Assembly: GCA_033764505.1 (NCBI GenBank)
Contig: JANRIW010000020.1
Coordinates: forward strand, 33,808 to 97,807
Length of the DNA stretch: 64,000 bases
Direction of reading: 5' to 3'
From: Gemmatimonadales bacterium
Lineage (GTDB): Bacteria > Gemmatimonadota > Gemmatimonadetes > Gemmatimonadales > GWC2-71-9
The notes under the pieces are model-generated. The model did no database searches. It had not been told where the DNA came from and saw only the letters and a program-made list of their open reading frames with translations. The number at the start of each line of letters is the position of its first letter. The stretch's first letter is position 1. Shown one piece after another: positions 1-64,000 of this stretch. The position numbers were made by a program, and so were the translations under genes.

Positions 1-273
1 CGTGGCGGGGGTCGCGTAGATCGGCTTGTCGAACTGGCGCGCCACCAGGAGCGGGAGCCGGCCGGTGTGGTCGATGTGCGCATGGGAGACGATCACCGCG
101 TCGAGCTGGCGCGGATCGAACGGCGTCTCGGCGTTGAGGCGGTGCGATTCCTCGCGGCGCCCCTGGAAGAGGCCGGCATCGAGCGCCACGCGGTGGCCGC
201 GCCACTCAAGGAGGTGGCAGGAGCCGGTCACCTGGCCCGCGGCGCCCCAGAAGGTCAGTGCAATGTCCGTCAT
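1..273 (-). CDS. MBL-fold metallo-hydrolase, beta-CASP-like (N-terminal 91 codons; remainder lies beyond the left edge)
   Basis: Reverse translation from ATG 273..271 gives MTDIALTFWGAAGQVTGSCHLLEWRGHRVALDAGLFQG...LDAVIVSHAHIDHTGRLPLL, with an intact HxHxDH motif. ATGA start/stop overlap with 270..842. Confidence 0.8.
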   Translation of the reverse strand, partial: MTDIALTFWGAAGQVTGSCHLLEWRGHRVALDAGLFQGRREESHRLNAETPFDPRQLDAVIVSHAHIDHTGRLPLLVARQFDKPIYATPAT

Positions 274-842
274 CGGAAGAGTCCCTGCAGCACGAGGATC
301 GGCAACTTGCCCGCTTCGGCGAGCAGGTATTGCAGCTCGGTGCCGAAGCGGCGGGAGATCGGCGACGTGGCGGTGGGCGAGGTGTAGGTGTCGAGGCCGA
401 GGCGTCGGCCCTCGAGTCGCAGTCGCGCGAGGTGGAACGGATCGGAGACGAGAATCACGCGGCTCAGCCCCACACCGCGGAGATAATCGGCCACCGCCTC
501 CATCGAGCCCGAGGTGGTGCGCCCCTCGGCGGCCACCACGATGTCGGTCGCGGCAATCCCGGCGCCGACCAGGTAGCGCTGGCCCGCGGTGGCCTCGCTC
601 ATCCGGTCGCCGGCGACGATGCCGCCGGTCACGACGATCAGGTCGCCAAAGCCCTTGCGATAGAGCTCGGCGGCGTGGTCGAGGCGGGCCTTCAGGACGG
701 GAGAGGGGCGGCCGTCGTACTGCGCCGCGCCGAGGACCACGATCGCGTCGGCCTGAAAGCGCTGGTCCTGACGCGACACACCCAGCACCACGAGGAAGGA
801 GAGGAGATACGTGCTCGCGGCGGCAACGGCGAGGATCAACAT
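270..842 (-). CDS. DUF218/YdcF (SanA/ElyC-like) family protein with N-terminal membrane anchor
   Basis: 190-aa ORF with ATG start. Hydrophobic N-terminus MLILAVAAASTYLLSFLVVLGV, then AIVVLGAAQYDGRPSPVLKARLDHAAELY...VVTGG, typical of DUF218. Confidence 0.7.
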   Translation of the reverse strand: MLILAVAAASTYLLSFLVVLGVSRQDQRFQADAIVVLGAAQYDGRPSPVLKARLDHAAELYRKGFGDLIVVTGGIVAGDRMSEATAGQRYLVGAGIAATDIVVAAEGRTTSGSMEAVADYLRGVGLSRVILVSDPFHLARLRLEGRRLGLDTYTSPTATSPISRRFGTELQYLLAEAGKLPILVLQGLFR

Positions 843-862
843 CCACGCCCGGCTGGTGGGTC

Positions 863-2221
863 TCAGAAGGGGAACGATTCCCCCTCGCGCGGGACGATCA
901 CGTCGCGCACCCCTTCCTCGCGCAGGATGGTGACCATCGTCGCGACGGCCAGGTCGTCGCCATGCACCACGAAGGCGCGCTTGATCGGGCCGACCAGCGC
1001 GCGCAGCCAGGCGCGCATCTCCTCGCCGTCGGCGTGGCCCGAGTAGGCCGAGAGCGTCTCGATGACCGCTCGCCGCGCCACGACCGTGCCGAGGATGGTG
1101 ACCGACTCCGCCCCTTCCTGCAGCAGGCGACCGACCGAGTCCTCCTCGTTGGCCGAGAGGAAGATCACCGTGTGGCGCGCATCGTCGAGGCAGCGGAGGA
1201 GATGGGCCGCGGAGCGCCCGCTGTCGCCGCTCTCGTCGGGCGCGATGATGATTGCCGGCGTGTCGAGCTGGTCGAGCATGGCGCGATCTTCGTCGGTGCG
1301 GATGTAGTGCAACAACGAATGGTCGAACGGCCCGCCCGCGTCGGAGTAGGCGCGCGCGCCGGCCGCGATCGACTCGGGGTGGAGTCGCATCATGGTCGGC
1401 AGGCAGACGTCGGTCGGCGCATCGATCCAGATCGGGATCTTCGGCACGAGGCCACGATGAAAGAGCGACTGCACCGTGCGGATCAGCTCCTGCACCGGGC
1501 CGAGGGCCGAGGCGGGGATGATGATCTGGCCGCCACGCTGGGCGGTGTCGCGAATCAGGGCGGCGAGCTGTTGCTGCGCATCGCCGAACATGGCGTGATG
1601 CTCGTGCGCGAACGGCGACCCGACAATGAGCGTGTCCACCTCACCCGGCATCGTCTCGGGATCGGGGAGGAGCTTGGAGCCGGGGCGACCGATGCAGCCG
1701 CTGTAGATGATCCGGTGCGAGCCACCCTCGCCCGTGCGCAGCTCGATGGAGCTGGAACCGAGGATGTGCCCGGCGACGGCGAATTCGAAGACGAGGTTGC
1801 GACGCAGGTGCAGCGGACGGTGGACCGGCTGCGCCACGAAGCGCGCCTGGGTGGCAAAGACGTCGTCGAGTCCGTAGAGCGGCTCGCGTGCGTCGTCGGC
1901 CGAGTCGATCGCGGCCTCGGCGAGCAGGATCGCCGCCATGTCGCGCGTGGCCGGCGTGCCGTAGATCGGTCCATCGAAGCCGTGCCGCACCAGCTGCGGC
2001 GCGCGGCCGCTGTAGGAGAGGCCCGCCTGCGAGAGGAGGATGGCATCGACGCGACGCGGGTCGAGCGGCAGCTCGCGATTCTTGGCATCGGCGAGGTCGA
2101 CGTTGCCCTGGAAGAGGCCGGCGTCGAGCAGGATCCGCGCGCCGGCCGCCTCGAGGAGAATCATCGAGCCGGTGGCCGTGGCGGCGCCGCCGAAGAAGGT
2201 CAGGGTGCGGGGGGCGCTCAT
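863..2221 (-). CDS. MBL-fold/beta-CASP paralogue with degenerate metal-binding motif
   Basis: 452 aa. The N-terminus aligns by eye with the 1..273 protein (LTFFGGAATATGS, LDAGLFQG, PIYGTPAT), but the HxHxDH position reads LLSQAGLSYSGR. ATGA overlap with the upp stop. Confidence 0.8.
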   Translation of the reverse strand: MSAPRTLTFFGGAATATGSMILLEAAGARILLDAGLFQGNVDLADAKNRELPLDPRRVDAILLSQAGLSYSGRAPQLVRHGFDGPIYGTPATRDMAAILLAEAAIDSADDAREPLYGLDDVFATQARFVAQPVHRPLHLRRNLVFEFAVAGHILGSSSIELRTGEGGSHRIIYSGCIGRPGSKLLPDPETMPGEVDTLIVGSPFAHEHHAMFGDAQQQLAALIRDTAQRGGQIIIPASALGPVQELIRTVQSLFHRGLVPKIPIWIDAPTDVCLPTMMRLHPESIAAGARAYSDAGGPFDHSLLHYIRTDEDRAMLDQLDTPAIIIAPDESGDSGRSAAHLLRCLDDARHTVIFLSANEEDSVGRLLQEGAESVTILGTVVARRAVIETLSAYSGHADGEEMRAWLRALVGPIKRAFVVHGDDLAVATMVTILREEGVRDVIVPREGESFPF

Positions 2222-2859
2222 CGAGTTCCGAAGATGCGGTCGCCGGCGTCGCCGAGACCAGGAAGGATGTAGCCGTCGGCGTTGAGTTGCCGATCGAGGG
2301 CCGCAGCATAGACCGGGACGTCGGGGTGGGCCGCCGTAAAGGCGGCCACACCCTCGGGCACGGCCACCAGACAGATGAGCGCAATGTCGCGGGCGCCGGC
2401 GCGCTTGAGCTCGCTGGCCGCCTCGACCGCCGAGCCGCCAGTGGCCAGCATCGGATCGAGGAGGAAGAAGCGATGCTCCTCGACCGGCGTCGGCACCTTG
2501 AAGTAGTACGAGATCGGCTTGAGGGTGTCGTGATCGCGATAGAGCCCGATGTGGCCGACCCGCGCGTTGGGGATCAGCTGCACCACCGCCTCGACCATGC
2601 CGAGGCCGGCGCGGAGAATCGGCACCAGGGCGATCTTGGCCGCGAGGGTCTGCCCGGTGGTGGTCTCGAGGGGCGTCACGACCTCGACCGGCACCGTCGG
2701 GAGGTCGCGGGTGACCTCGAAGGTCATCAGCGCCGCAATCTCGCCGACCAGCTGCTTGAAGTCGCGGGTCGTGGTCGAAGCCGCGCGAAGCAGCGCCATC
2801 TTGTGGCGAATCAGCGGGTGATCGAGGACGGTGAGGCCGCGAGGCGGGGAAGCGGTCAT
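2218..2859 (-). CDS. upp: uracil phosphoribosyltransferase
   Basis: 213 aa with ILRAGLGM, the PRPP loop LLDPMLATGGS, and the C-terminal signature YILPGLGDAGDRIFGT. Confidence 0.95.
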   Translation of the reverse strand: MTASPPRGLTVLDHPLIRHKMALLRAASTTTRDFKQLVGEIAALMTFEVTRDLPTVPVEVVTPLETTTGQTLAAKIALVPILRAGLGMVEAVVQLIPNARVGHIGLYRDHDTLKPISYYFKVPTPVEEHRFFLLDPMLATGGSAVEAASELKRAGARDIALICLVAVPEGVAAFTAAHPDVPVYAAALDRQLNADGYILPGLGDAGDRIFGTR

Positions 2860-2960
2860 ATGTAATGATAATGATTCAACCCCCGCCGGGTGTTGGCAAT
2901 GCGGAACGTCGCCCCGATACTTGGGGGGTCCCCGACCATTCGTGCCCCAAGGAGTTTGCC

Positions 2961-3884
2961 ATGCGCCGTCCCATGACCCTCGCCCCGTTGCTGGCCGTCG
3001 TGCTCGCGTTCCCCGCCGCCGCCCAGCAGAACCCCTTCGATCTGGCCCTCAAGAACCTCCCGGCCTACACCGTGGACTACACCATGGCCGGCGACATGAC
3101 CGGCACCGGGCGGAGCACCTCCGGCGGCAATCGGATGGCCTCGACCCAGACGGTGACGGGGAAGTTCTTCGGCAAGAGCTCGACCTCGACCACCTGGTCG
3201 CTCACCGACCCCGAGGTGATCTGGTCGGCGGACATCGGCAAGAAGAGCGGGACCAAGTCGGTGAACCCGCTGCCGATGATGGCCAAGGCCTACGACGATC
3301 TCGACGCCGCCGGGCGCGCGCGCTTCCACGACAACATGCGCTCGATGATGCAGTTCGTGACCCGCGCCCTCCCCGGCATCCCGCTCGAAGGCCAGAAGAA
3401 GGGGACGCGCACCATCGCCGGCGAAAGCTGCGAGGTGACCGAGATGGGGAGCTTCACCTTCTGCACCATGCCGAAGCTGCCGGTGACGCTCTACTCGTCG
3501 GGGTCGCTCCTCTGCGTCAACTTCGAGCAGACCGCGACCGCAGTGAGCAAGAGCACCGATGCGGCGCTGATGGAGCCGCCGGCGGGGATCAAGTGGACCG
3601 AGGAGCTCGATCGGCCGCGCGCCGACTCGGCCGCGCGCGCCTGGGTGCAGCAGCTCGCGTCGAAGGAGCTGGCCGACTCGCTCGCCAAGGCGCGGGCGGA
3701 GTACCAGGCCGCGACCGACGGCGGCGAGGCGCAGATGACGCCGGAGCAGCAGAAGGAGATGTGCGAGGCGCTCAAGAACTTCAATCTCGGCAAGGCGATG
3801 AAGAACGCCTTCGGCAATGCCTTCAAGGACGCCGCCAAGGAAAGCCTGAAGGGCGGCCTCAGGGGCCTGATCCGTCGGCCGTGA
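2961..3884 (+). CDS. secreted hypothetical protein
   Basis: ATG preceded by AAGGAG. Signal peptide MRRPMTLAPLLAVVLAFPAAAQQ. No domain recognised. Confidence 0.6.
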   Translation: MRRPMTLAPLLAVVLAFPAAAQQNPFDLALKNLPAYTVDYTMAGDMTGTGRSTSGGNRMASTQTVTGKFFGKSSTSTTWSLTDPEVIWSADIGKKSGTKSVNPLPMMAKAYDDLDAAGRARFHDNMRSMMQFVTRALPGIPLEGQKKGTRTIAGESCEVTEMGSFTFCTMPKLPVTLYSSGSLLCVNFEQTATAVSKSTDAALMEPPAGIKWTEELDRPRADSAARAWVQQLASKELADSLAKARAEYQAATDGGEAQMTPEQQKEMCEALKNFNLGKAMKNAFGNAFKDAAKESLKGGLRGLIRRP

Positions 3885-4342
3885 ACGCCGCCGCGCTCGA
3901 GGCGCTGCGGTCGGTGTGGCGCGAGGAGCTGCCGATCACCAACGCGCTGGGAATCGAAGTGGCGGAGGCGCGTGACGGGGCGCTGGTGCTGCGGATGCCG
4001 CTGGCGCCCAACCGGAATCACAAGGGGACGGCGTTTGCGGGTTCGCTCTCGGCGCTGACCACGCTCGCCGGCTGGAGCCTGCTCTGGCTGGCGCTGCGCG
4101 AGGCCGGGGCCGAGGCGCATGTGGTGATCCAGGATTCGCAGATGCAGTATCTGTTGCCGGTGCATAGCGATGCGCTGGCGACGGCGCTCCCGCCTGCGCC
4201 CGAGGCGATGGCGCATCTGCTCGAATCGCTGCGGCGCCATGGGCGGGGCCGGGTGGGGGTGGAGGTGGTGGTGCGGGATGTGGGGGGGATGGAGGTGGCG
4301 AGGTTTGGGGGGAGGTATGTAGTGGTGAGGGGTGAGGGGTGA
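3881..4342 (+). CDS. hotdog-fold thioesterase (YiiD C-terminal/PaaI-like)
   Basis: GTG start overlapping the previous stop (GTGA). ITNALGIEV...LRMPLAPNRNHKGTAFAGSLSALTTLAGW pattern. The last codons (GEG, stop) lie in a heptamer array. Confidence 0.6.
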   Translation: MNAAALEALRSVWREELPITNALGIEVAEARDGALVLRMPLAPNRNHKGTAFAGSLSALTTLAGWSLLWLALREAGAEAHVVIQDSQMQYLLPVHSDALATALPPAPEAMAHLLESLRRHGRGRVGVEVVVRDVGGMEVARFGGRYVVVRGEG

Positions 4343-4400
4343 ACGGTGAACGGTGAACGGTGAACGGGTTACCAGTGACCAGTAACCAGTAACCAGTGAT
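4324..4400. repeat. in-phase heptanucleotide array, 11 units
   Basis: GGTGAGG x2, GGTGAAC x4, GGGTTAC, CAGTGAC, CAGTAAC x2, CAGTGAT, counted base by base. Confidence 0.9.
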
Positions 4401-4417
4401 CCTGCTATCATCCCAGC

Positions 4418-4906
4418 ATGCGACGCACCCTGCTTCCCCTGATGCTCCTCGCCGGCTGTTCGGCTCCGGCCGCTCCGGCCTTTGACGCCGCCCACCAGGC
4501 CGCGATGGTCGATTCGGTCTCGGCGATGCTCGAGTCCTGGCGCGGCGCGGTGGGGGAGATGGCGGTGGATCGGATCGCCACCTTCTACGCCCCCGACTCG
4601 GCGTTCCGCTGGATCGAGGACGGCGCAACCCGCTACCTGAGCAGCAAAGACATCGGCGAGGCGATCCGCGGGATGCAGGGCTCCATCCGCTCGATGGAGT
4701 TCACCCTGGTGGAGCCGAAGATCTCCCCATTGGCCCCCGGCGTGGCGGTGGTGACCACCGGCTTCACCCAGAAGTTCACCGACACGGCGGGCGTGACCGG
4801 CGGCTACGCGGGCACCATCTCCATGACGGTGGTCCATCGCGACACGGCCTGGCGCTTCCTGGTCGGCCACACCTCCGCGCTGGCCCCCGCGCCGCAGGGT
4901 CGCTAG
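4418..4906 (+). CDS. lipoprotein with NTF2-like (SnoaL/DUF4440-type) fold
   Basis: Lipobox MLLAGCS. About 140 aa of alpha+beta pattern ending VVHRDTAWRFLVGHTS, typical of NTF2-like proteins. Confidence 0.6.
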   Translation: MRRTLLPLMLLAGCSAPAAPAFDAAHQAAMVDSVSAMLESWRGAVGEMAVDRIATFYAPDSAFRWIEDGATRYLSSKDIGEAIRGMQGSIRSMEFTLVEPKISPLAPGVAVVTTGFTQKFTDTAGVTGGYAGTISMTVVHRDTAWRFLVGHTSALAPAPQGR

Positions 4907-4972
4907 GGTTCAGCGATCGTGCCGGGCGGCGTGCCGCCTGGCTCATTGGTCCCAATTCCCCACGTGAGTTCC

Positions 4973-5566
4973 ATGGCCGACACCGAGACCCCCGAAACCC
5001 CCGAGACGCCGGCCGTTCCCGGCGCCTCGCCCATTGCCCAGCGCCTCTTCGACGCCCGGACCATCATCATCTCGGGCGAGATCTCGCAGAAGCTCGCCGC
5101 CCGCGTGATGGCCGAGCTGCTGGCGCTGTCCACGGCATCGTCCGACCCGATCACCATCTTCATCAATTCGCAGGGCGGCCACGTCGAGGCGGGCGACACG
5201 ATCCACGACATGATCCGCTTCGTGACCCCCAAGGTGCGGATCATCGGCACCGGCTGGGTCGCCTCGGCCGGCGCCCTGATCTTCGTGTCGGTGCCGGTGG
5301 GCGACCGCTACTGCCTGCCCAATACCCGCTTCCTGCTGCACCAGCCGGCCGGTGGCGCGGGCGGCACCGCCTCGGACATCGCCATCGAGGCGCGGGAAAT
5401 CGTGAAGATGCGCGAGCGGCTGAACGAGATCTTTGCCCGCGAGACGGGGCAGCCGGTGTCGCGGATCGAGGACGACACCCACCGCAACTTCTGGCTGGGC
5501 GCCGACGAGGCGAAGGCGTACGGGCTGGTGGGGCACATCATCGCGAAGGCGACGGAGCTCCCCTAG
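4973..5566 (+). CDS. clpP: ATP-dependent Clp protease proteolytic subunit
   Basis: [26 protein letters not shown] (catalytic Ser), LLHQP (His) and a conserved C-terminal region. Unusual [14 protein letters not shown]-terminal extension. No clpX adjacent. Confidence 0.9.
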
Positions 5567-5617
5567 CGGGGTGCGGGATCGGGCGGTACACTCTCCGCCC
5601 CCGTATCGAGGTCCCGC

Positions 5618-5929
5618 ATGCCGAGTTGTCGCCTCTCCGGGGTGGTCCGCGACGAGCTGGGTCACCCTGTCCGTTCCGCCCTGGTGGTGATCCACCCGAT
5701 TGATGTCGGGATGGTGACCGGGGTGGCCGGCGAGTTCGCGGTGCAGTTGCCGCCGGGCCGCTTCCGGTTGCAGGTGCAGGCGGCGGGCTTCCGGTGGGCC
5801 GAGAGCGAGGAGTTGCAGTTGAGCCGCGGGGCGGTGGTGCGCCAGGAGATGGTCCTGACGCTGCGTCATCCGAACCAGCCGGTGCGCCAGTGGCGCGAGC
5901 GCCTGGGACCGCGCGCCTCGGTGCGCTGA
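5618..5929 (+). CDS. carboxypeptidase-regulatory-like single-domain protein
   Basis: LSGVVRDELGHPVRSALVVIHP...TGVAGEFAVQLPPGRFRLQVQAAGF matches the CarboxypepD_reg beta-sandwich pattern. Confidence 0.5.
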   Translation: MPSCRLSGVVRDELGHPVRSALVVIHPIDVGMVTGVAGEFAVQLPPGRFRLQVQAAGFRWAESEELQLSRGAVVRQEMVLTLRHPNQPVRQWRERLGPRASVR

Positions 5930-6011
5930 ACTGCCCCTCGCCCCGTCCGGCGCGATATCTTTCCGACCATTCCCGACCACCCGCTTTTTCCTCCCAGTGC
6001 CCGAGGCCCCG

Positions 6012-6596
6012 ATGCGCGTGTCCCCGCTCCTCCTGTTGCCGTTGCTCGTCCTTCCCGTGGCCGCGCAGGCCCCGACGCCCGAGCCGGTGGCGACGCAGAT
6101 CGCCAAGGCCGTACTGCCGTTGCCGGCGGAGTTCCGCGCCGACGCGTCGGTGATGGGCTACAACGAGGCCGGCGCGCTAGTGATGCTGCGGAAGGGCACC
6201 GGCGGAATGCTCTGCCTCGCCGATGATCCGAAGCAGGAGGATTTCCATGCCGCCTGCTACCAGAAGGAGCTGGAGCCGTTCATGGCGCGTGGTCGCGAGC
6301 TGCGCGCCCGCGGCGTGAAGGGCGGCGACGTGGATTCCACGCGCTTCAAGGAAGTGAAGAGTGGCAAGCTGAAGATGCCGAAGGTCGGCGCCCTCTGGCA
6401 GCTCTTCGGTCCGCACAGCGGCGTCGATGGGGCCGCCGGCACGGTGAGCAAGGAGGTCCGCGCGCTGTACGTGATCTACATGCCGTACGCCACGCCGGCG
6501 AGCACCGGCATCCCGAGCAAGGGCGCGCCGGGGATGCCGTGGTTGATGTTCCCCGGGACGCCGAAGGCGCACGTGATGTTGACGCCGACGATGTGA
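6012..6596 (+). CDS. secreted hypothetical protein
   Basis: Signal peptide MRVSPLLLLPLLVLPVAAQA. No domain recognised. Confidence 0.6.
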   Translation: MRVSPLLLLPLLVLPVAAQAPTPEPVATQIAKAVLPLPAEFRADASVMGYNEAGALVMLRKGTGGMLCLADDPKQEDFHAACYQKELEPFMARGRELRARGVKGGDVDSTRFKEVKSGKLKMPKVGALWQLFGPHSGVDGAAGTVSKEVRALYVIYMPYATPASTGIPSKGAPGMPWLMFPGTPKAHVMLTPTM

Positions 6597-6603
6597 GAAC
6601 AGA

Positions 6604-6670
6604 GGTGAACGGTAAACGGTAAACGGTGAACGGGGGATCGTCCCGTTCACCGTTCACCGTTCACCCTCAC
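6604..6670. repeat. hairpin built from heptamers
   Basis: GGTGAAC GGTAAAC GGTAAAC GGTGAAC GGG - loop - CCC GTTCACC GTTCACC GTTCACC. Confidence 0.9.
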
Positions 6671-6682
6671 GGATCCCACCGC

Positions 6683-7240
6683 ATGCATCCGGATCTCTCT
6701 CCCCTCGTCTCCCAACTCGAATCCCTCCGCGACGACGTGACGCGTCTCGCCGAGTCGGTGGACGACGCGACGTGGGTGACGCGGCCGTCGCCGGCGTCGT
6801 GGTCCATGGGTGAATGCATCGAGCACCTGCTGCTCACCAACGAGGCCTTTCTCCCCGCCATGCACGAGCAGTTGCAGCGCCCCGAGGCGCGCGCCCGCTC
6901 CGCTCCGGCGCGGATGCGACGCGGACTGATGGCGTGGGTGCTCTGTCGCGCACTCGAGCCGCCGGTGCGCTCGCGCTATCCGACCACGGCGCCGTTCGTG
7001 CCGACCACGGCACCACCGCGCACCAGGACGGCGCGCAACTTCGTCACGTCGCAGGAGGCGCTGCTGGCCACCATCCGGCTGGGTGATGGCGTGGACCTGA
7101 CGCGGATTCGGTTGGTGTCGCCCTTCGACGCACGGCTTGAGTACTCCTTCTTTTCGGCGCTGCACATCATCGCGGCGCATCAGCGTCGGCATCTCTGGCA
7201 GGCGCAGCGTGCCCGCGAACGACTCGCCACTGCGAGGTGA
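6683..7240 (+). CDS. DinB-family protein
   Basis: WSMGECIEHLLL and IIAAHQRRHLWQA helices, typical of DinB_2. ATG 6683 chosen because the upstream part of the ORF lies in a repeat hairpin. Confidence 0.7.
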   Translation: MHPDLSPLVSQLESLRDDVTRLAESVDDATWVTRPSPASWSMGECIEHLLLTNEAFLPAMHEQLQRPEARARSAPARMRRGLMAWVLCRALEPPVRSRYPTTAPFVPTTAPPRTRTARNFVTSQEALLATIRLGDGVDLTRIRLVSPFDARLEYSFFSALHIIAAHQRRHLWQAQRARERLATAR

Positions 7241-7243
7241 CCG

Positions 7244-7750
7244 ATGATGGTTGATGCCCTGCGCCGCTGTCTCCTCCGCGACCTCGACTCGCTCGCCGAC
7301 GAAATCTCCGCCTACCCCGACGACGCCACGGTGTGGGCGCTGCCGGCAGGTGCGCCCAACTCCGCCGGCACGCTGGCGCTCCACCTGGTGGGCAACCTGC
7401 GCCACTTCGTTGGCGCCGTGCTGGGGAAGAGCGGCTACCAGCGGCAGCGCGAGGTGGAGTTCTCGACGCGCGACCTGCCCCGCGCCGAGCTGCTCGCCCT
7501 GATTGCGACGGCGCGTAGAGAGGTGGGCGATACGCTCGCCGCGCTCGACCCCGCCGCCCTCGACGCCGACTATCCCCTGCGGCTGCCATTTTCGGCGCCA
7601 GAGGAAGGGCATATCGTCCCCACCGGGCGCTTTCTGGTCCACCTCGCCAGTCATCTGGCCTACCACCTGGGCCAGGTGGACTATCACCGCCGCCTGGTGA
7701 CGGGGGATGTGCAGGGCGTGGGTGCCATCGGGCTGACGGCGCTGTACTGA
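7244..7750 (+). CDS. DinB-superfamily protein
   Basis: GTLALHLVGNLRHFVG and LVHLASHLAYHLGQV His-containing helices. Confidence 0.75.
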   Translation: MMVDALRRCLLRDLDSLADEISAYPDDATVWALPAGAPNSAGTLALHLVGNLRHFVGAVLGKSGYQRQREVEFSTRDLPRAELLALIATARREVGDTLAALDPAALDADYPLRLPFSAPEEGHIVPTGRFLVHLASHLAYHLGQVDYHRRLVTGDVQGVGAIGLTALY

Positions 7751-7829
7751 CCCGAACGCTTGCCGTTTCCTGACGTTCGGTATCGGCTGGGCGACGTAGG
7801 ATTCTCTCTCCCCAGCTGCGAGGTCGCCC

Positions 7830-8342
7830 GTGCGTCGCCTGCTCCTCTCGCTCTCCCTGATGGTCCCCGTGGCCATGTCCGCGCAGCAGCAACCCGCGAC
7901 CCCGCCGCAGCGCCCCCCCACGTGCACCACGCCGACGCATGCCGCCTTCGACTACTGGGTCGGCGAGTGGATCGTGTCCGACAGCACCGGGCGCGACATC
8001 GCCGAGAGCTCGATCACCAAGCTGGCCGACGGCTGCGCCATCCTGGAGCAATGGCGGCCGCGCGGGGGGCCGCAGGGGACGTCGCTCAACTGGGTCGAGG
8101 CGACCGACGGCAAGTGGCACCAGCGCTGGATTTCGGGCGCATCGCCCAGCGTGCTCTTCGTGGGCGAGGCCACCGACGGCGTCATGCGGATGACCACGGA
8201 TGGTGGTGCCACGGGCAAGCGGTGGTCGCGTGGGACCTGGCTCAAGCGCCCCAACGGCGTGGTGCGTCAGATCTTCGAGGGCTCGACCGACGGCACCACC
8301 TGGACGGTGAGTTTCGTGGGCGACTATCGCCCGAAGCGCTGA
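7830..8342 (+). CDS. secreted hypothetical protein
   Basis: GTG start. Signal peptide MRRLLLSLSLMVPVAMSAQQ. Confidence 0.55.
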   Translation: MRRLLLSLSLMVPVAMSAQQQPATPPQRPPTCTTPTHAAFDYWVGEWIVSDSTGRDIAESSITKLADGCAILEQWRPRGGPQGTSLNWVEATDGKWHQRWISGASPSVLFVGEATDGVMRMTTDGGATGKRWSRGTWLKRPNGVVRQIFEGSTDGTTWTVSFVGDYRPKR

Positions 8343-8389
8343 GGCCCGACACCGCTAGATTTCCCGGCGTCCTTCACCGGAGCCGGATC

Positions 8390-8671
8390 GTGGTCACTGC
8401 CGTCATCCTCTTTACCGTTGCCCGCGACCGGATCAAGTCGGTCGGCGAGCAGCTCGCCGAAATGCCCGAAGTGAGCGACGTCTTTTCGGTGGCGGGGAAG
8501 TTCGACCTCGTCGCCATCGTGCGCGTGCCCGCCAACGAAGATCTCGCCGACCTGGTGACCGACCGCATGGTGAAGCTCGACGGCATCCGCGAGACGGAGA
8601 CGTTGATCGCGTTCCGCGCGTACTCGCGCAAGGACATTGAGGCGGGGTTTTCGTTGGGGAGCGGGGATTGA
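8390..8671 (+). CDS. stand-alone Lrp/AsnC ligand-binding (RAM) domain protein
   Basis: GTG start 8 nt after GGAG. VSDVFSVAGKFDLVAIVRV...LDGIRETETLIAFRAY. Confidence 0.65.
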   Translation: MVTAVILFTVARDRIKSVGEQLAEMPEVSDVFSVAGKFDLVAIVRVPANEDLADLVTDRMVKLDGIRETETLIAFRAYSRKDIEAGFSLGSGD

Positions 8672-8672
8672 A

Positions 8673-8744
8673 CGAGAAGCGAGAAGCGAGAGGCGATGGT
8701 CGATGATCGATAAGACATCTTCAGCCGCGGCCGTCAGGCCGCGG
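8673..8744. repeat. heptamer array plus CCGCGGCC-GTCA-GGCCGCGG hairpin
   Basis: CGAGAAG x2, CGAGAGG, CGATGGT, CGATGAT, CGATAAG (8673..8714). Hairpin at 8725..8744. Confidence 0.9.
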
Positions 8745-8755
8745 GATGCGCAACG

Positions 8756-10054
8756 ATGAGCGCGCCCGCCACGTCGGGTTGGGCCTCACGCGCCGTCTCA
8801 CCTGACGACGTCGTCAAGCACCTCGCGAGCCGCGACAATGTGTTTGTGCATGGTGCGGCGGCGACGCCGACGACGCTGCTCGATGCGATGGCGCGACGCG
8901 GCGATCTCGAGGGCGTGCGCCTCTACCATCTGCATCTTGAGGGGCCGCTCGCCTTCCTGGAACCCAAGTACGACGGGCAGTTCCGCTCGATCTCGTTGTT
9001 CACGGGGCCGGCGTGTCGCGGGCCGATCGCCGAGGGACGCGCCGACTATGTGCCGATCTTCCTGAGCGACATCCCGTCGCTCTTCACGTCGCGCGACGTG
9101 CCGCTCGACGCGGCGCTGATCCAGCTCTCGCCGCCCGATGCGCACGGCTTCTGCACGCTCGGTCCGTCGGTGGATGCGGCGCGCGCGGCGGTGGACTCGG
9201 CCGCGATCGTGCTCGCGGAGATCAATCATCAGATGCCGCGGACGCACGGCAACGCGTTGGTGCCGCTGTCGCGGCTCACCGCGTACACCATCACCGATCG
9301 TCCGCTGCACGAGCATGGCAACGGGAAGGGCGATGCGGTGACGGCGATGATCGGCGAGCACGTGGCCGCGCTCGTGAACGATGGCGCGACGCTGCAAATG
9401 GGGATCGGCGCGATTCCCGACGCCGTCCTCTCGCGGCTCTTCGACAAGCACGACCTCGGCGTGCACACGGAGATGTTCTCCGATCGCCTGGTGGACCTGG
9501 TCGAGGCGGGGGTGATCACCAACCGTCACAAGCCGACGCAGACCGGCCGGATCTCGACGTCGTTCGTGAACGGGACGCGCCGACTCTTCGACTTCATCGA
9601 CGACAACCCGCTGGTGCACTTCCACGGCTGCGACTGGACCAACGACACGCAGCTGATCTGCAAGATGCCGGGGATGACCGCGATCAATTCGGCCATTCAG
9701 GTGGACCTGACCGGCCAGGTGAATGCCGACTCGATGGGGCACCGGATTTATTCCGGGATCGGCGGCCAGATGGACTTCATCCGGGGCGCGGCCCGGGCGC
9801 CCAACGGCAAGGCGATCATCGCCCTGCCGAGTACGGCGGCCCGGGGGACCATCTCGCGGATTGCCACGGAGCTGAGCTCGGGGGCCGGGGTGGTGACCAC
9901 CCGGGGGCACGTCCATTGGGTGGTGACCGAGTACGGCGCCGTGAACCTGCACGGCCGGACCATCCGGGAGCGGGGGGAGCTGCTGATCTCGATTGCCCAC
10001 CCCGATTTCCAGACGGAGCTGGCGCAGGCGTTGCGGGGGCGGGTGGTGGGGTGA
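8756..10054 (+). CDS. acetyl-CoA hydrolase/transferase family protein (4-hydroxybutyrate CoA-transferase-like)
   Basis: 432 aa with LQMGIGAIPDAV, HTEMFSD, SGIGGQMDF and VTTRGHVHWVVTEYG blocks. Confidence 0.9.
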   Translation: MSAPATSGWASRAVSPDDVVKHLASRDNVFVHGAAATPTTLLDAMARRGDLEGVRLYHLHLEGPLAFLEPKYDGQFRSISLFTGPACRGPIAEGRADYVPIFLSDIPSLFTSRDVPLDAALIQLSPPDAHGFCTLGPSVDAARAAVDSAAIVLAEINHQMPRTHGNALVPLSRLTAYTITDRPLHEHGNGKGDAVTAMIGEHVAALVNDGATLQMGIGAIPDAVLSRLFDKHDLGVHTEMFSDRLVDLVEAGVITNRHKPTQTGRISTSFVNGTRRLFDFIDDNPLVHFHGCDWTNDTQLICKMPGMTAINSAIQVDLTGQVNADSMGHRIYSGIGGQMDFIRGAARAPNGKAIIALPSTAARGTISRIATELSSGAGVVTTRGHVHWVVTEYGAVNLHGRTIRERGELLISIAHPDFQTELAQALRGRVVG

Positions 10055-10097
10055 TCTTCCCCCGGACTCGCCCCGATGCTACTTTCCGCCCCGGTAC

Positions 10098-10170
10098 GGC
10101 CAGGTAGCTCAGTTGGTAGAGCACGTGACTGAAAATCACGGTGTCGGGGGTTCAATTCCCTCTCTGGCCA
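10098..10170 (+). tRNA. tRNA-Phe (anticodon GAA)
   Basis: 73-nt cloverleaf folded by hand: acceptor GGCCAGG, D-arm GCTC/GAGC, anticodon loop CTGAAAA, T-arm GGGGG-TTCAATT-CCCTC, discriminator A. No encoded CCA. Confidence 0.95.
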
Positions 10171-10175
10171 CTCAG

Positions 10176-10199
10176 CGGCGCCTCCTTCGGGGGGCGCCG
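10176..10199 (+). terminator. GC-rich hairpin with TTCG loop immediately after tRNA-Phe
   Basis: CGGCGCC-TCC-TTCG-GGG-GGCGCCG followed by TTGTCGTTT. Confidence 0.45.
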
Positions 10200-10210
10200 T
10201 TGTCGTTTCA

Positions 10211-10577
10211 GCGAACGGCGAACGGCGAACGGTGAGGGGTGAGGGGTTTCCAGAAGGTGTCATCCTGAGCGAAGCAGCCCGAAGGGCTGCGCAGTCGAAG
10301 GACCTGCGTGATGGTAGATGGGCTGGGATCCGGTGCTCCCCGCCGCGACCGGAAGCCTCGGAACAGGAACCCGGGCGGGCTCGGCGCAGGGGTGTTCTTC
10401 GCAGCGGCTCCAAGGGCGGCGAGCCCGGAGCGATGCCCCCAGCCGCGCATGTCAATGCGCGGCGCCGGCGCAGCCGGCGTGAAGACGCGGCGAGCCGCTT
10501 TGGAGTCCGCGAGAACGGACACCCCAGGTCGAGCCCGCTGTACGGAACATCCCGGCCCTCGGTCCTCGGTCCTCGGT
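10211..10577. repeat. composite: heptamers, half GTCATCCTGAGCG element, ~180-nt palindromic element, heptamers
   Basis: GCGAACG x3 and GTGAGGG x2 (10211..10245). GTCATCCTGAGCGAAGC...GTCGAAGGACC from 10259. Palindromic element core at 10371..10557. CCTCGGT x3 at 10557..10577. Confidence 0.85.
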
Positions 10578-10623
10578 TGCTATTAGATTCGGCGTCCGTT
10601 CCCCCTCTCTGCGGAGTCCCGAC

Positions 10624-11763
10624 ATGCGGTCCACCCCCATCGCCCTGCTCGGCCTGCTGTCCGCGGCCTGCCTCACGGCCCAGACGCCGGCCAAGCAGTC
10701 GCCGACGCCGACCAACATCAGCACCGTGCTGCGGGTCGAGACGGTGGCCACTGGCCTCGTCAACCCGTGGGGCCTCGACTTCCTCCCCGATGGGCGGATG
10801 ATCGTGACCGAGAAGCCGGGCCGGATCCGGATCGTGGCCAAGGACGGGACGCTGTCGGAGCCGGTGACCGGCGTGCCGGCCGTCTTCGCGCGCGGCCAGG
10901 GCGGCCTGCTCGACGTGGCGGTGGACCCGAAGTTTGCCCAGAACCGCACCATCTTCTTCACCTTTGCGGAGCCGGGCGACAGCGGCACCGCCGGCACCGC
11001 GGTGGGTCGCGGCCGCCTGGTCGGCAACGCGCTGACCGAGGTCGAGGTGATCTACCGCCAGAGCCCGAAGGTGCGCAGCACGGCGCACTTCGGGTCGCGG
11101 ATCGTGTTCAACAAGGACGGCACGCTCTTCGTGACGGCGGGCGATCGCGGCAACCAGCGGCCGCTGGTGCAGGATCTCTCGACCGGCATCGGCAAGATCG
11201 TGCGCATCAACCCCGACGGCACCATTCCGAAGGACAATCCGTTCGTGGGCCGCGCCGGCGTCAACGAGGCGATCTGGAGCTACGGCCACCGCAACCTGCA
11301 GGGCGCGACGCTCGACGGCGCCGGCCAGCTCTGGACGGTGGAGCACGGCGCCAAGGGTGGCGACGAGCTGAACCATCCGCAGGCCGGGAAGAACTACGGC
11401 TGGCCGATCATCACCTACGGCACCGACTACAACGGCACCAAGATCGGCGAGGGCACCGCCAAGGCGGGGATGGAGCAGCCGGTCTACTTCTGGGATCCGG
11501 TGATCGCGCCGTCGGAACTGGTCTACTACACCGGCGACAAGTACCCGGGCTGGAAGGGGAACTTCGTGGCCGGCGGCATGGGCACGGTCAACGGCCTGGT
11601 GCGCCTCGTGGTCGAGAACGGCCAGGTGGTGCGCGAGGAGCGTCACCTCGGCGAACTCGCCCTCCGCATCCGCGACGTGCAGCAGGGGCCCGACGGCTTC
11701 CTCTACGTCACCACCGACGTGACCGACGGCAAGATCCTGCGCGTCCGTCCGGTCGGCAAGTAA
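10624..11763 (+). CDS. PQQ-dependent soluble sugar dehydrogenase (YliI/GSDH-like)
   Basis: Signal peptide, then LVNPWGLDFLPDGRMIVTEKPGRIRIV, HFGSRIVF, WSYGHRNLQG and GWPIITYG blocks. Confidence 0.9.
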   Translation: MRSTPIALLGLLSAACLTAQTPAKQSPTPTNISTVLRVETVATGLVNPWGLDFLPDGRMIVTEKPGRIRIVAKDGTLSEPVTGVPAVFARGQGGLLDVAVDPKFAQNRTIFFTFAEPGDSGTAGTAVGRGRLVGNALTEVEVIYRQSPKVRSTAHFGSRIVFNKDGTLFVTAGDRGNQRPLVQDLSTGIGKIVRINPDGTIPKDNPFVGRAGVNEAIWSYGHRNLQGATLDGAGQLWTVEHGAKGGDELNHPQAGKNYGWPIITYGTDYNGTKIGEGTAKAGMEQPVYFWDPVIAPSELVYYTGDKYPGWKGNFVAGGMGTVNGLVRLVVENGQVVREERHLGELALRIRDVQQGPDGFLYVTTDVTDGKILRVRPVGK

Positions 11764-11797
11764 CCTCGATCACTTCTTTGCAGGCGGAGTCGCCCTG

Positions 11798-12274
11798 ATG
11801 GCCATGGTCTCGCCCTATCGTTCGCTGCCGGTGTCCAAGCGCGTCGAACTGGTGTTGCTCGATCTCACGACGTCGAAAGACTCGCGCGCCCTCTACATCC
11901 AGCGGATGGTGGCGCGCGGCGGCGGCTTCCGCCCGGTGACGCTGCGCAGCTGGCCGGTCGAAAAGCTCGCCAAGGAAATCGTGCGCCTCAACCTCGAGAC
12001 CTTCCAGGACGAGCTCGGCATGCTGCAGACGCTCTACGTGGACAAGGAGCCCGAGCTGCAGATCGCCTTCCTCGACGCCGCCGGCGTGGCCCACAAGGAT
12101 GGCCACATTGCCGACGACATGCCCACGCCGTTCGCCTCCGCCGAGCTGGTGGCCAGCGCCGCCAAGCTGCTGCTGGAGCAGCACGGTGAAGATGGCAAGC
12201 GCTACCTCAGGACCATTGCGCTGTACAATGGGGAGGCGTGGCCGGGGTTGGGATCTGTGATTGGAGAGGCCTGA
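11798..12274 (+). CDS. hypothetical protein
   Basis: 158-aa ORF with balanced composition. No domain recognised. Confidence 0.5.
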   Translation: MAMVSPYRSLPVSKRVELVLLDLTTSKDSRALYIQRMVARGGGFRPVTLRSWPVEKLAKEIVRLNLETFQDELGMLQTLYVDKEPELQIAFLDAAGVAHKDGHIADDMPTPFASAELVASAAKLLLEQHGEDGKRYLRTIALYNGEAWPGLGSVIGEA

Positions 12275-12280
12275 TTTTTC

Positions 12281-12388
12281 GAGAAGCGAGAAGCGAGAAG
12301 CGAGAGGCGAGAGGCGAGAGGCGAGAAGGAGCGGGGTGCCGCGGAATGATCTTTCCGCAGCACCCCGCTTCTCGCTTCTCGCTTCTCG
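12281..12388. repeat. long heptamer-armed hairpin between convergent genes (likely bidirectional terminator)
   Basis: GAGAAGC x3, GAGAGGC x3, GAGAAGG, AGCGGGGTG - inner hairpin GCGGAA/TTCCGC - CACCCCGCT, TCTCGCT x2, TCTCG. Confidence 0.85.
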
Positions 12389-13435
12389 TTACTTGATGGA
12401 CTGCATCTCAATCACAAACCGATACTTCACATCACTCTTCAGCATCCGCTCGTAGGCGGTGTTGATCTCCTGCATCGGGATCTTCTCGATGTCGGCGGTG
12501 ATGTTGTGCTTCCCGCAGAAGTCGAGCATCTCCTGCGTCTCCTTGATGCCGCCGATGAGCGAGCCGGCGATGCTCCTGCGGCCAAAGATCATCCCCATGA
12601 CGCCAGGGGAAGGATGTGGCGTGGCCGGGACGCCGACCAGGACCATGGTGCCGTCGCGCTTCAGCGCGCCGATGAACGGGTCGAGGTTGTGCGGCGCGGC
12701 GACGGTGTTGAGGATGAAGTCGAACTGCCCTGCGGCTGCGGCCATCGCGCCGGCGTCGGTGCTGATGATCACGTGGTGCGCGCCGAGCGCCTTGGCGTCG
12801 GCCACCTTGCTGGGCGAGGTGGTGAAGACCGTCACGTCGGCGCCCATCGCGGCGGCGAGCTTGACGCCCATGTGACCGAGGCCGCCGAGGCCGACGACGC
12901 CGACCGTGCTCCCCTTGCCGACCTTCCAGTGGCGAAGCGGCGAGTAGGTGGTGATGCCGGCGCAGAGGAGCGGCGCGGCCGCGGCGAGGTCGAGGTTGGA
13001 CGGCACCCGGAGCACGAAGGCCTGGTCGACGGTGATGTCGGTGGTGTAGCCGCCGTACGTCGGGCCGCCGGTGTGCTTGTCCACGCTCATGTAGGTGCCG
13101 ACGAAGCCGCTGCCGGTGCAGTAGTTCTCCAGCCCTTCCTGGCACGAGGAGCAGGTGCGGCAGGAATCGACCATGCAGCCGACGCCGACGGTGTCACCGA
13201 CCTTGAAGTCCTTCACGTCGCTGCCCACCGCCGTCACGTGCCCCACGATCTCGTGACCCGCGATCGCCGGATACGGAATCGGGCCCCAGTCGCCCTTCAG
13301 GAAGTGCAGGTCGGAGTGGCAGACGCCGCAGTAGACGATGTCGATCGCGACGTCGGTCGGACCAGGGGCGCGGCGGGTGATGGTGTGGGGGGCAAGCGGG
13401 GTGTCGGGCGAGAAGGCGGCAAAGGCGTTGGTCAT
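12389..13435 (-). CDS. NAD(P)-dependent zinc alcohol dehydrogenase (cinnamyl-ADH/YahK-like)
   Basis: GVCHSDLH, GHEIVG, structural-zinc cluster CRTCSSCQ, Rossmann motif VGVVGLGGLGHMGV. Internal ATG 13435 chosen over the long ORF start. Confidence 0.9.
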   Translation of the reverse strand: MTNAFAAFSPDTPLAPHTITRRAPGPTDVAIDIVYCGVCHSDLHFLKGDWGPIPYPAIAGHEIVGHVTAVGSDVKDFKVGDTVGVGCMVDSCRTCSSCQEGLENYCTGSGFVGTYMSVDKHTGGPTYGGYTTDITVDQAFVLRVPSNLDLAAAAPLLCAGITTYSPLRHWKVGKGSTVGVVGLGGLGHMGVKLAAAMGADVTVFTTSPSKVADAKALGAHHVIISTDAGAMAAAAGQFDFILNTVAAPHNLDPFIGALKRDGTMVLVGVPATPHPSPGVMGMIFGRRSIAGSLIGGIKETQEMLDFCGKHNITADIEKIPMQEINTAYERMLKSDVKYRFVIEMQSIK

Positions 13436-13538
13436 CTGGGTGGGGCATCCTTGGGCTGAGGGGGTGCAGCATGATACACCCTTACCCGGCGATGGGTCCG
13501 GCGGTATCGTATCAGATCCCCCATTCCGGAGCCCCCTC

Positions 13539-14000
13539 ATGCGTTCCTGCCTTCCCCTGGCCGTGCTGGTCATGCTCGGGTGCGCCACCGATCCGTCGTC
13601 CACGGGTCCAGGGGCGACCTACAACCCGATCGCCGGCACCTACGTCGGTGCGGTCTCCGGCACCACCGAGGGCTCCACCCTCGAGGGACCGTACACGCTC
13701 AACCTGCAGCAGTCCGCCGGCAGCCTCAGCGGCAGCTACAGCTTCGTGGCGACCTTTCCGACCGGCACGCTGACCATGGCGGGCTCGGTCGACGGGACGA
13801 TGACCGCCGGCGACTACCCCACCGTGACACTCGACCTCACCCACGACATCTGCACCAACGTGAAGGTGCGCCACACCGGCACGTACGACCTCGCCCTCCG
13901 ACGGATCACGTTGAGCGGGCCGATCGACCTGGTGAATACCCAGAACAATGCCTGCAACATCTCGCGGCGGCTGAGCACCACGGTGACGATGAATCGGTAG
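13539..14000 (+). CDS. lipoprotein, paralogue of 30175..30660
   Basis: Lipobox VMLGCA. Shared blocks IAGTYVG, QSAGSLSGSY and a C-terminal Cys pair. Confidence 0.6.
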   Translation: MRSCLPLAVLVMLGCATDPSSTGPGATYNPIAGTYVGAVSGTTEGSTLEGPYTLNLQQSAGSLSGSYSFVATFPTGTLTMAGSVDGTMTAGDYPTVTLDLTHDICTNVKVRHTGTYDLALRRITLSGPIDLVNTQNNACNISRRLSTTVTMNR

Positions 14001-14029
14001 GGTGGGTGAGGCATGTCATCCTTGATTCC

Positions 14030-14050
14030 CGTTCACCGTTCACCCCTCAC
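14030..14050. repeat. short heptamer array
   Basis: CGTTCAC x2, CCCTCAC. Confidence 0.7.
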
Positions 14051-14057
14051 CCTGCTT

Positions 14058-14831
14058 TCAGATCCGCACCGACAAGCAGCTTAACCCGCCATCCATCTTC
14101 CGGAACTCCGACATCTCGAGTGTCACCACGCGATAGCCGAGCGCCTCGACGCGCGCGGTGAGCTCGGGATAGCCGGCGGCCATCAGCACGGCATCGTTCA
14201 CGCGGACGCAGTTGGCGGCGTAGCCATCGGCGTCGGGGACGACCAGCAGGCGGTAGCGCTGCAGCGCGGGATGCGTGGCGAGTGCCTCGACCACCACGAG
14301 GTCGTCGCCACCGAGCCAAGCGATGCCGCTCTTGAGGTGCAGCAGCAGCGGGTTGCCGCGAATCGAAATGGTCTCTGCGGTATAGCCGAGGCCGTGCAGC
14401 CAGCGGCTGAGCTGCTCGGCGCCGGATTCGTTGGTGCGATCGGAGAGGCCAATGAGGAAGTGCGAGCCGACCTGGCAGATGTCGCCGCCATCGAGGGTGC
14501 CGGGTGCGGTGATCGCGGCAGGCTCGCCGCAGAGTCGCTGCAACACCGAGCGCATGGCGGTCACTTCGCCGGCGCGACTCGGCGCGCCCGGCCGCGCGAG
14601 GATGGCGCCGTTGGCCGTGACGACGGCGGTATCCTCGACGAAGCAGGAGTCGGGGTGCGCCGGGTCCGCCGGAAGAGCCTCGACTCGAACGCCGAGCGCC
14701 TCGAGGGCGGCGCAATACGCGGCGTGCTGCTCGAGGGCCAGCGCGAGGTCGGGCGCACCCAGGCCGGCGGTGGTGATGCCATCGGCGTAGGAGGCGGAGG
14801 GGGGGCAGGTGATGGCGTGGGAGAAGTTCAT
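14058..14831 (-). CDS. dimethylarginine dimethylaminohydrolase-like (amidinotransferase fold) enzyme
   Basis: CFVEDTAVV, LLHLKSG, and a C-terminal MDGGLSCLSVRI catalytic-Cys motif. Confidence 0.8.
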   Translation of the reverse strand: MNFSHAITCPPSASYADGITTAGLGAPDLALALEQHAAYCAALEALGVRVEALPADPAHPDSCFVEDTAVVTANGAILARPGAPSRAGEVTAMRSVLQRLCGEPAAITAPGTLDGGDICQVGSHFLIGLSDRTNESGAEQLSRWLHGLGYTAETISIRGNPLLLHLKSGIAWLGGDDLVVVEALATHPALQRYRLLVVPDADGYAANCVRVNDAVLMAAGYPELTARVEALGYRVVTLEMSEFRKMDGGLSCLSVRI

Positions 14832-14840
14832 GGCATCCGT

Positions 14841-15045
14841 CGAGAAGCGAGAAGCGAGCAACGAGCAGCGAGCAGCGTCGGAAGGTTGTCATCCTGAGCG
14901 GAGCCCGCGGAGCGGGCGAAGTCGAAGGACCTCGGCGCCCGGAGAGAGGTCCTTCGACTGCGCACCCCTTCGGGGTGCTTCGCTCAGGATGACACGCCGG
15001 GGTAGGGCCACGCTTCTCGCATCACGCTTCACGCTTCACAATCAT
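14841..15045. repeat. composite: heptamers / full GTCATCCTGAGCG multi-hairpin element / inverted heptamers
   Basis: CGAGAAG x2, CGAGCAA, CGAGCAG x2. Element at 14888..14993. CGCTTCT, CGCATCA, CGCTTCA x2. Confidence 0.9.
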
Positions 15046-16365
15046 CCGATACACCGGCCAGCTCGCCGCCAGCAGGGCAATCGACCAGAGCGAGTTGGTC
15101 CGATCGCTCAGCACGGCACCGATCAGGAAGGCCGCGGATCCGACGAGGACCACGCCCGTGGTCCACGGGAAGCCCGGGACGCGGAAGGGGCGCGGCGTGT
15201 CGGGTTCCTTGCGGCGCAATGCAAAGATGGCGGTGAAGGAGATGAGGTAGTTGGCCACAAAGAAGAAGGCCGCGAGCGCGAGCACCGAGTTGAAGGTGCC
15301 GGTGATGATGAAGGCGAGGGCGGCCACCACCGACAACGCGTGCGCCACCACCGGCGTGCCGCCGTCGTTGACGCGTTCGATTGCCGTGGGCATCAGTCCG
15401 TCGCGGGCCATCGCCATCGGGACGCGCGCCCCGAAGAGGATGTTGGAGTTGATGCCGCCGAGCACCGCGATGAGCACCACGATGCGGATGACCAGGTCGC
15501 CCTTGGGACCGAAGAGGATGGCGCCGGCGGTGCCGGCCACAAACTGATCGCCGGCCATCGCGTCGATGCCGACCACGCGGAGCATGGCGAGGTTGAAGCC
15601 GAGGTAGATCAGGATCACCAGCAGCACGCCGCCGATCATGGTGCGCGGCATGGTGTGCTCGACGTTGACGGTCTCTTCGCCGAAGTAGAGCGGGCCGGTC
15701 CATCCGTCGTAGGTGAAGATCACGGCTTGCAGCGCGAGGATCACCCCGGCCACGAGTCCCGTCCCCGTCGGCAGTACCACCGGTGCGGCGACGGCGAACT
15801 CGGGGACGGCCATCACGAAGCCGGCCACGATCAGCACGCCGAAGGCCAATGCCTTGAGGCCGCTGAGGATCTGCTGCGCCACGTCGCCGCTCTTGACGCC
15901 ATTCCATTGCAGCCAGCCGAAGGCGAGGACGATCGCGGAGGCCACCGCCTTCACCCCGCCCGGGATGTCGGGGAGCAGCGGCAGCGCGAACTCGGCGAAG
16001 ACAATCGCACCGAGCGAGGTGGACGCGGCGATCGAGAACCAGTCGCTCCATCCCACCACGAAGGCTGGGTACGGACCGAGCGCCCGGCGGACAATGGGGT
16101 ACTGGCCTCCCGACCGTTTGGTGATGATGCCGCCTTCGGCCAGCGACATGGCGCCGAGCAGGGCGTAGAGGCCGCCCACCACCCAGATGGCGATGAAGAG
16201 GCCGGCGCTCGGCAGTTGGGTGGCGACTTCGCCGGGGGTGCGCATGATCCCGGTGGCGATGGTGTTGCCGACCAGGACGGCGAGGCCAAAGGCCACACCA
16301 AGTACCTGGTGGAGCGAGCCGCGGCGCGCTTCAGTGATAGGAGGTTCCGTGATGGGGAAGGCCAA
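15022..16365 (-). CDS. APC-family amino-acid permease
   Basis: 447 aa with about 12 hydrophobic segments. GNTIATGIMRTPGEV signature. TTG start. The last codons (KREA, stop) are encoded by heptamer repeats. Confidence 0.85.
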   Translation of the reverse strand: MAFPITEPPITEARRGSLHQVLGVAFGLAVLVGNTIATGIMRTPGEVATQLPSAGLFIAIWVVGGLYALLGAMSLAEGGIITKRSGGQYPIVRRALGPYPAFVVGWSDWFSIAASTSLGAIVFAEFALPLLPDIPGGVKAVASAIVLAFGWLQWNGVKSGDVAQQILSGLKALAFGVLIVAGFVMAVPEFAVAAPVVLPTGTGLVAGVILALQAVIFTYDGWTGPLYFGEETVNVEHTMPRTMIGGVLLVILIYLGFNLAMLRVVGIDAMAGDQFVAGTAGAILFGPKGDLVIRIVVLIAVLGGINSNILFGARVPMAMARDGLMPTAIERVNDGGTPVVAHALSVVAALAFIITGTFNSVLALAAFFFVANYLISFTAIFALRRKEPDTPRPFRVPGFPWTTGVVLVGSAAFLIGAVLSDRTNSLWSIALLAASWPVYRMIVKREA

Positions 16366-16400
16366 CTATACGGCGCGATTGGCTGATGCGCCAATCAGTC

Positions 16401-16620
16401 TTCAGCCGCGGCCGTCAGGCCGCGGTGAGGGGTGAGGGGGGGCATCGCTCCGGGCTCGCCGCCCTTGGAGCCGCTGCGAAGGACACCCCAGCGTCGAGCC
16501 CGCACGCAGAGGTCCTTCGACTGCGCAGCCCTACGGGCTGCTTCGCTCAGGATGACAACCTCTCTGTCCTCCATCATCCATCAGCGCTGTTCGCTGTTCG
16601 CTGTTCGCCGTTCGCTGTCA
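16401..16620. repeat. composite: CCGCGGCC hairpin, GTGAGGG x2, half palindromic element, half GTCATCCTGAGCG element, GTTCGCT heptamers
   Basis: Hairpin at 16406..16425. Half element at 16452..16503. GAGGTCCTTCGACTGCG...CGCTCAGGATGAC at 16509..16556. Heptamers at 16568..16620. Confidence 0.85.
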
Positions 16621-17596
16621 CCACCACACTCCCCCGCTTCCTCCCGCTCTCCACGCGCGCATGCGCCGCCACGATCTCGTCGAGCGGCAGGCACCGATCG
16701 ATCAGCGGCGTGAAGCGTCCTGCGGCCGCCATGGCGACGATGGTGCGGAGGTCGTCCACCCGCTCGGCAGCGGGACCGGCGATGACGCGGTGGTGCGTGG
16801 TGAGGCGGACCCAGGGCGCGCGGAGCATTTCGGGGAGCGTGGCGAGGACGGCGAGGAGTTTGCCGCGTGGCGTGAGTGCGTGGCGCACCCGCGCGTAGGG
16901 CGCGTTGCCGACGGTGTCGGCGATGAGGTCGTAGCGAATCCCTTCGGCGGCGAAGTCGGTGGTGGTGTAGTCCACCACGCGTGCGGCGCCAAGGTAGCGC
17001 ATGAGTGCGGCGTTGGCACCGCTGCAGACCGCGGTGACCTCCGCGCCGGCGGCCACGGCCACTTGCAGCATCGCCGAGCCGACGGTTCCGGAGGCGCCGT
17101 TGATCAGGACGTTCTGGCCGCCGCGCAGTTCGCCGCGACGAAAGAAGTCGATTGCGGTGGTGCCACCAAAGGGGAGTGCCGCGGCCGACTCATAGGCGAG
17201 GTGCGCTGGCTTGTGCACCACCACCCCGTCGGCGGCGATGCAACAGTACTCGGCGTGCGCGCCGAGCTTGATGCCGGCAGAGGCGATGACGGCATCGCCC
17301 ACGGCGAAGTTCGTGACCGACGCCCCGATGGCCACCACGTCACCGGCGAGCTCGCTGCCGAGGATGGGCTGACGCGGTGCCGTGAGGCCGAAGGCAAGCC
17401 GACTGAGGAGGCCGAAGCCGCGCGGCACCGTGAGGCTCCGTATCCGCCAGTCGGCCGACGACACGGTGGTCGCGCGCACGCGGATCAGCAGCTCGGTGGG
17501 GCCGGGGACGGGCGTGAGCACATCCCCGACCGACACCACCTCCGGCGGGCCATAGCGCCGGTAGACTGCCGCCCGCATGTAGACCGCTTGGGTCAT
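16574..17596 (-). CDS. MDR-family NAD(P)H quinone oxidoreductase-like protein
   Basis: 340 aa with an MDR N-terminal GroES-like region and the Rossmann motif INGASGTVGSAMLQVA. The C-terminal ANGEQRTANSADG is encoded by a repeat array. Confidence 0.85.
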   Translation of the reverse strand: MTQAVYMRAAVYRRYGPPEVVSVGDVLTPVPGPTELLIRVRATTVSSADWRIRSLTVPRGFGLLSRLAFGLTAPRQPILGSELAGDVVAIGASVTNFAVGDAVIASAGIKLGAHAEYCCIAADGVVVHKPAHLAYESAAALPFGGTTAIDFFRRGELRGGQNVLINGASGTVGSAMLQVAVAAGAEVTAVCSGANAALMRYLGAARVVDYTTTDFAAEGIRYDLIADTVGNAPYARVRHALTPRGKLLAVLATLPEMLRAPWVRLTTHHRVIAGPAAERVDDLRTIVAMAAAGRFTPLIDRCLPLDEIVAAHARVESGRKRGSVVVTANGEQRTANSADG

Positions 17597-18342
17597 GACT
17601 TCGGCTTGTCCTTGCCGTTGCCCCAGCCGAGCGAGGTGGTGATGCCGAAGCGGATGGCGAAGAGGTTGGCGGTGGAGCGCTTGATGTCGAAGGTGAGCGA
17701 GCCGTTGGCGTTGTCGGTGATGCCGCCTTGCTTGAGGTACTCGCGCTCGCCATGGCCCTGATAGGCGACACCGAGGTCCAGCGCGGTGCGGCGGCTGACG
17801 GGGAGCTGCAGGCCGGCACCGGCGCTCCAGGCAAAGCCGCCGTCGCCGAAGTTCTCGTCGCCCGCGACGATGTCGGGCATGATCCCGCCGCCGATGGCGG
17901 AGATGGTGGCGAAGCGGCTCATGCCGACGAGGCCGTGGCCATAGGCGCGCAGCTTTCCGAGCGGGTAGGACACCTCGGGGCCGACGCCGAAGAAGAAGAT
18001 CCCGTTGGCGGTGGTCACGTTCACCTCGACGCGGCAGCCGGGGGTGGCGGCGAGGCAGGTCCGCTTGCTCTCGTGGCCGTAGTTGAGCCAGCCGGCCTGC
18101 ACGCGCAGGGAGATGAGGCCGTACTCGTCGAGGCGGACGCGGAGGTGTGCCTGCACGCCGCCGGCATTGCTGACGTGCTGCTTGAAGGCACCCGTGGGGC
18201 GGCCGAATTCGGCGGCGACGCCGAGGTGCCAGCGGGGAATGCCCGGGGCGACGGAGTCGGCGGGGGCCGGCTCCTGGGCGGCGAGCGGGGCGGCGAGGAG
18301 CAGGAGGGCGGCGAGGGCGGCACGATATGGCATCACGGGCAT
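17593..18342 (-). CDS. outer-membrane beta-barrel protein
   Basis: Signal peptide ending APLAAQ. Alternating Gly/aromatic beta-strand pattern. ATGA overlap with 16574..17596. Confidence 0.6.
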   Translation of the reverse strand: MPVMPYRAALAALLLLAAPLAAQEPAPADSVAPGIPRWHLGVAAEFGRPTGAFKQHVSNAGGVQAHLRVRLDEYGLISLRVQAGWLNYGHESKRTCLAATPGCRVEVNVTTANGIFFFGVGPEVSYPLGKLRAYGHGLVGMSRFATISAIGGGIMPDIVAGDENFGDGGFAWSAGAGLQLPVSRRTALDLGVAYQGHGEREYLKQGGITDNANGSLTFDIKRSTANLFAIRFGITTSLGWGNGKDKPKS

Positions 18343-18362
18343 CCTGGGTGCAGGGTTGTGGG

Positions 18363-18397
18363 CTTACAGTGTAAGGGTGAGGAGCTTACACTGTAAG
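18363..18397. promoter_or_regulatory. two 13-bp palindromes CTTACAnTGTAAG (candidate TetR operators)
   Basis: CTTACAGTGTAAG at 18363..18375 and CTTACACTGTAAG at 18385..18397, in the divergent region between the OMP gene and the TetR gene. Confidence 0.55.
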
Positions 18398-18479
18398 GCC
18401 ACCGCGGTGCAAGGTGGCACGGGGTGGATCGCGTGGGGGCGGGGTCGATCCGCTCTCGGGCCCGGTCCGCGCGATTTGC

Positions 18480-18492
18480 CTTACACTGTCAG
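18480..18492. promoter_or_regulatory. third, imperfect copy of the palindrome (CTTACACTGTCAG)
   Basis: Lies 20 nt upstream of the TetR start codon. Confidence 0.45.
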
Positions 18493-18511
18493 TCGAGGTT
18501 ATCTCCCCTGC

Positions 18512-19162
18512 ATGCCCACATCACGACGGTCTCCGCTCACCCGGGAGCGCGTCCTCCGCGCGGCCGTGCGCCTGGCCGACAAGCAGGGTCTCGACGCCCT
18601 CTCGATGCGCCGGCTCGCGGCCACGCTCAAGGTCGAGGCGATGTCGCTCTACAATCACGTCGCCAACAAGGACGATGTCCTCGACGGGATGGTGGACCTG
18701 ATCATCGGCGAGATCACGCTGCCCACCCCCGGCGACGACTGGAAGGCGGCGATGCGTGCGCGCGCGACCTCCGCGCACGCGGTGATGCTGGCGCATCCCT
18801 GGGCGCCGATGCTGGTGGTGTCGCGCATCACCATCGGTCCCAACCGGCTGCGCTACATCGACGCCACCCTCGGCGTGCTGCGCCAGGCCGGGCTGTCATG
18901 GGCCGAGACCGATCGCGCGTGGACTGCGATGGACAGCTACATCTACGGCTTCACGCTGCAAGTACAGAACTTTCCCATCGATCCCGAGGAATACGCATCT
19001 GCCGCCGCGAGCTACCTGCCGATGCTCCCCGCCGAGACGTATCCGTACATGCATGAACTCTCGAAGTGCGTGGCCGAAGGCTCACACGACGGGACGCATG
19101 ACTTTGGGTTCGGGCTGGAGTTGATTCTGGATGGGTTGGAAGGGATGATGGATGATCGATGA
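18512..19162 (+). CDS. TetR/AcrR-family transcriptional regulator
   Basis: HTH LSMRRLAATLKVEAMSLYNHVANKDDVL with a TetR-type C-terminal helical domain. The last codons (MMDDR) lie in a heptamer array. Confidence 0.85.
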   Translation: MPTSRRSPLTRERVLRAAVRLADKQGLDALSMRRLAATLKVEAMSLYNHVANKDDVLDGMVDLIIGEITLPTPGDDWKAAMRARATSAHAVMLAHPWAPMLVVSRITIGPNRLRYIDATLGVLRQAGLSWAETDRAWTAMDSYIYGFTLQVQNFPIDPEEYASAAASYLPMLPAETYPYMHELSKCVAEGSHDGTHDFGFGLELILDGLEGMMDDR

Positions 19163-19490
19163 TCGAGAATCGAGAAGCGAGATGCGAGAGGCGAGGGGCG
19201 AGAGATTGTCATCCTGAGCGGAGCGACGGCGTAGCCGTCGCGAAGTCGAAGGACCTCTATCCGTGCGCTGCGGGCCCGGCCTGGGGTGTCCGTTCTCGCG
19301 GACTCCAAAGCGGCTCGCCGCGTCGTCCCCTATACAGCACGCCGGGGGCGCCGCAATCGGCACTCCGTCCCAGGCTGATGGCTCGCCGCCCTTGGAGCCG
19401 CTGCGAAGAACACCCCAGCGCCGAGCCCGCCCATGCTTCTCGCTTCTCGATCATCGATCATCGATCATCGATCATCGCTGTTCGCCGTCC
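19144..19490. repeat. 347-nt nested palindromic composite filling a whole intergenic region
   Basis: Left arm: GATGATG, GATGATC x2, GAGAATC, GAGAAGC, GAGATGC, GAGAGGC, GAGGGGC, GAGAGAT. Half GTCATCCTGAGCG element at 19208..19257. Palindromic element at 19270..19435 (inverted). Right arm: GCTTCTC x2, GATCATC x4, GCTGTTC, GCCGTCC. Confidence 0.9.
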
Positions 19491-19990
19491 TCCCAGTATC
19501 CCACCGTCTCCTCATCGATCGCCGCATGATGCGTGGTCGCGAGCCGTCGCAGCGCGTGGCGCAGCGCGGTGGCGAGTTCGGGTGCGCCGAGGAGCTCGAG
19601 TGAACGGATGATGCGGGTGAGGCGGAGGTAGTTGTGGTTGCGCGGGGTGAGCCAGTGGAGCTGTCGCTCGGCGGCGTTCGACGCGAGCACCACGTTCAGC
19701 GCACCCTCGGCGTGCGTGAGGCGGAGGCCGTAGAACTGGAGCATGACCTCGAACGAGCGGCGGAGGTTCATGCGGAGCATCGGATCGTCGAGCCAGTGGC
19801 CGATATCGTCGTCGGTCAGCAGCGGCGCGCGCCGATTCGCGGACGAGGGCGTCCGCAACGGAAAGAGCCACTGGATGTAGTCGTGGTGCACCTCGAGCGC
19901 GTCGTGCGACCAGTGCCAGATCTCCGCGAGCATGCGCCCGACGTGGTCGGGCCCCTGATGGCGGTAGAAGCGGACGAGGGGAGAGGGCAT
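19472..19990 (-). CDS. opioid-growth-factor-receptor (OGFr) N-terminal-like domain protein
   Basis: FYRHQGPDHVGRMLAEIWHWSHDALEVHHDYIQWLFPL and RNHNYLRLTRI blocks resemble the OGFr conserved region. Confidence 0.65.
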   Translation of the reverse strand: MPSPLVRFYRHQGPDHVGRMLAEIWHWSHDALEVHHDYIQWLFPLRTPSSANRRAPLLTDDDIGHWLDDPMLRMNLRRSFEVMLQFYGLRLTHAEGALNVVLASNAAERQLHWLTPRNHNYLRLTRIIRSLELLGAPELATALRHALRRLATTHHAAIDEETVGYWEDGEQR

Positions 19991-20010
19991 GAGGCCTCGG
20001 CGGAGAGGAG

Positions 20011-20112
20011 CGATCAGCGAACGGCGAACGGCGAACGGTGAACGGGCCAGAGGGTGTCATCCTGAGCGAAGCCCCGCCCCCGCAGGGCGGCGGGGCGAAG
20101 TCGAAGGACCTC
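20011..20112. repeat. heptamers plus half GTCATCCTGAGCG element
   Basis: CGATCAG, CGAACGG x3, TGAACGG. Element at 20056..20112. Confidence 0.85.
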
Positions 20113-20368
20113 TCTCAAGGCGCATAGCTCATCTTGTGACGCCCACCCCCGTCCCCACTTGCACCATACCCTGGGGGTGTCACAGCGGCGTCAACACCGG
20201 GTCCCCCTGTGGAATCCCACAGAAATTCCGTAGGCGGGGCACTGTCACACCCCTGAGACATACTACGGGCCCCATTGGCGATCGGATTGCCCCCGGGGGT
20301 GGGGAGCCGAATCCGCCACCCCCTCCGGGGTGGGGCTAGACTTGAAGGGCGATTCACGCTGCCCCACG

Positions 20369-20403
20369 CTCACGACTCAGGACTCACGACTCATGACTCA
20401 GGA
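20369..20403. repeat. heptamer array containing a start codon
   Basis: CTCACGA, CTCAGGA, CTCACGA, CTCATGA, CTCAGGA. ATG 20393 lies in unit 4. Confidence 0.85.
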
Positions 20404-20788
20404 CCCCCGCGCCTGGTACTTCGAGGTCCGCTTTCGCGCCGAGGCGCCGGTGGCCGAGTGGCCGGCGGAGTTCGTCATTGTGACGGGCTACGCGACGACC
20501 GGCGAGGTCTGGCCCGAGGAGCGGAACGCGGACGCCGACGTTCGGCTGCGCGAGGAGCTGGTGGGGATGGGGCGGTGGCACGTGCGGCTCACCGGCTACG
20601 CGCCGGCGACCGGCCACGCCGAGCCGGGGTGGGCGGTGATGCTGAGCGCCTCGGAGGGGGAGGCGCTGGGGCGCCGCTACGCGCAGGACGCGATCTACGT
20701 GGTCCGCGGCGACGAGCTCTCCGTGCGCTACTGCGACGATGGCCGCGAGGAGCGGGTGGGGTCGTGGCGGGGGCGGATTGGGGGATAG
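20393..20788 (+). CDS. DUF3293-like protein
   Basis: FVIVTGYATTGE...ERNADADVRLREEL...EPGWAVMLS...ALGRRYAQDAIYVV pattern. The ATG is embedded in a CTCAnGA heptamer array. Confidence 0.5.
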   Translation: MTQDPRAWYFEVRFRAEAPVAEWPAEFVIVTGYATTGEVWPEERNADADVRLREELVGMGRWHVRLTGYAPATGHAEPGWAVMLSASEGEALGRRYAQDAIYVVRGDELSVRYCDDGREERVGSWRGRIGG

Positions 20789-21218
20789 CAGGGGCGACAC
20801 CGATCTCATCATTGGCGTGGTGGCCGGGCTCCTCATCGCCTGGCTGATTCATCGCACGGTGGTCTGGTGTCGGGCGTGGTGGTATCGCTGGCTGGGGCGG
20901 CGGGGCGAGGCGAGTGCCGTGTCGCTGCTGAAGGCGGCGGGGTACACCATCCTCGACGATCAGCTCCGACGGCCGTGCAACTATCTGGTCGATGGCGACG
21001 TCATCAGCTACTCGGTGCGCGTGGACTTCCTCGTGGAGAAGGCGGGCCGCCGGTACGTGGCCGAGGCGAAGAATGGCCCGAGTGCGAGCGACCCGCGCAC
21101 GAGCGCCACGCGGCGGCAGCTGCTGGAGTACGCGGTGGTGTTTGGTGCGCACGGGGTGTTGCTCATCGACGTGCCGGGGAAGCGCGTGCGCGTGGTGGAG
21201 TTTGATCTGCCACGCTAG
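20739..21218 (+). CDS. membrane-anchored PD-(D/E)xK nuclease-fold protein
   Basis: TM helix LIIGVVAGLLIAWLIH, then GEASAV and RVDFLVEK...RYVAEAKNG (D...ExK). Start uncertain: ATG 20739 overlaps the upstream gene by 50 nt, and GTG 20817 is an alternative. Confidence 0.5.
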   Translation: MAARSGWGRGGGGLGDSRGDTDLIIGVVAGLLIAWLIHRTVVWCRAWWYRWLGRRGEASAVSLLKAAGYTILDDQLRRPCNYLVDGDVISYSVRVDFLVEKAGRRYVAEAKNGPSASDPRTSATRRQLLEYAVVFGAHGVLLIDVPGKRVRVVEFDLPR

Positions 21219-21233
21219 TCGCGCGTCCGGAAA

Positions 21234-21305
21234 GAGGTCCTTCGACTGCGCAGCCCTGCGGGCTGCTCCGCTCAGGATGACACTGTTCAAGCTTACGACC
21301 TATGA
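21234..21305. repeat. half GTCATCCTGAGCG element (right half) plus short heptamers
   Basis: GAGGTCCTTCGACTGCGCAGCCCTGCGGGCTGCTCCGCTCAGGATGAC, then CTTACGA CCTATGA. Confidence 0.8.
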
Positions 21306-21344
21306 CACCGCGCATTGACATGCGCGGCTGAAGAGGATCTCTAC

Positions 21345-21932
21345 ATGGCCACCCAGTACTACACCGCCACTTCCCTCGACGGCTTCCTCGCGACCGAGGA
21401 CGACTCGCTCGAGTGGCTCTTTGCGCTCGCCGACATCGGCGAGAGCAGCTACCCGGCCTTCATTGCGGAGGTGGGGGCATTGGCGATGGGCGCGGCGACG
21501 TACGAGTGGATGATGCGGCACGCCGATGCGGTGACGGCGGAGGTCGGCTCGCCGTGGCCGTACACCCAGCCGGTGTGGGTGTTCACGACGCGCGACCTGC
21601 CGAAGGTCGAGGGGGCCGACATCCGCTTCGCGAGCGGTGACGTGCGCCCGGTGCACGCGGCGATGCGCGCGGCGGCTGGCACCAAGAACATCTGGATCGT
21701 CGGTGGCGGCGATCTGGCCGCGCAGTTCTTCGATGCCGGGCTGCTCGACGAGATGATCGTGCAGGTCGGCTCGGCCACGCTGGGGAAGGGGAAGCCGCTC
21801 TTCCCGCGCCAGGTGACGAGTCCGACGCTGCGGCTCACCGAGGTGCGGCGGATGGGGACGGGGATGGTGGAGCTGCGCTATGCGGTGGGGCGCTCCACGG
21901 AGCTCGAGGCTCGGTCGGCATTGTCATCCTGA
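21345..21932 (+). CDS. dihydrofolate-reductase-like (RibD C-terminal domain) protein
   Basis: YYTATSLDGF, GAATYEWM and IWIVGGGDLAAQF blocks. The stop codon lies inside a GTCATCCTGA repeat head. Confidence 0.8.
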   Translation: MATQYYTATSLDGFLATEDDSLEWLFALADIGESSYPAFIAEVGALAMGAATYEWMMRHADAVTAEVGSPWPYTQPVWVFTTRDLPKVEGADIRFASGDVRPVHAAMRAAAGTKNIWIVGGGDLAAQFFDAGLLDEMIVQVGSATLGKGKPLFPRQVTSPTLRLTEVRRMGTGMVELRYAVGRSTELEARSALSS

Positions 21933-22063
21933 GCGAAGCCCGCGAAGCGGGCGAAGTCGAAGGACCTCCCTCCTGGCGAGCCTAGCACAGGTCCTTCGAC
22001 TGCGCAGCCCTGCGGGCTGCTCCGCTCAGGATGACACTTTTCGGACCTACGACCTACGACTCT
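21923..22063. repeat. full GTCATCCTGAGCG multi-hairpin element plus heptamers
   Basis: Element at 21923..22036. GGACCTA CGACCTA CGACTCT. Confidence 0.9.
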
Positions 22064-22395
22064 CCAAGCCGGTACAGCATCACTATGAGCGCGCCGGCCC
22101 CCAATCCAATCGACGGCATCATCTTGGCGAGCGGATTCTTGACCTTGAGATGCATGACCAGCGCGGCGGCCATGAAGGCGGCGATGATGCCGGCGCCGAT
22201 CGCTTCGAGGTTGTCGCCGACGCCGAGGAGGAGGACGGCGCCGGTGAGCTTGGCGGCCCCGGTGAGGTCACGCAGCCAGTCGGGGAGACCGAAGGCGTTG
22301 AAGTCGGCGAGCACCGCCGGATAGCGCACCACCCAGACGTAGATCACGGACATGGCCACGAAGGTCTGCAGCAGGGTCGCAGCGGTGGGGCTCAT
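22054..22395 (-). CDS. DoxX-like small membrane protein
   Basis: 113 aa with 3-4 hydrophobic helices and a KLTGAVLLL motif. Confidence 0.6.
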   Translation of the reverse strand: MSPTAATLLQTFVAMSVIYVWVVRYPAVLADFNAFGLPDWLRDLTGAAKLTGAVLLLGVGDNLEAIGAGIIAAFMAAALVMHLKVKNPLAKMMPSIGLGAGALIVMLYRLGES

Positions 22396-22435
22396 GGGGT
22401 GCTCCGGGTGGTGAGGAAGGATGGTGAATAGTAGC

Positions 22436-22774
22436 TCACCGGGTCTGCGCGACGAGCACCACGTTGAGGACGCAGAGCACGATCGCCGGGAGGATGGCGA
22501 GGAGCGGATCGCGGTCGTGGAGTCGGTAGCCGATGGCCACCAGCATCATCAGGGCGAGGCTGCCGGCGGCGAGCGGGAGCAGCGGCCGGAACCAGAAGCC
22601 CAGCAGCAGGCCGGCGCTCCCCGCCAGGTGAAGCGTGCCGATGACGCTCCGATACGGGCTCAGGCCGTAGCGGGCGAAGTCGGCGACCATCGCCTGCGTC
22701 CAGATCAGCGACGCGCCGTGCCACCCGAAGGCGATGATCGAGATCCCACCGGCGAGGATGACCAGCATTGGCAT
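22436..22774 (-). CDS. DoxX-family membrane protein
   Basis: Start at MPMLVILAGG. Four hydrophobic helices, HLAGSAGLLLGF. Confidence 0.6.
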   Translation of the reverse strand: MPMLVILAGGISIIAFGWHGASLIWTQAMVADFARYGLSPYRSVIGTLHLAGSAGLLLGFWFRPLLPLAAGSLALMMLVAIGYRLHDRDPLLAILPAIVLCVLNVVLVAQTR

Positions 22775-22853
22775 GATGCTGGTGGGTACCCGTGGGGGCG
22801 GAGATCGATCCGGACGTCTTGTATGCGTAGGTGCATGCATCCCAGTGAGCATA

Positions 22854-23084
22854 CCAGTAACCAGTGACCAGTGACCAGGGACTAGGGACTAGGGACCAGG
22901 GACCAGGGACCAGTAACCGGTAGATTCCCCTGGTCACGGGTCACGGGTCACGGGTCACGGGTCACGGGTCACGGGTCACGGGTCACGGGTCACGGGTCAC
23001 GGGTCACAGGTCACAGGTCACAGGTCACAGGTCACAGGTCACAGGTCACAGGTCAGGTCTCACGTCTCACGTCTCACGTCTCAT
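22854..23084. repeat. 33 consecutive in-phase heptamers (231 nt) forming an imperfect giant hairpin
   Basis: CCAGTAA, CCAGTGA x2, CCAGGGA, CTAGGGA x2, CCAGGGA x2, CCAGTAA, CCGGTAG, ATTCCCC, TGGTCAC, GGGTCAC x10, AGGTCAC x6, AGGTCAG, GTCTCAC x3, GTCTCAT. Confidence 0.95.
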
Positions 23085-23086
23085 CA

Positions 23087-23551
23087 ATGACCAAATGGAA
23101 CTCCCCCGCCGACTGGCAGCGTCTCTGTGACGGTTCGGCCTGCCCGATCTGTCTGCGTGGCGAGCCACTGGACGTCATCGCGCCGCTCGACGCCTCGTGG
23201 CTGACGATGTCCGAACGCGCGCCGATGCGCGGGTATGTCTGCCTGGTCTCGCGCATTCATGCGGTGGAGCTGCACGATCTCACGCTGGCGCAGGCCGAGG
23301 CGTTCATGCGCGATGTGCACCGGGTGTCGCGCGTGCTGTCGGCGGTGACGGGTGCCGTGAAGCTCAACTACGAGATCCACGGCAACACGCTGCCGCACCT
23401 GCACATGCACTTCTTCCCGCGCTACGTGGGTGATCCGTTTGAGGGGCGCGCGATCGAGCCGTCGCGGATTGTCGCGCCGGTGTATGCGGACGGGGAGTTT
23501 GCGGTGTTGCGGGAGAGGATGGTGGCGGCGTTGGGTGGGGCGCCGCCCTGA
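23087..23551 (+). CDS. HIT-family hydrolase
   Basis: Histidine triad GNTLPHLHMHFFPRY. The ATG directly follows the 33-unit heptamer array. Confidence 0.8.
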   Translation: MTKWNSPADWQRLCDGSACPICLRGEPLDVIAPLDASWLTMSERAPMRGYVCLVSRIHAVELHDLTLAQAEAFMRDVHRVSRVLSAVTGAVKLNYEIHGNTLPHLHMHFFPRYVGDPFEGRAIEPSRIVAPVYADGEFAVLRERMVAALGGAPP

Positions 23552-23554
23552 GCC

Positions 23555-24190
23555 TCACGCCCTCGTGCGTGCCACGCACACCGCCGCCCAGCAGGTCCAC
23601 GTGGCCTGGCCGAGCACGATCATCCCGAAGCCCTGCACATCGAGCGCGAGGCGGCCAGCCGCAATGCCACCGACGCCGATCACCGCGACCGTGATCCCCA
23701 GCCACCGGAGCGTCGCCGGGAAGCGCGCGTCACGACGCATCGCGATGGACCAGCATGCGATCGCGATACCGCCCAGCGCCACGAACACCTTGGTCAGCGC
23801 CTGATTCATCGCGAACGCGAAGCGAATCTGCGAGAGGACGATCTCCTGTGCGACGCCGGTGGTGCTCACCGAGGCTTCGAGCAGCGGCGTGATCACCAGG
23901 CCGGAGAGCGTGGCCGCGCCGACCACGGCACTCGTCCCCACGGCGTAGGTCACCACGCCGAACACCGCGAGATCGCGATTGGGGAGCATGAGGGTGAGGC
24001 CGAGGTAGCCGGCGAGCAGCAAGGGCTGGACGCCGATGGCGAAGGCGTGGATGGCGCGGGCCATCACGTCGCGCCCGCCCGCGGCGGCACTGGCCACCAC
24101 GTCCTGGCCGGTGGGGTGCAGCGCCATCACCATGAGGGAACCGAGCATGCCGACGATGAGTGCGGCCGAGACGCGCGAGGGGTGGGACAC
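23555..24190 (-). CDS. integral membrane protein of unknown function
   Basis: GTG start. 211 aa with about 6 hydrophobic segments. Confidence 0.6.
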   Translation of the reverse strand: MSHPSRVSAALIVGMLGSLMVMALHPTGQDVVASAAAGGRDVMARAIHAFAIGVQPLLLAGYLGLTLMLPNRDLAVFGVVTYAVGTSAVVGAATLSGLVITPLLEASVSTTGVAQEIVLSQIRFAFAMNQALTKVFVALGGIAIACWSIAMRRDARFPATLRWLGITVAVIGVGGIAAGRLALDVQGFGMIVLGQATWTCWAAVCVARTRA

Positions 24191-24271
24191 GGGGTGCTCC
24201 GTGGTGGGGGTGGAGTGTTGCGGCCTCTGCCGCGGCCGTACATTCGCACATGGGGTTCATGTACCGGGGAG

Positions 24272-24889
24272 ATGATGAACAACGACAGGGCGGATGTGCA
24301 GGAAGTGGCCGAGGCGTGGGGCGCGGAGGGGTGGGCCGACCCGCGCGTGGAGCGGAGCACGCGCGCCGTGCTGATGGCGATGGGTCAGCTCCTCCCCGAG
24401 GTGCCGTACGGTGACCTGACCGTACAGCAGATCCTCGACCGGGCGGGCGTGTCGCGCGGCACCTTCTACAAGCACTATCGCAACAAGGATGCGGCGCTCC
24501 GCGCCTCCCTCGGGGCGATGCTCTCGTCGCTGCAGCGCGCGCCGGGGGCGGGGAATCGGCTCTTTCCCGTCCGCGAACTGATCGAGCACGCGGCCAGCGC
24601 CACCGCCCTCGGCGCTTCACTCGAGGCGGCCGACCGCCTGGAGCAGCTCTGGGACGACTTGCGCAGCGAAGTGGCGCTCAGGCTCGAGGCGCAATTGGTG
24701 CCGGTGCCGGGATCGTTTCCAGGGGCGCCGGTGTTGGCATCGCGGGTGTTGGCCGGCGCGATGGTGGAACTGGTGCGCCATGTCGCTGAGGCCAGGGCGA
24801 CTGTCTCCGCGGCCACACTCGATGAGCGCTTCCACCGGATGGCGATGGTGGCGATCGGGCAGTTTGGGTGCGTGCGGCGGGATGGATAG
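24272..24889 (+). CDS. TetR-family transcriptional regulator
   Basis: HTH LTVQQILDRAGVSRGTFYKHYRNKDAAL. Divergent from the membrane protein gene. Confidence 0.75.
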   Translation: MMNNDRADVQEVAEAWGAEGWADPRVERSTRAVLMAMGQLLPEVPYGDLTVQQILDRAGVSRGTFYKHYRNKDAALRASLGAMLSSLQRAPGAGNRLFPVRELIEHAASATALGASLEAADRLEQLWDDLRSEVALRLEAQLVPVPGSFPGAPVLASRVLAGAMVELVRHVAEARATVSAATLDERFHRMAMVAIGQFGCVRRDG

Positions 24890-25346
24890 CACTCCAGTGA
24901 TGCGCACGCACCTCGCCGCCCTGATCCTCACCATGCTCTGGGCCACCGCCCCGATGCACGCCCAGGAACCGCCGACCGAAGCGGGCGCGCTCGCCGCGGC
25001 GGTGCGGTTTCTCCGGACGATGCCGAGTGTTGGGGACTCGATCCCGATCGTGACCGACACGGCCGCGGTGCGGCGGGCGCTCACGCACTGCACCGAGGTG
25101 CCTGGTTCGGCGCCGACGTGTGTGCTGGTTGATGGCCGGGAGGCGTGGCTGGTGCTGGTGCGGCTCAGGGCGCCGGCGTCGGCGGAGGTCGAGGTCCGTG
25201 AATACCAGGTCCTCCGTCGCACCTGCGCCTTTGGAGAACCGTCACCCGCACCGATGCTGGGCTACTTGGCTGGGCAGAGTTGGACCATGGCGTACGTGGA
25301 TGGTCGGTGGACGTGGGACAAGCTGGGGCGGGGGTGGGTGTGCTGA
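24882..25346 (+). CDS. secreted hypothetical protein
   Basis: Signal-like MRTHLAALILTMLWATAPMHAQ. The start overlaps the end of the TetR gene. Confidence 0.5.
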   Translation: MDSTPVMRTHLAALILTMLWATAPMHAQEPPTEAGALAAAVRFLRTMPSVGDSIPIVTDTAAVRRALTHCTEVPGSAPTCVLVDGREAWLVLVRLRAPASAEVEVREYQVLRRTCAFGEPSPAPMLGYLAGQSWTMAYVDGRWTWDKLGRGWVC

Positions 25347-26587
25347 GTTCGATTGCCCGCCAGCGCTTGGCGAGTCTCCTCCTGATCTGCCTAGTCTCTG
25401 CCTGCGCCACTGCCGAGCCGGATGATGTGGCCATGCTCGGCGGTGGCCCCGCGCCTGCCATCCGCGACTCCGCCGGCGTGCGCATTGTCGAGCACCCGTC
25501 CGATTGGCCCGCGCATGTCCCGCTGTTGGCATTGGCCGACGAGCCGACCACCGAGATCCGCGATTCGGTCACGGTGTTCGACCTGATTCTTCCTGACCCG
25601 GTGTTGCTGTTGGCCGATGGCCGAGTGGCGATCTTCTCGGAGCGATCGGTGGTGATCCATGGTGCCGATGGGCGGGAGATCGAACGGATCGGCCGGCAGG
25701 GCGAGGGACCCGGCGAATTCCGAGGAGGGCGGCTTGTACGAGGACTGGGCGATACGATCCTCGTGCAGGATGGAGGTAATGCGCGGTTGTCGTTCGTGGT
25801 TCCCGGACGCGGTGTGGTCCGTAGCCGGGCGCTCCGCACTTCGACCGCCAAGGATCTATTCGGCCTTCTCGGTCAGTTCGGAAGCGACGCACTCCTGCTG
25901 CAGACGACTGGAACTCCGACGCCGGCCGGTGCGCGTGAGGTGCCGTGGTACGTTGCGCGTGTCGATTCCGGCGTCAACGCCATCACGATCGTCGATACGG
26001 TGCAGGCGCCGCTGATCCTCCAGGGGAACACAACACGGCCGATACGGTCGTATGACTTCACACCGTTGGGCGCCGCTTGGGGACCGGAGCTGCTCACAGT
26101 CGGTAGCCGGGAGAGCGTGATCGAAGTGCGGCGTGCCAGCGGTGCGATGGTGAGCAGCATCCGAATGCACCGACCAGCGATGCTCGTCGATCGGGCGATG
26201 GTGGCAAAGGATGTGGAGGGGAGTCTTCAGTTCTTGCGCGACAATTGGTCGCGCCTTAGCCACCGGGGCGATCCCGAGCCCAATTGGGATGCAATGCGCA
26301 CGCAGATGGCCGCAACCGTCGTGAGCGACACCATCGGGCCATTCCGTACAGTGCTCATGGGCGACGACGGCACGGCGTGGCTCAAGGACGGCGGCTACTA
26401 CTACGCCGACACTGTGTGGGCCTGGACCGGGGTGGCGCAGGATGGGCGATTGGTCGGTCGGCTGACAGGCCGAGGGAAGGACCGGATCATGGCGTTCGGG
26501 GCGGGCAGCGCGCTGACGATGGAAGAGGACGATGATGGGGTGATGGTGATTCGGGTGCACAGGTTGATGCCCGTGGAGAAGCAGTAG
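25340..26587 (+). CDS. lipoprotein of unknown function
   Basis: GTG start overlapping the previous stop. Lipobox LICLVSACA. Repetitive beta-rich sequence. Confidence 0.55.
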   Translation: MLSSIARQRLASLLLICLVSACATAEPDDVAMLGGGPAPAIRDSAGVRIVEHPSDWPAHVPLLALADEPTTEIRDSVTVFDLILPDPVLLLADGRVAIFSERSVVIHGADGREIERIGRQGEGPGEFRGGRLVRGLGDTILVQDGGNARLSFVVPGRGVVRSRALRTSTAKDLFGLLGQFGSDALLLQTTGTPTPAGAREVPWYVARVDSGVNAITIVDTVQAPLILQGNTTRPIRSYDFTPLGAAWGPELLTVGSRESVIEVRRASGAMVSSIRMHRPAMLVDRAMVAKDVEGSLQFLRDNWSRLSHRGDPEPNWDAMRTQMAATVVSDTIGPFRTVLMGDDGTAWLKDGGYYYADTVWAWTGVAQDGRLVGRLTGRGKDRIMAFGAGSALTMEEDDDGVMVIRVHRLMPVEKQ

Positions 26588-26595
26588 CCTTAGAT

Positions 26596-26704
26596 GTCAT
26601 CCTGAGCGTAGCACCCCGAAGGGGTGCGTAGTCGAAGGACCTGCATGATGGCGACTACGCAGGTCCCTCGCTGCGCTCGGGATGACACCGTTCACCGTTC
26701 ACCG
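26596..26704. repeat. variant GTCATCCTGAGCG element (right end GGGATGAC) plus CCGTTCA heptamers
   Basis: GTCATCCTGAGCGTAGCACCCCGAAGGGGTGCGTAGTCGAAGGACC...AGGTCCCTCGCTGCGCTCGGGATGAC. Confidence 0.85.
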
Positions 26705-26709
26705 CCTCG

Positions 26710-29502
26710 CTACCGCACCCGCACCGCCTCGAAGGTGATCCGCGCCCCCCACGACTTGTAGAGCGTGGCGTTGATCCCGCCCCAGGCCCGATAGGTGATG
26801 TCGATCACCCCCGAGGCCGTGGTGGTGGTGAAGGTGACGCTCGCCTGCTTGGTCGTGCCCGGATAGCCGGTGTAGCTGCTGCCACCGCCCCAGCCGAGGC
26901 CGGTGATCTGCCCCGCGTTGGGGACCGCGCCGCTCTCGAGGTAGCTCCCGTTCAGGAGCGGGTCGGCGGCGACCAGGCTCTGCGATCCGATGCTGGCGAC
27001 GCTGAGCATCGGTTGCGGCATCGCCGGGATGGTCGCGAAGTCCGTCTGCGGACTCGGCAGCATCCAGAGGCCGCGCCGCACCAGGCCCGGCGCATCCTGG
27101 GTCGCGAAGACCAGGGCGCCATCGCGTTCCCCGCGCTGGATTTCATTCCAGAACATGGTGTCGCCACGGAAACCGCTGACCAGCGTCGGCCAGCCGGAGG
27201 CGATTTCTCCCGGCGACAGCGGGATCGCCCCGTGTGCCACCGTCACCGAGGTGATCCGCCACACCGGGAAGCCGACGGTCACCACCGCCTTCGCGACGGC
27301 CAGCGTCAATCCCGGCAGCACCGCCGTGTTCGAGCGCTTGAGGGTCGCGGTCACGGTGTAGCTCCCAGAGGTGGCGTAGCTGTGCGTTGCGGTGCTCACG
27401 TTCTGGTTCAGCGTTTTGGCCGTGCCATCGCCCCAGTCCCACTCCATGGCGAAGCCTGCCGCCGGAGGATCCAGCACCGGCGCGCTGAATGATCCCGGCG
27501 CGCCGATGCCGAGCGACTGGGTGGCGGGATCGATCTTGAGAATGCGTCTGAGCAGCGGCGTGTTCAGCGGAATCAGCGGTCGGAAGGCGTTCTGGAGTTG
27601 CCCCACGAGATCGGCGCTGTTCACGGTGGAGAGCACTGCCCCGGAGAGGTTGCCGAGGCCGAGGGCATCAAACATCGCGCTGCCGCCGCAGCCGGTGCCG
27701 ATGACGCTCAACGCACCGCCGGTGCATGGCCCGCGCGTCGTCGCCACCGTCTGCTGCGTCGGCACGCTGTACTGCGGAATGGCGCCGGTGCAGTCCTCAC
27801 AGACCGCGCGGATCTTGGCGGTCGAGTCGCGGATCACGAGCGGGGCGTCGTCGGGCGCCCACGCCGCGCCCGTCGTGCCCTGCACTTCGAGCGTGACCTT
27901 CGGGAAGCCGGCCAGCGCCGCCATCTGGTTGTTCAGCGTCTGCCGCAGGTTGCCGACGGAGCTGAGGGCATTCGTGATCATCGCCGGCACGTCGGCATAC
28001 AGCTCCAGCGGAAACAGGAAGCTCCCTCCGACCGGCAGCACCGCTTCGGCGGGAAGCGACTGTCCATCCGCCGTCTGCTTGAACGCGCGCGAGAGGAAGC
28101 CACTCGAGCCGAGCGTCAATTGGCCCGCCGACGATGGCTCGGCTGGGGCCGTGAACCAGAGCGTTGTCGGCGTGAGCCGCACGAGCGAGGCGAACATCCC
28201 GCGACCGACGCGTCCGGTGGGGACATCCGACAACCGTTCGGAGAAGAGCATCAGCTGCGGCAGCCGCGAGGTGAGCAGCATCCCGCGGAGGTTGAGCGAG
28301 GTGAGCTCGTCGCGGCTGAGCGGTGACAGCGAGGCGTAGAGTGCGGCGAGGTCGGAGAGGACGCCACTGACGGCGGCGCTGCCGGAGAAGTGGCGCTTCG
28401 CCATGATGACCAGGCCGGCGAGCGCGGCGGTATCGGCGAGCGTGCCGAGGGTGGGGACGGTCTTGATGGTGGAGGCGAAGGGAAGATTCTGGATCTTGCC
28501 AAGGATCCCCATCACGGGGATCGCGGGGCCGTGTCCTTGCGGGAAGGCGTACGAGCCGACCTCGGGCGCCGGCCAGAGATTGCTGAACGCCGCATCGAGC
28601 TCAGCGGGGGAAAGGCCGAGAGACTGGAGCGTGGCATGCACCGGGAAGCCGTAGCCCTCGATGCCGACCAGGGAGGCGCCGTCACGGAGTGATCCCGGCG
28701 CTGCCGGCCCGGCGATCAGCGAGGCGTTGAAGTGCGCCGCCGCGACGGTGATGCTCGATGCATCGCTCGCGATGATGGGGACCATCTCCATCCGGTTGCG
28801 CACCGGGTCGAGCATGACAAAGAGCGGGGTGGTGCCAGCGACGCGGGTGACGGGAATGCGGAGCGTCATGAGTCGGTCGGCGCGGCGCTGGGTGGTCTGG
28901 ATCAGGAGTGGCGGCCCCGCCACGGTGAAGCCGGCCGGGAGCGCGGGCGTAGGGGCATTGGTGGCGAGGGTGATGTTCCACGTCCCGGCGGTCGCGAAGG
29001 CGCCGCTCGGCACGGTGAGCCGGAGCCCCTGGTAGGCATGGCCCGCGGTGGTGATCTCGAGGGTGCCGCCACCGGCGCCGATGTTCTGGCCGGGGATGCT
29101 CCCGGCTCCGGGGACGGCGGTTGCCGCGATGCGAAGCGGCGGGAGGGTGCCGACCGTGGCGACGAGGACATTGCGCCCTTCGGCGCTGCCCAGGGTCCAG
29201 GTGCCGGGGGAGGCGGTGCCGGTGCTGGAGGTGGTGGCGCTGGTCCGGGTGATGGTGCCGCCGCCGGAGTCGACGCGGAAGGTGACGGTCACCCCGGCGA
29301 CTGCGGCCCCCGAGGCGTCGGTGACCTTCACCGCGACCTGAGTAGGCACGGCGGTGGCGGGGGCGGCCTGCTGGGCGTCGCCGCTCGCGACGGCGATCGC
29401 CGCCGGGGCCCCGCCACTCTGCGCCGGCCCGCTCGGCTCCGCGCCGCCGCAGGCCGCGCCGAGCAGGGTGAGGGTGGTGAGCGCCAGGGACGGGTACCGC
29501 AT
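26710..29502 (-). CDS. large surface lipoprotein with Ig-like and PKD domains
   Basis: 930 aa. Lipobox LLGAACGG. Ig-like segment AIAVASGDAQQA...VTVTFRVDSGGG. PKD signature WDWGDGTAKTL...HSYATSGSYTVTATL. Confidence 0.8.
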   Translation of the reverse strand: MRYPSLALTTLTLLGAACGGAEPSGPAQSGGAPAAIAVASGDAQQAAPATAVPTQVAVKVTDASGAAVAGVTVTFRVDSGGGTITRTSATTSSTGTASPGTWTLGSAEGRNVLVATVGTLPPLRIAATAVPGAGSIPGQNIGAGGGTLEITTAGHAYQGLRLTVPSGAFATAGTWNITLATNAPTPALPAGFTVAGPPLLIQTTQRRADRLMTLRIPVTRVAGTTPLFVMLDPVRNRMEMVPIIASDASSITVAAAHFNASLIAGPAAPGSLRDGASLVGIEGYGFPVHATLQSLGLSPAELDAAFSNLWPAPEVGSYAFPQGHGPAIPVMGILGKIQNLPFASTIKTVPTLGTLADTAALAGLVIMAKRHFSGSAAVSGVLSDLAALYASLSPLSRDELTSLNLRGMLLTSRLPQLMLFSERLSDVPTGRVGRGMFASLVRLTPTTLWFTAPAEPSSAGQLTLGSSGFLSRAFKQTADGQSLPAEAVLPVGGSFLFPLELYADVPAMITNALSSVGNLRQTLNNQMAALAGFPKVTLEVQGTTGAAWAPDDAPLVIRDSTAKIRAVCEDCTGAIPQYSVPTQQTVATTRGPCTGGALSVIGTGCGGSAMFDALGLGNLSGAVLSTVNSADLVGQLQNAFRPLIPLNTPLLRRILKIDPATQSLGIGAPGSFSAPVLDPPAAGFAMEWDWGDGTAKTLNQNVSTATHSYATSGSYTVTATLKRSNTAVLPGLTLAVAKAVVTVGFPVWRITSVTVAHGAIPLSPGEIASGWPTLVSGFRGDTMFWNEIQRGERDGALVFATQDAPGLVRRGLWMLPSPQTDFATIPAMPQPMLSVASIGSQSLVAADPLLNGSYLESGAVPNAGQITGLGWGGGSSYTGYPGTTKQASVTFTTTTASGVIDITYRAWGGINATLYKSWGARITFEAVRVR

Positions 29503-29635
29503 GTTCGCCTCGGAGGTGGGGTCTGAGGGACATGCGTGAGTGGGGGGAGATTCGGCTCATGGGGTGGCGGGGGGGAGTGTCACACCCCCGAGCGATGATG
29601 GTGGGACAGCCATTCCCTCTATCATCGGAGCTCTC

Positions 29636-30172
29636 ATGTTCAAGCAGTTCGGAATCGCCGGCCTGGCCCTCGCGGCCGCCATGGTGTGCCCATCCTCCGC
29701 CAGCGCGCAGAACCCGCAGACCCGCTCGGGCCTCTGGGGCAATGTCGGCTTCGGCGTCGGCAGTTACGGCTGCGAGGGATGCGGCGACCGCGAGTCGGGT
29801 GGCGCGGGGACGTTCGCCCTCGGCGGGACGCTGAGCCGCAAGGTGCTCCTCGGCGCGGGCGTGAATGTCTGGACCAAGGAGATCAACGGCGTGGACGTGA
29901 CCGCCGGCACGGTGACGGCGATGATCCGCTTCTACCCGTCGGCCACCGGCGGCTTCTTCCTGGTGGGCGGGCTCGGGTACGGCACGGAGCAGATCTCCTC
30001 GGGCAACACGTCGCTTTCGGAGTCGGGCGCTGGTGCGGTCCTCGGGCTTGGCATGGACATCCGCGTGGGCAAGAAGCTCTCGCTGACGCCGTTCTGGAAT
30101 GGCAACGGGATCAGCCTGGACAGCGGCAACAGCAGCTTCGGTCAGCTCGGCATCAGCCTGACGGTGCACTGA
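29636..30172 (+). CDS. outer-membrane beta-barrel protein
   Basis: Signal peptide MFKQFGIAGLALAAAMVCPSSASAQ. Gly/aromatic beta-strand pattern. Confidence 0.6.
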   Translation: MFKQFGIAGLALAAAMVCPSSASAQNPQTRSGLWGNVGFGVGSYGCEGCGDRESGGAGTFALGGTLSRKVLLGAGVNVWTKEINGVDVTAGTVTAMIRFYPSATGGFFLVGGLGYGTEQISSGNTSLSESGAGAVLGLGMDIRVGKKLSLTPFWNGNGISLDSGNSSFGQLGISLTVH

Positions 30173-30174
30173 CC

Positions 30175-30660
30175 ATGACCGCCACACGATTCTTCCGACA
30201 GCTGGCCGCGGCCGCCGTGTTGCTGACCACCGCCTGCGGTGGTGGCAGCCCGACCGGCTCCGATGGCCCGACCTACGCGGCGATCGCCGACACCTATGTC
30301 GGCACCATCGGCGGCGTCTCGCAGGGGTACCTCGCCGATCTGGACTTCACGCTCACCATCGCGCAGTCGGGCGGGAGCCTCTCGGGCACCTACGCCCTCG
30401 ACGGGACGCTCTTCGATGGGGTGGACACGTACGCGGTGGCGGGCACCGGGACGATTACCGGGAGCATTCAGTCCGGCAACAATCCGTCGGTCAACCTGAC
30501 GATCCGCACCTCGGCCTGCCCGAACTACACGGCGCAGTTCTCGGGGACGTATGACACGGCCAACCAGCGGCTCACCATCATCGGGCCGATGGAGTTCTTC
30601 AACGAGGGGACGTGCACGGTGGGGTTGAGCATTCCGACGACGTTGGTGATGACGAGGTAA
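30175..30660 (+). CDS. lipoprotein, paralogue of 13539..14000
   Basis: Lipobox LLTTACGG. Blocks IADTYVG and QSGGSLSGTY are shared with the 13539 protein. Confidence 0.6.
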   Translation: MTATRFFRQLAAAAVLLTTACGGGSPTGSDGPTYAAIADTYVGTIGGVSQGYLADLDFTLTIAQSGGSLSGTYALDGTLFDGVDTYAVAGTGTITGSIQSGNNPSVNLTIRTSACPNYTAQFSGTYDTANQRLTIIGPMEFFNEGTCTVGLSIPTTLVMTR

Positions 30661-30734
30661 GGGGTACAGCCCGAACAGGTGCCGAACACGCCACCCCGCC
30701 CGTTTGCCCCCGGGTGGGGTTATCGTCCAAAGGA

Positions 30735-30855
30735 GTGACCCGGAACCGGCGACCAGTAATCAGTAACAGCGATTGGAGCATGAGCCCTGGCCACGGGTCA
30801 CTGGTCACAGGTTACTCGCTCTCACGTCTCACTTCTCACGACTCTCGACGCTCGG
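30735..30855. repeat. heptamer-armed hairpin that runs into the deaminase pseudogene
   Basis: Left arm GCGACCA GTAATCA GTAACAG. Right arm TCACTGG TCACAGG TTACTCG CTCTCAC GTCTCAC TTCTCAC GACTCTC. Confidence 0.8.
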
Positions 30856-31190
30856 TGCCGTCGCAGGTGGCATCCCGATCGGTTCGGTCCTGGTGATTGA
30901 TGGCCGGATTGTGGGCCGAGGGCACAACCAGCGGGTGCAGTAAAGCCGCCGCAACGGACGAGCGACGTGAGTTTCCAAGTACCGGGTTGGTTTGCCGTTC
31001 GCTGTTCGCCTTTCGCTGTTCGCTGTTCGCTGTTCGCTGGCCGTTGCACTCGACGCTGTCGCCGTGCGACATGTGCAGTGGGGCGGCGCTGATGTACGGG
31101 ATCCCGAAGATCGTGGTGGGGGAGAACCGGACGTTTCAGGAACCCGAGGCGTACGTGCGGTCGCGTGGCGTGGAGGTCTTGGTGGTGTGA
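30851..31190 (+). pseudogene. decayed cytosine/nucleoside deaminase (yeast FCY1-type CMP/dCMP-deaminase fold)
   Basis: The N-fragment GGIPIGSVLVIDGRIVGRGHNQRVQ ends in TAA at 30941. The C-fragment, in another frame, reads TLSPCDMCSGAALMYGIPKIVVGENRTFQEPEAYVRSRGVEVLVV. There is no start codon. The HxE zinc-ligand segment is replaced by sequence containing a GCTGTTC heptamer array (30994..31042). Confidence 0.65.
30994..31042. repeat. heptamer array inside the pseudogene
   Basis: GCCGTTC, GCTGTTC, GCCTTTC, GCTGTTC x3, GCTGGCC. Confidence 0.9.
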
Positions 31191-31504
31191 CCGACGCTGA
31201 GCCACCTCATCGCGACCGCAGCCCCCTCGCATGGTGATGATTCTTCTGGTATAGCGGATCGCGGCCCAGATGGCGGGGGTGGAGCGGTTGGTGCTGCACT
31301 TGATGGATGAGGCAGGGGTGGGGACAGCGGAGTTCGCGATATCGCGGGCGTGGGAGTTGGTGGCGGAGGGTGAGGTGGGTTTGCGGTGGTGAGTGGGGAA
31401 TGGGATGTGAAGGAACGCAGGCCTCGGCGGTCGGGTTGTCCGTCAAGCGAGTTCCAGAACCGGACGCCGCGGTTGAATGTGCAGGTGGGCAACCTCGAGG
31501 AGCT

Positions 31505-32194
31505 ATGCGCGAATTCGAATGGGAGGCCGTCCAGGCCAGCATTAATCGTCAGATAGGCCGCCTTGTCCACGCACAGAGAACCCTTGCCTCCATCCATGAG
31601 TCGTTGGACAGCCGTCGACGTTCTCCCCTTGAGGAAGACTACATCGAACGCAGCCTGACGGGAGGACCAGTAGTCGGGCCTCATGTCCGAGACTTCGATG
31701 GCGTCAAAGTCACAACATGGCGGCTCCACCGCCGAGGGAAAGGAGCGAGGGATATAAGGGGTGCCGACATCCTGTATGAGATCGTAGGGAAGAAATTCGT
31801 CCTCATCCAGAACAAAATTCCAAGTAATGCCCGGGTGCTTGGGGATGCGGCGCAACTTCGTGAACTGCGAAGCTCTTGTCCGCAACCTTGCCCGCCGACG
31901 CCGAAGACGTTCGTTGGCTGTTCAAGCTGGCATTGCCTCAATGAACCGACTGGTGGAAGCCGTTATCATCAGGCTTGCCAGGCAGAGGCACTATTCGGAA
32001 AGGCAAAGTCAAGGCAGGTCCTGAGCTTTCAAGGTGGCTTGGGGGAAGCTGCATTCGAAAGCATGTTCGCCGAGTGCAGAATCGGGGCTAGTGTCGAACC
32101 CACGCCCGTGTTGTTATGGGCAGCCCAGTCAATTGCGCAGGGAAATGCCGTCTTCTTTGTGATCCAAGAGGGGGAATGGCGGCCCTTGACCTAG
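31505..32194 (+). CDS. hypothetical protein, possible PD-(D/E)xK-like nuclease
   Basis: 229 aa with GADILYEIVGKKFVLIQNK (D...QxK). An equally long antisense ORF (31136..31885) makes the strand choice uncertain. Confidence 0.4.
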   Translation: MREFEWEAVQASINRQIGRLVHAQRTLASIHESLDSRRRSPLEEDYIERSLTGGPVVGPHVRDFDGVKVTTWRLHRRGKGARDIRGADILYEIVGKKFVLIQNKIPSNARVLGDAAQLRELRSSCPQPCPPTPKTFVGCSSWHCLNEPTGGSRYHQACQAEALFGKAKSRQVLSFQGGLGEAAFESMFAECRIGASVEPTPVLLWAAQSIAQGNAVFFVIQEGEWRPLT

Positions 32195-32322
32195 CAATCG
32201 TTTGAGTTGGCGTTTGGATCTCACCCCTCGGCCGCGCGCTGTAGTCTTCCGGAGGAACGAAGGGGCCGCGGCGCGCCCCGTCACAGACACCTAGGACCTC
32301 AGGCCAACAAAGAGAAAGCCAA

Positions 32323-33168
32323 ATGAAATACTGGCTGGTGAAGGGCAGCCCCAAGAGATATGATCTCGACGAAGCGGTCCAGCTGGGATTAGTAGAGACT
32401 TGGGAGACGAGGAAACCACCCCGGGATTGGCGAGTAGGTGACCGCCTGTTCTTCTGGTCATCTGCACCGCGATTGCACCTCGTTGCCATCGGGAGCCTGT
32501 GTGGCGTTGTGGGAAAGCCGACGCGTGATGGACAGACGCTCTATTCTGTGGAATACCTCACAGATCCGCTGCCGAACCGGGTTGGCCAAGACCGGCTGCG
32601 AGCTGATCCCATCTGCGCCGGAGCAACCTTTCTGAAGCCTGCGGTTGCTCAGGGTGTGCTTGAAGTTAGCACGTCAGAAGCACATCAGATGTACCGCTTG
32701 TTGCGCGCGGCGAACCTAGGCATGGCCGATCGTTGGCCCGACATCCCCCAGGTGGACAATACGGCTAAGGTTGAAGCTCAAACACTTGCAAGTGCGCCAG
32801 TTTCAAGCACCCAGCCAGTGCCCTCCAATTGGTCTTTCGATCAGCTCGCCGATCTGGAAGCAGAGCGGACTTTCGCAGTACGTCGAGAGCAGCAGATGAT
32901 CCGGCAGCTCTTGCTCAATGGGCAGAGCACGGGCGGCTGTTGCATCTGTGGAGAATCCTTGCCGGCCGAGCTACTCATCGCGGCACACATCAAACCACGT
33001 CGACTTTGCACCGACGCAGAGAAACGCGATGCCCGTCACAACACAGCACTTATGTGCACACTCGGATGCGACGCGCTATTCGAGAGAGGCTTCATTGGTG
33101 TCAAGGAGGGCAGGGTCTGTACGGGTCCGGTTGCGTCGCCGGTAGTAGCGGTCCAACGATCGGTCTGA
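32323..33168 (+). CDS. EVE (PUA-like modified-base reader) domain fused to an HNH endonuclease
   Basis: N-terminus MKYWLVKGSPKRYDL...GDRLFFWSS is typical of EVE. C-terminus CCICGESLPAELLIAAHIKPRRL...HNTALMCTLGCDALFERGFIGV is typical of HNH_2. Confidence 0.8.
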   Translation: MKYWLVKGSPKRYDLDEAVQLGLVETWETRKPPRDWRVGDRLFFWSSAPRLHLVAIGSLCGVVGKPTRDGQTLYSVEYLTDPLPNRVGQDRLRADPICAGATFLKPAVAQGVLEVSTSEAHQMYRLLRAANLGMADRWPDIPQVDNTAKVEAQTLASAPVSSTQPVPSNWSFDQLADLEAERTFAVRREQQMIRQLLLNGQSTGGCCICGESLPAELLIAAHIKPRRLCTDAEKRDARHNTALMCTLGCDALFERGFIGVKEGRVCTGPVASPVVAVQRSV

Positions 33169-33394
33169 CGCCTGATTGGGAGAGATTGTTCGGCGTACTC
33201 GAAGGCGAGTACAAAGTATTTCCGATACCGACAGACACATTCGACAGTGTAGTAGCAAAAGTAGCGTTTGTTGCGCCCGGGATCTAACGCTTCGGCCCAT
33301 GCCTTGGTATCGGCAGGTCTTGCCGCAGAGCCGGACCACGCAGAATACTCACGCTCTCAATTCACCCATCCACTTTCACAACACTGAGGGTCCG

Positions 33395-35233
33395 ATGCAC
33401 CTGAGGTTTCCTGAACTGATGGGTGGCCCTGTTCAAGGGTTGAATGATGCGGGGGTGGAAAATTTTCAAGGGGCGATTGATGAGTACCTCTCCCGGGAGT
33501 GTGGTCAGAACACGTGCGATGCCATCAGGAAAGATGTCAACACAGCGCGGCTCGAGTTTGACCGGATGACCGTGCCAACTGAGCAGATACCAGGGTTTGC
33601 GTCCTTGCGCGTGGCGTTGGCTGCGAGCCTAGTAAAGTGGGGCGAAAAGGATAAGGAGCGCGAGTTCTTTGAAACCGCAGTACATCTCGCTTCAAGAGAT
33701 GAAGTCGACGTTTTGAAGATCAGTGACTACGGTACAACTGGACTTACGGGAGAGGATGAGGAGGAGACTGGCCGCTGGTTCGCGCTCGTCAAGTCGCAGG
33801 GTGTTTCGAACAAGGGGAGCAGCGCTGGGGGTTCGTTTGGGATCGGCAAGAGTTCGCCCTTCGCCGCCTCAAGGTTTCGGACGGTCTTCTATGGGACACG
33901 CACTACGACTGGATCTGTAGCCCTTCAGGGAGTCAGTAGGCTAGTCACGCATAGCAACGCCGATGGACAGAAGACCCAAGGTGTCGGATTCATTGGTCAC
34001 TACGAATCACAAGGCAGTGACAGCGGAGGGCCAGTCTTTCGCGCAGTTCGGGATCCGCAAGAGATTCCTCCCTTGTTCAGACGGGAATTGCCTGGTACCG
34101 ATATCTGGGTTGTTGGGTACCGGAGTGGGGTAACGTGGGACCACGACTTAGTTCGATCGCTGCTCACCAATTTCTGGCCAGCGATTCATCGCGGCTCCGT
34201 CCAATTTCGTGTTGGTGCGCTGGAGATTTCGAAGGAGAATCTCGACGAGATGATTCTCCGCTACTCTGTCGGAGAGGATTTCGTTGCACATTTGTACTTC
34301 AAGGCTATCGCAAGTCAACCAATTCGAAAGAAGCTAAGGTCCGTCGGGGATTGCGAGCTGTATCTTACTAGCGCGAGTGCGGATCTGCCCAAGAAGATTT
34401 GCATGGCTCGCAACTCTGGGATGCGGATTTATGACTACCAGCCGAGAGCATGCCGGGTGCCCTTCAGCGGATTGTTCCTCTGCAGTGACGAGGAGGGGAA
34501 CAAGTTGTTGCGCCAGCTGGAGCCGCCCAAGCACGATGGGTGGGACTACAAGCGCATGGAGGACGCCTCCGGAAAGCGGGCCCTAGACGAAATCAAGGGG
34601 TGGATCCGGGATGAAGTGAAGAAATTGAACCCGCTCTTCGGTGGTAAGAGCTTTAATGAGACCGAACTGGCGAAATACTTACCAGACATACAGCCCGATG
34701 ACCACTCAGACCTCCTAAGTGACTCAACCGGAGCTTCGATTGACGAAAGTCTCGAGCCGAGGCCGACTCTCGACAGTGTTTTGGCGGTCGCGGTCAGGGC
34801 AAAGTCGATTTTCAAGGACTCTGGGGGAACTGCTGATGGCGGATATGGGAAGCAGGAGAGCACGGGAGGCGGAGACCACAACAGTGGAAATAGCGGCAAG
34901 AAGCCTAGGAGTGGAGGCGGAGGTGCGGACGATTCATCTCCACCCTCAGTCAAGGTGCGTAGCTATCGCTCTGCCGCCGATCGGTACGAAATGGTGATTC
35001 GCAGCGCCGTGGCCTATTCCGGCAGGTTGATTGTTCACGCGGTGGGCGAAGACGGCGCACTTGAAGGAGTTGAGCTTAAGTCGGCGTCGAGGGGCACGTC
35101 TGATGGCGAGGGTCTCACAGTTGGTGGAGGTACCATCAACGGCATCCGACTCGAGGCTAACATACCACTCCGCCTCTCGGTCGTTATCGGGGCGCTTGAG
35201 CGGCGATCACTAACCGCGGTGGTGCTTTCATGA
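33395..35233 (+). CDS. GHKL-superfamily (MORC/sacsin/Hsp90-like) ATPase, first gene of a three-gene operon
   Basis: ATG after GAGGG. N-box RECGQNTCDA, G1 ISDYGTTGLTG, G2 AGGSFGIGKSSPF, then a Gly/Ser-rich linker and a beta-rich tail of about 90 aa. 612 aa. Confidence 0.8.
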   Translation: MHLRFPELMGGPVQGLNDAGVENFQGAIDEYLSRECGQNTCDAIRKDVNTARLEFDRMTVPTEQIPGFASLRVALAASLVKWGEKDKEREFFETAVHLASRDEVDVLKISDYGTTGLTGEDEEETGRWFALVKSQGVSNKGSSAGGSFGIGKSSPFAASRFRTVFYGTRTTTGSVALQGVSRLVTHSNADGQKTQGVGFIGHYESQGSDSGGPVFRAVRDPQEIPPLFRRELPGTDIWVVGYRSGVTWDHDLVRSLLTNFWPAIHRGSVQFRVGALEISKENLDEMILRYSVGEDFVAHLYFKAIASQPIRKKLRSVGDCELYLTSASADLPKKICMARNSGMRIYDYQPRACRVPFSGLFLCSDEEGNKLLRQLEPPKHDGWDYKRMEDASGKRALDEIKGWIRDEVKKLNPLFGGKSFNETELAKYLPDIQPDDHSDLLSDSTGASIDESLEPRPTLDSVLAVAVRAKSIFKDSGGTADGGYGKQESTGGGDHNSGNSGKKPRSGGGGADDSSPPSVKVRSYRSAADRYEMVIRSAVAYSGRLIVHAVGEDGALEGVELKSASRGTSDGEGLTVGGGTINGIRLEANIPLRLSVVIGALERRSLTAVVLS

Positions 35234-36096
35234 TCATTCGCGATCGGTCCTTTCCGCATCCCGTGCTTGCACCATTTCTGGACGACGTGTCACCGAATGA
35301 GTTCGAATGCAGAGTCTTGGTTAGCGCGGACGCTGACCAATACTACCTTAGCGTCGCATTCAGCTATACAAATGAGAGTCTACAGACACTGGTAACGGCG
35401 GGGCTCGCTGTTCACTCGATTCATGTCGAGTGTAAGCGTAATTATTTTCGGCACTTGTACACGCTAAGCGACCGCGCCGGGGTATTGAGCATCAGGACCA
35501 GCGAAATCATTGGTCGCGTGGAGATTTCCGGTTTCATCAGTGCAGCAGTGCCTATACCTGACTACTCGATTGCCGGCGCCCATTCAGACTATGGCGATAC
35601 CGCATTCAACATCGAAATTGGGGACATTCTGGCTGCTGCCTCGACTGTGACGTTCGATGCATATACGGACTACGACCCCCTCTCGACAATCGCCTCGATT
35701 CTCATGGTACGCTGTTCGGAAGCGGAGGTGGATGGCCCCTTGAAACTCGATACCAGCGGGGATCTGCTAAACGTGACCCTGTCACAGTCTGACTACGCGC
35801 GCTACGTGGAGTTGAAAGGAGATCCGAGCCTTGGGGCATTGCTCGCTAACCAGATTGTAGTACCGGTCTTGGTGGAGGCGGTACACGAGATCAAGGCAAC
35901 GCCAGCGGAAGAGATCGAACTCGAAATGCAAAAGCGCTGGTACCGTTCGATCGTGCGGAAGTTTGAGGTGTTGGATCTTGATGTGATGGGGGGCGATACA
36001 CCTGCAGTTGAGCTGACACAGATTCTGCTTCAGCTACCCCTACGCCGCTCGCTTGAGGGATTGATCCAGATCACCGAGATGGATGGTGATGTATGA
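35230..36096 (+). CDS. hypothetical protein (operon gene 2), possible PD-(D/E)xK core
   Basis: ATGA overlap with gene 1. 288 aa. VLVSADADQYYLSVAF ... HSIHVECKRNYF could be a D...ExK motif. No other motif recognised. Confidence 0.7.
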   Translation: MIIRDRSFPHPVLAPFLDDVSPNEFECRVLVSADADQYYLSVAFSYTNESLQTLVTAGLAVHSIHVECKRNYFRHLYTLSDRAGVLSIRTSEIIGRVEISGFISAAVPIPDYSIAGAHSDYGDTAFNIEIGDILAAASTVTFDAYTDYDPLSTIASILMVRCSEAEVDGPLKLDTSGDLLNVTLSQSDYARYVELKGDPSLGALLANQIVVPVLVEAVHEIKATPAEEIELEMQKRWYRSIVRKFEVLDLDVMGGDTPAVELTQILLQLPLRRSLEGLIQITEMDGDV

Positions 36097-36827
36097 GGCT
36101 TCCCTTTTTCCGTGCAGAGTTCCTCACTCGTCTCAAAGCGAATGCGGACGAGAACGCTTCGAAGTATGGACTGGACACGGGATGGATCGAGGCTCTTGCG
36201 AAGACTCAGTCCTATTTTCGCGAAAGCAATCAAATCGTTGATCCACCACCCGAGTTGATTTTTGCTGGGGAAGACAATCCTCAACATGACGCTGAGAATG
36301 CGAAGAGAATCTATTTGTGGCTTGCGGATCTGACCCCGGCCGTTGCGATGGAAGAGCGCCTTTGGGCATTTCTCACGCATTGCACCTTCCCGGCCTACAT
36401 GCGGGCTCGTTGGCCTGTATCCGGACCAGGGACTTTGCTAAGGCGATATTTTCTTGAAGGACAGTCGTTCGCCGCCCTTTCACGGAACGGCATCGGACGG
36501 TTGTGGTGGGCGGGCTACTTGACGAGGGACGAACGGCGCATCAACCCATTCGAGCTGACAGAGACGCTATTCCTGAGACAAGATGTGCAAGTTGCTCTGC
36601 TTGAGCGGTCATTGGGAAAGTGCGCGACAGCAAGGACAGCAGTTCTCGACTATGTCAGAACGAATCAAGAGTGGCTAGGGGAGTATTCCTTCGGGCGTCG
36701 AGTGCAGGTCTTGGTCAAGGAGCTGAATCTCTTGGGAGGAGTAGCCGTCCTCGATGCTTTGCCTCCGGCTTCGATCACTGCATACCTTCATAAGGTGAGC
36801 AAAGAGCTTCGCGAGAACAATGACTAA
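36093..36827 (+). CDS. hypothetical protein (operon gene 3)
   Basis: ATGA overlap with gene 2. 244 aa, helical-looking (ERLWAFLTHCTFPAYMRARW, GRLWWAGYLT). No domain recognised. Confidence 0.7.
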   Translation: MRLPFFRAEFLTRLKANADENASKYGLDTGWIEALAKTQSYFRESNQIVDPPPELIFAGEDNPQHDAENAKRIYLWLADLTPAVAMEERLWAFLTHCTFPAYMRARWPVSGPGTLLRRYFLEGQSFAALSRNGIGRLWWAGYLTRDERRINPFELTETLFLRQDVQVALLERSLGKCATARTAVLDYVRTNQEWLGEYSFGRRVQVLVKELNLLGGVAVLDALPPASITAYLHKVSKELRENND

Positions 36828-36838
36828 CTTCTGCCTTC

Positions 36839-38080
36839 TTAACCATGGATTGCGCATGCCCCACGCACATCAGCGACGAAGTCCTCAAACGAAAGCAGGT
36901 GCGCTTGGATCTCGTCGGGGTAGCTCCTGATGAGGGACGCTGGTACGACGAGCTGCACTCCGTGCTGTTGCATCTCACGGTGCTGGGAAACCGAAACGCC
37001 CTCCTGCAGCGTCAGCAGGTGCTTCACCGTGATCCGATCAGCTTCGTTGATGACCTGGCGCCACCGATCCTTGCAGGTTGTCTTCGCGGCAAGCATACGG
37101 AGCCTCGTCGCCGGCCACGCCTGATTGTGGTACGCTTCGATTGACGGGAAGATGAAGTCCGGAGTCTTCTTGTCTTCGGTTTGCGGTGTCCAGCTGAAGG
37201 CGACAGTTTCCTCCTGAAAAATCTGGCGGGCCTGCAGTTCGAGTGACCGACCACTCCGGGATTTTCTCCGATTGGTCAACGAGCCGGCGAACGCCACGAA
37301 TGCGTCAACCGATGCGAATCCCGCGGCAATCCGGGGCATTGCATGGAAGCGCTCGATCGATCGGAACACGTCGTACTCGCAATCACGACGTGCCATCAGC
37401 CGATCATCGACCGGCTTCCGGTGGTGTGTACGGTTTGCCACCACCCACTGCACGATCTCGTCGCCCGAGGGGAACGCTTCGCGCCAGGTCGCAGGAATGT
37501 TGGCGTCCTCGAGTGCGCACGGTCCGTCCTGCTCTTCGCCGATTCCGAGGCCCGACGGGCTGACAAGCAGGGGCCTGCCGGGCTCGACGCCCTCAACCCG
37601 CTCGAGGAGGTAGTCTTCCTCTGCAGCACTCCGGCAGCGCCAGACCCGGAGCGCATCCGCATCCTTGCCTGTTTGTACCCGAAACGCCATCACCACCAGT
37701 GAGCCGGTTGCGTCGGGTTCCACCATCGCGGCATCCCGACCACCCCATTTGGTGAGGCGCGCTTCATCGCGCCCGTTGCGCTGCCGCTTCACGCGCTTCG
37801 AGTTGTACCAGATGAGGCGGAGGTCCATCGATTCCACGTGTGAGTCGACCACCGCCGGCAAGACGAGATCGGGGTTTTCCTGGGTATCAGCGCGCGCTGA
37901 GAGTCCAGGAAAGGCGGCCGCGAGCAGCGCTTTCCCCACATGCGGACCACCTTGGTGGACATTGGGCTTGGCGTAGGTGTCGTTCGCGGAGAGGTACTTC
38001 ACATGCCAGAGCCACTCAGGACCTGAAACGTCGATCAGCCAGTTCTCAAACTCGCGTACCGGAAGCGGTAGGTCACTCAC
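36839..38080 (-). CDS. type IIE restriction endonuclease, EcoRII family
   Basis: Close by-eye match to E. coli EcoRII: YLSANDT (N-terminal effector domain), NRRKSRSGRSLELQ, TPDFIFPS, RMLAAKTTCKDRWRQVINEADRI, LFTLQEGVS-like LLTLQEGVSVSQ. GTG start overlaps the vsr stop (GTGA) and is preceded by GGAG. Confidence 0.9.
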   Translation of the reverse strand: MSDLPLPVREFENWLIDVSGPEWLWHVKYLSANDTYAKPNVHQGGPHVGKALLAAAFPGLSARADTQENPDLVLPAVVDSHVESMDLRLIWYNSKRVKRQRNGRDEARLTKWGGRDAAMVEPDATGSLVVMAFRVQTGKDADALRVWRCRSAAEEDYLLERVEGVEPGRPLLVSPSGLGIGEEQDGPCALEDANIPATWREAFPSGDEIVQWVVANRTHHRKPVDDRLMARRDCEYDVFRSIERFHAMPRIAAGFASVDAFVAFAGSLTNRRKSRSGRSLELQARQIFQEETVAFSWTPQTEDKKTPDFIFPSIEAYHNQAWPATRLRMLAAKTTCKDRWRQVINEADRITVKHLLTLQEGVSVSQHREMQQHGVQLVVPASLIRSYPDEIQAHLLSFEDFVADVRGACAIHG

Positions 38081-38481
38081 CGTTGGATTCTCCTGACAAG
38101 CGCATCGAGTGAACGTTCCCCGGTTCGGCATTCCCAGACCACGATCACCCGCCACCCGAGCCGCCGAAGCGCGGCGATGTTACTCGCGTCTCGCGCAACG
38201 TTTGCGCGGAACTTCGACACCCAGAACTCGCGGTTGGTCTTCGGCGTCGCAGCATATCGGCATCCGTGGTGTCGGTGCCAGAAGCAGCCATGCACCAGAA
38301 TCACCACACCCCAGCGCGGCAGGACGATGTCCGGACGCCCGGGAAGATCAACGGGGTGCAGCCGGAACCGGAATCCGGCACGATGCAGATGGGAGCGGAC
38401 GATTCGTTCAGGGTTTGTGTTCTTGCCGCGGATTCCGGCCATCATCCGGCTTCGCGTCGCGCGGTCGACGATGTCCGTCAC
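38077..38481 (-). CDS. vsr: very-short-patch repair endonuclease
   Basis: 134 aa with RSRMMAGIRGKNTNPE, LPGRPDIVLP and LVHGCFWHRH motifs. Confidence 0.9.
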   Translation of the reverse strand: MTDIVDRATRSRMMAGIRGKNTNPERIVRSHLHRAGFRFRLHPVDLPGRPDIVLPRWGVVILVHGCFWHRHHGCRYAATPKTNREFWVSKFRANVARDASNIAALRRLGWRVIVVWECRTGERSLDALVRRIQR

Positions 38482-38484
38482 CGT

Positions 38485-39756
38485 CTACGCTGCCTCTGAG
38501 GGGAGCTCCTGCTGAAAGCCGGCGCCACGACGTTCGCCTCTCACGTACGGTACCAGCGCCTTGGCCACTGCCGCGACCACAGGTACGGCAACCGAATTGC
38601 CGAACTGCTTGTATGCCTGTGTGTCCGAGACGTGAATCCGGAATGGCTCACGTCCCGGTCGATCGAAGCCCATCAACCGGGCGCACTCACGCGGCGTCAA
38701 CCGCCTCGGCCTGTCTCCGTCCCGGCGGATCAGGATCTCCGAACCGTCCTTGAAGTAGCGTGCCGAGAGTGTGCGTGCGACGTCATCGGGACCGACCAGC
38801 CCGAAGCCGAATCCGTTCCCAGCCGCCTTGTGCTTCTTGGCATACCCTTGGAGGTACTCCCAGAGGCCGGGAGTCAGGGTATAGCGTGGAAGCACTGCGC
38901 CAGCCGGATCAAGGAAGCGATCATCGACCGTCTCCGATCCGTCCTCGGGGTGGAGGATGTCCTTGAGCTTCGGCCCCTTCTCTACGGGAGGGAGATCGAC
39001 CTCATCCCAATCGAAGCGCGCACCTAGATCGGGGTGCAATCCGACGATGAAGATCCGCTCGCGATGCTGCGGCACGAAGCGCTTGGCATCGATGATCTTC
39101 CATGCGATCTCGTAGCCGAGCTTCTCGGCCAGGGTTCGGCGGATGACCTCGAATGTCCTGCCCTTGTCGTGCGACGCCAGATTCTTGACGTTCTCGAGCA
39201 CGAAGGCCTTCGGCTGCTTCGCCGCGATGATCCGTTCGATGTCAAAGAAGAGGGTGCCCTGGGTCTCGCAGTCGAAGCCGTGCTTCCTGCCGAGCGCGTT
39301 CTTCTTGGAGACTCCGGCGATGGAGAACGGCTGGCAGGGAAATCCGGCCAACAGGATGTCGTGATCGGGGATGTCCGCTTCCGGGATCACGGTGATATCC
39401 CCGTGCACTTCATGGTCCCCAAAGTTCGCTCGGTACGTCTTCTGGGCGTACTTGTCCCACTCTGACGTGAAGACACACCTCCCCCCAGCCTCCTGGAACG
39501 CGAGGCGGAAACCCCCGATCCCGGCGAAAAGGTCGATGAAGGAGAACTGACCCTTCGCCGGCGCTTCCGGAATGAGGCCGAGTAGATACTGAAACACGGC
39601 CTCGCGAATCTGCCCTTCGCCGGCTTCCCAGCGAGCAATGGTCCTAGGCTTCCACCCGCACGCCTCTGCCAGCTGCTCTTGGGTCATTCCCAGTGAATCA
39701 CGGAGCCGGCGGAGGTCGCTGCCGGAGCGATTGTCGGGTTTTGTTTGGGGGGACAT
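38485..39756 (-). CDS. dcm: DNA (cytosine-5) methyltransferase, Dcm/M.EcoRII family, with N-terminal XRE-type HTH
   Basis: [10 protein letters not shown] (motif I), GFPCQPFS (IV), ENVKNL (VI), [10 protein letters not shown] (VIII), [10 protein letters not shown] (X), with long colinear similarity to E. coli Dcm. [30 protein letters not shown] at 39792 is an alternative start. Confidence 0.9.
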
Positions 39757-39788
39757 AAGGATGACATTACGACATGTTGGCGGGACTT

Positions 39789-40862
39789 TCAAGCCCCCCT
39801 GTCTCGCCCTCTTCGGGCGATTGTCTCAGTGCGGGACCCGATGCCGATTGGCAAGGATCGGAGGGCGAGCGCATGGCGCCTGATGAACTCCGGTGGGAGT
39901 GCATTTCCGATCATGAGCGCGACCTTGTACCGCCCATGTTCGAGAGGGAATCGATAGTCTCTGGGGAACGATTGCAGAAGTGCAGCCTCCCTGAGACTGA
40001 TCGCCCGATCCTGGGTTGGGTGGAGGAATCTCCCCTTTGAGGGGTTGATGCAACCGCCTGTGATTGTGGGAGCGGGCTTATCCCAAGCCATCCGCCCGTA
40101 GACGTCCTTATAGCCATCACTCCGCTGGTGACATGGCAGCTGGGACTCGATTGGGAGTGCCGACCTACTCCCCCCGTTGGCGGGGATCATCGAGATTACA
40201 CGATTGATCCGATCAGAATGTTTGCTACCATGGTGATGGAGCGGGTCAGCGCTTCGCACTGGTGCAGGCAGACGCCCGATTGCTGCACGGACTGTCTTCC
40301 GCTTACGGGAGCGCGCGGCAAATTCAGGAGTACCACTCTTCGATGCCAGCAAGATGAGCCTTCGTCGATTCTGTGCGACACCGTAGTCTGCCACATTCAA
40401 CACATCATATCGCAGCCGGTACCCGCAGGCCCGCAAGCCGGCGCAGAATTTCCGAAAATTGTGCGTACGCGCCAGCGCCGGAACGTTCTCGATCATCACA
40501 CTGCGCGGCTGCATCGACCTGACGAGTCTGAGGACGTCAAGGATGAGGCCCTTATCCGCATCCCTCGGTCGCCGCCTTCCATTCCTAGTTCTCATGGTGG
40601 AGTAGCTTTGGCACGGGGGGCAGGCCGCCAACAAGTCCAGGTTCCCAGGTGAAATGCGTGAATCCCGAAGCAGCGCGGGACCGCTGACCTTCTTCACGTC
40701 GCATTCCCACAACTTGACCTTCGGGTTGTTCATCTTGTACGTAATGCAGGCGACCGGGTCGAGTTCGACAGCGCCGATTACTGCATAGCCAGCTGCGAGC
40801 AGGCCTGTGGTGAGGCCACCTGCTCCCGCGAAGAGGTCAACAGCAGTGTGCGTTCGGTTCAT
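39789..40862 (-). CDS. second DNA (cytosine-5) methyltransferase
   Basis: VDLFAGAGG (motif I), CPPCQSYS (IV), ENVPAL (VI), [10 protein letters not shown] (VIII), GNALPPEF (X). Confidence 0.9.
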
Positions 40863-40915
40863 TGGGCTCGACGTGATATGGATTCCGGTGCGTGCTTCTC
40901 GCTTCTGGCCCTACG

Positions 40916-42862
40916 TCACACTGAGAATGCAAAGGCATACCCACCGTCAGGAAATCGGATCTGAGGCCACCAAGCTACGTGCTGAGTTCCTTGTTGCTTG
41001 ATACGGAGCAGGAACAACGTCACGCGAGTGGAAGGAACCCGATTGCTCTCTCCGCCCTCGAGAATTCCTCGAGTCTCGCGGCGGGCTTCCTTCAACCCTC
41101 GGTCGCGGTCGACATACACGAATCCGGTGTCGTGTTTCAGGTGCTTCGCCAATTGCGCAACGGATTCTGCCACAGCAACCGCGTCCCAAATTCGTTCGGA
41201 CTCCTTAGGGTCAGGATGCGTCAGACGGATCAGATCTTGGATCACTTTTATCGGCAGCTCCTGATACGTCTTGTCCTGAATCCCCGCCACAATCTTGTCG
41301 AGCTTTTCCGTCGAGGTCGCTATAGAGCTGTCACGGAGAACCTGGGCGGGGTTGTAACTTCCACCCCCCGAGTAGATACCTACTGCGCCTGGAGCTAGCA
41401 CGTTCTTCCGTGTAGGGCTGAGACTTCCTTCAACATACACCCCTCGGAATGCTTCATCTGGATGCCGAGAGATCAGGTCGCGAAGCCCATTCTCCATTTT
41501 GTTGATAGCCTTGAAGACGACATCCAGTTCAGCTGGGAGAAAGAGCCGGAGCAGTCCCATATCTTGGCGGCGGTATCCATACATGCGGGCATGTTGGAGA
41601 ACTGTGTCAGCCTGCGGTTGCTTCGGGTTTCGTCCGTAGTAGCTAACAAGCAGATTCTTGATCGTTACCCCGCGGCCCAACTTGTTACCACCGACAAAGA
41701 GGTTATAGGGCGCCTGAACGGCTACATCCTCATCGGTCTCTCCGTTAACCAGTTTCACCGCAATCCCGGGTGCGAAAAAGGCGATGTCCTTGATCAGATC
41801 ATCAAATGAGGACTGCTTGATGCCGTTGTGCGTCACGGCAAGGTCTTCGTAGGCTCCCCGCAACCTAGCAATCACACTTGCGTCACTCGCGGCCAATTTG
41901 TCAGCCAAGTCCGCCTTGTACTTTCGGAAAAGGTCGACAATGTACTTATGATCCGCGGTTTTCGTGCTTACGTGGCACAAGAAGGCACAGTTTTGGTCAA
42001 CACTGATTTTGCGCTTATAGGTGGCCGCAACCATGAATGTGTCTAAGGCCCGCAGCAGAGATTGCGGGATCGTAAGTGTCGGTGCAGGTTGAGCGCCAAC
42101 TGCTAAGGCAGCGATATCTTGGATGTTGAAGTGTGTTACGAGAGTTGATCTCTCTCCGAAAAAGTCGTCCCCGCCAACGTAGTCACTACCCGGATGGCTC
42201 AGGACAGTGAACTGGGGCCGAAAATCGTGCTTCGGAGTCTGTAGGAACAGCGCTTGCGGCGTGGCTGTGACTTGCAGGTAGGTCGACTTGTCGAAGAACT
42301 TACGGATCTCAGAAATAAGTTCATTGATCTTGCTGCGAGTTCCGTTCGCCTTCTTGGCGGCAGTATTGAGGCTCGCCTGATCCGCTTCGTCATCGATGAT
42401 CAAGCAGCTTAGGCCTTTGACATTTCCGACCTTGAAGTTGTCTATCAGCGTGCTCAGGATCTTGGCGTTCTTCGTCGTGACGATGACACAGGTTCCCCTC
42501 CGAATGCGGCTGAGAAAGTCCTTCCCGTCTTTGAAATCATGTTTGCCCAGAATGTCCATCCCTGGAAACGCTTCGCGGGCGCGTCCAAAGGTTTGAGCAT
42601 AGAGCGGATCATTGTCCGAAGTAAGAATGATGATCGTCCGATATCCCTCGTCGGCACCGATGGCGCCCGTAACGGTCAGCACTCCGGTCTTGCCGCTTTG
42701 CACGAGTCCGTAGATCAATCCGTTCGTCGATTCTTTGCCGCCGCTCGCCGGGTCTACCCACTTCGTTGCCACTTCTACCGCGGTCTTCTCAATGTCGGAC
42801 ACTTCGGCCTGATTGCCGATCTGCTTCGTGAGTAGCCGCAGTACTTGGGACCGGTGTTTCAT
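40916..42862 (-). CDS. Z1-domain P-loop NTPase
   Basis: 648 aa. Walker A GLVQSGKTG and Walker B LIIDDEADQASLN in the arrangement typical of Z1-domain proteins found next to 5mC methyltransferases. Confidence 0.75.
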   Translation of the reverse strand: MKHRSQVLRLLTKQIGNQAEVSDIEKTAVEVATKWVDPASGGKESTNGLIYGLVQSGKTGVLTVTGAIGADEGYRTIIILTSDNDPLYAQTFGRAREAFPGMDILGKHDFKDGKDFLSRIRRGTCVIVTTKNAKILSTLIDNFKVGNVKGLSCLIIDDEADQASLNTAAKKANGTRSKINELISEIRKFFDKSTYLQVTATPQALFLQTPKHDFRPQFTVLSHPGSDYVGGDDFFGERSTLVTHFNIQDIAALAVGAQPAPTLTIPQSLLRALDTFMVAATYKRKISVDQNCAFLCHVSTKTADHKYIVDLFRKYKADLADKLAASDASVIARLRGAYEDLAVTHNGIKQSSFDDLIKDIAFFAPGIAVKLVNGETDEDVAVQAPYNLFVGGNKLGRGVTIKNLLVSYYGRNPKQPQADTVLQHARMYGYRRQDMGLLRLFLPAELDVVFKAINKMENGLRDLISRHPDEAFRGVYVEGSLSPTRKNVLAPGAVGIYSGGGSYNPAQVLRDSSIATSTEKLDKIVAGIQDKTYQELPIKVIQDLIRLTHPDPKESERIWDAVAVAESVAQLAKHLKHDTGFVYVDRDRGLKEARRETRGILEGGESNRVPSTRVTLFLLRIKQQGTQHVAWWPQIRFPDGGYAFAFSV

Positions 42863-42869
42863 GCGCTCC

Positions 42870-43292
42870 TCAACTGATTAGTAGTCGGGACCATGCTGAT
42901 GGGGGGATCTTGTGAGGAAGTGTGCATGCAGGTCCCGAGAGCTGATAGTGCTGTCCGTGAGACCTCCAACAGGATACGTGGCTCGTCTTGGCGCCAGGCG
43001 TTAGCACCGAGAAGAGCTCTTCAGAGCAAACCGATGCGATTCCATCCGCTCCGCATATCAGCCCGATTGTGACAGGTCCGGCGGCCGCCTTGGCGGCCAA
43101 GGCCGAAATTTCCGAGTCCACGAATGAAAAAGCCCACGGGCTCCTCACCTTGGTGGAGTATTTCAGGTACAAGACATGCCGGCCGTTGACCACCACGAAT
43201 GGTGGGGCAAACTGAATACGAACCGGGTCAGCCTCGCGAAGGAGCCTGTAAAGTGCGGCGCCTTCGTAGAAATCTTGCTTTGAAATCGCCAT
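42870..43292 (-). CDS. hypothetical protein, first gene of the Z1/Dcm cluster
   Basis: 140 aa from MAISKQDFYEGAALYRLL. No domain recognised. 7-nt gap to the Z1 gene. Confidence 0.5.
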   Translation of the reverse strand: MAISKQDFYEGAALYRLLREADPVRIQFAPPFVVVNGRHVLYLKYSTKVRSPWAFSFVDSEISALAAKAAAGPVTIGLICGADGIASVCSEELFSVLTPGAKTSHVSCWRSHGQHYQLSGPACTLPHKIPPSAWSRLLIS

Positions 43293-43894
43293 ACCGGTGA
43301 TGTACCTCGGGCGAGGTTGGTGATCCGCGACCGCCACAGCGGGAGGACTTACAGTAAAGGTACTATTCGGCGAACAATTCTGAGGCGCCACTTGTTGAGC
43401 CTAGGACGGGGGATCTTTTCCGAAGCGGCCCTTTGAAGGCGTGAAGTTGCGAAGTCGCAGTCCAATACAGGCCTGCTGCACTTGAGACTCCGCTAGATCT
43501 GCGCCATTCGCTTCCAAGGGCAGCCGGCGTGCACCTCGCGTTTCTGATGCGCGCGCGCCGGCGGTTGGCTGGAGCATTTCCACTATGAGATAGTTTATGC
43601 GCAAAGCATTGTGGGTTCCAATGGTTCGAGGCTGCGTCTCACGATGCTTTGCTCCCATTCTTTGTTGTGACATTGCCGACAAGCCTCCCCCGAACCGCGC
43701 CACCCACCCCCCTCAACCACCCCACAACGCCCTCCCCCAATGTCCAACTCTCGCCCGCCCCCGCGCAGCGGCTCGCCACCGACCCGCACCATCGCCGCAG
43801 AGCATCCACCATCTGCCCCACACCCGCCTACCGTCACACCCCCACCCTACCTTTCCTCCATGCCCTGCGACCTCACGCCACCCCATGGAGCCCA

Positions 43895-44794
43895 ATGACC
43901 CACCCCGCCATCACCCTCCTCCCGCAACAGCACGGCAGCGACCTCCCCCACATCGCGCTGCGCGCACTCCGGCACCACCTCCCCACCATCGCCTGTGATT
44001 GCTACGTCGAGGCCATCGAACACCACGGCTCCCCCGTGGAGTGGGGATGGCGCTACGGCCCCCACGAGAACATCGATCATCACGCCCCCGTCGATGCCAT
44101 GGCTCGGCTCGTCTCCAGCGCCAACCTCGCCCTCGTCCGCGTGGCCCGCCTCGGCACTGCTTCGCCCGATACCCGCGTGCTCCTCACCCACACCGACTGC
44201 GACTCCATCCTCTCGGCGGGGATCGTATCCGGGCGCATCCCGCCGCTGCTCCACTACGGCGACGCTGCCCTCGCGGCCGACCATACCGGCGCGGACCACC
44301 CCGTGGCCGACCTCCTCCAGGCCATCCAGGATCGTCGCGACGTGGAGTATGCCTTCGAGATGCTGGCATGCCTCGAGGGCGGCCGCCCACTCCCGCCCGA
44401 TGCCGCGCGGCTCCTCGATGCCCGGCGCCGGAAGCGCGATGACGCCGCCAGCGCCGTGGCCCAGGGGCGGTTCGAACAGCTCGGCGAGGGGATCTGGTTT
44501 GCAGGGTTCAGCGGGGAGACCGACGGCGAGTTCTTTCCGGCGCTCCTCCCCGAGGCGCAGCTGATCGTGGTGGGGGTGCGGCATCCCGATCCGGCACGCG
44601 CCAACCCGTGGGCCATCAAGGTGCGTCGCGGCCTGGGCATGCCGGACGGACGGGACCTGCGCCATCTTGAGCTGACGCGGTACGACCAGGCCTACGGTGG
44701 CCGGTGGAATGCCGGGTCGAACAAGCGGGGCGGGGGGACAGGCTTGGAGCCGAGGGTGTGGGCGGAGGGGTTGCGCCGGCGGGTGTCATCCTGA
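43895..44794 (+). CDS. hypothetical protein with DHH-like motifs in unusual order
   Basis: NIDHH, THTDCDSILSAG and YGGRWNAGSNKRGGG motifs. The stop codon lies in a GTCATCCTGA repeat head. Confidence 0.5.
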   Translation: MTHPAITLLPQQHGSDLPHIALRALRHHLPTIACDCYVEAIEHHGSPVEWGWRYGPHENIDHHAPVDAMARLVSSANLALVRVARLGTASPDTRVLLTHTDCDSILSAGIVSGRIPPLLHYGDAALAADHTGADHPVADLLQAIQDRRDVEYAFEMLACLEGGRPLPPDAARLLDARRRKRDDAASAVAQGRFEQLGEGIWFAGFSGETDGEFFPALLPEAQLIVVGVRHPDPARANPWAIKVRRGLGMPDGRDLRHLELTRYDQAYGGRWNAGSNKRGGGTGLEPRVWAEGLRRRVSS

Positions 44795-45056
44795 GCGGAG
44801 CGAAGGACCTGCGTGATCGTGAACGGGCTGGGGTTCTGTGCATTCGGAATCACGCAGGTCCCTCGCTTCGCTCGGGATGACAGATTTTCGGGTAGGTCCT
44901 TCGACTTCGTCCGCTTCGCGGACTCCGCTCAGGATGACAACGCTTCGCGGGCTTCGCTCAGGATGACCATCCCCCCGTGCCCAACATCCCTCACCTATCA
45001 TCCATCATCAATCATTTATTATCAATCATCCATCATCCATCATCCATCACGATCTC
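44785..45056. repeat. cluster of full and partial GTCATCCTGAGCG elements followed by an AT-richer heptamer array
   Basis: Elements at 44785..44881, 44894..44938 and 44939..44967. CCTATCA, TCCATCA, TCAATCA, TTTATTA, TCAATCA, TCCATCA x3, CGATCTC (44994..45056). Confidence 0.85.
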
Positions 45057-45134
45057 CGCGCATTGACCCTTCGCTTCGCTCAGGGCAGGCATGCGCGGCT
45101 GTAACGCCCGACATCCCAATTCTTGGAGATCCGC

Positions 45135-45668
45135 ATGGCCCCACTCCTCCTCAAGGCCCTCCACTTCGCCGCGACCAAGCACCGTTTCCAGCGGCGCAAG
45201 GACGTGGAGGCCTCGCCGTATATCAACCATCCCATTGCCGCGGCCGAACTGCTCACCCGCATCGGCGGCGTCACCGACACCACGGTCCTCGTTGCAGCGA
45301 TTCTCCACGACACTGTCGAGGACACCGAGACCACCCTTGAGGAGCTGGAGGCGGAGTTCGGGAAGGAGGTCAGCGGGATCGTGGCCGAGGTGACCGACGA
45401 CAAGTCGCTGGCGAAGGCGGTGCGCAAGGAGCGGCAGGTCGAGCATGCGCCGCACGCATCCACCGCGGCCAAGCTCATCAAGCTGGTGGACAAGATCTGC
45501 AACGTGACCGACGTGATCGAGCATCCGGCCGCCGGGTGGTCGGCCGAACGTCGGCTCGAGTACCTCGCCTGGGCGGAGCGGGTGGTGGCCGGCTGTCGGG
45601 GGAGCAATGCGGCACTGGAGGGGCACTTCGATGCGGTGGTGGCGAGGGGGCGGGCGGAGATTGGGTGA
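45135..45668 (+). CDS. HD-domain (p)ppGpp hydrolase-like protein (SpoT/Mesh1-type small alarmone hydrolase)
   Basis: ATG after [17 protein letters not shown] and [13 protein letters not shown] motif. Confidence 0.8.
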
Positions 45669-45832
45669 GGGGGATATAGCGGAAGGTTCAGCCGCGGCCC
45701 AATGGTCCGGGCGATGGAACTGTGGCCTTGGCACGGCGTTTCTTGGACCAGATAAGCGCATTCCCCACCCTAGCGGTCGGACCGGCACCCGATATCATTC
45801 ATGACACCTACCGTCTCTCCCCGAGGGCAGCG

Positions 45833-45991
45833 ATGAGCGAGAAGAAGAAGGACATCGTGCAGATCAAGAACCCTCGCACCGGCCACTACGTGAAGATCGA
45901 CCGCGACGCAGGCCGCATTCTCGATCACAAGAAGTCGGAAGGGCCGTACAAGGGTGTTCCGGTGGCCCGCCCTGGGTCCAAGAAGAAGTGA
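45833..45991 (+). CDS. small basic protein (52 aa)
   Basis: ATG after GAGGG. MSEKKKDIVQIKNPRTGHYVKIDRDAGRILDHKK. ATGA overlap with the next gene. Confidence 0.45.
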   Translation: MSEKKKDIVQIKNPRTGHYVKIDRDAGRILDHKKSEGPYKGVPVARPGSKKK

Positions 45992-46629
45992 TCTACTACT
46001 CGCCGGTCAACGGCGACGTCTTGCAGGAGCCGGTGCTGTGGCGCCCGAAGACTGCCTTCATAATGCAGCAGCTCGGCGACCCGGTCCCAGATGCTGTCCT
46101 GGACGCGCGGCGCGCCATTGATCAGGTGCTCAAGCGTACGGGTTGGTCCGCCATCGACGCGAGCGATGAGGTGACCGGGCAGGATTACCTCGCCAAGATC
46201 TGGAAGCTGATCCTTACTTGCCCCGTTGGAATTGCTCTCGTACACGAGGGAATTGGCCCAAGTACGCTGGCGAACATCTTCTATGAACTCGGGATGTTGC
46301 AGGCGTATGGCAGGGAGACAGTGGTCATTCGGATTGGGAAGGCTTCCATACCATCTGATTTCATCCGGAGTGAATGGATCCCGACAGGTCCCAGCTTCAA
46401 GCAGCAACTCGGCAAGTACATCAAGGGCCTCGCCGTTCGCGAGACATACTATCGCCAGATGGCGGAGCTCGTCGAGCGCAACCCATTGCTGGCCATCGAC
46501 TACCTGCGCCGTGCGACGCTTCTCTCCGGTGACGCCGGTCTACGACTGCGGGCACGCCGCATCCTGGATGAATCGGGCATTGGCGAGCGATCGAAGGCCA
46601 GTGTCGAACAACTTATGCTGGAGTTCTGA
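45988..46629 (+). CDS. nucleoside 2-deoxyribosyltransferase-like / TIR-like Rossmannoid domain protein
   Basis: KTAFIMQQL, GIALVHE and NIFYELGMLQAYGRETVVI (conserved YE-G-A motif position), followed by a C-terminal helical region. Confidence 0.55.
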   Translation: MIYYSPVNGDVLQEPVLWRPKTAFIMQQLGDPVPDAVLDARRAIDQVLKRTGWSAIDASDEVTGQDYLAKIWKLILTCPVGIALVHEGIGPSTLANIFYELGMLQAYGRETVVIRIGKASIPSDFIRSEWIPTGPSFKQQLGKYIKGLAVRETYYRQMAELVERNPLLAIDYLRRATLLSGDAGLRLRARRILDESGIGERSKASVEQLMLEF

Positions 46630-46744
46630 CCCTTCCGCTTCACTGAGGCCCACCCCTGGGGTGGTGAACTCCCCTCGATGCGGCCGCCACGACCAATAAC
46701 CCCGCTAGCTTTCCCACCTCCTCCTGCACACGAGCCCGCCCCCC

Positions 46745-48451
46745 GTGCACCTCACCCCGTGGCTCATCGGTGCAACGCTCCTCGTGGTCGTCGGGCTCCT
46801 CGCGGCGTGGAGCCAGGACCGCCGCCAGAAGCAGCTCAAGGCCCTCCGCGCCGCATGGGGGCGCCCGTGTCCGGTTGCGCCGCTCGATGACGACCGCGTG
46901 CGCGAGGCGTGGGAGCTCTGCCGGAACGTAGCCGACGCCGAGCGGGAGATCGACGCGCGCACCTGGGACGACCTCGACCTCGATCGCCTCTTCTCCACCA
47001 TCGATCACACCCACACCGCCCTCGGCCAGCAACAGCTCTATCGCAGGCTCCGCGCCGGCACCACGTGGGATGCCACCCCCGATATGGAAGCGCTCACGAC
47101 GCGGTTCACCAGCGAGCCTCCCTTCCGCGAGGAGGTCGCGCTCCGGCTGCGCGGGCTGGGGCGGTCGATCGGATACGACTTCTGGATCATCACGCGTCCC
47201 GAAATGCTCGTGGTGCATTGGTGGTACCTGATCTTCCCGCTCCTCGCGCTGGTGATGGTCGCGGCGATCATCTCGGTGGCATTCAACCCGCAGATGATCC
47301 TGTTGGTCGCAGCATTGATGATCGTCAACCTCGTGGTGCGCGCAGTGACCTATCGGTACCTGCCGGGACTCCTCGCGCCGATGCGACAGTTGGGCCCGTT
47401 GATCGGCGCGGCAGAGGCCTTGTCAGGCGTCACCGGTCAACGTGGTGAGAAGATGCACGGCGACGAGATTCGGCAATTGCAGCCGCTCAAGCGGATCGCA
47501 GCGCTGGTCGCCAGCGACGTGGGCATGGACAACGAGCTCGTCGCCGGGTTCCGCGAGTACCTCAACATTTCTTTCCTGCTCGACGCCAACACGCTCGTCT
47601 TCTGCGTCCGCCGCCTGCGGACACTGGGACCGGTGCTGGCGCGCGTCGCCCAGTGGGTCGGTGATGTGGACGTGGCGCTGTCGGTCGCGTCGCTGCGGGC
47701 GGAGGCGCGCCCCTGGTCCGTGCCCGCTCCGGGCGATGGCCCGACGCGGGTCGTTGCGGCCTGGCACCCCGAAATCGCCGAGCCGGTAGCGAATGATGTG
47801 GAGCTGGTGCCGGGACGGGGGATCATCATCACCGGGGCCAACATGTCGGGGAAGAGCACCTACCTGCGCACCATCGGGATCGCCGCGGTCATGGCGCGCA
47901 CGCTCCACACGGCACCCGCGGAGCGGTGGCAGGGGCGCCACTTCCGGGTGCGCAGCCTGATTGGTCGGAGCGACGATCTCGCGGCGGGGAAGAGTTACTA
48001 CCAGGTCGAGGCGGATGGTGTGGTCGAGTTGATCCGTGATGCCGCCGGGTCGGTGCCGACGATCTACCTGCTCGACGAGCTCCTGCGGGGCACCAACACC
48101 GTGGAGCGGCTGGCGGCGGGGGAGGCGGTCCTGGATGCGCTGCTCGCCGACCGTGATGGCGGCAATCCGCATGTGGTCGTCGTGGCCACGCACGATGGCG
48201 AGCTGGTGGCGATGCTGCGGGAGCGCTACCTGCCGGTGCATTTCCGCGAGACGATCGGACCGGAGGGGCTGACCTTTGACTTCCGGCGCCGCGAGGGGCC
48301 GGCGAGCACTCGCACGGCGATCGCGCTGCTCGAGGCCACCGGCGCACCGGCGAGCCTCGTGGCGCGGGCACGGCGGCGGGCGGAGGAGTTGGATGGGGGA
48401 CCTCCGCCTCCTTCAGCCGCGGCCGTCAGGCCGCGGGAGACGTTGGGATGA
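46745..48451 (+). CDS. MutS-related ATPase (domain V only) with transmembrane segments
   Basis: GTG start. Several hydrophobic helices. Walker A GANMSGKSTYLRTIG, Walker B YLLDELLRGTN, ATHDGEL. The last codons lie in a CCGCGGCC hairpin repeat. Confidence 0.8.
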   Translation: MHLTPWLIGATLLVVVGLLAAWSQDRRQKQLKALRAAWGRPCPVAPLDDDRVREAWELCRNVADAEREIDARTWDDLDLDRLFSTIDHTHTALGQQQLYRRLRAGTTWDATPDMEALTTRFTSEPPFREEVALRLRGLGRSIGYDFWIITRPEMLVVHWWYLIFPLLALVMVAAIISVAFNPQMILLVAALMIVNLVVRAVTYRYLPGLLAPMRQLGPLIGAAEALSGVTGQRGEKMHGDEIRQLQPLKRIAALVASDVGMDNELVAGFREYLNISFLLDANTLVFCVRRLRTLGPVLARVAQWVGDVDVALSVASLRAEARPWSVPAPGDGPTRVVAAWHPEIAEPVANDVELVPGRGIIITGANMSGKSTYLRTIGIAAVMARTLHTAPAERWQGRHFRVRSLIGRSDDLAAGKSYYQVEADGVVELIRDAAGSVPTIYLLDELLRGTNTVERLAAGEAVLDALLADRDGGNPHVVVVATHDGELVAMLRERYLPVHFRETIGPEGLTFDFRRREGPASTRTAIALLEATGAPASLVARARRRAEELDGGPPPPSAAAVRPRETLG

Positions 48452-48548
48452 TTTCTGGTGGACCGCGGCCTAACGGCCGCGGCTGAATGGTCGGGGGGCC
48501 GTCATCGATCACCGCGGCCTGACGGCCGGAGCTGAAGCAGCCAGCCCG
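48427..48548. repeat. three CCGCGGCC-N4-GGCCGCGG hairpins in alternating orientation
   Basis: 48427..48446 (GTCA loop), 48473..48492 (TAAC loop), and 48522..48548 (TGAC loop, degenerate). Confidence 0.85.
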
Positions 48549-48549
48549 C

Positions 48550-48942
48550 TTACCGCCCCTTGTGCGCCCGAAACTCGACCTTCGGCAGCGTCTTGAAATC
48601 TTCATCCTGTGTCCAGAGCGTCCCGCCCACCGCCTGCGTCGTCGCGTAGACAATGCTGTCGGCCAGGGCGAGCCCTTGTCGCCTGCCGAGCGTCGCGGCG
48701 TCGACCGCGAGCTGATCGTCGAGGGGCACGACCGTGGCCTGGCGCATCTGCGCGAGCACGTCAGGGATGATGGCACGTCGCCCCTGCGCGTCGAGCCGGC
48801 GCACGACCTCCGAGATCACAATCGTCGGCACGACCAAGGTGCGCACCGTCTCAATGGCGGCGGCGAATTCACCCGCATTGGGGCCGTCGGCGAGATACTC
48901 GAGCCAGGCGGATGAATCGACCACGTTAGACACGGTCGGCAT
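48550..48942 (-). CDS. vapC: PIN-domain toxin
   Basis: VVDSSAWLEY..., LALADSIVYATT, LWTQDEDF acidic PIN residues. A GTG at 48924 is an alternative start. Confidence 0.8.
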   Translation of the reverse strand: MPTVSNVVDSSAWLEYLADGPNAGEFAAAIETVRTLVVPTIVISEVVRRLDAQGRRAIIPDVLAQMRQATVVPLDDQLAVDAATLGRRQGLALADSIVYATTQAVGGTLWTQDEDFKTLPKVEFRAHKGR

Positions 48943-49144
48943 CCCTCGGCACCCTGCTGTCGAGCCCAGGGGCGATGCCGCGTAGCCGCTTCATCGCCCC
49001 AACCGGGACGAGCGTGATGCGCCCTTCGTAGATCACCACTTCGATCTTCTGCCCAGGCTTCAACTGAAAGGCCTCCCGCACCGACGGCGGAATGACCACC
49101 TGGTATTTCGATGACAAGGTGACGGCTGCCACGAGCTGCTCCAT
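48926..49144 (-). CDS. vapB: AbrB/SpoVT-family antitoxin
   Basis: 72 aa. LSSKYQVVIPPSVREAFQLKPGQKIEV swapped-hairpin motif. Confidence 0.8.
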   Translation of the reverse strand: MEQLVAAVTLSSKYQVVIPPSVREAFQLKPGQKIEVVIYEGRITLVPVGAMKRLRGIAPGLDSRVPRDADRV

Positions 49145-49405
49145 GCTGAGACCTCCGAAACGTAGAGCGCCGGGCGGCGTCGTTCAACTGAATGGTGATC
49201 GATCGTCATGTTGCAGAACGCATCGGAACTGAGTGCGGTGCTTCAGCAATGATGGGCAAAGGTGCCCCCACCCTGCCGATCCGTTCACGGCAGCGCGGCA
49301 CTCGGGAATGCGGAAGCGATCCTCGATCATCCATTACCGCGGCCTCACGCCCACGGTACCGAGATGTATCCTCTGGGGACCCCTTCCTCCCCACGAGGCC
49401 CTGCC

Positions 49406-49819
49406 ATGCGCGCTTCACCCAGTCACGTCTTCCACCAGAGCGCTCTCCTTCTCACACTCGCCTTGCTCCTCCTCGGCTGCGGCGGTCCGAGCGGACCAGA
49501 GGTCCCCGAGTTCGTGGACGTCAACATCACCACCGTCGGCACCGTCACCTGGGAAGATGGGACCCCGATCGTCGGTGCCATCGTCTCCTCGCCCCTGGCG
49601 TTTGGCTACTCGGACGAAGTGCAGGCAACCACCGGAATCCACGGCACCTACCAGCTCGCCTACCGGGCGCGTTGTACCCCAGGCGGACTGGTGTTCAACG
49701 TGAATGTTCGATTGCCGCCCCAGATGGCGAACAACGGCGGCAGCTGTACCGGGGCGCCGAGTTGCAGCACCGGTCAGTACCGGCGCGATTGCGTCTTTGA
49801 GTTTGCGAGCGGGGGATAA
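49406..49819 (+). CDS. small lipoprotein
   Basis: Lipobox LLLLGCGG. 137 aa. Confidence 0.55.
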   Translation: MRASPSHVFHQSALLLTLALLLLGCGGPSGPEVPEFVDVNITTVGTVTWEDGTPIVGAIVSSPLAFGYSDEVQATTGIHGTYQLAYRARCTPGGLVFNVNVRLPPQMANNGGSCTGAPSCSTGQYRRDCVFEFASGG

Positions 49820-49830
49820 CGTCGGCCCGT

Positions 49831-49893
49831 CCTTCGTTCGCCGTTCACCTTACACCGCTCACCCCTCACCCCTCACCCCTCACCCCTCACCAA
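49831..49893. repeat. heptamer array ending in (CTCACCC)x4
   Basis: CCTTCGT, TCGCCGT, TCACCTT, ACACCGC, CTCACCC x4, CTCACCA. The complement is (GGGGTGA)n. Confidence 0.9.
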
Positions 49894-49970
49894 TCCCCGC
49901 CCCCCGAAGGGCGTCCCGCGCACTGTCACACCCCCCTCCTATCCTCCCTATCCACAACAGGAGGTGGGTT

Positions 49971-50612
49971 ATGCGACAGGACTATACCGATGTGACCGTG
50001 GTGCTCGACCGGTCGGGGAGCATGGCGAGGATTCGCGCGGACATGGAGGGCGGTTTCGCCTCCTTCGTGAAGCAGCAGCAGGCGCACCCCGGCCGTTGCC
50101 TGGTCACGATGGTGCAATTCGATGGGCAGGCCACCGAGGTGCGCTACGCCGGCGTTCCCATTGCGCAGGTCGGCCCCCTCGACCTGCAGCCGCGCGGGAG
50201 CACCCCGTTGCTCGACGCCACCGCGTTCAGCGTGCGCACCACCGGCGATCGCCTCGCCGCGCTCCCCGAGCCTGAACGGCCGGCGCAGGTGCTGGTGCTC
50301 ATCATCACCGATGGGCGGGAGAATGCCTCGCGCCACACCACCTCTGCGCAGCTGCGCGCCATGATCGAGCACCAGCGCTCCGTCTACAACTGGGAGTTCA
50401 TCTACCTCGGCGCCAACGTGGATGCCTTCGCCGAGGGTGGCAGGATGGGGATTCCGGCGACGCACAACGTGAACTTCGATGCCGATGCCGAGGGGGTGCA
50501 GGCGTCGTGGTCGGTGGTGGAGGAGAAGCTGCGCCGGTATCGGGGTGGCGATCGGAAGGCGCTGGAGTTTGTGGCGGAGGAGCGGAAGCGGATGAAGAAG
50601 GGTGAGGAGTGA
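49971..50612 (+). CDS. von Willebrand factor A domain protein
   Basis: ATG after AGGAGG. MIDAS VVLDRSGSM, then GSTPLLDA and LIITDGREN. Confidence 0.75.
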   Translation: MRQDYTDVTVVLDRSGSMARIRADMEGGFASFVKQQQAHPGRCLVTMVQFDGQATEVRYAGVPIAQVGPLDLQPRGSTPLLDATAFSVRTTGDRLAALPEPERPAQVLVLIITDGRENASRHTTSAQLRAMIEHQRSVYNWEFIYLGANVDAFAEGGRMGIPATHNVNFDADAEGVQASWSVVEEKLRRYRGGDRKALEFVAEERKRMKKGEE

Positions 50613-50800
50613 GGGGTGAGGGGTCGTATGTCGTAAGTCGTAGGTCGTAGGTCGGAAGCGTTGTCATCCTGAGCGAAGCAGCCTGAAAGGCTGCGGAGTC
50701 GAAGGACCTCTCTCCGAGCGCGTCGGGAAGAGGTCCTTCGACTTCGCCCGCTTCGCGGGCTTCGCTCAGGATGACAATTGTCCCCCTCACCGCGGCCTGA
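50601..50800. repeat. composite: heptamers / full GTCATCCTGAGCG element / half CCGCGGCC hairpin
   Basis: GGTGAGG, AGTGAGG, GGTGAGG, GGTCGTA, TGTCGTA, AGTCGTA, GGTCGTA, GGTCGGA. Element at 50663..50776. Confidence 0.9.
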
Positions 50801-51062
50801 CCCTTCGCTACGCTCGCTCAGACATCCGGTCCTCCTCTGACGGCCCCCCCGATCCTCGCTGGAGCGGCCGCGTTGCAGGCCCTCACCCACTATTTTGCAG
50901 TCGCGCCACTTCCGTCCCGGTGGCCAGCATGTCGAGTGCGGCGAGAGCTCCGGCTCCCTGACCCGCCACCACCCGTGCCTCATCGGTGGTCCTGCCGGCC
51001 GACCCTCCCAGGGTCGGAACCATGCGCGAATGGGACGGCACGGTTCATCGCACAGGTGCCTC

Positions 51063-51593
51063 ATGTCCATTGTCACTCCCGCCCCGTGGGAAGCGTACGG
51101 GCTCCCCGACCACCAGCTCGCCACCATCTTCGCCGCGATCGATCGCCACGCCGTGCTGCTGCGTCGCGATCACCCCGACCTCGTGGTGCCCGGCACCGGC
51201 TGCCGCGGCCAGCACCTCATCGCGGGGCCGTTCACCGTGGGGGCACTCGCCGCCATGTGGCAGGACGCCCCCGAATGGTTCACCGGCACCTGCTCCGTGT
51301 GCGGCGGCGCCGCGCGCGGCACCCATGTGTCGGGGATGCTCGCCAACGGGGGAATCACCGGCTGGTGCCTCTCCTGCGGCGTGGCCCTCAAGCGCTTCGT
51401 GGGCGGACTGCCGCGGGTGCTGGCGCTGCTCCCCGAGGAGGCGCGCGAGCAACTCTTCAGCACCGCCCCAGGGCTGGAAATCGAGATCGATGGCGGGTTG
51501 TTCGTCACGCGACCGGCGCAGGGCGGGTGGCGGCCGCCGGCACGGGAGGTGAGTTGGGAGCCGTTGCTGGAGGTGTTGAGTCGTGAGGCGTGA
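51063..51593 (+). CDS. hypothetical protein with CxxC...CxxC zinc-ribbon-like segment
   Basis: 176 aa. CSVCGGAARG...WCLSCG. Confidence 0.5.
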   Translation: MSIVTPAPWEAYGLPDHQLATIFAAIDRHAVLLRRDHPDLVVPGTGCRGQHLIAGPFTVGALAAMWQDAPEWFTGTCSVCGGAARGTHVSGMLANGGITGWCLSCGVALKRFVGGLPRVLALLPEEAREQLFSTAPGLEIEIDGGLFVTRPAQGGWRPPAREVSWEPLLEVLSREA

Positions 51594-51805
51594 GGTCGTA
51601 GGTCGTAAGTCGTAAGTCATAGGTCGTAGGTCGAAAGCCTTGTCATCCTGAGCGTAGCCCGCGAAGCGGGCGGAGTCGAAGGACCTGCGTGATGGTGGAT
51701 GGGCCGGCGTTCTGCTCATTCTCGATCACGCAGGTCCCTCACTGCGTTCGGGATGACATTGTCATCCTCCAACATCTATCATCCATCATCTATCATCCAT
51801 CTTCC
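51581..51805. repeat. composite: GTCGTAG-type heptamers / variant element / CATCCAT-type heptamers
   Basis: Heptamers at 51581..51640. Element at 51642..51757. Then a GTCATCCT head and CATCTAT/CATCCAT units. Confidence 0.85.
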
Positions 51806-51822
51806 CCACCCCTGGAGCATCG

Positions 51823-52203
51823 ATGCCATTCAAGCCCGCAGGCTACACCTCGGTTGCACCGTACCTGATCGTCTCCGACGCGCGAGCCACCATCCGCTTC
51901 CTGCAGGCGACCTTCGACGCCGAGCTGGTGCAGGCCATCGAGGGGCCGGACGGCCGGCTGCGTCACGCCGAGGTGCGGATCGATGACACCATCGTGATGC
52001 TGGCGGATTCGGCGCCGGGATGGCCGCCGGTGCCGTCGCACGTGCACATCTACGTCCCCGATGTCGATGCGACGTTCGCGCGCGCCCTGGCCGCGGGCGG
52101 CACCGAGGTCCAGGCGCCCGAGCAGAAGGACGATCCCGATCGGCGTGGTGGGGTGAGTGATGCGGGGGGGACGACGTGGTGGGTGGCGACGAGGATGGAA
52201 TAG
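51823..52203 (+). CDS. VOC/glyoxalase-family protein
   Basis: 126 aa. YLIVSDARATIRFLQATF...HAEVRIDDTIVMLAD. Confidence 0.8.
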   Translation: MPFKPAGYTSVAPYLIVSDARATIRFLQATFDAELVQAIEGPDGRLRHAEVRIDDTIVMLADSAPGWPPVPSHVHIYVPDVDATFARALAAGGTEVQAPEQKDDPDRRGGVSDAGGTTWWVATRME

Positions 52204-52204
52204 C

Positions 52205-52478
52205 CGGTGAACGGTGAACGGTTAACGGTGAACGGGGCGCGGCCGTTGGCCGCGCGGGGTGAGGGGTGAGGGGGGCATGTCATCCTGAGCGAAGCAGCCT
52301 GAAGGGCTGCGAAGTCGAAGAGCCTGCCCTGAACGAAGTGAAGGGACCTCTCTCCGAGCGCGTCGGGAAGAGGTCCTTCGACTGCGCGACGGCTACGCCG
52401 TCGCTTCGCTCAGGATGACATTATCCATCATCCCCCTCACCCCTCACCCCTCACCGCGGCCTGACGGCCGCGGCTGAC
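52205..52478. repeat. composite: GGTGAAC heptamers, GC hairpin, enlarged GTCATCCTGAGCG element, CCCTCAC heptamers, CCGCGGCC hairpin
   Basis: Element at 52279..52419 with an extra arm. Hairpin at 52454..52473. Confidence 0.85.
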
Positions 52479-52481
52479 AAT

Positions 52482-52829
52482 TCACACCTTCCGCACAAAC
52501 TCCGACTTCAACCCCATCGACCCGACGCCGTCGATCTTGCAGTCGATGTCGTGATCGCCGTCCACGAGGCGGATGTTCTTGACCTTGGTGCCCACCTTCA
52601 CCACCAGGGAGCTCCCCTTGATCTTGAGATCCTTGATGACCGTGACGGTGTCGCCATCGGCGAGCGGCGTGCCGTTGGCGTCGCGGATCACCTTCGGTCC
52701 GTCCGCGACCTCGGCCACGGCGGCGCTCCACTCGTAGGCGCACTCGGGACAGACCAGCAGCGATCCCTGTTCGTAGGTGTAGGGGGAGTTGCAGGAGGGG
52801 CAGGGCGGGAGCGGTTGGGTGTTGGGCAT
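52482..52829 (-). CDS. phnA: PhnA-family zinc-ribbon protein
   Basis: [25 protein letters not shown], then [10 protein letters not shown]...[16 protein letters not shown]. Confidence 0.85.
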
Positions 52830-52905
52830 GGGGGAAAGGTAGCCACGCCGTGACACTCTCCCGCGCAACCCTCCGTAGAGAGCGCACCTCCTTCCCGGAA
52901 CTCCC

Positions 52906-53343
52906 ATGCGCCTCCCACTTCTCCTCGCCCTGACGCTTGTCGCCACCCCGCTCACCGCCCAGAAGGCCACGCCCGATACCGCCGGCGTCCGCGCCGCCGT
53001 GCTCGATTATGTCGAGGGCGTCTACCTCGTGGCGCCTGAGCGGATCGCCCGCTCGGTGCACCCGTCGCTGGTGAAACAGGGGATGGTGCGCACCCCGGCA
53101 GGTCCATATGCGGGACCGGAGCCGATGAACTTCACCGGGTTGCATCGGATGGCCGGTAGCTGGAACAAGAGTGGTCGCGTGGACGCCAAGACGGCGCCCA
53201 AGGAGATCGCGATCTACGACGTGCAGGATGCCACCGCCGTGGCCAAGCTCACCGCGTCGTGGGGGACCGACTATTTCCTGCTCGCCAAGCTCGAGGGAAA
53301 GTGGATGATCATGCAGATCTTGTGGCAGACGCCGATGCCGTGA
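52906..53343 (+). CDS. secreted NTF2-like (putative lumazine-binding type) protein
   Basis: Signal peptide [28 protein letters not shown]...[10 protein letters not shown]. Confidence 0.6.
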
Positions 53344-53344
53344 G

Positions 53345-53780
53345 CGGCGAACAGCGAACAGCGAACGGCGATCAGGGATGATCGATGATCGATGATCGGT
53401 GATCGAGAAGCGAGAAGCGAGAAGCGAGAAGCGAGAAGCATGGGCGGGCTCGGCGCTGGGTGTCCTTCGCAGCGGCTCCAAGGGCGGCGAGCCCTCACCC
53501 TGGGTCGGAGTGTCGATTGCGGCGCCCCCGGCGTGCTGTATAGGGGGCGACGCGGCGAGCCGCTTTGGAGTCCGCGAGAACGGACACCCCAGGTCGAGCC
53601 CGCTGTACGGAACATCCCGGCCCATTCGTCATCACGCAGGTCCCTTCACTTCGTTCAGGGCAGGCTCTTCGACTTCGCGCCGGCTGCGCCGTCGCTTCGC
53701 TCAGGATGACAACGCTTGGGCTGCTCCGCTCAGGATGACAACCCGGTAACTGTTCGCCGTTCGCTGTTCACCGTTCGCTG
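53345..53780. repeat. 436-nt composite: heptamers, palindromic element copy, partial GTCATCCTGAGCG elements, heptamers
   Basis: CGAACAG/GATGATC/GAGAAGC units. Palindromic element at 53439..53621. CGCTCAGGATGAC tails at about 53690..53740. TGTTCGC/CGTTCAC units. Confidence 0.85.
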
Positions 53781-53888
53781 CCCCCCAAAGTCAGCCCTTC
53801 CGTTCAATCCCCACCCCACTCCGATCATGAGATTGGCTGCACACCAGATGTGCGGCCCCCTGCCGCGTCTCATGCTCTCGGAGGATTC

Positions 53889-54587
53889 ATGCGCTACCTC
53901 ATCCTGTCCGCCCTCGCGCTCGCCGCGGCCCCGACCCTCGCGGCCCAGGCGCCGAGCACGCCGCGCGCCAAGCCGTCCTTCTCGCTGACCCTCGCCGGGC
54001 TCCGGCCGGTCGGCGCCCTCGGCGACAACATCGCCTCCGGATACGGCGGCTTCGCCGGTGTGCTGGTGCCGCTCACCCAGAGCGGCTGGCTCTCCCTCCG
54101 CGGTGATATCGGGCTGGCCCAGTACGGCAGCGATTCCCGCCGCACCGCCTTCAGCGAGACGGTCGGCGACCGCGTGGAGGTGAAGGTCCGCACCGCCAAC
54201 ATGATCATGCCCGCAAGCGTCGGCCTCCAGCTGGCCGCGCCCTCCGGCGCAATTCGGCCGTACGTCCACACCGGGATCGGTGCCCAGGCCTTCTACACCG
54301 AGAGCAGTGTCGGCTCGGTCAACGGCGGCATGCCGCTGCTCAGCGACGTCAACCAGTCGGACGTGACGTTCGCATGGACCTTCGGCGGGGGCGTGACGAT
54401 GCCGCTCGTGAACGGCCGCATGCGCGTGCTGCTCGATGTCAGCGCGCAGTACATCCACGGCGGCACCGCCGAGTACCTGGCACCCGGCAGCATCACCGAT
54501 CTCCCGGGTGGTCGGATCAGCATCACGCCGATGGAATCCGCCACGCACTTCATGGCGTTCCGCGTCGGCGCGAGGATCGGCCGATGA
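53889..54587 (+). CDS. outer-membrane beta-barrel protein
   Basis: ATG after GGAGGA. Signal peptide ending TLAAQA. Beta-strand pattern ending FMAFRVGARIGR. Confidence 0.6.
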   Translation: MRYLILSALALAAAPTLAAQAPSTPRAKPSFSLTLAGLRPVGALGDNIASGYGGFAGVLVPLTQSGWLSLRGDIGLAQYGSDSRRTAFSETVGDRVEVKVRTANMIMPASVGLQLAAPSGAIRPYVHTGIGAQAFYTESSVGSVNGGMPLLSDVNQSDVTFAWTFGGGVTMPLVNGRMRVLLDVSAQYIHGGTAEYLAPGSITDLPGGRISITPMESATHFMAFRVGARIGR

Positions 54588-55495
54588 CCCGCCGCGGCCA
54601 CCGGGTGCTCGCCGCGCTGCTGCTCCTGGTGGCCGTGGCCGTCACGGCCACCACCCTCGAGGCGCGGCGCGACGAGCAGCATCGCCGCGCCAACCCGATG
54701 CAGGGCGCGCTGATCGACATCGGCGGGCGTCGCCTCCACCTGCAGTGCCTCGGCAGCGGCCACCCCACCGTGTTCCTCCTCCCCGGCGCGGGCGAGACCT
54801 CGGCCGTGTGGGCGCGCATCGCCCCCACCGTCGCAAAGACGAGCCGCGCCTGCATGCACGATCGGGCCGGCCGCGGGTGGAGCGATCCCGCGCCGGCACC
54901 GCAAGACGGCGCGGCGCTCGCCGCCGATCTGCACGCGCTGCTGCTGCGCGCCCACATCGACGGCCCCGTGGTGCTCGTCGGCCATTCCCTCGGCGGACTC
55001 TACGCGCGGATCCACGCGGCACGGTACCCGGCCGACGTGGCGGGGATGGTCCTGCTCGACGCCACGCACGCGGAGATGTTCACGCGCGTCCCGATCTACC
55101 CGGCGATCTACTGGGCCTATCGCGGCTTCACCACGCTCCTCCCCACGCTCGCCCGCCTCGGCGTGCTCCGCGCACCAGACGCCACGCCGGCGCTGGCACG
55201 CAGTCAGCGCGACGAGTGGGCAGCCATCCCCGTCGTGATGCACCAGGCCGCGGCCACGCCGACGCTCGGCGACCTGCCGCTGGTGGTGGTCACGGCGCTG
55301 CGCGACCAGATGGAGCAATGGCTGCCGCTGCAGCGCGAACTGGTGGCCCTCTCAAGCAACAGCGTGCACCGAGTCCTGGAGCATGCGACCCACATGTCGC
55401 TGCTGGACAGTGCCGCCGATGCCGCCATCTCGGTCAAGGCCATCGTGGATGTGATTCAGGCGGTCCGCACCGGAAAGCCGCTGCGCGGCCCCTGA
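54584..55495 (+). CDS. alpha/beta-fold hydrolase
   Basis: ATGA overlap. Nucleophile elbow LVGHSLGG, HPTVFLLPGAG, C-terminal HMSLLD. Confidence 0.85.
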   Translation: MTRRGHRVLAALLLLVAVAVTATTLEARRDEQHRRANPMQGALIDIGGRRLHLQCLGSGHPTVFLLPGAGETSAVWARIAPTVAKTSRACMHDRAGRGWSDPAPAPQDGAALAADLHALLLRAHIDGPVVLVGHSLGGLYARIHAARYPADVAGMVLLDATHAEMFTRVPIYPAIYWAYRGFTTLLPTLARLGVLRAPDATPALARSQRDEWAAIPVVMHQAAATPTLGDLPLVVVTALRDQMEQWLPLQRELVALSSNSVHRVLEHATHMSLLDSAADAAISVKAIVDVIQAVRTGKPLRGP

Positions 55496-55612
55496 ATCGG
55501 GGCCCAGAAGTCAGCCCTTTCGTTCAATCCGCCAGCCGCCCGGCGCCGCAACTTCCCTGCAGTTGATCGCAGCACGGTGGTTGCCCTGTCCCCCTGACCT
55601 ACGGAGTACCCG

Positions 55613-56038
55613 ATGCGCTCGTCGATTCGCTTCACTGCCGCCCTGTTCACCGCCGCGCTCCTGGGCGGCTGCATGATGCTGATGCGCCCCCCCGCCGACT
55701 CCGAGTTCGGCCGCACCCGGGTCGGTACGGCTGGCGTCTATCGCGCCACGATCAAGCCGGCCGGCGACACCATCCCGAAGGGAACGCTGCAGCAGTGGAC
55801 GCTGCACCTCGAGACCGTCTCGGGCGCCCCGGTCGATTCGGCCCGGATCACCGTCGACGGCGGGATGCCGCAGCATGGTCACGGCCTGCCGACCAAGCCG
55901 CAGGTGACCACGGTCCTCGGTCAGGGCGACCACCTGGTCGAGGGGATGAAGTTCAACATGGGTGGCTGGTGGGTCGTGAAGTTCCGCATCGCGGCCGCCG
56001 CTGGCGCCGACACCGTCGTCTTCAACCTCAAGCTGTGA
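55613..56038 (+). CDS. lipoprotein (YtkA/FixH-like beta-sandwich suspected)
   Basis: Lipobox ALLGGCM. GGMPQHGHGLP and MGGWWVVKF motifs. Confidence 0.55.
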   Translation: MRSSIRFTAALFTAALLGGCMMLMRPPADSEFGRTRVGTAGVYRATIKPAGDTIPKGTLQQWTLHLETVSGAPVDSARITVDGGMPQHGHGLPTKPQVTTVLGQGDHLVEGMKFNMGGWWVVKFRIAAAAGADTVVFNLKL

Positions 56039-56046
56039 GGTCGCCG

Positions 56047-57336
56047 ATGACCCCGACCAACCGCCCTCGCGTGATGCACTCGCTGCACGCCACCGGCATC
56101 GGCCTCGCGCTCGGCATCCTGGCCCTGGCCCCCGCGCTCGCGCGCTCGGATGCGCAGGCGCCGTGGACGGCCGAGGAGCGCACCGTGCTGCGTTCGCTGT
56201 CGCTGTCGAGCCTGGCACCGTTGCCGAGTGATCGCTCCAACAAGTACGGCGACAACCCGGCCGCCAGCCGTCTCGGCAATCAGCTCTTCAACGACCCGCG
56301 GTTGAGCAGCGACGGGCGTGTCTCGTGCGCCACCTGCCATGTGGCCGAGAAGGGATTCCAGGATGACATCCCGCTCGGCAAGGGTGTGGGCACGGCTGGC
56401 CGTCGCACCATGCCGATTGCCGGCACCGCGCACAGCCCGTGGCAATTCTGGGATGGTCGCGCCGACAGTCACTGGGCGCAGGCGCTCGGTCCGCTCGAGA
56501 GTGCGGTCGAGCATGGTGGGGATCGGCTGCAGTATGTCCGGATCATCCAGCAGCACTATCGCCGCGAGTACGAGGCGCTCTTCGGTGCGCTTCCCGACCT
56601 GCAGGGGCTTCCCGAGCGCGCCGGGCCGGTGGCCGACTCTGCACGTGCCAATGCCTGGGCGCGGATCGCGCCGGCGCGTCGCGACTCCATCTCCCGCGTC
56701 TACGCCAACATGGGGAAGGCGATCGCCGCCTTCGAGCGGCAGGTTGCCTTCACGCCGACGCGCTTCGACCGCTATGTGGACGCCGAGCTGGCCGGCCGTG
56801 CCGCGCTGCCGGGCGACACCTTCTCCGCGGATGAGCGCGCCGGGTTGCGGCTCTTCATCGGCAAGGCCAACTGCGTCAACTGCCACAACGGGCCGTTGCT
56901 CACCGACAATCACTTCCACAACACCGGCGTTCCGCAGTCGCGTGATGGCACTGCGGCCGATAGCGGACGCGCCACGGGCGTGCGCGCCGTGATGGCGAGC
57001 GAGTTCAACTGCCTCAGCCATTACAGCGACGCCAAGCCGTCGGACTGCAGTGAGCTGCGGTTCGCGGTGACGGAGGGTGAGGAGCTGGTGCGCGCCTACA
57101 AGACGCCGTCGCTCCGCAACGCGGTGTTGCGCGCGCCGTTCATGCACGCGGGCCAGCTCGCCTCGATCCAGATGGTGCTGCTCCACTACAACCGCGCGCC
57201 GAAGGCGCCGGCCGGTCACAGCGAACTGAAGCGCCTGGGCCTCTCCGGCACCGAGGTGCGGCAGCTCGGCGCGTTCCTCCACACGCTGGTGAGTCCGGTG
57301 GCGTTCCCGGCACCGGTTGCCTCCTACACCCCCTGA
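56047..57336 (+). CDS. di-haem cytochrome c peroxidase (CCP/MauG family)
   Basis: Two CxxCH motifs (CATCH, CVNCH). FNDPRLS and TPSLRNAVLRAPFMHAG motifs. Confidence 0.9.
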   Translation: MTPTNRPRVMHSLHATGIGLALGILALAPALARSDAQAPWTAEERTVLRSLSLSSLAPLPSDRSNKYGDNPAASRLGNQLFNDPRLSSDGRVSCATCHVAEKGFQDDIPLGKGVGTAGRRTMPIAGTAHSPWQFWDGRADSHWAQALGPLESAVEHGGDRLQYVRIIQQHYRREYEALFGALPDLQGLPERAGPVADSARANAWARIAPARRDSISRVYANMGKAIAAFERQVAFTPTRFDRYVDAELAGRAALPGDTFSADERAGLRLFIGKANCVNCHNGPLLTDNHFHNTGVPQSRDGTAADSGRATGVRAVMASEFNCLSHYSDAKPSDCSELRFAVTEGEELVRAYKTPSLRNAVLRAPFMHAGQLASIQMVLLHYNRAPKAPAGHSELKRLGLSGTEVRQLGAFLHTLVSPVAFPAPVASYTP

Positions 57337-57350
57337 CCGAGACCACACCA

Positions 57351-58010
57351 ATGCCCATTGCCTTCCGTCATCGCGAGGACCCGGTGCCCTCGATGAGCAC
57401 CATCCCAGGCCTGATGATCTACCAGGAGCGCGACGCCGCGCGTATGGCGGCACTTCAGGGACGCAGCGACGCCGAGATCCACGCGCGCTTTGCGGCCGGT
57501 CACCGCGCCTACATCGCCTCGCTCGATGGTGTGGCGGCGGCGTGGGGCTGGGTCGCCACCGCGAGTGCCACCATTGGCGAGCTCGAGGCCCAGTTCACGG
57601 TCGCGTCCGGTGAGCGCTACCTCTGGAACTTCGTGACCGTCGCGGCCTTTCGCGGACGAGGGATCTACCCGCGACTGATTGCCGGGATCGTCGAGATCGA
57701 ATCGGCGGAGGCGGAGCGCTTCTGGATTGCGTACGCGCCGGAGAACCATGCGTCGGGGGCGGGGATCCGGAAGGCGGGCTTCGAGCTCGTCGCCGAGCTG
57801 TCGTTCGATGGGGCGGGGACGCCGGTGGTGAAGGAGCTGATGCCGGATGGCGGTCGAATGGCGGCGGTGCTGCTCGGGCTTCCTGAGAGCCGTGATGCGG
57901 TGGCACTCTGCTGGAAGTGTGTGCGGGCCAAGCGGCCGAATCCGATGTCGTGTGCGGCGGGCGCGTGTGCCTGCGACTATCAGCGTCCCGAGACGGAGTG
58001 TGCGGCATGA
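57351..58010 (+). CDS. GNAT-family N-acetyltransferase with Cys-rich C-terminal tail
   Basis: FVTVAAFRGRGIYPRL acetyl-CoA motif. Tail CWKCVRAKRPNPMSCAAGACACDYQRPETEC. Confidence 0.7.
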   Translation: MPIAFRHREDPVPSMSTIPGLMIYQERDAARMAALQGRSDAEIHARFAAGHRAYIASLDGVAAAWGWVATASATIGELEAQFTVASGERYLWNFVTVAAFRGRGIYPRLIAGIVEIESAEAERFWIAYAPENHASGAGIRKAGFELVAELSFDGAGTPVVKELMPDGGRMAAVLLGLPESRDAVALCWKCVRAKRPNPMSCAAGACACDYQRPETECAA

Positions 58011-59059
58011 ACACGCTCGTGGAGCAGCATGCGTCGGCGATCGCCGCACCAACACGGGTCGAGCGCTTCGAGACCGTCGTGATCGGGGCTGGTCAGGCTG
58101 GATTGTCCGTTGGCTATCACCTGGCGCGGCAGGACGCCGACTTCGTCATCCTCGATCGGGCCGCCACGCCCGGCGAGAGCTGGCGCACGCGGTGGGATTC
58201 GCTGCAGCTCTTCACGCCGGCGCGGTACAGCTCGCTGCCGGGGATGCCGTTCCCGGCGCCGCCGAATCACCTGCCGGACAAGGACGAGGTCGCCGCGTAC
58301 CTGACGGCGTATGCTGCGCGCTTCGAGCTGCCGGTGCGGGGCAATGCTCCCGTTGACGCGCTCGACTGGGATGGGACGCGCTTCCGTCTCACGCTTGGGG
58401 CTCAGCGGATCGAGGCCGATCAGGTGGTGGTGGCCACCGGGGCCTTTGCCAAGCCGATGGTGCCGGACGGTGCGTCACGGCTCGCGCCTCGCATCACGCA
58501 ACTGACGTCGCTGGAGTACCGGAATCCGTTCGGGCTTCCCGCGGGGCCGGTGCTCGTGGTTGGTGCGGGCAACTCCGGCACCCAGATCGCGCTCGAAGTC
58601 TCGCGCTTCCGGAAGGTGTGGCTTGCCGGCCGCGAGACCGGCTACTGGCCGCGCCGCGTCCTGGGCCGCGACCTCTTCGACTGGATCTGGCCGGTGATCA
58701 CGCGGCTGCCGCTCGACACCCGCCTCGGTCGGCGGATCACCCGCGGCACTGGTGGCGACGCGCTGATTGGCATTCCGCGCGAATCGATCGCGGCGGCGGG
58801 GATCGTCCGTGTCGGGCGCTTCACCGGCGCAACCGAGGGGATGCCGATCTGTGGCGACGAGGTGCTCGAGCCGGCGACGATCATCTGGTGCACCGGGCTC
58901 AAGCCGGTGCATGATTGGATCAACGTCTCCCACGACACGCCCGGTCTCCACTTTGTCGGGTTGCAGCAGCAGCGCCGGATTGCGTCGGCCCTGGTGGGTG
59001 GCGTGGGGGCCGACGCCGAACTGGTGGCGGCGGCGGTCATGCGGGGGGTGGCGGTCTAG
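58007..59059 (+). CDS. FAD/NAD(P)-dependent flavin monooxygenase-like oxidoreductase
   Basis: ATGA overlap. VVIGAGQAGLSVG and VLVVGAGNSGTQIA dinucleotide motifs. Confidence 0.85.
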   Translation: MNTLVEQHASAIAAPTRVERFETVVIGAGQAGLSVGYHLARQDADFVILDRAATPGESWRTRWDSLQLFTPARYSSLPGMPFPAPPNHLPDKDEVAAYLTAYAARFELPVRGNAPVDALDWDGTRFRLTLGAQRIEADQVVVATGAFAKPMVPDGASRLAPRITQLTSLEYRNPFGLPAGPVLVVGAGNSGTQIALEVSRFRKVWLAGRETGYWPRRVLGRDLFDWIWPVITRLPLDTRLGRRITRGTGGDALIGIPRESIAAAGIVRVGRFTGATEGMPICGDEVLEPATIIWCTGLKPVHDWINVSHDTPGLHFVGLQQQRRIASALVGGVGADAELVAAAVMRGVAV

Positions 59060-59112
59060 CGCGCCGGCGCGTCGCGTGTACACTCTATCTCCCCCCCTGA
59101 GATGGAGCCGGC

Positions 59113-59895
59113 GTGACGGAAGTGCATGGCGGAGTCGGGCGATTCGTGTCGTGGGATGGCGGCTGTCTCTTCATCGGCGAGAAGGTCGGCCTCGTCCCGC
59201 CGCATTCCCACTATGCCATCCAGGTGGTCTTCGGCTCCGAGCCCGGCGTGAAGCTGAGCCCGGATGCCGAGTCGCCTTGGCAGGCGTATGGTGGTGCCAT
59301 CATCGCCTCGCGCCAGCCGCATACGATGGACGCGCACGGCCTCCCCGTGAATGCGGTGATGTTTGTGGAACCGGAGACGCGCGAGGGGCGTGCGCTGATC
59401 GAGCATCATCTCGATCAGGGGATCACGCCGATGCCCGAGTCGTTCTATGCCCAGCGCGGCGAAGTCTTCGAGCAATATTTCAAGGGTGATAACGACGCAT
59501 TGGTCGCGGCGGCGCGTCAGTTCCTGAGCGTGCTCACCGATGGCGTGCAGCCGCAGATGGTCACCGACGAACGGATCCTCCGCGCGGTGCGCTACATCAA
59601 CCTGCACCTCACGCGGCCGCTGACGCTCGAGGAGGTGGCGCGCGAGGCGTGTCTCTCGCCGAGTCGGTGCCGGCACCTGCTCGTGGAGCAGCTGGGGATG
59701 GGGCTGCGGCACTACGTGTTGTGGCGGCGCTTCCTCCGCGTGTGGCAGCTGCTGTCGGAAGGCGCTTCGCTCTCGGAAGCGGCCCACGCGGCGGGCTTTG
59801 CCGATGCGCCGCATCTGGCCCGCACGTCGCGCCGGAACTTCGGCTTTCCGCCGTCGATGATGATCGTGGGGCCGAAGAAGGAGCCGACGCCGTAG
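59113..59895 (+). CDS. AraC-family transcriptional regulator
   Basis: GTG start. C-terminal double HTH LTLEEVAREACLSPSRCRHLL ... AAHAAGFADAPHLARTSRRNFG. Confidence 0.8.
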   Translation: MTEVHGGVGRFVSWDGGCLFIGEKVGLVPPHSHYAIQVVFGSEPGVKLSPDAESPWQAYGGAIIASRQPHTMDAHGLPVNAVMFVEPETREGRALIEHHLDQGITPMPESFYAQRGEVFEQYFKGDNDALVAAARQFLSVLTDGVQPQMVTDERILRAVRYINLHLTRPLTLEEVAREACLSPSRCRHLLVEQLGMGLRHYVLWRRFLRVWQLLSEGASLSEAAHAAGFADAPHLARTSRRNFGFPPSMMIVGPKKEPTP

Positions 59896-59896
59896 G

Positions 59897-60177
59897 CGGC
59901 GAACGGCGAACGGCGAACAGCGAACGGCGATGATCGATGATCGATGATCGATGATCGAGATATTGTCATCCTGAGCGAAGCGTTCTCCAAGGTTTGTCAT
60001 CCTGAGCGAAGCAGCCTGAAAGGCTGCGCAGTCGAAGGACCTCTATCTACGTGCTCCGGAGAGAGGTCCTTCGACTGCGCGCCGGCTGCGCCGTCGCTTC
60101 GCTCAGGATGACAATCCGTTGAGCACGGCATCGACCATCGATCATCGACCATCGATCATCCATCATCCATCATCGAC
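59897..60177. repeat. composite with double-headed GTCATCCTGAGCG element
   Basis: CGAACGG/GATGATC heptamers. Element at 59965..60112 with two GTCATCCTGAGCGAAGC heads. Then ATCGACC/ATCATCC heptamers. Confidence 0.85.
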
Positions 60178-60192
60178 CGTCTACATTCCCCC

Positions 60193-60948
60193 ATGCCTCT
60201 CTCCCTCCGCACCGATCTCGGCCCCATCACCACGCTCGACGATTGGGCCGCCGCCATCCCCCCCAAGCAGTGGAAGGACGGCCGCAGCGCGCGCGAGTTG
60301 GCTCGCGCCTGGTGGCCCACCGCGCGCCGGCCCGCCGAGCCGGCGGAGTTCGCCGCGCTGCTCGACAGCGGCGGCTTCGTTGGCTTGACGCTGGACACGG
60401 TGCACGTCCATGCCGCCATCCTGGTCGACGACACCACCTGGCATGCCGACCTGGCCATCCACGCGCACTGCGAAGATGGTCCGCTCGCCATCGTGGTCGA
60501 GGCCGTGGCCGATGAGCGCTTCGGCGACCGGCTCGGCAACGTGCTGGTCGACGCGGCCCGCCAGATCGGCCGCGACGAGCCGTCGCCCGTGGTCGAGCGC
60601 GTGCAACGGCGGGCCGCGGCCCTGCTGCCGCCGTGGAAGGCCGGGCTGCCGCACCTCGAGGAGCTGCGCCACGACCTGCTGATGGGCGCAGCCGCCACGA
60701 TGGCGTTCGCCACCTCGATCGGTGCCACGCGCGCCCTCTATATAGTGCACGAGCTGGTGCATCTCGATCGCACCAAGGAATCGGATCGGCGGAAGAACCG
60801 CGAGGACCTCGATCTGCTGGTGCGGCGGTTGAGTCACGGCGAGGAGGAGCGGCTCACGCGCGGGGTGCTGCTCGGCTCGACGCTGGTGCCCGGGTATCCG
60901 GAGATCCCGCTGCAAGTGGGGAAGGCGAGGCGGGATTTGGACAGGTGA
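60193..60948 (+). CDS. hypothetical protein
   Basis: 251-aa ORF with balanced composition. HADLAIHAHCEDGPLAIVVEAVADERFG faintly resembles a nuclease core but lacks the Lys. Confidence 0.55.
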   Translation: MPLSLRTDLGPITTLDDWAAAIPPKQWKDGRSARELARAWWPTARRPAEPAEFAALLDSGGFVGLTLDTVHVHAAILVDDTTWHADLAIHAHCEDGPLAIVVEAVADERFGDRLGNVLVDAARQIGRDEPSPVVERVQRRAAALLPPWKAGLPHLEELRHDLLMGAAATMAFATSIGATRALYIVHELVHLDRTKESDRRKNREDLDLLVRRLSHGEEERLTRGVLLGSTLVPGYPEIPLQVGKARRDLDR

Positions 60949-61185
60949 CGGCGAACGGCGAACGGCGAACAGCGAACGGCGATGATGGATGATCGATGAT
61001 CGATGATCGGGAGATTGTCATCCTGAGCGGAGCGACGGCGAAGCCGGCGCGCAGTCGAAGGACCTCTCTCCGGGCCTCCCGGCAAGAGGTCCTTCGACTG
61101 CGCAGCCTTTCAGGCTGCTCCGCTCAGGATGACAACCTCTCGGTCCCCGGTCCTGGCGGTTCGCCGTTCGCCGTTCGCTGTTCGC
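60949..61185. repeat. composite: heptamers / full element / inverted heptamers
   Basis: GCGAACG/GATGATC units. Element at 61017..61133. GTTCGCC/GTTCGCT units. Confidence 0.9.
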
Positions 61186-61280
61186 GCCCCCCCATGATCC
61201 GATTCGCCGCCGTTCTGCGCATGACGGAATACCCCTGACCCGGCCGGGTCGATGGGAATTTCTGTCACATTGGAGGCAGC

Positions 61281-61907
61281 ATGCGCAGTCGTTTCATTCT
61301 GGGAGCGCTCCTGGTCGCGCTCGGAGCGGCGCCGGCCTCGGCGCAATGGACCTATGACTTCACCTCGACCATGGACATCGGTGGGGTGAACCAGACGTAC
61401 GCGTTCACCCTGACCACCGGGGGGCCGATCAACTCGGGCGGCTACTGGAACCCCGCCACCTGCACCATCACCCCCGGCACCGCCGGGACCGACTATTCCA
61501 TCTGCGACCAGCCCGAGATCGATCCGAACGGCTTCGGGACCGGCTTTGCCTACGTCGGCGCCCGATTCCTGAGCTTCGACATCCTGACCAACAATCCGAC
61601 CGGCGGCGGTGCCGGCTTCTTCTGGTTCGCGGCGGGGACCTTCTCCACGCCGGGGACGTACAGTCGGGTGCCGGACGGGACCACGATCAGCGCGCCGAAC
61701 CCGCTGTTCGACCCCAATGCCGTCTGTAACGACCCCAACGACGATCCGTGCCGCGACACCAACTACTACGGCAGCGCGGGTCCGGCGACGCTCATTGTCC
61801 GGGGTCCTGGCGGGAGCTCCGACGTGGTGCCGGAACCGGCCACGCTGACCCTGCTGGCCACGGGCTTGGTGGGGATGGCGGGGGCGAGGCGGCGGCGGGG
61901 GAAGTAG
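61281..61907 (+). CDS. PEP-CTERM sorting-domain protein
   Basis: Signal peptide, and the C-terminal VPEPATLTLLATGLVGMAGARRRRGK motif. Confidence 0.8.
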   Translation: MRSRFILGALLVALGAAPASAQWTYDFTSTMDIGGVNQTYAFTLTTGGPINSGGYWNPATCTITPGTAGTDYSICDQPEIDPNGFGTGFAYVGARFLSFDILTNNPTGGGAGFFWFAAGTFSTPGTYSRVPDGTTISAPNPLFDPNAVCNDPNDDPCRDTNYYGSAGPATLIVRGPGGSSDVVPEPATLTLLATGLVGMAGARRRRGK

Positions 61908-61917
61908 GGGTCAGATT

Positions 61918-61990
61918 GTCGTCTTGAGCGAACGAGGTCCTTCGACTTCGCCCCGCCGCCCTCCGGGGGCGGGGCTACGCTCAGGATGAC
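61918..61990. repeat. divergent short GTCGTCTTGAGCG...CGCTCAGGATGAC element
   Basis: GTCGTCTTGAGCGAACGAGGTCCTTCGACTTCGCCCCGCCGCCCTCCGGGGGCGGGGCTACGCTCAGGATGAC. Confidence 0.75.
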
Positions 61991-62131
61991 AAACCTTGGT
62001 GCTTGACAGCCCCGGTACCTGACCTCATCTTTGTTCGCATCCCGAACAAAGCACGGTCCGGCTCCCGCTCTGCGCCCCTCCCCCGGGCCTCTGGGGACGG
62101 ATCCTCCGAACCCGCACCGGAGTCCCGCCCC

Positions 62132-63994
62132 ATGGTTGCTCGCCCCTCCACTCGCCGGATCGCCGCCTCCTTCGGCCTGGCACTCCTCGCCGCCTGTGGC
62201 CGCGACACCTCGACCCTCCCGGACGCCTCCTCGCCAGTCATCGCGGGGGTGTACCTCACCAACTTCGTCTCGGCGTCGTTCCAAGCCTTCGGCGGCTCCG
62301 ACCTCGGGGCGCTGAGCATCGACGCGTCCACGGTCCGCAACGGGACGGCCGCCATCAAGATCGTGGTGCCGGATGCCGGCAGCTACGCGGGCGGCGCGTT
62401 CGTCGCCGACGCGGGCCGCGACCTCTCGAGCTTCAATGCGCTGACCTTCTATGTGAAGGCCACCAAGAACGCCACGCTCAACGTGGCCGGCCTCGGCAAC
62501 GACAACACCGGCACCTCGCGCTTCACCGCCGAGCGCGCCGCGATCCCGCTCACCACGACGTGGACCAAGGTCATCCTTCCGATTCCGCTGGCGGCCAAGC
62601 TCACCAATGAGCGTGGACTCTTCTATTTCGCGGAAGGTCCGGAGGATGGCGCGGGGTATACCTTCTGGCTCTCCGAGATCAAGTTCGAAACCGTCACCAC
62701 CATCAGCAATCCGCGGCCAGCGATGGCCACCCTCACGGCCGATGTTGGCGTGGGTGGCACGACCACGGTGGCGGGTCCGGCAGTCACGTTCGCGGTGGGC
62801 GGCGCCGATCAGACACTCGCCATTGCTCCGGGTTACTTCACCTTCACGTCGTCGGATCCGACCATCGCCACCGTCTCGGCGACGGGTGTGGCGACGCTGA
62901 TCGCGCCCGGCACCGCCACCATCTCCGCCAAGCTCGGCACGACCGACGTGGCGGGCACCCTCACGATCCGCACCGCCACCGGTCCGGCGACCGCCGCCCC
63001 GGTGCCGACGCGGCCGCAGGTCGATGTGGTGTCGCTCTTCTCCAATACCTACACCAACGCCACGATCGACACCTGGTCGGCCGTGTGGGATCAGGCGGAC
63101 GTGGCGGACATCGCCATCGCCGGCAATGACGCCAAGCGCTACACCAACCTGGTCTTCGCGGGGGTCGAGTTCACGACCACGCCGGTCAACGCCACCGCGA
63201 TGACCTCGATGCACCTCGACGTCTACCCGTCCGGTGCGGACCCGCTCAAGGTCAAGCTGGTGGACTTCGGGGCCAATGGTGCGTTCGGTGGCGGCGACGA
63301 CACGGAGCACGAGGTCACCGTCCCGGTCACCGCCGGCGTCTGGAACAGCCTCGACATTCCGCTCGCGAACTTCACCGGGCTCACCGGGCGCAGCAAGCTG
63401 GCGCAGATGATCATCTCCGGCGGCAGCGCGACCATGTACTTCGACAACATCTACTTCTTCCGGACCGTGGTGCCCACGTCACCGCCGGCAGCGGCGCCGA
63501 CGCCGACCTTCGCCGCGGTGGACGTGGTCTCGCTCTTCAGCAACGCCTACACCAACAGCGCGGTGAACACCTGGTCGGCGGACTGGGACCAGGCCGACGT
63601 GGCCGACGTCTCGATCGGCGGCAACACCACCAAGCACTACACCAACCTGGTCTTCGCGGGGATCGAGTTCACCGGTACCACCGTGAACGCCACCGGGATG
63701 ACGCACTTCGTCTTCGACCTCTGGACGCCGTCGCCCACGGGCGCGCCGAACGTCTTCAAGGTCAAGCTGGTGGACTTCGGCGCCAATGGCGTCTTCGGCG
63801 GCGGAGACGAGGTCGAGCACGAGCTGACCTTCACCAGCACCACGACCCCGGCGCTGGCCACCGGGCAGTGGGTTCGCTTCGAGATTCCGCTCTCGGCCTT
63901 CACCGGCCTGACCACCCGCGGGCACCTCGCGCAGTTGATCATTTCCGGCAACCTCAGTACGGTGTTCCTCGACAACGTGCTGTTCCGGAAGTAG
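62132..63994 (+). CDS. surface lipoprotein with Big_2-like domain and two tandem ~155-aa carbohydrate-binding-like modules
   Basis: Lipobox ALLAACG. FTSSDPTIATVSATGVATLIAPGTATISA (Big_2). Modules duplicated at about 63014..63462 and 63509..63988. Confidence 0.8.
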   Translation: MVARPSTRRIAASFGLALLAACGRDTSTLPDASSPVIAGVYLTNFVSASFQAFGGSDLGALSIDASTVRNGTAAIKIVVPDAGSYAGGAFVADAGRDLSSFNALTFYVKATKNATLNVAGLGNDNTGTSRFTAERAAIPLTTTWTKVILPIPLAAKLTNERGLFYFAEGPEDGAGYTFWLSEIKFETVTTISNPRPAMATLTADVGVGGTTTVAGPAVTFAVGGADQTLAIAPGYFTFTSSDPTIATVSATGVATLIAPGTATISAKLGTTDVAGTLTIRTATGPATAAPVPTRPQVDVVSLFSNTYTNATIDTWSAVWDQADVADIAIAGNDAKRYTNLVFAGVEFTTTPVNATAMTSMHLDVYPSGADPLKVKLVDFGANGAFGGGDDTEHEVTVPVTAGVWNSLDIPLANFTGLTGRSKLAQMIISGGSATMYFDNIYFFRTVVPTSPPAAAPTPTFAAVDVVSLFSNAYTNSAVNTWSADWDQADVADVSIGGNTTKHYTNLVFAGIEFTGTTVNATGMTHFVFDLWTPSPTGAPNVFKVKLVDFGANGVFGGGDEVEHELTFTSTTTPALATGQWVRFEIPLSAFTGLTTRGHLAQLIISGNLSTVFLDNVLFRK

Positions 63995-64000
63995 TCCTCA

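Follow-up and report, generated by a model that had tools for sequence, protein, structure and literature searches.

Heptanucleotide arrays extend the stems of intergenic palindromes in a Gemmatimonadales genome

Introduction

What are the runs of seven-nucleotide units that fill the spacers between genes in a Gemmatimonadales bacterium, how could they arise, and do they act on the neighbouring genes? The question was raised by a stretch of 64,000 nt, here called the window, from this uncultured soil or water bacterium. A first, sequence-only reading knew of no described repeat class with such properties, yet intergenic heptameric SSRs have been published for cyanobacteria (STRR), Xanthomonas and Nostoc. 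In the latter two, the repeats have heterogeneous units in 2-26 copies, are about 90% intergenic, lie near the upstream ORF, form convergent inverted pairs, are rare between divergent genes and differ between related species (PMC4692102). Heptanucleotides are the most abundant long-SSR class according to Mrazek 2007, as summarised in PMC4679880, a summary that also covers the slippage hypothesis for heptamers.

Results and discussion

Tandem Repeats Finder gave about 60 period-7 rows in the window. When at least 3 in-phase units with no more than 1 mismatch per 7-nt step were demanded, 49 arrays were found, versus a mean of 0.13 and a maximum of 1 in Markov shuffles. The same scan yielded 11 and 9 arrays at periods 5 and 6, and none at periods 8-12. 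After merging, 35 compound arrays remain (1,427 nt, across about 20 spacers), with 1,267 of these bases (~89%) in spacers and the remainder overlapping final codons of genes; arrays cover ~15% of spacer DNA outside the island described below versus 0.4% of genic DNA. Mismatches between in-phase units rise from 0.76 at lag 1 to ~2.7 at lags of at least 6, so that drift is general and bears the signature of local duplication. The earlier picture of in-phase, intergenic arrays mutating stepwise is thereby confirmed, and its quoted drift example (19141-19204) reads exactly as claimed. Arrays change via local duplication and loss of units and by point mutation. Array counts fall monotonically with unit number (40 at 3 units, 33 at 4, 19 at 5). 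Copy numbers show no preference for multiples of three, which leaves the proposal that 21 bp present two helical turns unsupported. Runs of 3 to 33 contiguous units had been reported, but the longest uninterrupted run has ~22 (22930-23084); the figure of 33 joins it to the inverted block 22842-22918 across a non-repeat centre. Lag-7 autocorrelation in spacers is 0.359 against a baseline of ~0.27, and falls to 0.272 with arrays masked, leaving no background of decayed arrays.

A restriction-modification and defence island (31100..43900; 31.1-43.9 kb, ~13 kb) of low GC content (55-62%) contains neither arrays nor GTCATCC elements (see below) and thus provides a negative control inside the window. 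It is a recent horizontal acquisition. At its left edge (30787..31040), the pyrimidine-rich arrays CTGGTCA x4, TCTCACG x3.6 and GTTCGCT x6 have a deaminase-like gene fragment between them; at its right edge (44785..45050), a GTCATCC cluster (44785+, 44881-, 44938-, 44967-) is followed by (CCATCAT/ATCCATC) x10.

Each locus is planned as a palindrome, with a purine-rich array, a GC-rich centre and a complementary pyrimidine-rich array, which bears out the claim that arrays extend palindrome stems. The purine-rich array begins at the stop codon or within a few bases of it; in five genomes, 25 of 39 such arrays begin between -22 and +8 nt from it. Spacers are filled up to the stop codon but short of start codons, with array-to-start-codon gaps of mostly 5-107 nt. 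A simple hairpin at 6604..6667 consists of (GGTGAAC/GGTAAAC) x4.3, an 8-nt centre and (CCGTTCA) x3.3, starts 7 nt past the stop codon at 6596 and folds with dG -40.9/-50.6 (z -8/-10.5). Between convergent genes, 12279..12390 (dG -77.9, z -11.5) carries (CGAGAAG/CGAGAGG) x7, a GC-rich 14-bp central stem-loop and (CGCTTCT) x3.3, and the short spacer 14001..14057 has GGGTGGGTGAGG on the left and (CCGTTCA) x2.3 plus CCCTCACCC on the right, adjoining the stop at 14058. On the plus strand, the compound array GGTGAGG x2.7, GGTGAAC x4.3, ACCAGTA x3.9 (4321..4399) covers the last bases of ORF 3881-4342 and precedes the gene at 4418, CGAGAAG x3.4 followed by CGATGGT/CGATGAT units (8671..8715) abuts the stop of gene 8390-8671, and a lone pyrimidine-rich array, (CACCCCT) x5.6 (49853..49892), lies upstream of gene 49971.

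The purine-rich arm is 5' in 23/23 inverted pairs examined, and the same polarity occurs at one Opitutaceae locus and, as we interpret them, in the 'convergent' pairs of Xanthomonas. Inverted pairs had been called usual; a strictly complementary partner (at least 3 units) exists for only about a third of the arrays, though purine-rich precedes pyrimidine-rich in every spacer holding both kinds. The two arms mirror each other in their compound arrays and in some variant units: at 19141/19435, GATGATC followed by GAGAAGC has its mirror image in the opposite arm, and the GACGTTA/TAACGTC variant is present in both arms in the relative L007. A central hairpin has opposite orientations in L007 and L008. 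Since purine-rich heptads face the palindrome centre on both strands, they would be correctly oriented to stop RecBCD/AddAB resection, and one could, purely by inference, see them as Chi-like guards against resection from hairpin breaks made, for example, by SbcCD. Chi sites are known to be short, G-rich and polar, and the observed polarity is exactly that required, but with so many different units a single Chi is unlikely, and we consider this explanation extremely improbable.

Palindrome centres in the window also have other palindromic repeats inserted within them: a 165-nt MITE and doublets of GTCATCCTGAGCG, a REPIN-like element present in about 28 copies. GTCATCC doublets are oriented '+-' in 8 cases and '-+' in 0. 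The composite after tRNA-Phe (10205..10580) starts with (GCGAACG) x3 and (GGTGAGG) x2.4 and continues with a GTCATCC element (+, 10259), MITE-2 (10373-10538) and (CGGTCCT) x3.6. At 14838..15042 (dG -122.9, z -8.4), (CGAGAAG) x2 and (CGAGCAG) x3 precede a GTCATCC +/- doublet (14888-14993) and (CACGCTT) x4, while 16420..16620 holds (GGTGAGG) x2.3, a partial MITE-2 (16453-16503), a GTCATCC element (-, 16556) and (CGCTGTT) x4.9, which extends over the final codons of gene 16574-17596 (-). The left arm of 19141..19479, with the stop codon 19160-19162 inside it, runs from GATGATC through GAGAAGC to GAGGGGC; a GTCATCC element (+, 19208) and MITE-2 (19270-19435) form the centre, and (GCTTCTC) x2 with (GATCATC) x4.4 the mirrored right arm. 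A GTCATCC doublet (26596-26686) and (CACCGTT) x3 make up 26596..26705, 4 nt short of the stop of gene 26710-29502 (-).

Further along, 50600..50775 joins (GGGTGAG) x3.6 and (GGTCGTA) x4.7, at the stop of gene 49971-50612, to a GTCATCC +/- doublet (50663-50775), and 51577..51805 (dG -97.4) joins (GTCGTAG) x7.6, from the stop codon at 51593, to a GTCATCC doublet (51642/51757) and (CATCATC/CATCTAT) x6. The convergent-gene composite 52204..52457 (dG -166.3, z -9.4) comprises (CGGTGAA) x4.4 abutting the stop at 52203, a small GC hairpin, (GGGGTGA) x2.6, a GTCATCC doublet (52279-52419) and (CCCCTCA) x3.3. At 53345..53780, which begins 1 nt past the stop at 53343, (GCGAACA) x4, (GATGATC) x4.3 and (CGAGAAG) x5.1 are followed by MITE-2 (53439-53603), two GTCATCC (-) elements and (GTTCGCC) x3.9. 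An entire spacer is filled by 59896..60178 (dG -157, z -12.5): (CGGCGAA) x4.9 and (CGATGAT) x4.4 from the first base past the stop codon, GTCATCC elements (59965+, 59996+, 60112-) and (CATCGAT/CATCGAC) x6.9. The left compound array of 60947..61186 (dG -178, z -26) is near-identical to the one at 59896, CAGCGAA variant unit included, and is followed by a GTCATCC doublet (61017-61133) and (GTTCGCC) x3.9. Doublets also occur without arrays between convergent genes (21923..22035, z -8.3) and, as a GTCATCC-type doublet, after gene 61281-61907 (61918..61990). Since L007 and L008 combine 16-20 arrays per 21 kb with just 1-2 GTCATCC elements, the arrays are not simply parts of a REP/BIME unit, in agreement with the initial view.

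As had been anticipated, the period-7 signal is found beyond the window and the arrays vary between strains: arrays of this kind occur in close relatives and are missing from more distant Gemmatimonadales, and near strains are unlike in unit number and in entire composites. One compound array, with its variant unit, occurs at 53345, 59896, 60947 and L085:326, and one composite follows different genes in the window and in near-strain L085. Entire composites are swapped or lost between near strains. In the close relative L005, most arrays have been lost or were never acquired. Such fast turnover would suit a functionless by-product of frequent 7-nt slippage, purged from genes and promoters and expanding wherever harmless, in non-coding DNA beside stop codons, with the hairpins merely seeding and tolerating arrays. 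The same reading would cover the filling of spacers as far as the stop codon, the absence of arrays from genes, their rarity between divergent genes, the array-free island, and Xanthomonas, whose repeats have no regulatory role found in published work (PMC4692102). We nevertheless regard it as unlikely, because slippage alone leaves inverted pairing unexplained, and because strict polarity, complementary arms with mirrored compound arrays, the lack of decayed remnants and the conservation of units and consensus stand against it.

Unit sequences are indeed conserved at orthologous sites, well beyond neutral expectation: L007 and L008, with 63% identity at 4-fold sites, share an identical consensus unit in 10/16 arrays (P 0.04 per unit), although other orthologous sites have arrays with different units. 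Vocabularies are shared by the window, L006 and L012 (CGAGAAG, CGATGAT, GGTGAAC) and by L007 and L008 (GACGATA, GGTGAAT). The many distinct heptamers of one genome fit the consensus SSGNGAN (for instance CGGTGAA, CGGCGAA, GCGAGAA, CGATGAT), with GA invariant and 6.4 bits versus 4.1 for shuffled units. A consensus shared by all units is not expected from a purely structural role and hints at sequence-specific recognition.

The heptads could be recognition sites of a lineage-specific DNA- or RNA-binding protein, with one unit per subunit, or of a transposase that reads the arrays as terminal inverted repeats, the hairpins then being non-autonomous mobile elements. The omega RHH repressor binds 7-bp heptads, and a cold-shock domain covers 6-7 nt. 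This serious rival draws on the consensus, the lineage-specific vocabulary, unit conservation, the clean background after masking, the recurring compound array and the relocated composite of L085; the polarity would be automatic if the arms were terminal inverted repeats of one family. However, the ~50 window proteins scanned include no candidate and 0 transposases/RAYTs, target-site duplications are not seen at simple hairpins, one genome holds many different units, and some orthologous sites differ in theirs. The polarity also seen at the Opitutaceae locus and in Xanthomonas points to a general cause and away from a single element family. We therefore hold recognition to be possible but rather improbable.

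Composites fold with dG of -41 to -200 kcal/mol and z down to -26. Convergent spacers show strong structure (z < -4) in 5/7 cases, tandem ones in 8/27 and divergent ones in 0/9 (Fisher p 0.005, convergent vs divergent; p 0.039, all spacers holding 3' ends vs divergent). The hairpins lack U-tracts, and canonical U-tract terminators are absent from the 20 kb of the window scanned: none lies at array sites, and the number of hits (5) matches the chance expectation (5.1). In 2 of six tandem spacers the sense strand folds into the more stable structure, in the other 4 into the less stable one, so nothing favours selection on RNA over DNA.

Arrays are rare between divergent genes, but the two largest sets lie in divergent, promoter-containing spacers. 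At 22842..23084, the largest arrays, imperfectly complementary (z -0.2), fill the whole spacer: (ACCAGTG/ACCAGGG) x11, a non-repeat centre of ~11-15 nt (22915/22919-22929), then GGTCACG x10 (phase GGGTCAC), GGTCACA x7 (phase AGGTCAC) and (TCACGTC) x4.4. At 20015..20404, (GCGAACG) x4, a GTCATCC element (+, 20056), ~250 nt of other sequence and (CTCACGA/CTCAGGA) x5 form no strong overall hairpin (z -1.2). The arrays might act as contingency loci modelled on the 7-bp repeats upstream of Haemophilus hmw genes, copy number in 5' regions tuning promoter or 5'-UTR, or their G-rich units might form G-quadruplexes. Pure blocks typical of recent expansion at 22842-23084 agree with this, as do the heptameric SSRs in a promoter or 5'-UTR that drive phase variation in H. 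influenzae (PMC12721329). Yet most arrays lie at 3' ends, the associated genes are ordinary metabolic ones, and runs of at least 3 G occur in units of only ~7/48 window arrays, so that we judge these roles very unlikely.

The explanation that we prefer, at about even chances, is that arrays would grow by replication slippage, their arms being kept complementary by template switching inside the palindrome, by stem selection or by both. The resulting hairpins would act like REP elements: as strand-symmetric stem-loops at the 3' ends of transcripts, they may terminate or protect the mRNAs of the genes on either side. The missing U-tracts, unit conservation beyond neutrality and the large arrays beside divergent promoters count against it, and the 3'-end bias could simply mark where insertions are tolerated.

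As to class, the window arrays resemble the cyanobacterial STRR and Mrazek's long SSRs, and share one syndrome with the Xanthomonas GGGAATC and Nostoc GGGGAYT repeats; they belong, as heptanucleotide microsatellites, to the intergenic heptameric SSRs already described. Since cyanobacteria and Xanthomonas were known to have heptamer repeats, the window is a dense new example and not a new kind of element; in this uncultured Gemmatimonadales genome the arrays reach a very high density.

Heptameric arrays are concentrated in the spacers

Tandem Repeats Finder returned about 60 rows of period 7 between 4.3 and 61.2 kb of the window. With a stricter scan, demanding at least three in-phase units and no more than one mismatch per 7-nt step, 49 arrays were found in the window, as against a mean of 0.13 and a maximum of 1 in first-order Markov shuffles. 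The same scan gave 11 arrays at period 5, 9 at period 6 and none at periods 8 to 12. The 49 arrays merge into 35 compound arrays with a total length of 1,427 nt, and a gene map based on codon bias places 1,267 of these bases (89%) in spacers, about 20 spacers of the window being occupied. Outside the island at 31.1-43.9 kb, arrays make up about 15% of the spacer DNA versus 0.4% of the genic DNA, and the genic share represents overlap with the last few codons of genes. The autocorrelation of the spacers reaches 0.359 at lag 7 and 0.350 at lag 14, over a baseline of about 0.27; once the arrays are masked the lag-7 value is 0.272, indicating that the spacers hold no background of decayed arrays. 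Genic DNA shows period 3 only.

The in-phase arrays with stepwise-mutating units that had been described from the sequence alone are confirmed. The stretch 19141-19204 indeed reads GATGATG, GATGATC, GATGATC, GAGAATC, GAGAAGC, GAGATGC, GAGAGGC and GAGGGGC, and such drift is general, since the number of mismatches between in-phase units rises from 0.76 at lag 1 to 1.15 at lag 2 and about 2.7 from lag 6 onwards. Other parts of that sequence-only reading need correction. The longest uninterrupted in-phase run has about 22 units (22930-23084) rather than 33, the larger figure being obtained by adding the inverted block 22842-22918 across a non-repeat centre of about 11-15 nt. Inverted pairs, thought to be the usual arrangement, do exist, but a strictly complementary partner of at least three units is found for only about one third of the arrays. 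Array lengths show no preference for 3-unit (21-bp) steps, contrary to a proposed register of two helical turns.

Array hairpins have a fixed polarity and commonly adjoin stop codons

The simplest loci are hairpins built of arrays alone. At 6604-6667, four GGTGAAC units are followed by 8 nt and three GTTCACC units, and at 12279-12390 seven units of CGAGAAG or CGAGAGG are separated from three CTTCTCG units by a GC-rich 14-bp stem-loop. Loci of the Gemmatimonadales relatives L007, L008 and L012 are alike, carrying for example six GACGATA units, a GC hairpin and five TATCGTC units. The arms mirror each other in compound order and in some of their variants, as seen at 19141 versus 19435 and in a variant unit of L007 (GACGTTA in one arm, TAACGTC in the other).

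All 23 inverted pairs, drawn from six sequences, run from a purine-rich 5' arm to a pyrimidine-rich 3' arm, an order that by symmetry is the same on both strands; its probability is 1e-7 under independence, with pairs that are not fully independent. Window spacers that hold both kinds of array likewise always have the purine-rich one first. Furthermore, the consensus units of the window and of the relatives L006 and L012 all align to S-S-G-N-G-A-N, with the GA invariant in 62/62 units and an information content of 6.4 bits, versus 4.1 (maximum 4.4) for letter-shuffled units.

The 5' neighbour of the purine-rich array is a gene stop in 30 of 39 cases, and 25 of these 30 arrays start between -22 and +8 nt from the stop codon. 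For instance, stops at 59895, 52203 and 53343 are followed by arrays starting at 59896, 52204 and 53345, respectively, and the stop codon at 19162 lies inside an array. Gaps between arrays and start codons are mostly 5-107 nt. Folding of whole composites, that is, an array pair with whatever lies between its arms, gave dG values from -41 to about -200 kcal/mol and z-scores down to -26. Strong structure (z < -4) is present in 5 of 7 convergent, 8 of 27 tandem and 0 of 9 divergent spacers (Fisher p = 0.005 for convergent versus divergent and 0.039 for all 3'-end-containing spacers versus divergent). Nearly every long 3'-end spacer contains a hairpin.

Several known identities were rejected. A search of Rfam 15 brought only tRNA-Phe to the gathering score; at E values up to 10, the other matches were generic long-hairpin (miRNA precursor) ones, far below it. 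The arrays are not intrinsic terminators: a consensus scan of 4-24 kb yielded 5 sites versus 5.1 expected, none at composites, and a recognisable terminator is found at the tRNA-Phe gene only. Neither strand has a consistent folding-energy advantage, which argues against RNA-level selection of the sense strand. As for anti-Shine-Dalgarno pairing, with the 16S 3' tail assumed, the purine arrays reach -8.0 versus -9.7 kcal/mol for letter-shuffled arrays. A stop triplet is present on the purine strand of 58 of 98 arrays versus 36.5 after shuffling, but only 15 of 34 distinct units carry one; the excess therefore comes from a few abundant units and does not indicate three-frame backup stop codons. 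Separately, UGAUGA and CUGA boxes at two loci where CGATGAT arrays are followed by GTCATCCTGAGCG (59923-59976 and 60978-61028) give weak matches to C/D-box sRNA models of archaea; at 15-20 bits against gathering scores of 36-50, these matches are regarded as chance.

The arrays are patchily distributed among relatives

For the acetyl-CoA hydrolase gene at 8756-10054, the best matches come from Gemmatimonadales metagenome-assembled genomes (MAGs), at 83, 82 and 74% amino-acid identity, and two of these loci, L005 and L006, are syntenic with the window at about 80% nucleotide identity. Exact-protein look-ups for two further genes returned no record. L006 carries 8 arrays per 21 kb and has the units CGAGAAG, CGATGAT and GGTCACT in common with the window. 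L007 and L008 carry 16 and 20 arrays per 21 kb, with the units GACGATA, GGTGAAT and CGCCTGT, and L012 carries 6 per 21 kb. Five other Gemmatimonadales loci (L010, L011, L013, L019 and L031) have no period-7 arrays, and most of the other phyla in this locus set lack them too; one Opitutaceae locus has a few array pairs and two Vicinamibacteria loci have a few unpaired arrays. The exact triple GGTGAAC occurs in 16 and the exact triple CGAGAAG in 13 IMG/VR contigs (GC 42-71%), many of them bearing additional period-7 arrays. The matches in relatives and IMG/VR show that the phenomenon is lineage-patchy and not restricted to the genome of the window.

Arrays turn over fast while their units are conserved

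The expected variation of arrays between strains was found on comparing the window with L005 and L006, with the near strain L085 and with the Logan contig L003, and L007 with L008. Where the window carries a GGTGAAC hairpin downstream of the gene that ends at 6596, L006 carries one of GTGACCA units and L005 has no hairpin. The units 3' of tRNA-Phe differ in the window, L005 and L006, and the gene for a 158-aa protein is followed by (CGAGAAG)n in the window and L006 and, in L005, by a doublet of the palindromic GTCATCC element without arrays. Each of four Logan contigs (L001-L004) that encode this 158-aa protein in identical form breaks off about 30 nt into the CGAGAAG array, indicating that arrays fragment k-mer assemblies of this lineage. 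In one of the four, the CGAGAGG of the window is replaced by a fourth CGAGAA unit.

The coding DNA of L085 is 92-97% identical to the window at the nucleotide level. Its composite after the gene ending at 53343 differs from that of the window and is 97% identical to window 52212-52275. Furthermore, in L085 the gene ending at 53343 adjoins the homologue of 60193-60948, and the 53.4-60.2 kb segment of the window is lacking. L085 (Ga0073900_10012114) also has a 900-nt insertion at 323-1225, bounded by a (CGGCGAA)(GATGAT) array. This insertion holds a pair of a Gp49/HigB-like toxin and an HI1420-type antidote, and its site is a 49-nt spacer in the window (52857-52905). L085 is a short-read contig whose long-range joins may be chimeric, so that its differences from the window could be either real rearrangement at repeats or an assembly chimera.

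L007 and L008 are 63% identical at 4-fold degenerate sites. For 15 of the 16 arrays of L007, the orthologous spacer of L008 holds an array too, in 10 cases with the identical consensus unit, versus a neutral expectation of 0.04 per unit. The idea that arrays are a purely neutral by-product, which we count among the lesser rivals, thus faces unit conservation beyond the neutral level, next to fast turnover of copy number. Orthologous GACGATA arrays of L007 and L008 enclose a central GC hairpin (18912-18970 and 18402-18445, respectively) that is reverse-complemented in one relative with respect to the other and has a compensatory change of A-T to G-C; such a flip is expected if inverted arrays mediate DNA inversion of the loop. 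Another central hairpin keeps its stem, but not its loop, between the two relatives. The arrays are shown to be tandem duplications which change locally and fast.

Other palindromic elements are nested in the array hairpins

The centre of the composites had been described as a palindromic element whose stems the arrays extend. It is palindromic, but it belongs mostly to a separate family, the GTCATCC element (GTCATCCTGAGCG). This element has the form TGTCATCCTGAGCG-RAGC-(inner hairpin)-GCG-NAGTCGAAGGACCTC and is present in 28 good copies in the window versus 3.6 expected for the 13-mer. Copies such as 14888-14993, 21923-22035 and 61017-61133 read GTCATCCTGAGCG...GTCGAAGGACC with invariant flanks. 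The conserved flanks enclose five discrete types of inner hairpin with compensatory differences, read by eye from the alignment; RNAalifold did not recover the inner hairpin from it, because the five types align poorly. Read on the reverse strand, the loops of these hairpins are tetraloops of the UUCG/UACG type. Doublets occur eight times in the '+-' order and never in the '-+' order, and the organisation of the element is REPIN-like (PMC3116915). Lone copies are found in loci of Myxococcota, Verrucomicrobiota and Acidobacteria (L036, L045, L055 and L062). The element has no Rfam match, so that a hammerhead or other ribozyme for its GTCATCC...CUGAGCG frame was rejected, and literature searches found no mention of it. 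No Y1 transposase (RAYT) was detected by Pfam among the approximately 50 predicted proteins of the window, 64 kb being a small fraction of a genome.

A second, MITE-like element of 165 nt has inverted ends of about 38 nt (GGGGTGTCCGTTCTCGCGGACTCCAAAGCGGCTCGCCGC...) and copies that are 79-96% identical and nested in composites. They lie at 10373-10538, 16453-16503 (partial), 19270-19435 and 53439-53603 in the window and at 4024-4085 in L085. A third small repeat, the GC hairpin CTTCAGCCGCGGCCGTCAGGCCGCGG, was seen in two copies (8722-8745 and 16401-16424), each adjoining arrays.

The layering of the composites is constant, with the arrays always outermost and the GTCATCC and MITE elements inside. 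GTCATCC elements number only 1-2 in L007 and L008, which are rich in arrays, and at the 60947 composite L085 retains the left array with its CAGCGAA variant unit but lacks the doublet. The arrays are therefore not parts of a REP-like element, which answers the suspicion that they might simply belong to a REP/BIME-type family. It appears that the array hairpins came first and that the other palindromic elements were inserted into their centres later. With regard to MITEs, the array arms themselves behave as inverted repeats; target-site duplications were not visible at 6604, at 12279 or at the simple hairpins of L008 and L012, and no clean empty site could be aligned in relatives.

A repeat-free island and other loci of the window

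The 31.1-43.9 kb island is low in GC (55-62%) and carries restriction-modification and defence genes: an EVE-HNH protein, a DUF6339 protein, an EcoRII-like endonuclease, two C5 cytosine methyltransferases (one of them with an HTH domain) and a Z1-domain protein, in addition to several ORFs without a Pfam match. None of the genome's repeats, arrays included, is present in it, suggesting recent horizontal acquisition. At its left edge, between array blocks, a short coding-looking fragment (30870-30945, ending ...IPIGSVLVIDGRIVGRGHNQRVQ*) resembles by eye the N-terminus of a cytidine/tRNA deaminase and is possibly a remnant from the insertion of the island.

Just upstream of the arrays at 4321 lies an 80-nt, extremely G-rich tract (4240-4320, GGGTGGGGGTGGAGGTGGTGGTG...) with loose TRF periods of 6, 15 and 27 nt; it falls within a predicted ORF (3881-4342) whose reality is doubtful. 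A PIN-domain toxin gene is located at 48550-48942 on the reverse strand. Small genes of accessory type (glyoxalase, PhnA, lumazine-binding, SnoaL-like, HD, GNAT-like) are numerous at 44-62 kb, and a composite hairpin follows each of them. This layout looks superficially like a cassette array, but attC features are absent. Positions 4-6 of the 3' arms, GTTCACC or GTTCGCC, are not the RRR of R' (GTTRRRY), and the boxes are in tandem at a 7-nt period, not 7+5+7. Moreover, no integrase was found and gene order is retained over 0-18 kb, with a nucleotide identity of about 80%, arguing against an integron cassette array.

Relation to known heptameric repeats

The arrays had been thought to lie outside any described repeat class, a view that is not upheld. 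They match the known class of intergenic heptameric SSRs (STRR, long SSR or Xanthomonas-Nostoc type), since exact 7-nt tandem units, spacer bias, 3'-end placement and variation of copy number and sequence were all found. Intergenic heptameric repeats have been known since 1990 as STRR. The window units ACCAGTG, GACCAGG and GGTCACG resemble the STRR units CCCCAGT and TTGGTCA; unlike that of STRR, the host is high-GC and non-cyanobacterial. The purine-to-pyrimidine order of the hairpins and their stop-codon anchoring are documented for the window arrays. As summarised in PMC4692102, STRR are tandem heptanucleotides dispersed in the non-coding DNA of particular lineages. According to Mrazek 2007, as cited in PMC4679880, heptanucleotides are the most abundant long SSRs with units of 5-11 nt, and polymerase slippage was proposed for them.

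The closest parallel is the intergenic heptameric SSRs of Xanthomonas (GGGAATC) and Nostoc (GGGGAYT) described by Rehm et al. 2015 (PMC4692102). Xanthomonas has about 185 GGGAATC-type arrays; their units are heterogeneous, copy numbers run from 2 to 26 (mode near 4), 89-93% of the arrays are intergenic, and the mean distance to the upstream ORF is 28 nt (PMC4692102). About 70-75 of them (about 40%) form convergent inverted pairs capable of stem-loops. Few lie between divergent genes, Xcc and Xac differ in their arrays, and no function was found (PMC4692102). The window arrays are similar in their heterogeneous 7-nt units, their intergenic share of about 90%, their place at the 3' end of the upstream ORF, their inverted pairs, their scarcity between divergent genes and their differences in length and sequence among related species. 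They differ in that many unit types, rather than one dominant unit, occur per genome, that different units are joined in phase as compound arrays, that the distance to the stop is 0-8 nt versus a mean of 28 nt, that the centres hold nested REPIN-like elements and MITEs, and that the phylum is Gemmatimonadota. Nor do they belong to the G-quadruplex subclass, since CGGTGAA, CGGCGAA, GCGAGAA and CGATGAT have no G3 run and only about 7 of 48 arrays contain one; a contingency-locus or G-quadruplex role is a lesser rival.

TAACTGA direct repeats of marine Beggiatoaceae, cyanobacteria and Bacteroidetes are likewise abundant and intergenic, occur in 2-6 copies (up to 43) and are sporadic across phyla, with S1, Csp or CsrA binding proposed (PMC4679880). 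They consist of one unit just upstream of start codons, whereas the window arrays lie at stop codons, and they form 169 direct sets versus 1 indirect one, in contrast to the inverted pairs of the window. Likeness to REP/BIME/REPIN sequences (PMC3116915), namely extragenic 3'-end palindromes, inverted doublets and long hairpins, is confined to the GTCATCCTGAGCG element. The heptamer arrays are not such units: REPs are not tandem 7-nt arrays, and the arrays of relatives occur without a REP-like element.

Possible origin and role of the arrays

The arrays would be generated by replication slippage; template switching inside the palindrome, selection for the stem, or the two together could keep their arms complementary. 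Judged by their position, they may act like REP elements, as strand-symmetric stem-loops at transcript 3' ends in both directions. Stem-loops of this kind at 3' ends are familiar from general REP biology, from which the analogy is drawn. Against a purely structural RNA role speak the absence of a U-tract, the greater stability of the sense strand in only 2 of 6 tandem spacers, the two large array sets in divergent spacers (22842-23084 and 20015-20404) and, most importantly, the SSGNGAN consensus and the conservation of the unit vocabulary.

These last two features point to the main rival, sequence-specific recognition by a protein or transposase. A precedent for a 7-bp binding register is the omega (RHH) repressor of plasmid pSM19035, which reads contiguous 7-bp operator units, direct or inverted, with one unit per protein dimer. 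Its operators (WATCACW) are few and all upstream of plasmid promoters, whereas the window unit sequences are different and their protein reader would be hypothetical. In its fullest form, this rival takes the heptads as a recognition code (SSGNGAN with a lineage-specific vocabulary), by which a hypothetical protein or transposase builds and maintains purine-to-pyrimidine pairs at gene-end hairpins. We consider such a code improbable; if it were true, heptameric SSR hairpins would be a distinct, actively maintained class of elements, and STRR, the Xanthomonas repeats and the window arrays, polarity included, would have a common explanation. A Chi-like guard function is another of the lesser rivals to REP-like stem-loops arising by slippage.

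The window thus offers a very dense example of a known repeat class in Gemmatimonadota, a phylum for which literature searches on repeats of Gemmatimonadetes returned nothing relevant and no report was found. In practical terms, the arrays break short-read assemblies and mark rearrangement junctions between strains, which matters for the quality of Gemmatimonadota MAGs and for 3'-end gene calling. The new constraints on any model are the strict polarity, the array start at the stop codon, the unit vocabulary conserved beyond neutrality despite fast copy-number turnover, and the nesting of other palindromic elements by insertion into the centres. In this lineage the phenomenon is extreme and unusually easy to read.

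What the first reader, a model, noticed from the sequence alone, without database searches (positions are those of the whole stretch)
22854..23084. 33-unit heptamer array occupies the whole divergent promoter region and ends 2 nt before the HIT gene ATG
231 nt consist of perfectly phased heptamers, including GGGTCAC x10, AGGTCAC x6 and GTCTCAC x3. The left ten units are roughly the reverse complement of the right-hand ones, giving a giant imperfect hairpin. The array fills the space between divergently oriented genes, DoxX (from 22774) and HIT (ATG 23087). This leaves no conventional promoter or Shine-Dalgarno sequence for the HIT gene. Copy-number slippage here could switch or tune expression of one or both genes.
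Basis: seen in the sequence. Interest (0 to 1): 0.6.

Follow-up and report, generated by a model that had tools for sequence, protein, structure and literature searches.

The report
Strain-variable heptamer repeat upstream of HIT
A 231-base run of 7-base repeats between two genes of an uncultured Gemmatimonadales bacterium is real and changes its unit number from strain to strain, but it is the largest of about 680 such repeats in this genome, not a proven dedicated switch.

Summary
Window 22854-23084 is 33 heptamer slots in one register and ends 2 nt before the HIT start codon.

It is the longest of 677 period-7 arrays in a 3.6-Mb, 68.5% G+C genome. These arrays belong to a repeat class confined to part of one Gemmatimonadales genus. 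They are 91% intergenic, usually abut stop codons and often form purine-arm/loop/pyrimidine-arm hairpins. This locus is atypical: it lies in a divergent spacer, abuts a start codon, and is G-rich on the sense strand.

Related strains with the same gene order give an allelic series. Five unit-number variants occur: 3+2, 4+2, 4+1, 4+4 and 7+3 units. There is also a decayed copy, and alleles with no array that carry a normal Shine-Dalgarno leader. Two forms seem to coexist in one sample.

So slippage polymorphism and loss of the ribosome-binding site are real. However, each gene still has one -10-like hexamer, and nothing shows on/off switching.

My best reading is an in-situ expanded microsatellite that now forms the HIT mRNA leader and at most grades expression. 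This resembles the Haemophilus hmw1A repeat and the Xanthomonas GGGAATC repeats. It is a new member of a known kind.

The parts
22054..22395 (-). DoxX-2 gene (113 aa, DoxX_2), conserved in all related strains
   Evidence: Pfam PF13564, E 5e-9. Present in L089-L103.
22436..22774 (-). DoxX-1 gene (112 aa, DoxX_2). It is intact here and in L088/L105, and reduced to a roughly 70-nt 3' remnant in the L094-type strains.
   Evidence: Pfam PF13564. Exact product found on L088. The remnant is seen in L093-L103. Joint 22503->22901 in run X2.
22775..22853 (.). Unique 79-nt spacer on the DoxX-1 side. It contains the only minus-strand TAnnnT hexamer (TATGCT, 22853-22848), a candidate DoxX-1 -10.
   Evidence: The promoter role is inferred only.
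22854..22916 (+). Left arm: 9 heptamers (CCAGTAA, CCAGTGA x2, CCAGGGA, CTAGGGA x2, CCAGGGA x2, CCAGTAA). It is the reverse complement of TGGTCAC-like units, is purine-rich, and has 5 GGG tracts on the + strand.
   Evidence: Reproduced exactly in L088.
22917..22930 (+). Non-repeat centre CCGGTAGATTCCCC. It is conserved in the L093-L103 alleles and contains TAGATT (22921-22926), the only plus-strand TAnnnT hexamer and a candidate -10 for HIT.
   Evidence: For the -10 motif in this genome. Caveat: it resembles the centre of the 32-nt loop core.
22931..23007 (+). TGGTCAC x1 plus GGGTCAC x10. This gives G3N4 spacing and is the second-largest G-quadruplex motif in the genome.
23008..23056 (+). AGGTCAC x6 plus AGGTCAG x1. 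This is the block shared with the L094-type alleles, which have 3, 4 or 7 copies.
23057..23084 (+). GTCTCAC x3 plus GTCTCAT. This pyrimidine-rich, SD-free block abuts the start codon. The L094-type alleles have 1-4 CCCTCAC units plus CCCCCC in its place.
23087..23551 (+). HIT-family hydrolase gene (154 aa). It is an accessory gene in the genus and is under purifying selection.
   Evidence: Pfam PF01230. Found in 2 of 24 congeners. dN/dS is 0.18-0.23 between lineages. Sources name it an Ap4A HIT family hydrolase.

Best explanation
The array is the largest local expansion of a clade-specific class of heptanucleotide microsatellites, typically built as a purine-rich arm, a loop and a pyrimidine-rich arm. 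At this site a small inverted pair, (GTGACCA)n - centre - (TGGTCAC)n, grew in 7-nt steps by slipped-strand mispairing. Point-mutated units (GGGTCAC, AGGTCAC, GTCTCAC) were each amplified in register. The growth overwrote the ancestral Shine-Dalgarno leader of the HIT gene. I infer that HIT is now transcribed from the TAGATT hexamer in the unique centre. On that reading the whole right arm (about 155 nt here, about 55-90 nt in other strains) is an SD-less, G-quadruplex-prone 5' leader, and the left arm lies upstream of the DoxX-1 promoter. Unit number drifts between and within populations. It can therefore grade HIT expression through leader length and structure, but it is not an on/off switch, and the array exists mainly because of the lineage's repeat-generating process. 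What is shown: the repeat class, its rules, the polymorphism, the SD loss and the intact gene. What is inferred: slippage as the mechanism, the promoter positions and any effect on expression.
For: Genome-wide class. There are 677 period-7 arrays and few unit families, and this one is the longest. 91% of array bases lie outside CDS. Arrays occur in 46% of convergent, 20% of tandem and 13% of divergent spacers. Array edges lie a median of 2 nt from stop codons but 50 nt from start codons. In 122 of 127 inverted pairs the purine arm is 5'. The class is restricted to part of one genus.

In-situ stepwise evolution. Blocks of identical units sit in one register. An allelic series with the same synteny has 3+2, 4+2, 4+1, 4+4 and 7+3 units at flank divergence of 1% or less, against 10+6+... 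here at 7% divergence. In four runs the unitigs break inside the array. In X41, two unitigs (35x and 27x) cover one array segment while the flanks are about 50x.

SD replaced. Array-free alleles in three lineages (L089/90/92, L106, L105) have ...CCAGAGGAGCCCCACCxC-ATG or a GGAG variant of it. All array alleles have repeat units up to 0-2 nt before the ATG. Only 36.5% of genes in this genome have an SD core, so SD-less initiation is normal here.

Gene still functional. dN/dS is about 0.2.

Promoter inference. TA[GT][AC]TT occurs 301 times sense against 23 antisense upstream of genes. It has a peak 5-8 nt before start codons and T-T enrichment 23-22 nt upstream of the hexamer. TAGATT is the only plus-strand TAnnnT in the spacer. 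One metatranscriptome unitig begins 22 nt upstream of the ATG, inside the array.
Against: No transcription start or expression data exist for any allele. The RNA evidence is a single low-depth unitig (2.2x) and could be contaminating DNA. TAGATTCCCC also resembles the centre of the 32-nt palindromic core found in many other loops, so it may be a relic rather than a promoter. The -35 position opposite it is poor (GGGACC). A consensus sigma-70 scan finds nothing in any allele. Predicted accessibility of the start region is about the same in array and array-free alleles, so there is no computed hint of an expression effect. Array-free and array alleles sit in backgrounds 99% identical, with the differences clustered in the first HIT codons. 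Recombination, not only slippage, therefore shapes this site. The unit counts of the two long blocks come from one assembly only.
Confidence: 0.6

Rival explanations
1. The array is a dedicated contingency locus. On this view selection maintains it as a phase-variation switch or rheostat for HIT and/or DoxX-1, as in the Haemophilus hmw1A or hifA/hifB promoters.
For: Unit number varies between strains and apparently within one sample. The array sits between a candidate -10 and the ATG, like the hmw1A 5'-UTR repeat. It is the longest array of the genome and breaks the genome's own placement rules: only 14 of 297 start-facing array edges lie within 5 nt of a start, and 11 of 53 arrays lie downstream of the -10 motif.
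Against: About 680 similar arrays lie next to unrelated genes. HIT hydrolase and DoxX are not surface or host-interaction genes. The 3+2 allele is identical in four unrelated runs. The 7-nt steps would not change -35/-10 spacing for the candidate promoters. Sister strains do without any array.
Confidence: 0.15
2. The array is a structure-forming DNA or RNA element with its own function. It could be a G-quadruplex and/or cruciform that acts as a barrier, insulator or regulator between the two divergent genes, independent of copy-number change.
For: (GGGTCAC)10 plus 5 GGG tracts in the left arm lie on one strand, making the second-largest G4 motif in the genome. The arms pair at 75% with fold z = -3.5. 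Comparable GGGAATC repeats form G4 in vitro.
Against: Most unit families of this genome have no G3 tract. The related alleles carry AGGTCAC/CCCTCAC units without G4 potential on that strand. The G-rich block is absent from every other strain, so it is recent rather than conserved.
Confidence: 0.12
3. The array is an operator or iteron-like set of binding sites for a DNA-binding protein, for example the TetR regulator two genes downstream, with NGGTCAC as the recognition unit.
For: Direct heptad repeats serve as regulator sites in other systems, for example TTTTGAT in the cholera toxin promoter (abstract listed). A TetR gene lies at 24272-24889.
Against: NGGTCAC arrays occur at more than 20 other sites of this genome and in two congeners. 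Array-free alleles keep the same TetR neighbour. The units vary freely between strains.
Confidence: 0.05
4. The array is an assembly artefact: a chimeric join or inflated copy number created by collapsing or extending repeats in a metagenome assembly.
For: Several contigs of this assembly begin or end in heptamer arrays. Logan unitigs break inside this array. The counts of 10 and 6 units have no independent support.
Against: The left arm plus centre, and the last 61 nt plus HIT, are reproduced in separate assemblies (L088, L007). The same order DoxX - centre - TGGTCAC - AGGTCAC - HIT is contiguous in 11 contigs from other samples.
Confidence: 0.03

Closest known systems
GGGAATC / GGGGA(C/T)T heptamer repeats of Xanthomonas and Nostoc (Rehm et al. 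2015, PMC4692102)
   Same: Both are genome-wide heptameric SSRs with a strong non-coding bias and are under-represented between divergent ORFs. Both lie at or over stop codons with the G-rich strand on the coding strand, and upstream of genes with the G-rich strand on the non-coding strand. Both include inverted pairs. Unit number and sequence vary between close relatives, and the function is unknown. GGGTCAC has the same G3N4 design.
   Different: Here there are many unit families, most without G tracts. The host is a Gemmatimonadales genus. At this locus the G-rich block is on the coding strand upstream of HIT and touches the start codon, which is the opposite of the usual placement. G4 formation was not tested.
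Haemophilus influenzae hmw1A (ATCTTTC)n 5'-UTR repeat (Rapun-Araiz et al. 2025, PMC12721329)
   Same: Both are heptamer SSRs upstream of a start codon with a partner region that can form a long hairpin. In hmw1A the repeat is transcribed in the leader, and expression falls as unit number rises. This is the best model for how the present array could grade HIT expression.
   Different: hmw1A is a single dedicated locus controlling an adhesin, and transcription, RNase III cleavage and phase variation have been shown by experiment. Here none of this is tested, the gene is a HIT hydrolase, and the array is one of hundreds.
TAACTGA direct repeats of marine Beggiatoaceae, cyanobacteria and Bacteroidetes (MacGregor 2015, PMC4679880)
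   Same: [quoted passage not shown] Downstream gene functions show no pattern.
   Different: In Beggiatoaceae there is one unit sequence, almost only as direct repeats, and mostly 5' of genes. In this genome the arrays mostly follow stop codons, and abutting a start codon is the exception (14 of 297 edges).
Cyanobacterial STRR heptamer repeats and the enrichment of long 5-11 nt SSRs in free-living bacteria (recalled from the literature: Mazel et al. 1990; Mrazek et al. 2007; not re-read here)
   Same: Both are intergenic tandem heptamers in several sequence families within one genome.
   Different: This comparison rests on memory only. The purine-first hairpin layout and the tight abutment to stop codons were not checked for STRRs.

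Membership tests
Genome-wide bacterial heptameric SSR class (Xanthomonas/Nostoc type, Rehm 2015) | Many tandem heptamer arrays spread over the genome | tested here: met
   TRF finds 677 period-7 arrays, against 15 of period 6 and 32 of period 8. Five unit families account for 63% of the arrays.
Genome-wide bacterial heptameric SSR class (Xanthomonas/Nostoc type, Rehm 2015) | Over-represented in non-coding DNA and under-represented between divergent ORFs | tested here: met
   91% of array bases are outside called CDS, although 89% of the genome is coding. Arrays occur in 46% of convergent, 20% of tandem and 13% of divergent spacers.
Genome-wide bacterial heptameric SSR class (Xanthomonas/Nostoc type, Rehm 2015) | G-rich strand on the coding strand just after stop codons, and on the non-coding strand just before start codons | tested here: met
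   This holds genome-wide: 93.5% of arrays after stops have G>C on the sense strand (n=277), and 89% of arrays before starts have C>G (n=166). This particular locus breaks the rule for its GGGTCAC block.
Genome-wide bacterial heptameric SSR class (Xanthomonas/Nostoc type, Rehm 2015) | Unit number varies between close relatives at the same locus | tested here: met
   There are five length or composition alleles plus a decayed one at flank divergence of 1% or less.
Genome-wide bacterial heptameric SSR class (Xanthomonas/Nostoc type, Rehm 2015) | Units form G-quadruplexes | not testable with these tools
   Only the sequence motif is available: 10 G3 tracts spaced by 4 nt. Most other unit families in the genome lack G3.
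Phase-variable promoter/5'-UTR SSR contingency locus (hmw1A type) | The repeat lies between the transcription start and the start codon and is transcribed | tested here: inconclusive
   A -10-like TAGATT lies upstream of the right arm. One metatranscriptome unitig starts 22 nt upstream of the ATG inside the array of a related allele. No transcription start was mapped.
Phase-variable promoter/5'-UTR SSR contingency locus (hmw1A type) | Unit number changes at high frequency within a population | tested here: inconclusive
   Two unitigs over one array segment in X41, and unitig breaks in four runs, suggest coexisting alleles. However, four other runs carry a single identical 3+2 allele. No rate can be derived.
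Phase-variable promoter/5'-UTR SSR contingency locus (hmw1A type) | Expression depends on unit number | not testable with these tools
   The organism is uncultured and no expression data exist.
Phase-variable promoter/5'-UTR SSR contingency locus (hmw1A type) | A dedicated locus at a surface or adaptive gene, not a genome-wide repeat | tested here: not met
   The genes are a HIT hydrolase and DoxX. This is one of 677 arrays.
Known RNA families (Rfam 15) | Match at the gathering threshold | tested here: not met
   The only hit is a spurious hairpin match to a plant miRNA model, at 30 bits against a gathering score of 128.

The most novel reading that the evidence does not exclude
The heptamer arrays of this Gemmatimonadales subclade may not be passive microsatellites. 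They could be products of an active, polar repeat-generating process: the purine arm is 5' in 96% of pairs, and arrays start within 2 nt of stop codons. Such a process could be coupled to transcription or RNA processing, as RNase III and transcription are needed for hmw repeat change in Haemophilus. On this reading, arrays that reach a start codon, as at HIT, act as modular SD-independent leaders whose unit number sets the translation level. That would make a genome-wide, heritable but quickly adjustable expression code.
Probability: 0.1. Interest if true: 0.7.

Novelty: new member of a known kind. Interest (0 to 1): 0.4.

Why it matters
The locus offers a natural allelic series at one site, in strains that are common in activated-sludge metagenomes: no repeat with a normal ribosome-binding site, then 5, 6, 8, 10 and about 30 units. 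That makes a long-standing question directly testable: do the abundant heptameric repeats of some bacteria do anything to neighbouring genes? It also shows that such repeats can overwrite a Shine-Dalgarno sequence while the gene stays under purifying selection. This bears on how SD-less initiation works in the Gemmatimonadota. By itself the array is an ordinary, if extreme, member of a repeat class already noted in this genome and described in other phyla.

Tried and rejected
1. Orthologous locus in species representatives: HIT occurs in only 2 of 24 congeners and DoxX-1 in 1. The one 65%-identical HIT (G011, L002) has another context and no array. This gives no copy-number information.
2. Public runs for the window strain: only Logan unitigs were available, and they break in the array, so the 10 and 6 unit counts could not be checked.
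3. RNA runs: X25, X26 and X27 hold only related strains as contigs, and several of these libraries are labelled metagenomic. No 5' ends were obtained.
4. Consensus sigma-70 and terminator scans were empty for the window, L089 and L094, and are uninformative in this lineage.
5. RNA accessibility of the start region is about 0.5 in every allele, with no discrimination.
6. Rfam gave no family.
7. The exact product of the 138-aa DoxX ORF from 22852 is not on record, so the shorter start (22774/22768) is preferred.
I did not try it another way.
9. The register kept across the two arms (centre = 14 nt) is probably coincidence, because loops elsewhere are mostly about 32 nt.

Full report
OBSERVATION

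Window 22854-23084 divides into 33 heptamer slots in one register.
- The left arm has nine units of the CCAGTGA/CCAGGGA/CTAGGGA type.
- A 14-nt unique centre (CCGGTAGATTCCCC) follows.
- Then come TGGTCAC x1, GGGTCAC x10, AGGTCAC x6, AGGTCAG, GTCTCAC x3 and GTCTCAT, then CA and the ATG at 23087.

TRF reports the right arm as 17.7 copies at 99% match. The arms pair over 56 nt at 75%. The whole region folds at -100 kcal/mol, z = -3.5 against shuffles.

The flanking genes are a DoxX_2 protein on the minus strand and a HIT-family hydrolase on the plus strand. The HIT start is secure, because homologues from many metagenomes begin at the same M-[ST]-[KN]-W-N residues.

The array covers 74% of the 312-nt spacer, and 79 nt next to DoxX-1 are unique. 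Separate Logan assemblies reproduce the left arm with the centre (L088) and the last 61 nt with HIT (L007). The counts of the two long blocks have no independent check.

GENOMIC CONTEXT

The assembly is 3.6 Mb at 68.5% G+C. Sources name the close HIT protein as from a Gemmatimonadales bacterium. TRF finds 677 period-7 arrays, against 15 of period 6 and 32 of period 8. A handful of unit families dominate, and the present array is the longest.

I used my own codon-model gene calls (3149 genes) to place the arrays.
- 91% of array bases are intergenic.
- Arrays occur in 46% of convergent, 20% of tandem and 13% of divergent spacers.
- Array edges that face a gene's 3' end lie a median of 2 nt from the stop codon (245 of 387 within 5 nt).
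- Edges that face a 5' end lie a median of 50 nt from the start (14 of 297 within 5 nt).
- Arrays after stops are purine-rich on the sense strand in 92% of cases and have G>C in 93.5%. Arrays before starts are pyrimidine-rich in 88%.
- In 122 of 127 adjacent inverted pairs the purine arm is 5'.

These are the same rules that Rehm et al. described for Xanthomonas and Nostoc heptamers.

The class is confined to part of one genus. (CGAGAAG)3 occurs in 10 of 24 congeners, and abundantly in four of those ten; (NGGTCAC)4 occurs in 4. Neither occurs in 16 genomes of other genera of the order.

HOW THIS LOCUS DEPARTS FROM THE RULES

- It lies in a divergent spacer.
- It touches a start codon.
- Its main block is G-rich on the sense strand of the gene it precedes.
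- It lies downstream, not upstream, of the only -10-like hexamer.

STRAIN SERIES

The 90%-identity cluster of the HIT protein has 21 members. Looking up their contigs gave 17 loci with the same order: RibD_C, DoxX-2, spacer, HIT, a 211-aa membrane protein, TetR. The spacers fall into three kinds.

(a) Array alleles share the centre ccagtaaccggtagattcccctggtcac. Their right arm is TGGTCAC + n AGGTCAC + m CCCTCAC + CCCCCC-ATG.
- n+m = 3+2 in seven contigs.
- 4+2 in L098, 4+1 in L101, 4+4 in L103 and 7+3 in L093.
- L104 is a decayed copy.
- These alleles have only two to three left-arm units, and most of DoxX-1 is deleted. The same joint appears in run X2.

(b) Array-free alleles (L089, L090, L092) have a 186-nt unrelated spacer ending ...CCAGAGGAGCCCCACCTC-ATG, a normal Shine-Dalgarno leader.

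(c) L105 and L106 carry toxin-antitoxin modules inserted in the spacer and have SD-type leaders.

Flanks of kinds (a) and (b) differ by about 1%. The window strain differs from all of them by about 7%.

The unit number is therefore not fixed, the array is dispensable, and in every array allele the repeat has taken the place of the SD and reaches to within 0-2 nt of the ATG.

HIT stays under purifying selection in all lineages (dN/dS about 0.2), so it is presumably still expressed. The three differences between the L094 and L089 HIT genes are all non-synonymous. At least two of them lie in codons 2-3, next to the spacer. This points to replacement of the spacer by recombination.

POPULATION DATA

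The L094-type strain is common in activated-sludge metagenomes. In four unrelated runs the 3+2 allele is a single unitig with no indel, so short arrays are fairly stable.

In four other runs the unitigs break inside the array. In X41 two unitigs (35x and 27x) cover the same array segment between flanks of about 50x. One of them has three mismatches, as expected for the 4+1 allele. I infer coexisting alleles.

PROMOTERS AND TRANSLATION SIGNALS

Consensus sigma-70 scans find nothing in any allele, so I derived the lineage's own signal.

Hexamers TAGCTT, TAGATT and TATCTT are strongly sense-biased upstream of genes (26:5, 18:2 and 17:2 in array-free tandem spacers). They have T-T enriched 23-22 nt upstream of the hexamer, which implies a 17-nt spacer. 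They pile up 5-8 nt before start codons (46 sites), the signature of leaderless genes. Overall there are 301 sense against 23 antisense sites.

Within 22769-23090 there are only two TAnnnT hexamers: TAGATT at 22921-22926 pointing to HIT, and TATGCT at 22853-22848 pointing to DoxX-1.

If TAGATT is the HIT -10, the right arm is the 5' leader. It would be about 155 nt here and 55-90 nt in other alleles.

Where arrays and the motif co-occur upstream of a gene, the motif lies between the array and the start in 42 of 53 cases. An array inside the leader is therefore the exception.

One unitig from an activated-sludge metatranscriptome starts 22 nt upstream of the ATG, inside the CCCTCAC units of the related allele. 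This is weak support.

Two caveats apply. TAGATTCCCC resembles the centre of a 32-nt palindromic core shared by 36 other loops. The -35 position opposite TAGATT is poor.

Only 36.5% of genes have an SD core, against 13.4% in a control window, so the lack of an SD is not unusual in this genome.

STRUCTURE

(GGGTCAC)10 is the second-largest G3N1-7 motif in the genome, and the left arm adds five more G tracts on the same strand. The related alleles have no such block, so it is recent.

Predicted accessibility of the start region is about 0.5 in all alleles. Rfam has no match.

INTERPRETATION

The evidence fits a small inverted heptamer element that expanded in place by slippage. Variant units were amplified block by block in register, until the element filled the HIT leader.

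Unit number varies between populations and probably within them. Because the candidate promoters flank or sit inside the element, 7-nt steps change leader length or upstream DNA rather than promoter geometry. A graded effect, as shown for the hmw1A (ATCTTTC)n leader of Haemophilus, is therefore plausible, and an on/off switch is not indicated.

The rivals are listed with their tests: a selected contingency locus, a G4/cruciform element, a protein-binding array and an assembly artefact.

NOVELTY

Heptameric intergenic SSR families are described in Xanthomonas, Nostoc, other cyanobacteria and Beggiatoaceae. I found no paper on them in Gemmatimonadota. An earlier report of this scan already described the family in this genome.

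The new elements here are the allelic series at one site, the displacement of the SD, and the locus's breach of the family's placement rules. I class it as a new member of a known kind, of moderate interest.

Noticed in passing
genome-wide (G000); e.g. window 12329-12365 and C11:116989-117080: Thirty-six loops between inverted heptamer pairs are 28-34 nt long. In an alignment most of them, chiefly those between CGAGAAG/CTTCTCG pairs, share an imperfect palindromic core TGGnnnnGCGGnGA-GATC-nnnCCGCnnnACCA. These elements are therefore composite: repeat arm, REP-like core, repeat arm.
   Followed up: partly
genome-wide (G000): A lineage-specific -10-like motif TA[GT][AC]TT (TAGCTT, TAGATT, TATCTT) occurs with 301 sense against 23 antisense sites upstream of genes. 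There are 46 sites exactly 5-8 nt before start codons, which suggests many leaderless mRNAs. Only 36.5% of genes have an SD core.
   Followed up: partly
L105:617-1200 and 1666-2865; L106:334-995: In other strains the same DoxX-HIT spacer holds inserted toxin-antitoxin modules: HigB/HTH in L106 and an unannotated 81-aa ORF in L105. L105 also has HigB-like/HTH and ParE/antitoxin pairs downstream of HIT. The site is a hotspot for insertions and replacements.
   Followed up: no
window 22504-22900 versus L093-L103: The L094-type strains have lost the 5' three quarters of DoxX-1 together with its upstream region and most of the left arm. A roughly 70-nt 3' remnant is left fused to the repeat. The same joint (22503->22901) is present in run X2.
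   Followed up: partly
L010-L020, 20-60 nt upstream of the HIT homologues: More distant HIT homologues (66-77% identity, other organisms) are preceded by a recurring motif...AACTC(A/C)(A/G)GCGTTAG(G/A)CCGCAC.... It looks like the end of another dispersed repeat family.
   Followed up: no
G000 contig ends (e.g. C8:74, C16:70, C17:108 and C17:135073, C33:34): Several contigs of the assembly begin or end inside heptamer arrays. The repeats limit assembly contiguity, and copy numbers at contig ends are unreliable.
   Followed up: no
L089:1095-1125: The array-free spacer allele contains a perfect 20-nt palindrome GGGCGCAGCATGCTGCGCCC and a near-consensus TATGAT about 40 nt before the HIT ATG. On the other strand a TATCTT lies about 31 nt before the DoxX-2 ATG. 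The array alleles and the window have TACTAT near that position.
   Followed up: partly
G000:C13:55855-55953: This is the largest G-quadruplex motif of the genome: 17 G tracts in a (GGGGCAG)n/(GGGTCAG)n/(GGGACAG)n heptamer array.
   Followed up: no

Follow-up and report, generated by a model that had tools for sequence, protein, structure and literature searches.

A mosaic defence island in an uncultured Gemmatimonadales genome, probably assembled cassette by cassette at a chromosomal hotspot

Composition and borders of the block

How does a foreign-looking stretch of defence genes come to sit in a chromosome when nothing that could have moved it is found in or beside it? This question is raised by a block of ~12.5 kb (positions 31238–43830) in an uncultured Gemmatimonadales genome, which we analysed within a 64-kb stretch of DNA (hereafter the window). 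The visible drop in G+C that an earlier note on this DNA had described was confirmed, at 57.7% across 31238 to ~43816–43830 vs. 67.9% in the rest of the window, and 1-kb windows averaged 0.576 inside the block (n = 12, maximum 0.631) and 0.679 ± 0.020 outside it (n = 51, minimum 0.628; Mann–Whitney p = 1e-7). All three composition checks that the note had proposed (sliding G+C, tetranucleotides and codon usage) set the block apart from its flanks, with a composition-normalised tetranucleotide distance to the flanks of 0.25–0.32 inside vs. 0.15–0.22 outside, and a GC3 of 0.55–0.76 in island genes vs. 0.86–0.90 in host genes. Within the block, GC3 forms three plateaus (0.58–0.62, 0.71–0.76, and 0.55–0.66). 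The genes are densely packed and every ORF is of a defence type or of unknown function, as previously described, although their number rises from eleven to 12 with the Vsr gene at 38077–38481. Non-coding DNA amounts to ~0.9 kb, with four gaps of at least 100 bp, and thus leaves no space for a hidden gene. The segment is bordered on the left by host genes for a PKD protein and a lipoprotein and by a deaminase pseudogene, and on the right by a gene that we call R298:

30773–31237, forward strand: cytosine/dCMP-type deaminase pseudogene of the left flank (sub-threshold dCMP_cyt_deam_1 match and alignment with the relative L017)
31238–31504, no strand: left junction spacer, G-rich (GC skew up to +0.37), with a host-like G+C of ~0.65
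43674–43830, no strand: right junction spacer, C-rich (GC skew down to −0.47)
43831–44794, forward strand: right anchor, consisting of a promoter-like motif and R298 (motif alignment, AF2, Foldseek)
43898–44794, forward strand: R298, predicted DHH/DHHA1-fold phosphodiesterase (AF2 and Foldseek)

The decayed cytosine deaminase reported at the left border was recovered as an N-terminal fragment (30848–30943) and a C-terminal PCxxC fragment (31040–31190), split by host heptamer arrays at 30787–30844 and 30990–31039. Its dCMP_cyt_deam_1 match is below threshold (E 4e-4) and covers profile positions 76–101 only, and alignment with L017, whose homology stops at ~31186–31197, places the arrays where that relative still encodes the deaminase N-terminus and catalytic centre. 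Since L017 (84% aa in the PKD protein) carries the same gene in the same place with an in-frame stop already present, the decay predates the island, is not its consequence and is unrelated to the insertion. The left spacer carries degenerate GGTGAGG/GGTGGGG motifs and one 12-mer, TGCTGCACTTGA, at 31292, and has no counterpart in L017. The right spacer is likewise not conserved in relatives, and nucleotide homology to them begins at 43816 (L012) and 43910 (L011); the promoter-like motif GTCACACCCC...CTAC.TT (~43832–43856) is common to L012, L013, and L015. The AF2 model of R298 (pLDDT 95.3) matched pApA/pGpG phosphodiesterases, NrnA, and PAP phosphatase in Foldseek, its composition is host-like (GC3 0.87), and a 49% homologue stands among histidine-biosynthesis genes. 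On its predicted fold, R298 is a housekeeping-type DHH phosphodiesterase and no recombinase.

Predicted defence units

By domain content, the block appears to hold four or five defence units, namely a PD-(D/E)xK nuclease with an EVE-HNH protein, the candidate system PDC-M33, an EcoRII restriction–modification (RM) system with Vsr, and Dcm2 with a Z1 ATPase and two small proteins:

31505–32194, forward strand: orf1, predicted PD-(D/E)xK nuclease of 229 aa (conserved residues, AF2 model, Foldseek)
32323–33168, forward strand: EVE-HNH fusion protein of 281 aa (Pfam EVE and HNH_2)
33395–36827, forward strand: PDC-M33 candidate system, A-B-C (PADLOC, Pfam DUF6339)
33395–35233, forward strand: PDC-M33 A (ORF opens at 33176; PADLOC PDC-M33A, E 1e-130)
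35230–36096, forward strand: PDC-M33 B (PADLOC, E 2.5e-59)
36093–36827, forward strand: PDC-M33 C, DUF6339 (PADLOC, E 3.9e-53; Pfam DUF6339, E 2.6e-42)
36839–39756, reverse strand: EcoRII-type RM module (Pfam, NCBIfam)
36839–38080, reverse strand: EcoRII restriction endonuclease (ORF reaches 38155; EcoRII-N, E 4e-27; EcoRII-C, E 5e-66)
38077–38481, reverse strand: Vsr (TIGR00632, 139 bits, cut-off 98)
38485–39756, reverse strand: Dcm1, HTH-fused Dcm methyltransferase (DNA_methylase, E 1e-84, plus HTH_3)
39789–43673, reverse strand: second m5C module (Pfam, PADLOC, PHROGs)
39789–40862, reverse strand: Dcm2 (DNA_methylase, E 1e-54; motifs FAGAGG, PPCQ, and ENV intact)
40916–42862, reverse strand: SF2 ATPase/Z1 “N-protein” of 648 aa (Pfam Z1, E 7e-34; PADLOC Helicase_II)
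42870–43391, reverse strand: o173 (phrog_28860 match, residues 34–166)
43401–43673, reverse strand: 90-aa ORF (open reading frame)

The first gene, orf1, has no match in Pfam, NCBIfam, PADLOC, or PHROGs, and a set of 1.8 billion proteins yielded 58 representatives of its family, each ~225–240 aa long; because these homologues all align from residue 1, its start was set at 31505. D88, E92, K97, Q102, K104, and five cysteines are invariant in the family, and the AF2 model (pLDDT 91.5) opens at the N-terminus with a long helix, which leads into a nuclease core resembling Hjc, and ends in a Cys-rich C-terminal region, with archaeal Hjc resolvases as the best Foldseek matches (probability 1.0, TM-score (target) 0.6). 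The model thus points to a PD-(D/E)xK nuclease of a small undescribed family. In the adjacent fusion protein, EVE (25.5 bits, cut-off 23; residues 2–122) and HNH_2 (25.8 bits, cut-off 21; residues 206–260) both exceed the Pfam gathering cut-offs, and PADLOC HNH models match too. This is the architecture of a type IV (modification-dependent) restriction endonuclease with predicted cleavage activity; since the protein cohabits with two m5C methyltransferases, a broad 5mC specificity would be impossible without self-damage.

The start of PDC-M33 A was taken from the Logan gene call. The EcoRII module that follows has a GC3 of 0.71–0.76, and its Vsr would repair T:G mismatches arising from 5mC deamination. 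GC3 is 0.55–0.66 in the second m5C module, where the Helicase_II match covers residues 10–638 of the 648-residue Z1 protein (E 2.8e-94). The true length of o173 is probably 140 aa, with a start at 43292. Apart from the phrog_28860 match of o173, this protein and the 90-aa ORF had no Pfam, PADLOC, or PDB sequence match.

Variable cargo, a shared module and the origin of the island

The absence of an integrase, transposase, tRNA junction, and obvious direct repeats, which the earlier note had pointed out, was upheld across the island and its flanks. Pfam searches of the island and of 10 kb to each side of it found neither integrase nor transposase domains, none of the 12 island ORFs matches a recombinase or transposase entry in Pfam, NCBIfam, PHROG, or PADLOC, and the sole tRNA in the window is tRNA-Phe at 10098, with none at the island borders. 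A classification as an integrase-mobilised island was therefore set aside, the ends having no recombinase gene (orf1 being a predicted PD-(D/E)xK nuclease), no tRNA or tmRNA, and no significant flanking repeats, direct or inverted.

The host repeat families are a less telling sign than had been proposed. The island is indeed free of GTCATCCTGAGCG (26 copies in the window, all outside 26609–44784) and of period-7 arrays (none between 31040 and 44980), but CCGCGGCC occurs within it twice, at 32264 and 41670. Elsewhere, host repeats fill ~45% of the host intergenic gaps (20/44) and not nearly every one, as had been stated. Their absence is largely explained by dense operon packing and scarce non-coding DNA and is only mildly informative (p about 0.01–0.05, a rough estimate), which makes it a weak argument for recent acquisition.

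Alignment to relatives, as the note had proposed, revealed unrelated cargo beside each flank and no unoccupied site. R298 homologues of 58–88% aa identity were found in L011–L016 and L027. Upstream of them lie DndB, a 699-aa protein, NsnA/GmrSD_N, GIY-YIG, and DUF6508 in L011 (88%), type III Res with toxin–antitoxin pairs in L012 (63%), a DndB module with WYL regulators in L013/L014 (62%), MZB, AIPR, Dcm, and Vsr in L015/L016 (58%), and toxin–antitoxin modules in L027 (58%); the cargo of L011 and L012 is also below its host in G+C. On the left, homologues of the PKD protein (79–94% aa) are accompanied by a 506-aa protein, a 317-aa protein, and an AbiEii-like gene in L018/L023 (94%), by the lipoprotein and the deaminase in L017, with unrelated ORFs of ~60% G+C beyond them, and by ParE/RH3 and DUF2442 in L024 (79%). 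The left flank is itself variable, with the lipoprotein and the deaminase both missing from L018/L023 and 5 kb of additional DNA present in L017. The anchors thus carry at least seven distinct cargo sets, mostly of RM, Dnd-like, GmrSD/NsnA, AIPR/MZB, AbiE, and toxin–antitoxin genes, and no integrase or transposase Pfam family was found in any relative's locus (about eight variant islands). Each flank is conserved separately, no contig among the relatives recovered having both. We infer one hotspot bounded by both anchors, although the locus could instead consist of two adjacent variable regions.

One part of the block is shared. Positions 36942–39775 (EcoRII-Vsr-Dcm1) are 87% identical at the nucleotide level to a congeneric groundwater genome (L020/L021/L022), whose flanking genes are 72–84% identical to those of the window genome, and the module has the same G+C (0.62) in both genomes. 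The congener carries different cassettes on both sides of the module. To the right, the two genomes have in common a 232/177-aa gene (72% aa) and, after it, a 126-aa glyoxalase, which was paired on its Pfam label and its length only. The stretch from R298 to a MutS-like gene is missing in the congener between the RM module and the 177-aa gene, and the wider 25-kb region has therefore been rearranged. The other ~9.5 kb of the block has no counterpart in the relatives recovered, including those with 88–94% aa identity in flanking genes; the note had held that presence of the same block at the same locus in all relatives would speak against acquisition, and this applies in part, to 2.9 of the 12.5 kb.

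Composition and the unrelated cargo beside flanking genes in relatives support a horizontal origin for most of the block. The “recent horizontal acquisition” of the earlier note stands in that respect, but not as one recent event, since the three compositional modules and the separately shared EcoRII module point to a mosaic. Our preferred reading, which we hold to be probable, is that a variable hotspot of the chromosome holds a defence island built by stepwise accretion or replacement of self-contained cassettes and not by a single integrase-mediated insertion. The EcoRII RM system would be the oldest resident, and the lower-G+C cassettes on either side of it would have been added or swapped later. 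DNA would most likely have entered by transformation, transduction, or conjugation and been fixed by homologous recombination in the conserved flanks or in shared defence genes; illegitimate end-joining beside RM genes (the “genomic sink” idea) might be an alternative route to fixation. No sequence signature of the recombination route was found at the locus.

Three other origins were weighed. A metagenome assembly or binning chimera, joining another organism's DNA to Gemmatimonadales contigs, might be suspected for a metagenome-assembled genome whose composition shifts abruptly at both borders. It is highly improbable: two independent single-run Logan assemblies (L025 and L026; DRR729083 and DRR729084) are 100% identical to the window over 13,965 and 4,625 bp, both junctions included, no junction repeats could have misled the assembler, and an EcoRII homologue (the 87% module) sits in contigs of 1.1 Mb and 433 kb from a Gemmatimonadales relative with the same host repeat family. 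The block is real sequence and no assembly artefact. The shared module, with its syntenic neighbourhood and equal G+C, would also fit an old, vertically inherited defence locus of the genus in which selection or mutation bias has kept an atypical composition and nothing was recently acquired. We regard this as improbable for the block as a whole, given that ~9.5 kb have no counterpart, that relatives with 88–94% aa identity in the flanking genes carry unrelated genes, and that GC3, at 0.55–0.66 against a host value of 0.87, is nowhere near equilibrium.

A single integrative element (an island, a satellite, or a degraded prophage) could have inserted site-specifically and later lost its integrase, with TGCTGCACTTGA as a remnant of attL/attR or of a target-site duplication. 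This 12-bp exact repeat lies close to both borders (31292 and 43474), occurs just twice in the window even with one mismatch allowed, and reaches P(≥12 nt exact) = 0.015 under a locally composition-matched null. It was picked out post hoc, however, 7.7% of random window pairs reach a 12-nt repeat, and the gapped border alignment (score 24 vs. a null of 20.5 ± 2.6, maximum 31) does not exceed its null, so that the border-repeat search proposed earlier yielded nothing significant. The two sites also clash with the compositional borders, as they leave host-like G-rich DNA (31304–31420) inside and DNA of 58% G+C (43486–43680) outside, and the repeat is absent from every relative's locus. Together with the mosaic composition, the separately shared module, and the lack of a recombinase in any of the ~8 variant islands, this renders a single element unlikely.

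Known systems and core defence hotspots

Defence hotspots of this kind are already familiar, and nothing here overturns a current view. The pattern of core defence hotspots without mobile-element genes comes from the well-sampled Proteobacteria, and the locus would extend it to Gemmatimonadota, in which cultured strains are few and defence biology is little described. It also illustrates how an older, anchored RM system and younger cassettes can be told apart within one island. Three leads emerge: an undescribed PD-(D/E)xK nuclease family encoded beside an EVE-HNH enzyme, an RM variant that has a Z1 ATPase but not the known nuclease partner, and a recurrent pairing of PDC-M33 with m5C RM as a handle on an uncharacterised candidate system.

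PDC-M33 is a PADLOC phage defence candidate by guilt-by-embedding, and its anti-phage role is putative. The window has all three components, co-directional, in canonical A-B-C order and with strong PADLOC matches, and the triad is also present in all nine plasmid contexts inspected, which come from Actinomycetota, Deinococcota, Bacillota, and Halobacteria. A ~75-aa gene precedes A in seven of these nine (homology, tested in six, holds for five), whereas no homologue of it was found in the window, where the system adjoins an RM system and is not inside one. In seven of the nine distinct plasmid contexts the triad has a dcm gene no more than 6 kb away, the remaining two being in or beside other RM genes, and plasmid pCZY shares the identical, convergent layout with the window (A>B>C> <REase <dcm). 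The recurrence of this pairing on unrelated plasmids hints at a possible functional link between PDC-M33 and the cytosine-methylating RM system beside it; PDC-M33 may be no free-standing system at all but a dedicated companion of cytosine-5 RM systems, for instance a back-up effector once m5C RM is inhibited or a reader of methylation state. We tentatively link this reading to another, by which Gemmatimonadales may swap defence cassettes as whole units at one fixed site in the chromosome, with no recombinase involved, and in which the anchored, vertically inherited EcoRII RM would be the nucleation point with cassettes exchanged on both sides.

The remaining units resemble characterised systems to varying degrees. 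VcaM4I combines an N-terminal EVE (PUA-superfamily) sensor with a C-terminal HNH nuclease (PMC7897488); the island protein has the same domain order, but the similarity is at the domain level only, and its gene is preceded by that of the nuclease of the undescribed family. As in EcoRII-Dcm-Vsr systems of type IIE, full-length EcoRII-N and EcoRII-C, a Dcm-family m5C methyltransferase, and Vsr form one co-directional cluster, whereas the methyltransferase of the island bears HTH_3 at its N-terminus. The island system is assumed to recognise CCWGG, and no CCWGG avoidance was found in the host flanks (170 observed vs. 175 expected). ATP-dependent RM systems of the CglI/NgoAVII type consist of M, R, and N proteins (PMC4267653). 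Dcm2 and the Z1 ATPase appear to resemble their M and N components, in that an m5C methyltransferase adjoins a ~630–650-aa SF2 ATPase with a Z1 domain and a full-length Helicase_II match; in place of the R-protein (PLD nuclease plus B3 DNA-binding), the island has two small ORFs (140–173 aa and 90 aa), and Pfam and PDB sequence searches found no PLD or B3 nuclease in the module.

The insertion mechanism, which the earlier note had left unexplained, has an ordinary candidate in the recombinase-free defence hotspots of Pseudomonas and E. coli, to judge by analogy. Between 29 and 68% of occupied hotspots in these bacteria are without a detectable mobile-element gene, with 29% and 47% of occupied sites without a mobility gene at P. 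aeruginosa cDHS1 and cDHS2 and 68% without a detectable mobile genetic element at E. coli hotspot #37 (PMC10250203, PMC10121019). The present locus differs from cDHS1/2 in having no tRNA or tmRNA at its flank, and from core defence hotspots in general in its phylum, Gemmatimonadota, known here from metagenomes only, and in that 0 of ~8 variants carry a transposase or integrase, as seen in a handful of relatives, none spanning both flanks. In common with cDHS1, cDHS2, and hotspot #37, core genes adjoin a segment whose cargo differs between relatives; G+C lies below that of the genome, as in the cDHS1 segment (58.9 vs. 65.3%; PMC10250203, PMC10121019), and here too RM systems dominate alongside many genes of no known function.

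Composition and gene content of the island

The segment between the deaminase pseudogene on the left and R298, the right-flank gene at 43898-44794, has a G+C content of 57.7% (31238-43816) against 67.9% elsewhere in the window, which bears out the drop that an earlier note had seen by eye. The G+C values of 1-kb windows inside and outside barely overlapped, at 0.576 ± 0.031 and 0.679 ± 0.020 respectively (Mann-Whitney p = 1e-7). The tetranucleotide and codon-usage checks proposed in that note gave the same picture: the composition-normalised tetranucleotide distance was 0.25-0.32 in the island and 0.15-0.22 outside, and GC3 of the island genes lay below that of host genes (0.86-0.90) on three plateaus, at 0.58-0.62 from orf1 to M33C, 0.71-0.76 for EcoRII/Vsr/Dcm1 and 0.55-0.66 for Dcm2/Z1/o173/o90. 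One single-run Logan assembly matches window 30916-44880 at 100% identity and a second does so over 40259-44883; therefore the island block and both junctions are not an assembly chimera.

The island is packed with 12 ORFs (NCBI records of island proteins MDX2261281-6) that leave ~0.9 kb non-coding. The count had been given as eleven, while the description of their content as defence-type or otherwise unassigned stands.

Genes of the island (window positions, strand; all molecular functions are predictions)
31505-32194, +, orf1, putative PD-(D/E)xK nuclease with an Hjc-type core in its AF2 model
32323-33168, +, EVE-HNH fusion (domain match)
33395-36827, +, PDC-M33 A, B and C, a candidate defence triad (PADLOC E 1e-130, 2.5e-59 and 3.9e-53); C is DUF6339
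36839-39756, -, EcoRII-N/EcoRII-C endonuclease, Vsr and HTH-fused Dcm methyltransferase (Dcm1) (domain matches)
39789-43673, -, second m5C methyltransferase (Dcm2), 648-aa SF2/Z1 ATPase (PADLOC Helicase_II, E 3e-94), 140-173-aa protein (o173; sole match phrog_28860) and 90-aa ORF (o90)

No match to orf1 was found in any profile library searched or in a word-indexed homologue search, and its relatives were retrieved only by an exhaustive HMMER search of 1.8 billion proteins, among which the family has just 58 representatives. The D, E, K, Q, K and Cys positions are invariant in this small family, and the confident AF2 model (pLDDT 91.5) has a core resembling Hjc-type PD-(D/E)xK nucleases. The EVE-HNH fusion shares its domain architecture with VcaM4I and other modification-dependent endonucleases (PMC7897488). 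This architecture is that of 5mC/5hmC-dependent nucleases, and the gene shares its genome with Vsr and two apparently intact m5C methyltransferases (38485-39756, 39789-40862); the predicted enzyme would be self-toxic unless its specificity spares the host's methylated motifs. Dcm2 appears intact (FAGAGG, PPCQ and ENV motifs), and the methyltransferase and Z1 ATPase resemble the M and N proteins of CglI/NgoAVII (PMC4267653), although the island has no PLD/B3 nuclease partner. PDB sequence searches with o173, M33A and the Z1 protein gave no match. The NCBI record apparently holds no proteins for Dcm2 (39789-40862), o173 (42870-43391) and the 90-aa ORF (43401-43673), its accessions passing straight from MDX2261285 (Dcm1) to MDX2261286 (Z1) with no locus-tag gap before SFU84_06275; the Logan gene calls contain all three.

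The EcoRII module and its neighbours

PDC-M33 is one of 145 candidates from ‘guilt-by-embedding’ (bioRxiv 10.1101/2024.01.29.577857). Homologues of M33A (~30% identity) occur on 26 plasmids, and we inspected nine distinct plasmid contexts of PDC-M33. A dcm gene lies ≤6 kb from the A-B-C triad in seven of the nine (Arthrobacter, Paenarthrobacter, Deinococcus, Priestia, Planococcus, Halobaculum and Halomicrobium); the Ligilactobacillus triad sits inside a type I restriction-modification (RM) system and the Lactococcus triad near an AlwI endonuclease. The layout on Paenarthrobacter pCZY is exactly that of the window (A>B>C> <REase <dcm), its RM system being of the EcoRII family with a Dcm 61% identical to Dcm1. 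By this raw count of inspected contexts, the pairing of PDC-M33 with m5C RM systems looks non-random.

Cluster mates of Dcm1 at ≥90% identity were found on groundwater Gemmatimonadales contigs of 1.1 Mb, 433 kb and 55 kb. Window 36942-39775 is 87% identical in nucleotides to the groundwater loci (L020-L022), against 72-84% for the flanking host genes compared with the same organism, and the EcoRII module has a G+C content of 62% in both genomes. On its EcoRII side the groundwater genome carries Z1(967 aa)-DUF4420-HATPase_c_3, HNH, REase-ARP and an SLFN-like helicase; on its Dcm side follow small toxin-antitoxin-like genes, a 72% homologue of window 51063-51581 and a 126-aa glyoxalase (matched by Pfam label and length only), in the order of window 50895-51593 and 51823-52203. 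Since the surroundings of the module are syntenic between the two genomes but the cassettes beside it differ, an anchored, older EcoRII RM system alongside which younger cassettes were added or swapped fits the data, an order of acquisition that we infer. This counts in part against recent acquisition of the whole block, as first suggested, namely for the shared RM module (2.9 of 12.5 kb). Across a wider stretch, 29.5-51 kb, the window and the groundwater relative differ by rearrangement. CCWGG avoidance, sought as a clock for EcoRII residence, gave no depletion in the flanks.

Borders, repeats and flanking genes

The absence of mobility signals was confirmed: no integrase or transposase domain was detected in the island or ≤10 kb either side, and the sole tRNA of the window lies at 10098. 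Neither direct nor terminal inverted repeats at the borders were significant by Smith-Waterman alignment against block-shuffled nulls or in a separate repeat search, and the G-rich left and C-rich right spacers could not be aligned as inverted repeats (score 29 vs null 28.7). Exactly two copies of the 12-mer TGCTGCACTTGA are present, at 31292 and 43474 (nominal P 0.015 with a local null, 0.077 for random window pairs), and could be read as a remnant of site-specific insertion; the 12-mer is, however, missing from the relatives' loci and its positions are at odds with the compositional borders, and on follow-up we judged the evidence insufficient for what is a low-probability explanation.

Absence of host repeats had also been cited for recent acquisition. 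The 13-mer GTCATCCTGAGCG (26 copies in the window, every one intergenic) has no copy from 26609 to 44784 and period-7 arrays are missing from 31040 to 44980, but CCGCGGCC is present twice inside the island, and repeats described as filling nearly every other intergenic region occupy just 20 of 44 host gaps. Because, in addition, only four island gaps reach ≥100 bp, the absence is mildly significant at best and mostly reflects operon packing. GTCATCCTGAGCG forms the core of a REP/MITE-like palindromic element at 44784-44967 and 25 other sites (at 44784-44882, 34-nt arms 91% complementary around a 31-nt loop), common to Gemmatimonadales loci L011, L012, L017 and L020, and period-7 tandem arrays of many different units crowd host intergenic DNA (30773-31237, 4251-4397, 22842-23083 and many more).

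Left-flank relatives were recovered via the PKD protein. In L018/L023 (PKD 92% nt, 94% aa), genes for a 506-aa and a 317-aa protein and an AbiEii-like gene replace the lipoprotein, deaminase and island; in L017 (84% aa) the lipoprotein and deaminase are retained, and unrelated ORFs of ~60% G+C follow; and L024 (79%) has ParE/RH3 and DUF2442 beside the PKD homologue. A disrupted deaminase does abut the left border, but its decay is independent of the island, because the L017 copy is already disrupted too and the heptamer arrays of the window pseudogene (30787-30844, 30990-31039) take up precisely the stretches that in L017 still code for the N-terminus and the HxE catalytic centre. The arrays are similar in length to those L017 coding stretches, as if they had replaced decaying coding DNA. 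Between its PKD gene and lipoprotein, L017 also has a piece of DNA with homology to window 50391-50601.

On the right, R298 homologues were recovered in L011 (88% aa), L012 (63%), L013/14 (62%), L015/16 (58%) and L027 (58%), each preceded by defence or toxin-antitoxin cargo unrelated to that of the window (DndB module; NsnA/GmrSD_N + GIY-YIG; type III Res; AIPR/MZB/Dcm/Vsr; WYL regulators; ParE/PhD). Nucleotide homology of the relatives to the window starts only at 43816-43910, and a promoter-like motif at ~43832-43856 is shared with L012, L013 and L015. The right-flank protein (SFU84_06275, 100% identity) has the predicted fold of a DHH/DHHA1 phosphodiesterase (pLDDT 95) and host-like composition, and a 49% homologue lies among histidine-biosynthesis genes; by fold, composition and this housekeeping context we discarded a hidden recombinase or defence gene, R298 being a core anchor and predicted DHH phosphodiesterase. 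Its family (>460 homologues, no Pfam model; invariant DHH, HxDxD and GGRWNAGS motifs) is structurally nearest, by prediction, to pApA/pGpG phosphodiesterases and NrnA. R298 adjoins an HD_4 small-alarmone-hydrolase-like protein (45123-45668), the two being fused in P0053, and L013 has a second paralogue 10 kb downstream.

Right-flank genes were dismissed as defence systems (0 PADLOC matches). A 213-aa gene (45988-46629; 59% G+C, faint TIR-like match) precedes a 568-aa gene (46745-48451; MutS domain V ATPase only), possibly another uncharacterised defence pair, itself with no PADLOC match; ORFs likened to them by length alone accompany a SIR2_2 protein downstream of the L027 homologue (11779-16239). 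A PIN-domain (VapC-like) toxin gene lies at 48550-48942. Near R298 in three relatives (L011 3631-7647, L013 538-4641, L014 290-4312) recurs a three-gene module, not in PADLOC, of DndB-like, ~700-aa sigma-70 region-4-like HTH and ~180-aa proteins, where DUF6508 often adjoins R298. The L023 506-aa protein (1946-3466), with only a weak sigma-70 region-4 match, may be related.

The search for an empty site found none among the recovered relatives, and none of these carried both anchors on one contig; scanning GTDB genomes for the MutS-like gene of the flank returned relatives of ≤60% aa only, too distant and with no synteny.

The island as a probable recombinase-free hotspot

A recombinase-free defence hotspot is the best-supported interpretation of the island, for which we observed directly the composition, the gene content, the differences between relatives and the RM module held in common. 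The island is of interest for its phylum, its clean mosaic structure and some leads open to testing rather than for a new principle. It would be of the same kind as P. aeruginosa cDHS1/2 and E. coli hotspot #37, which have lower G+C and mostly RM cargo, with 29-68% of occupied sites lacking a detectable mobile element; the route proposed for them is recombination through the flanks following transduction (PMC10250203, PMC10121019), which the island may share.
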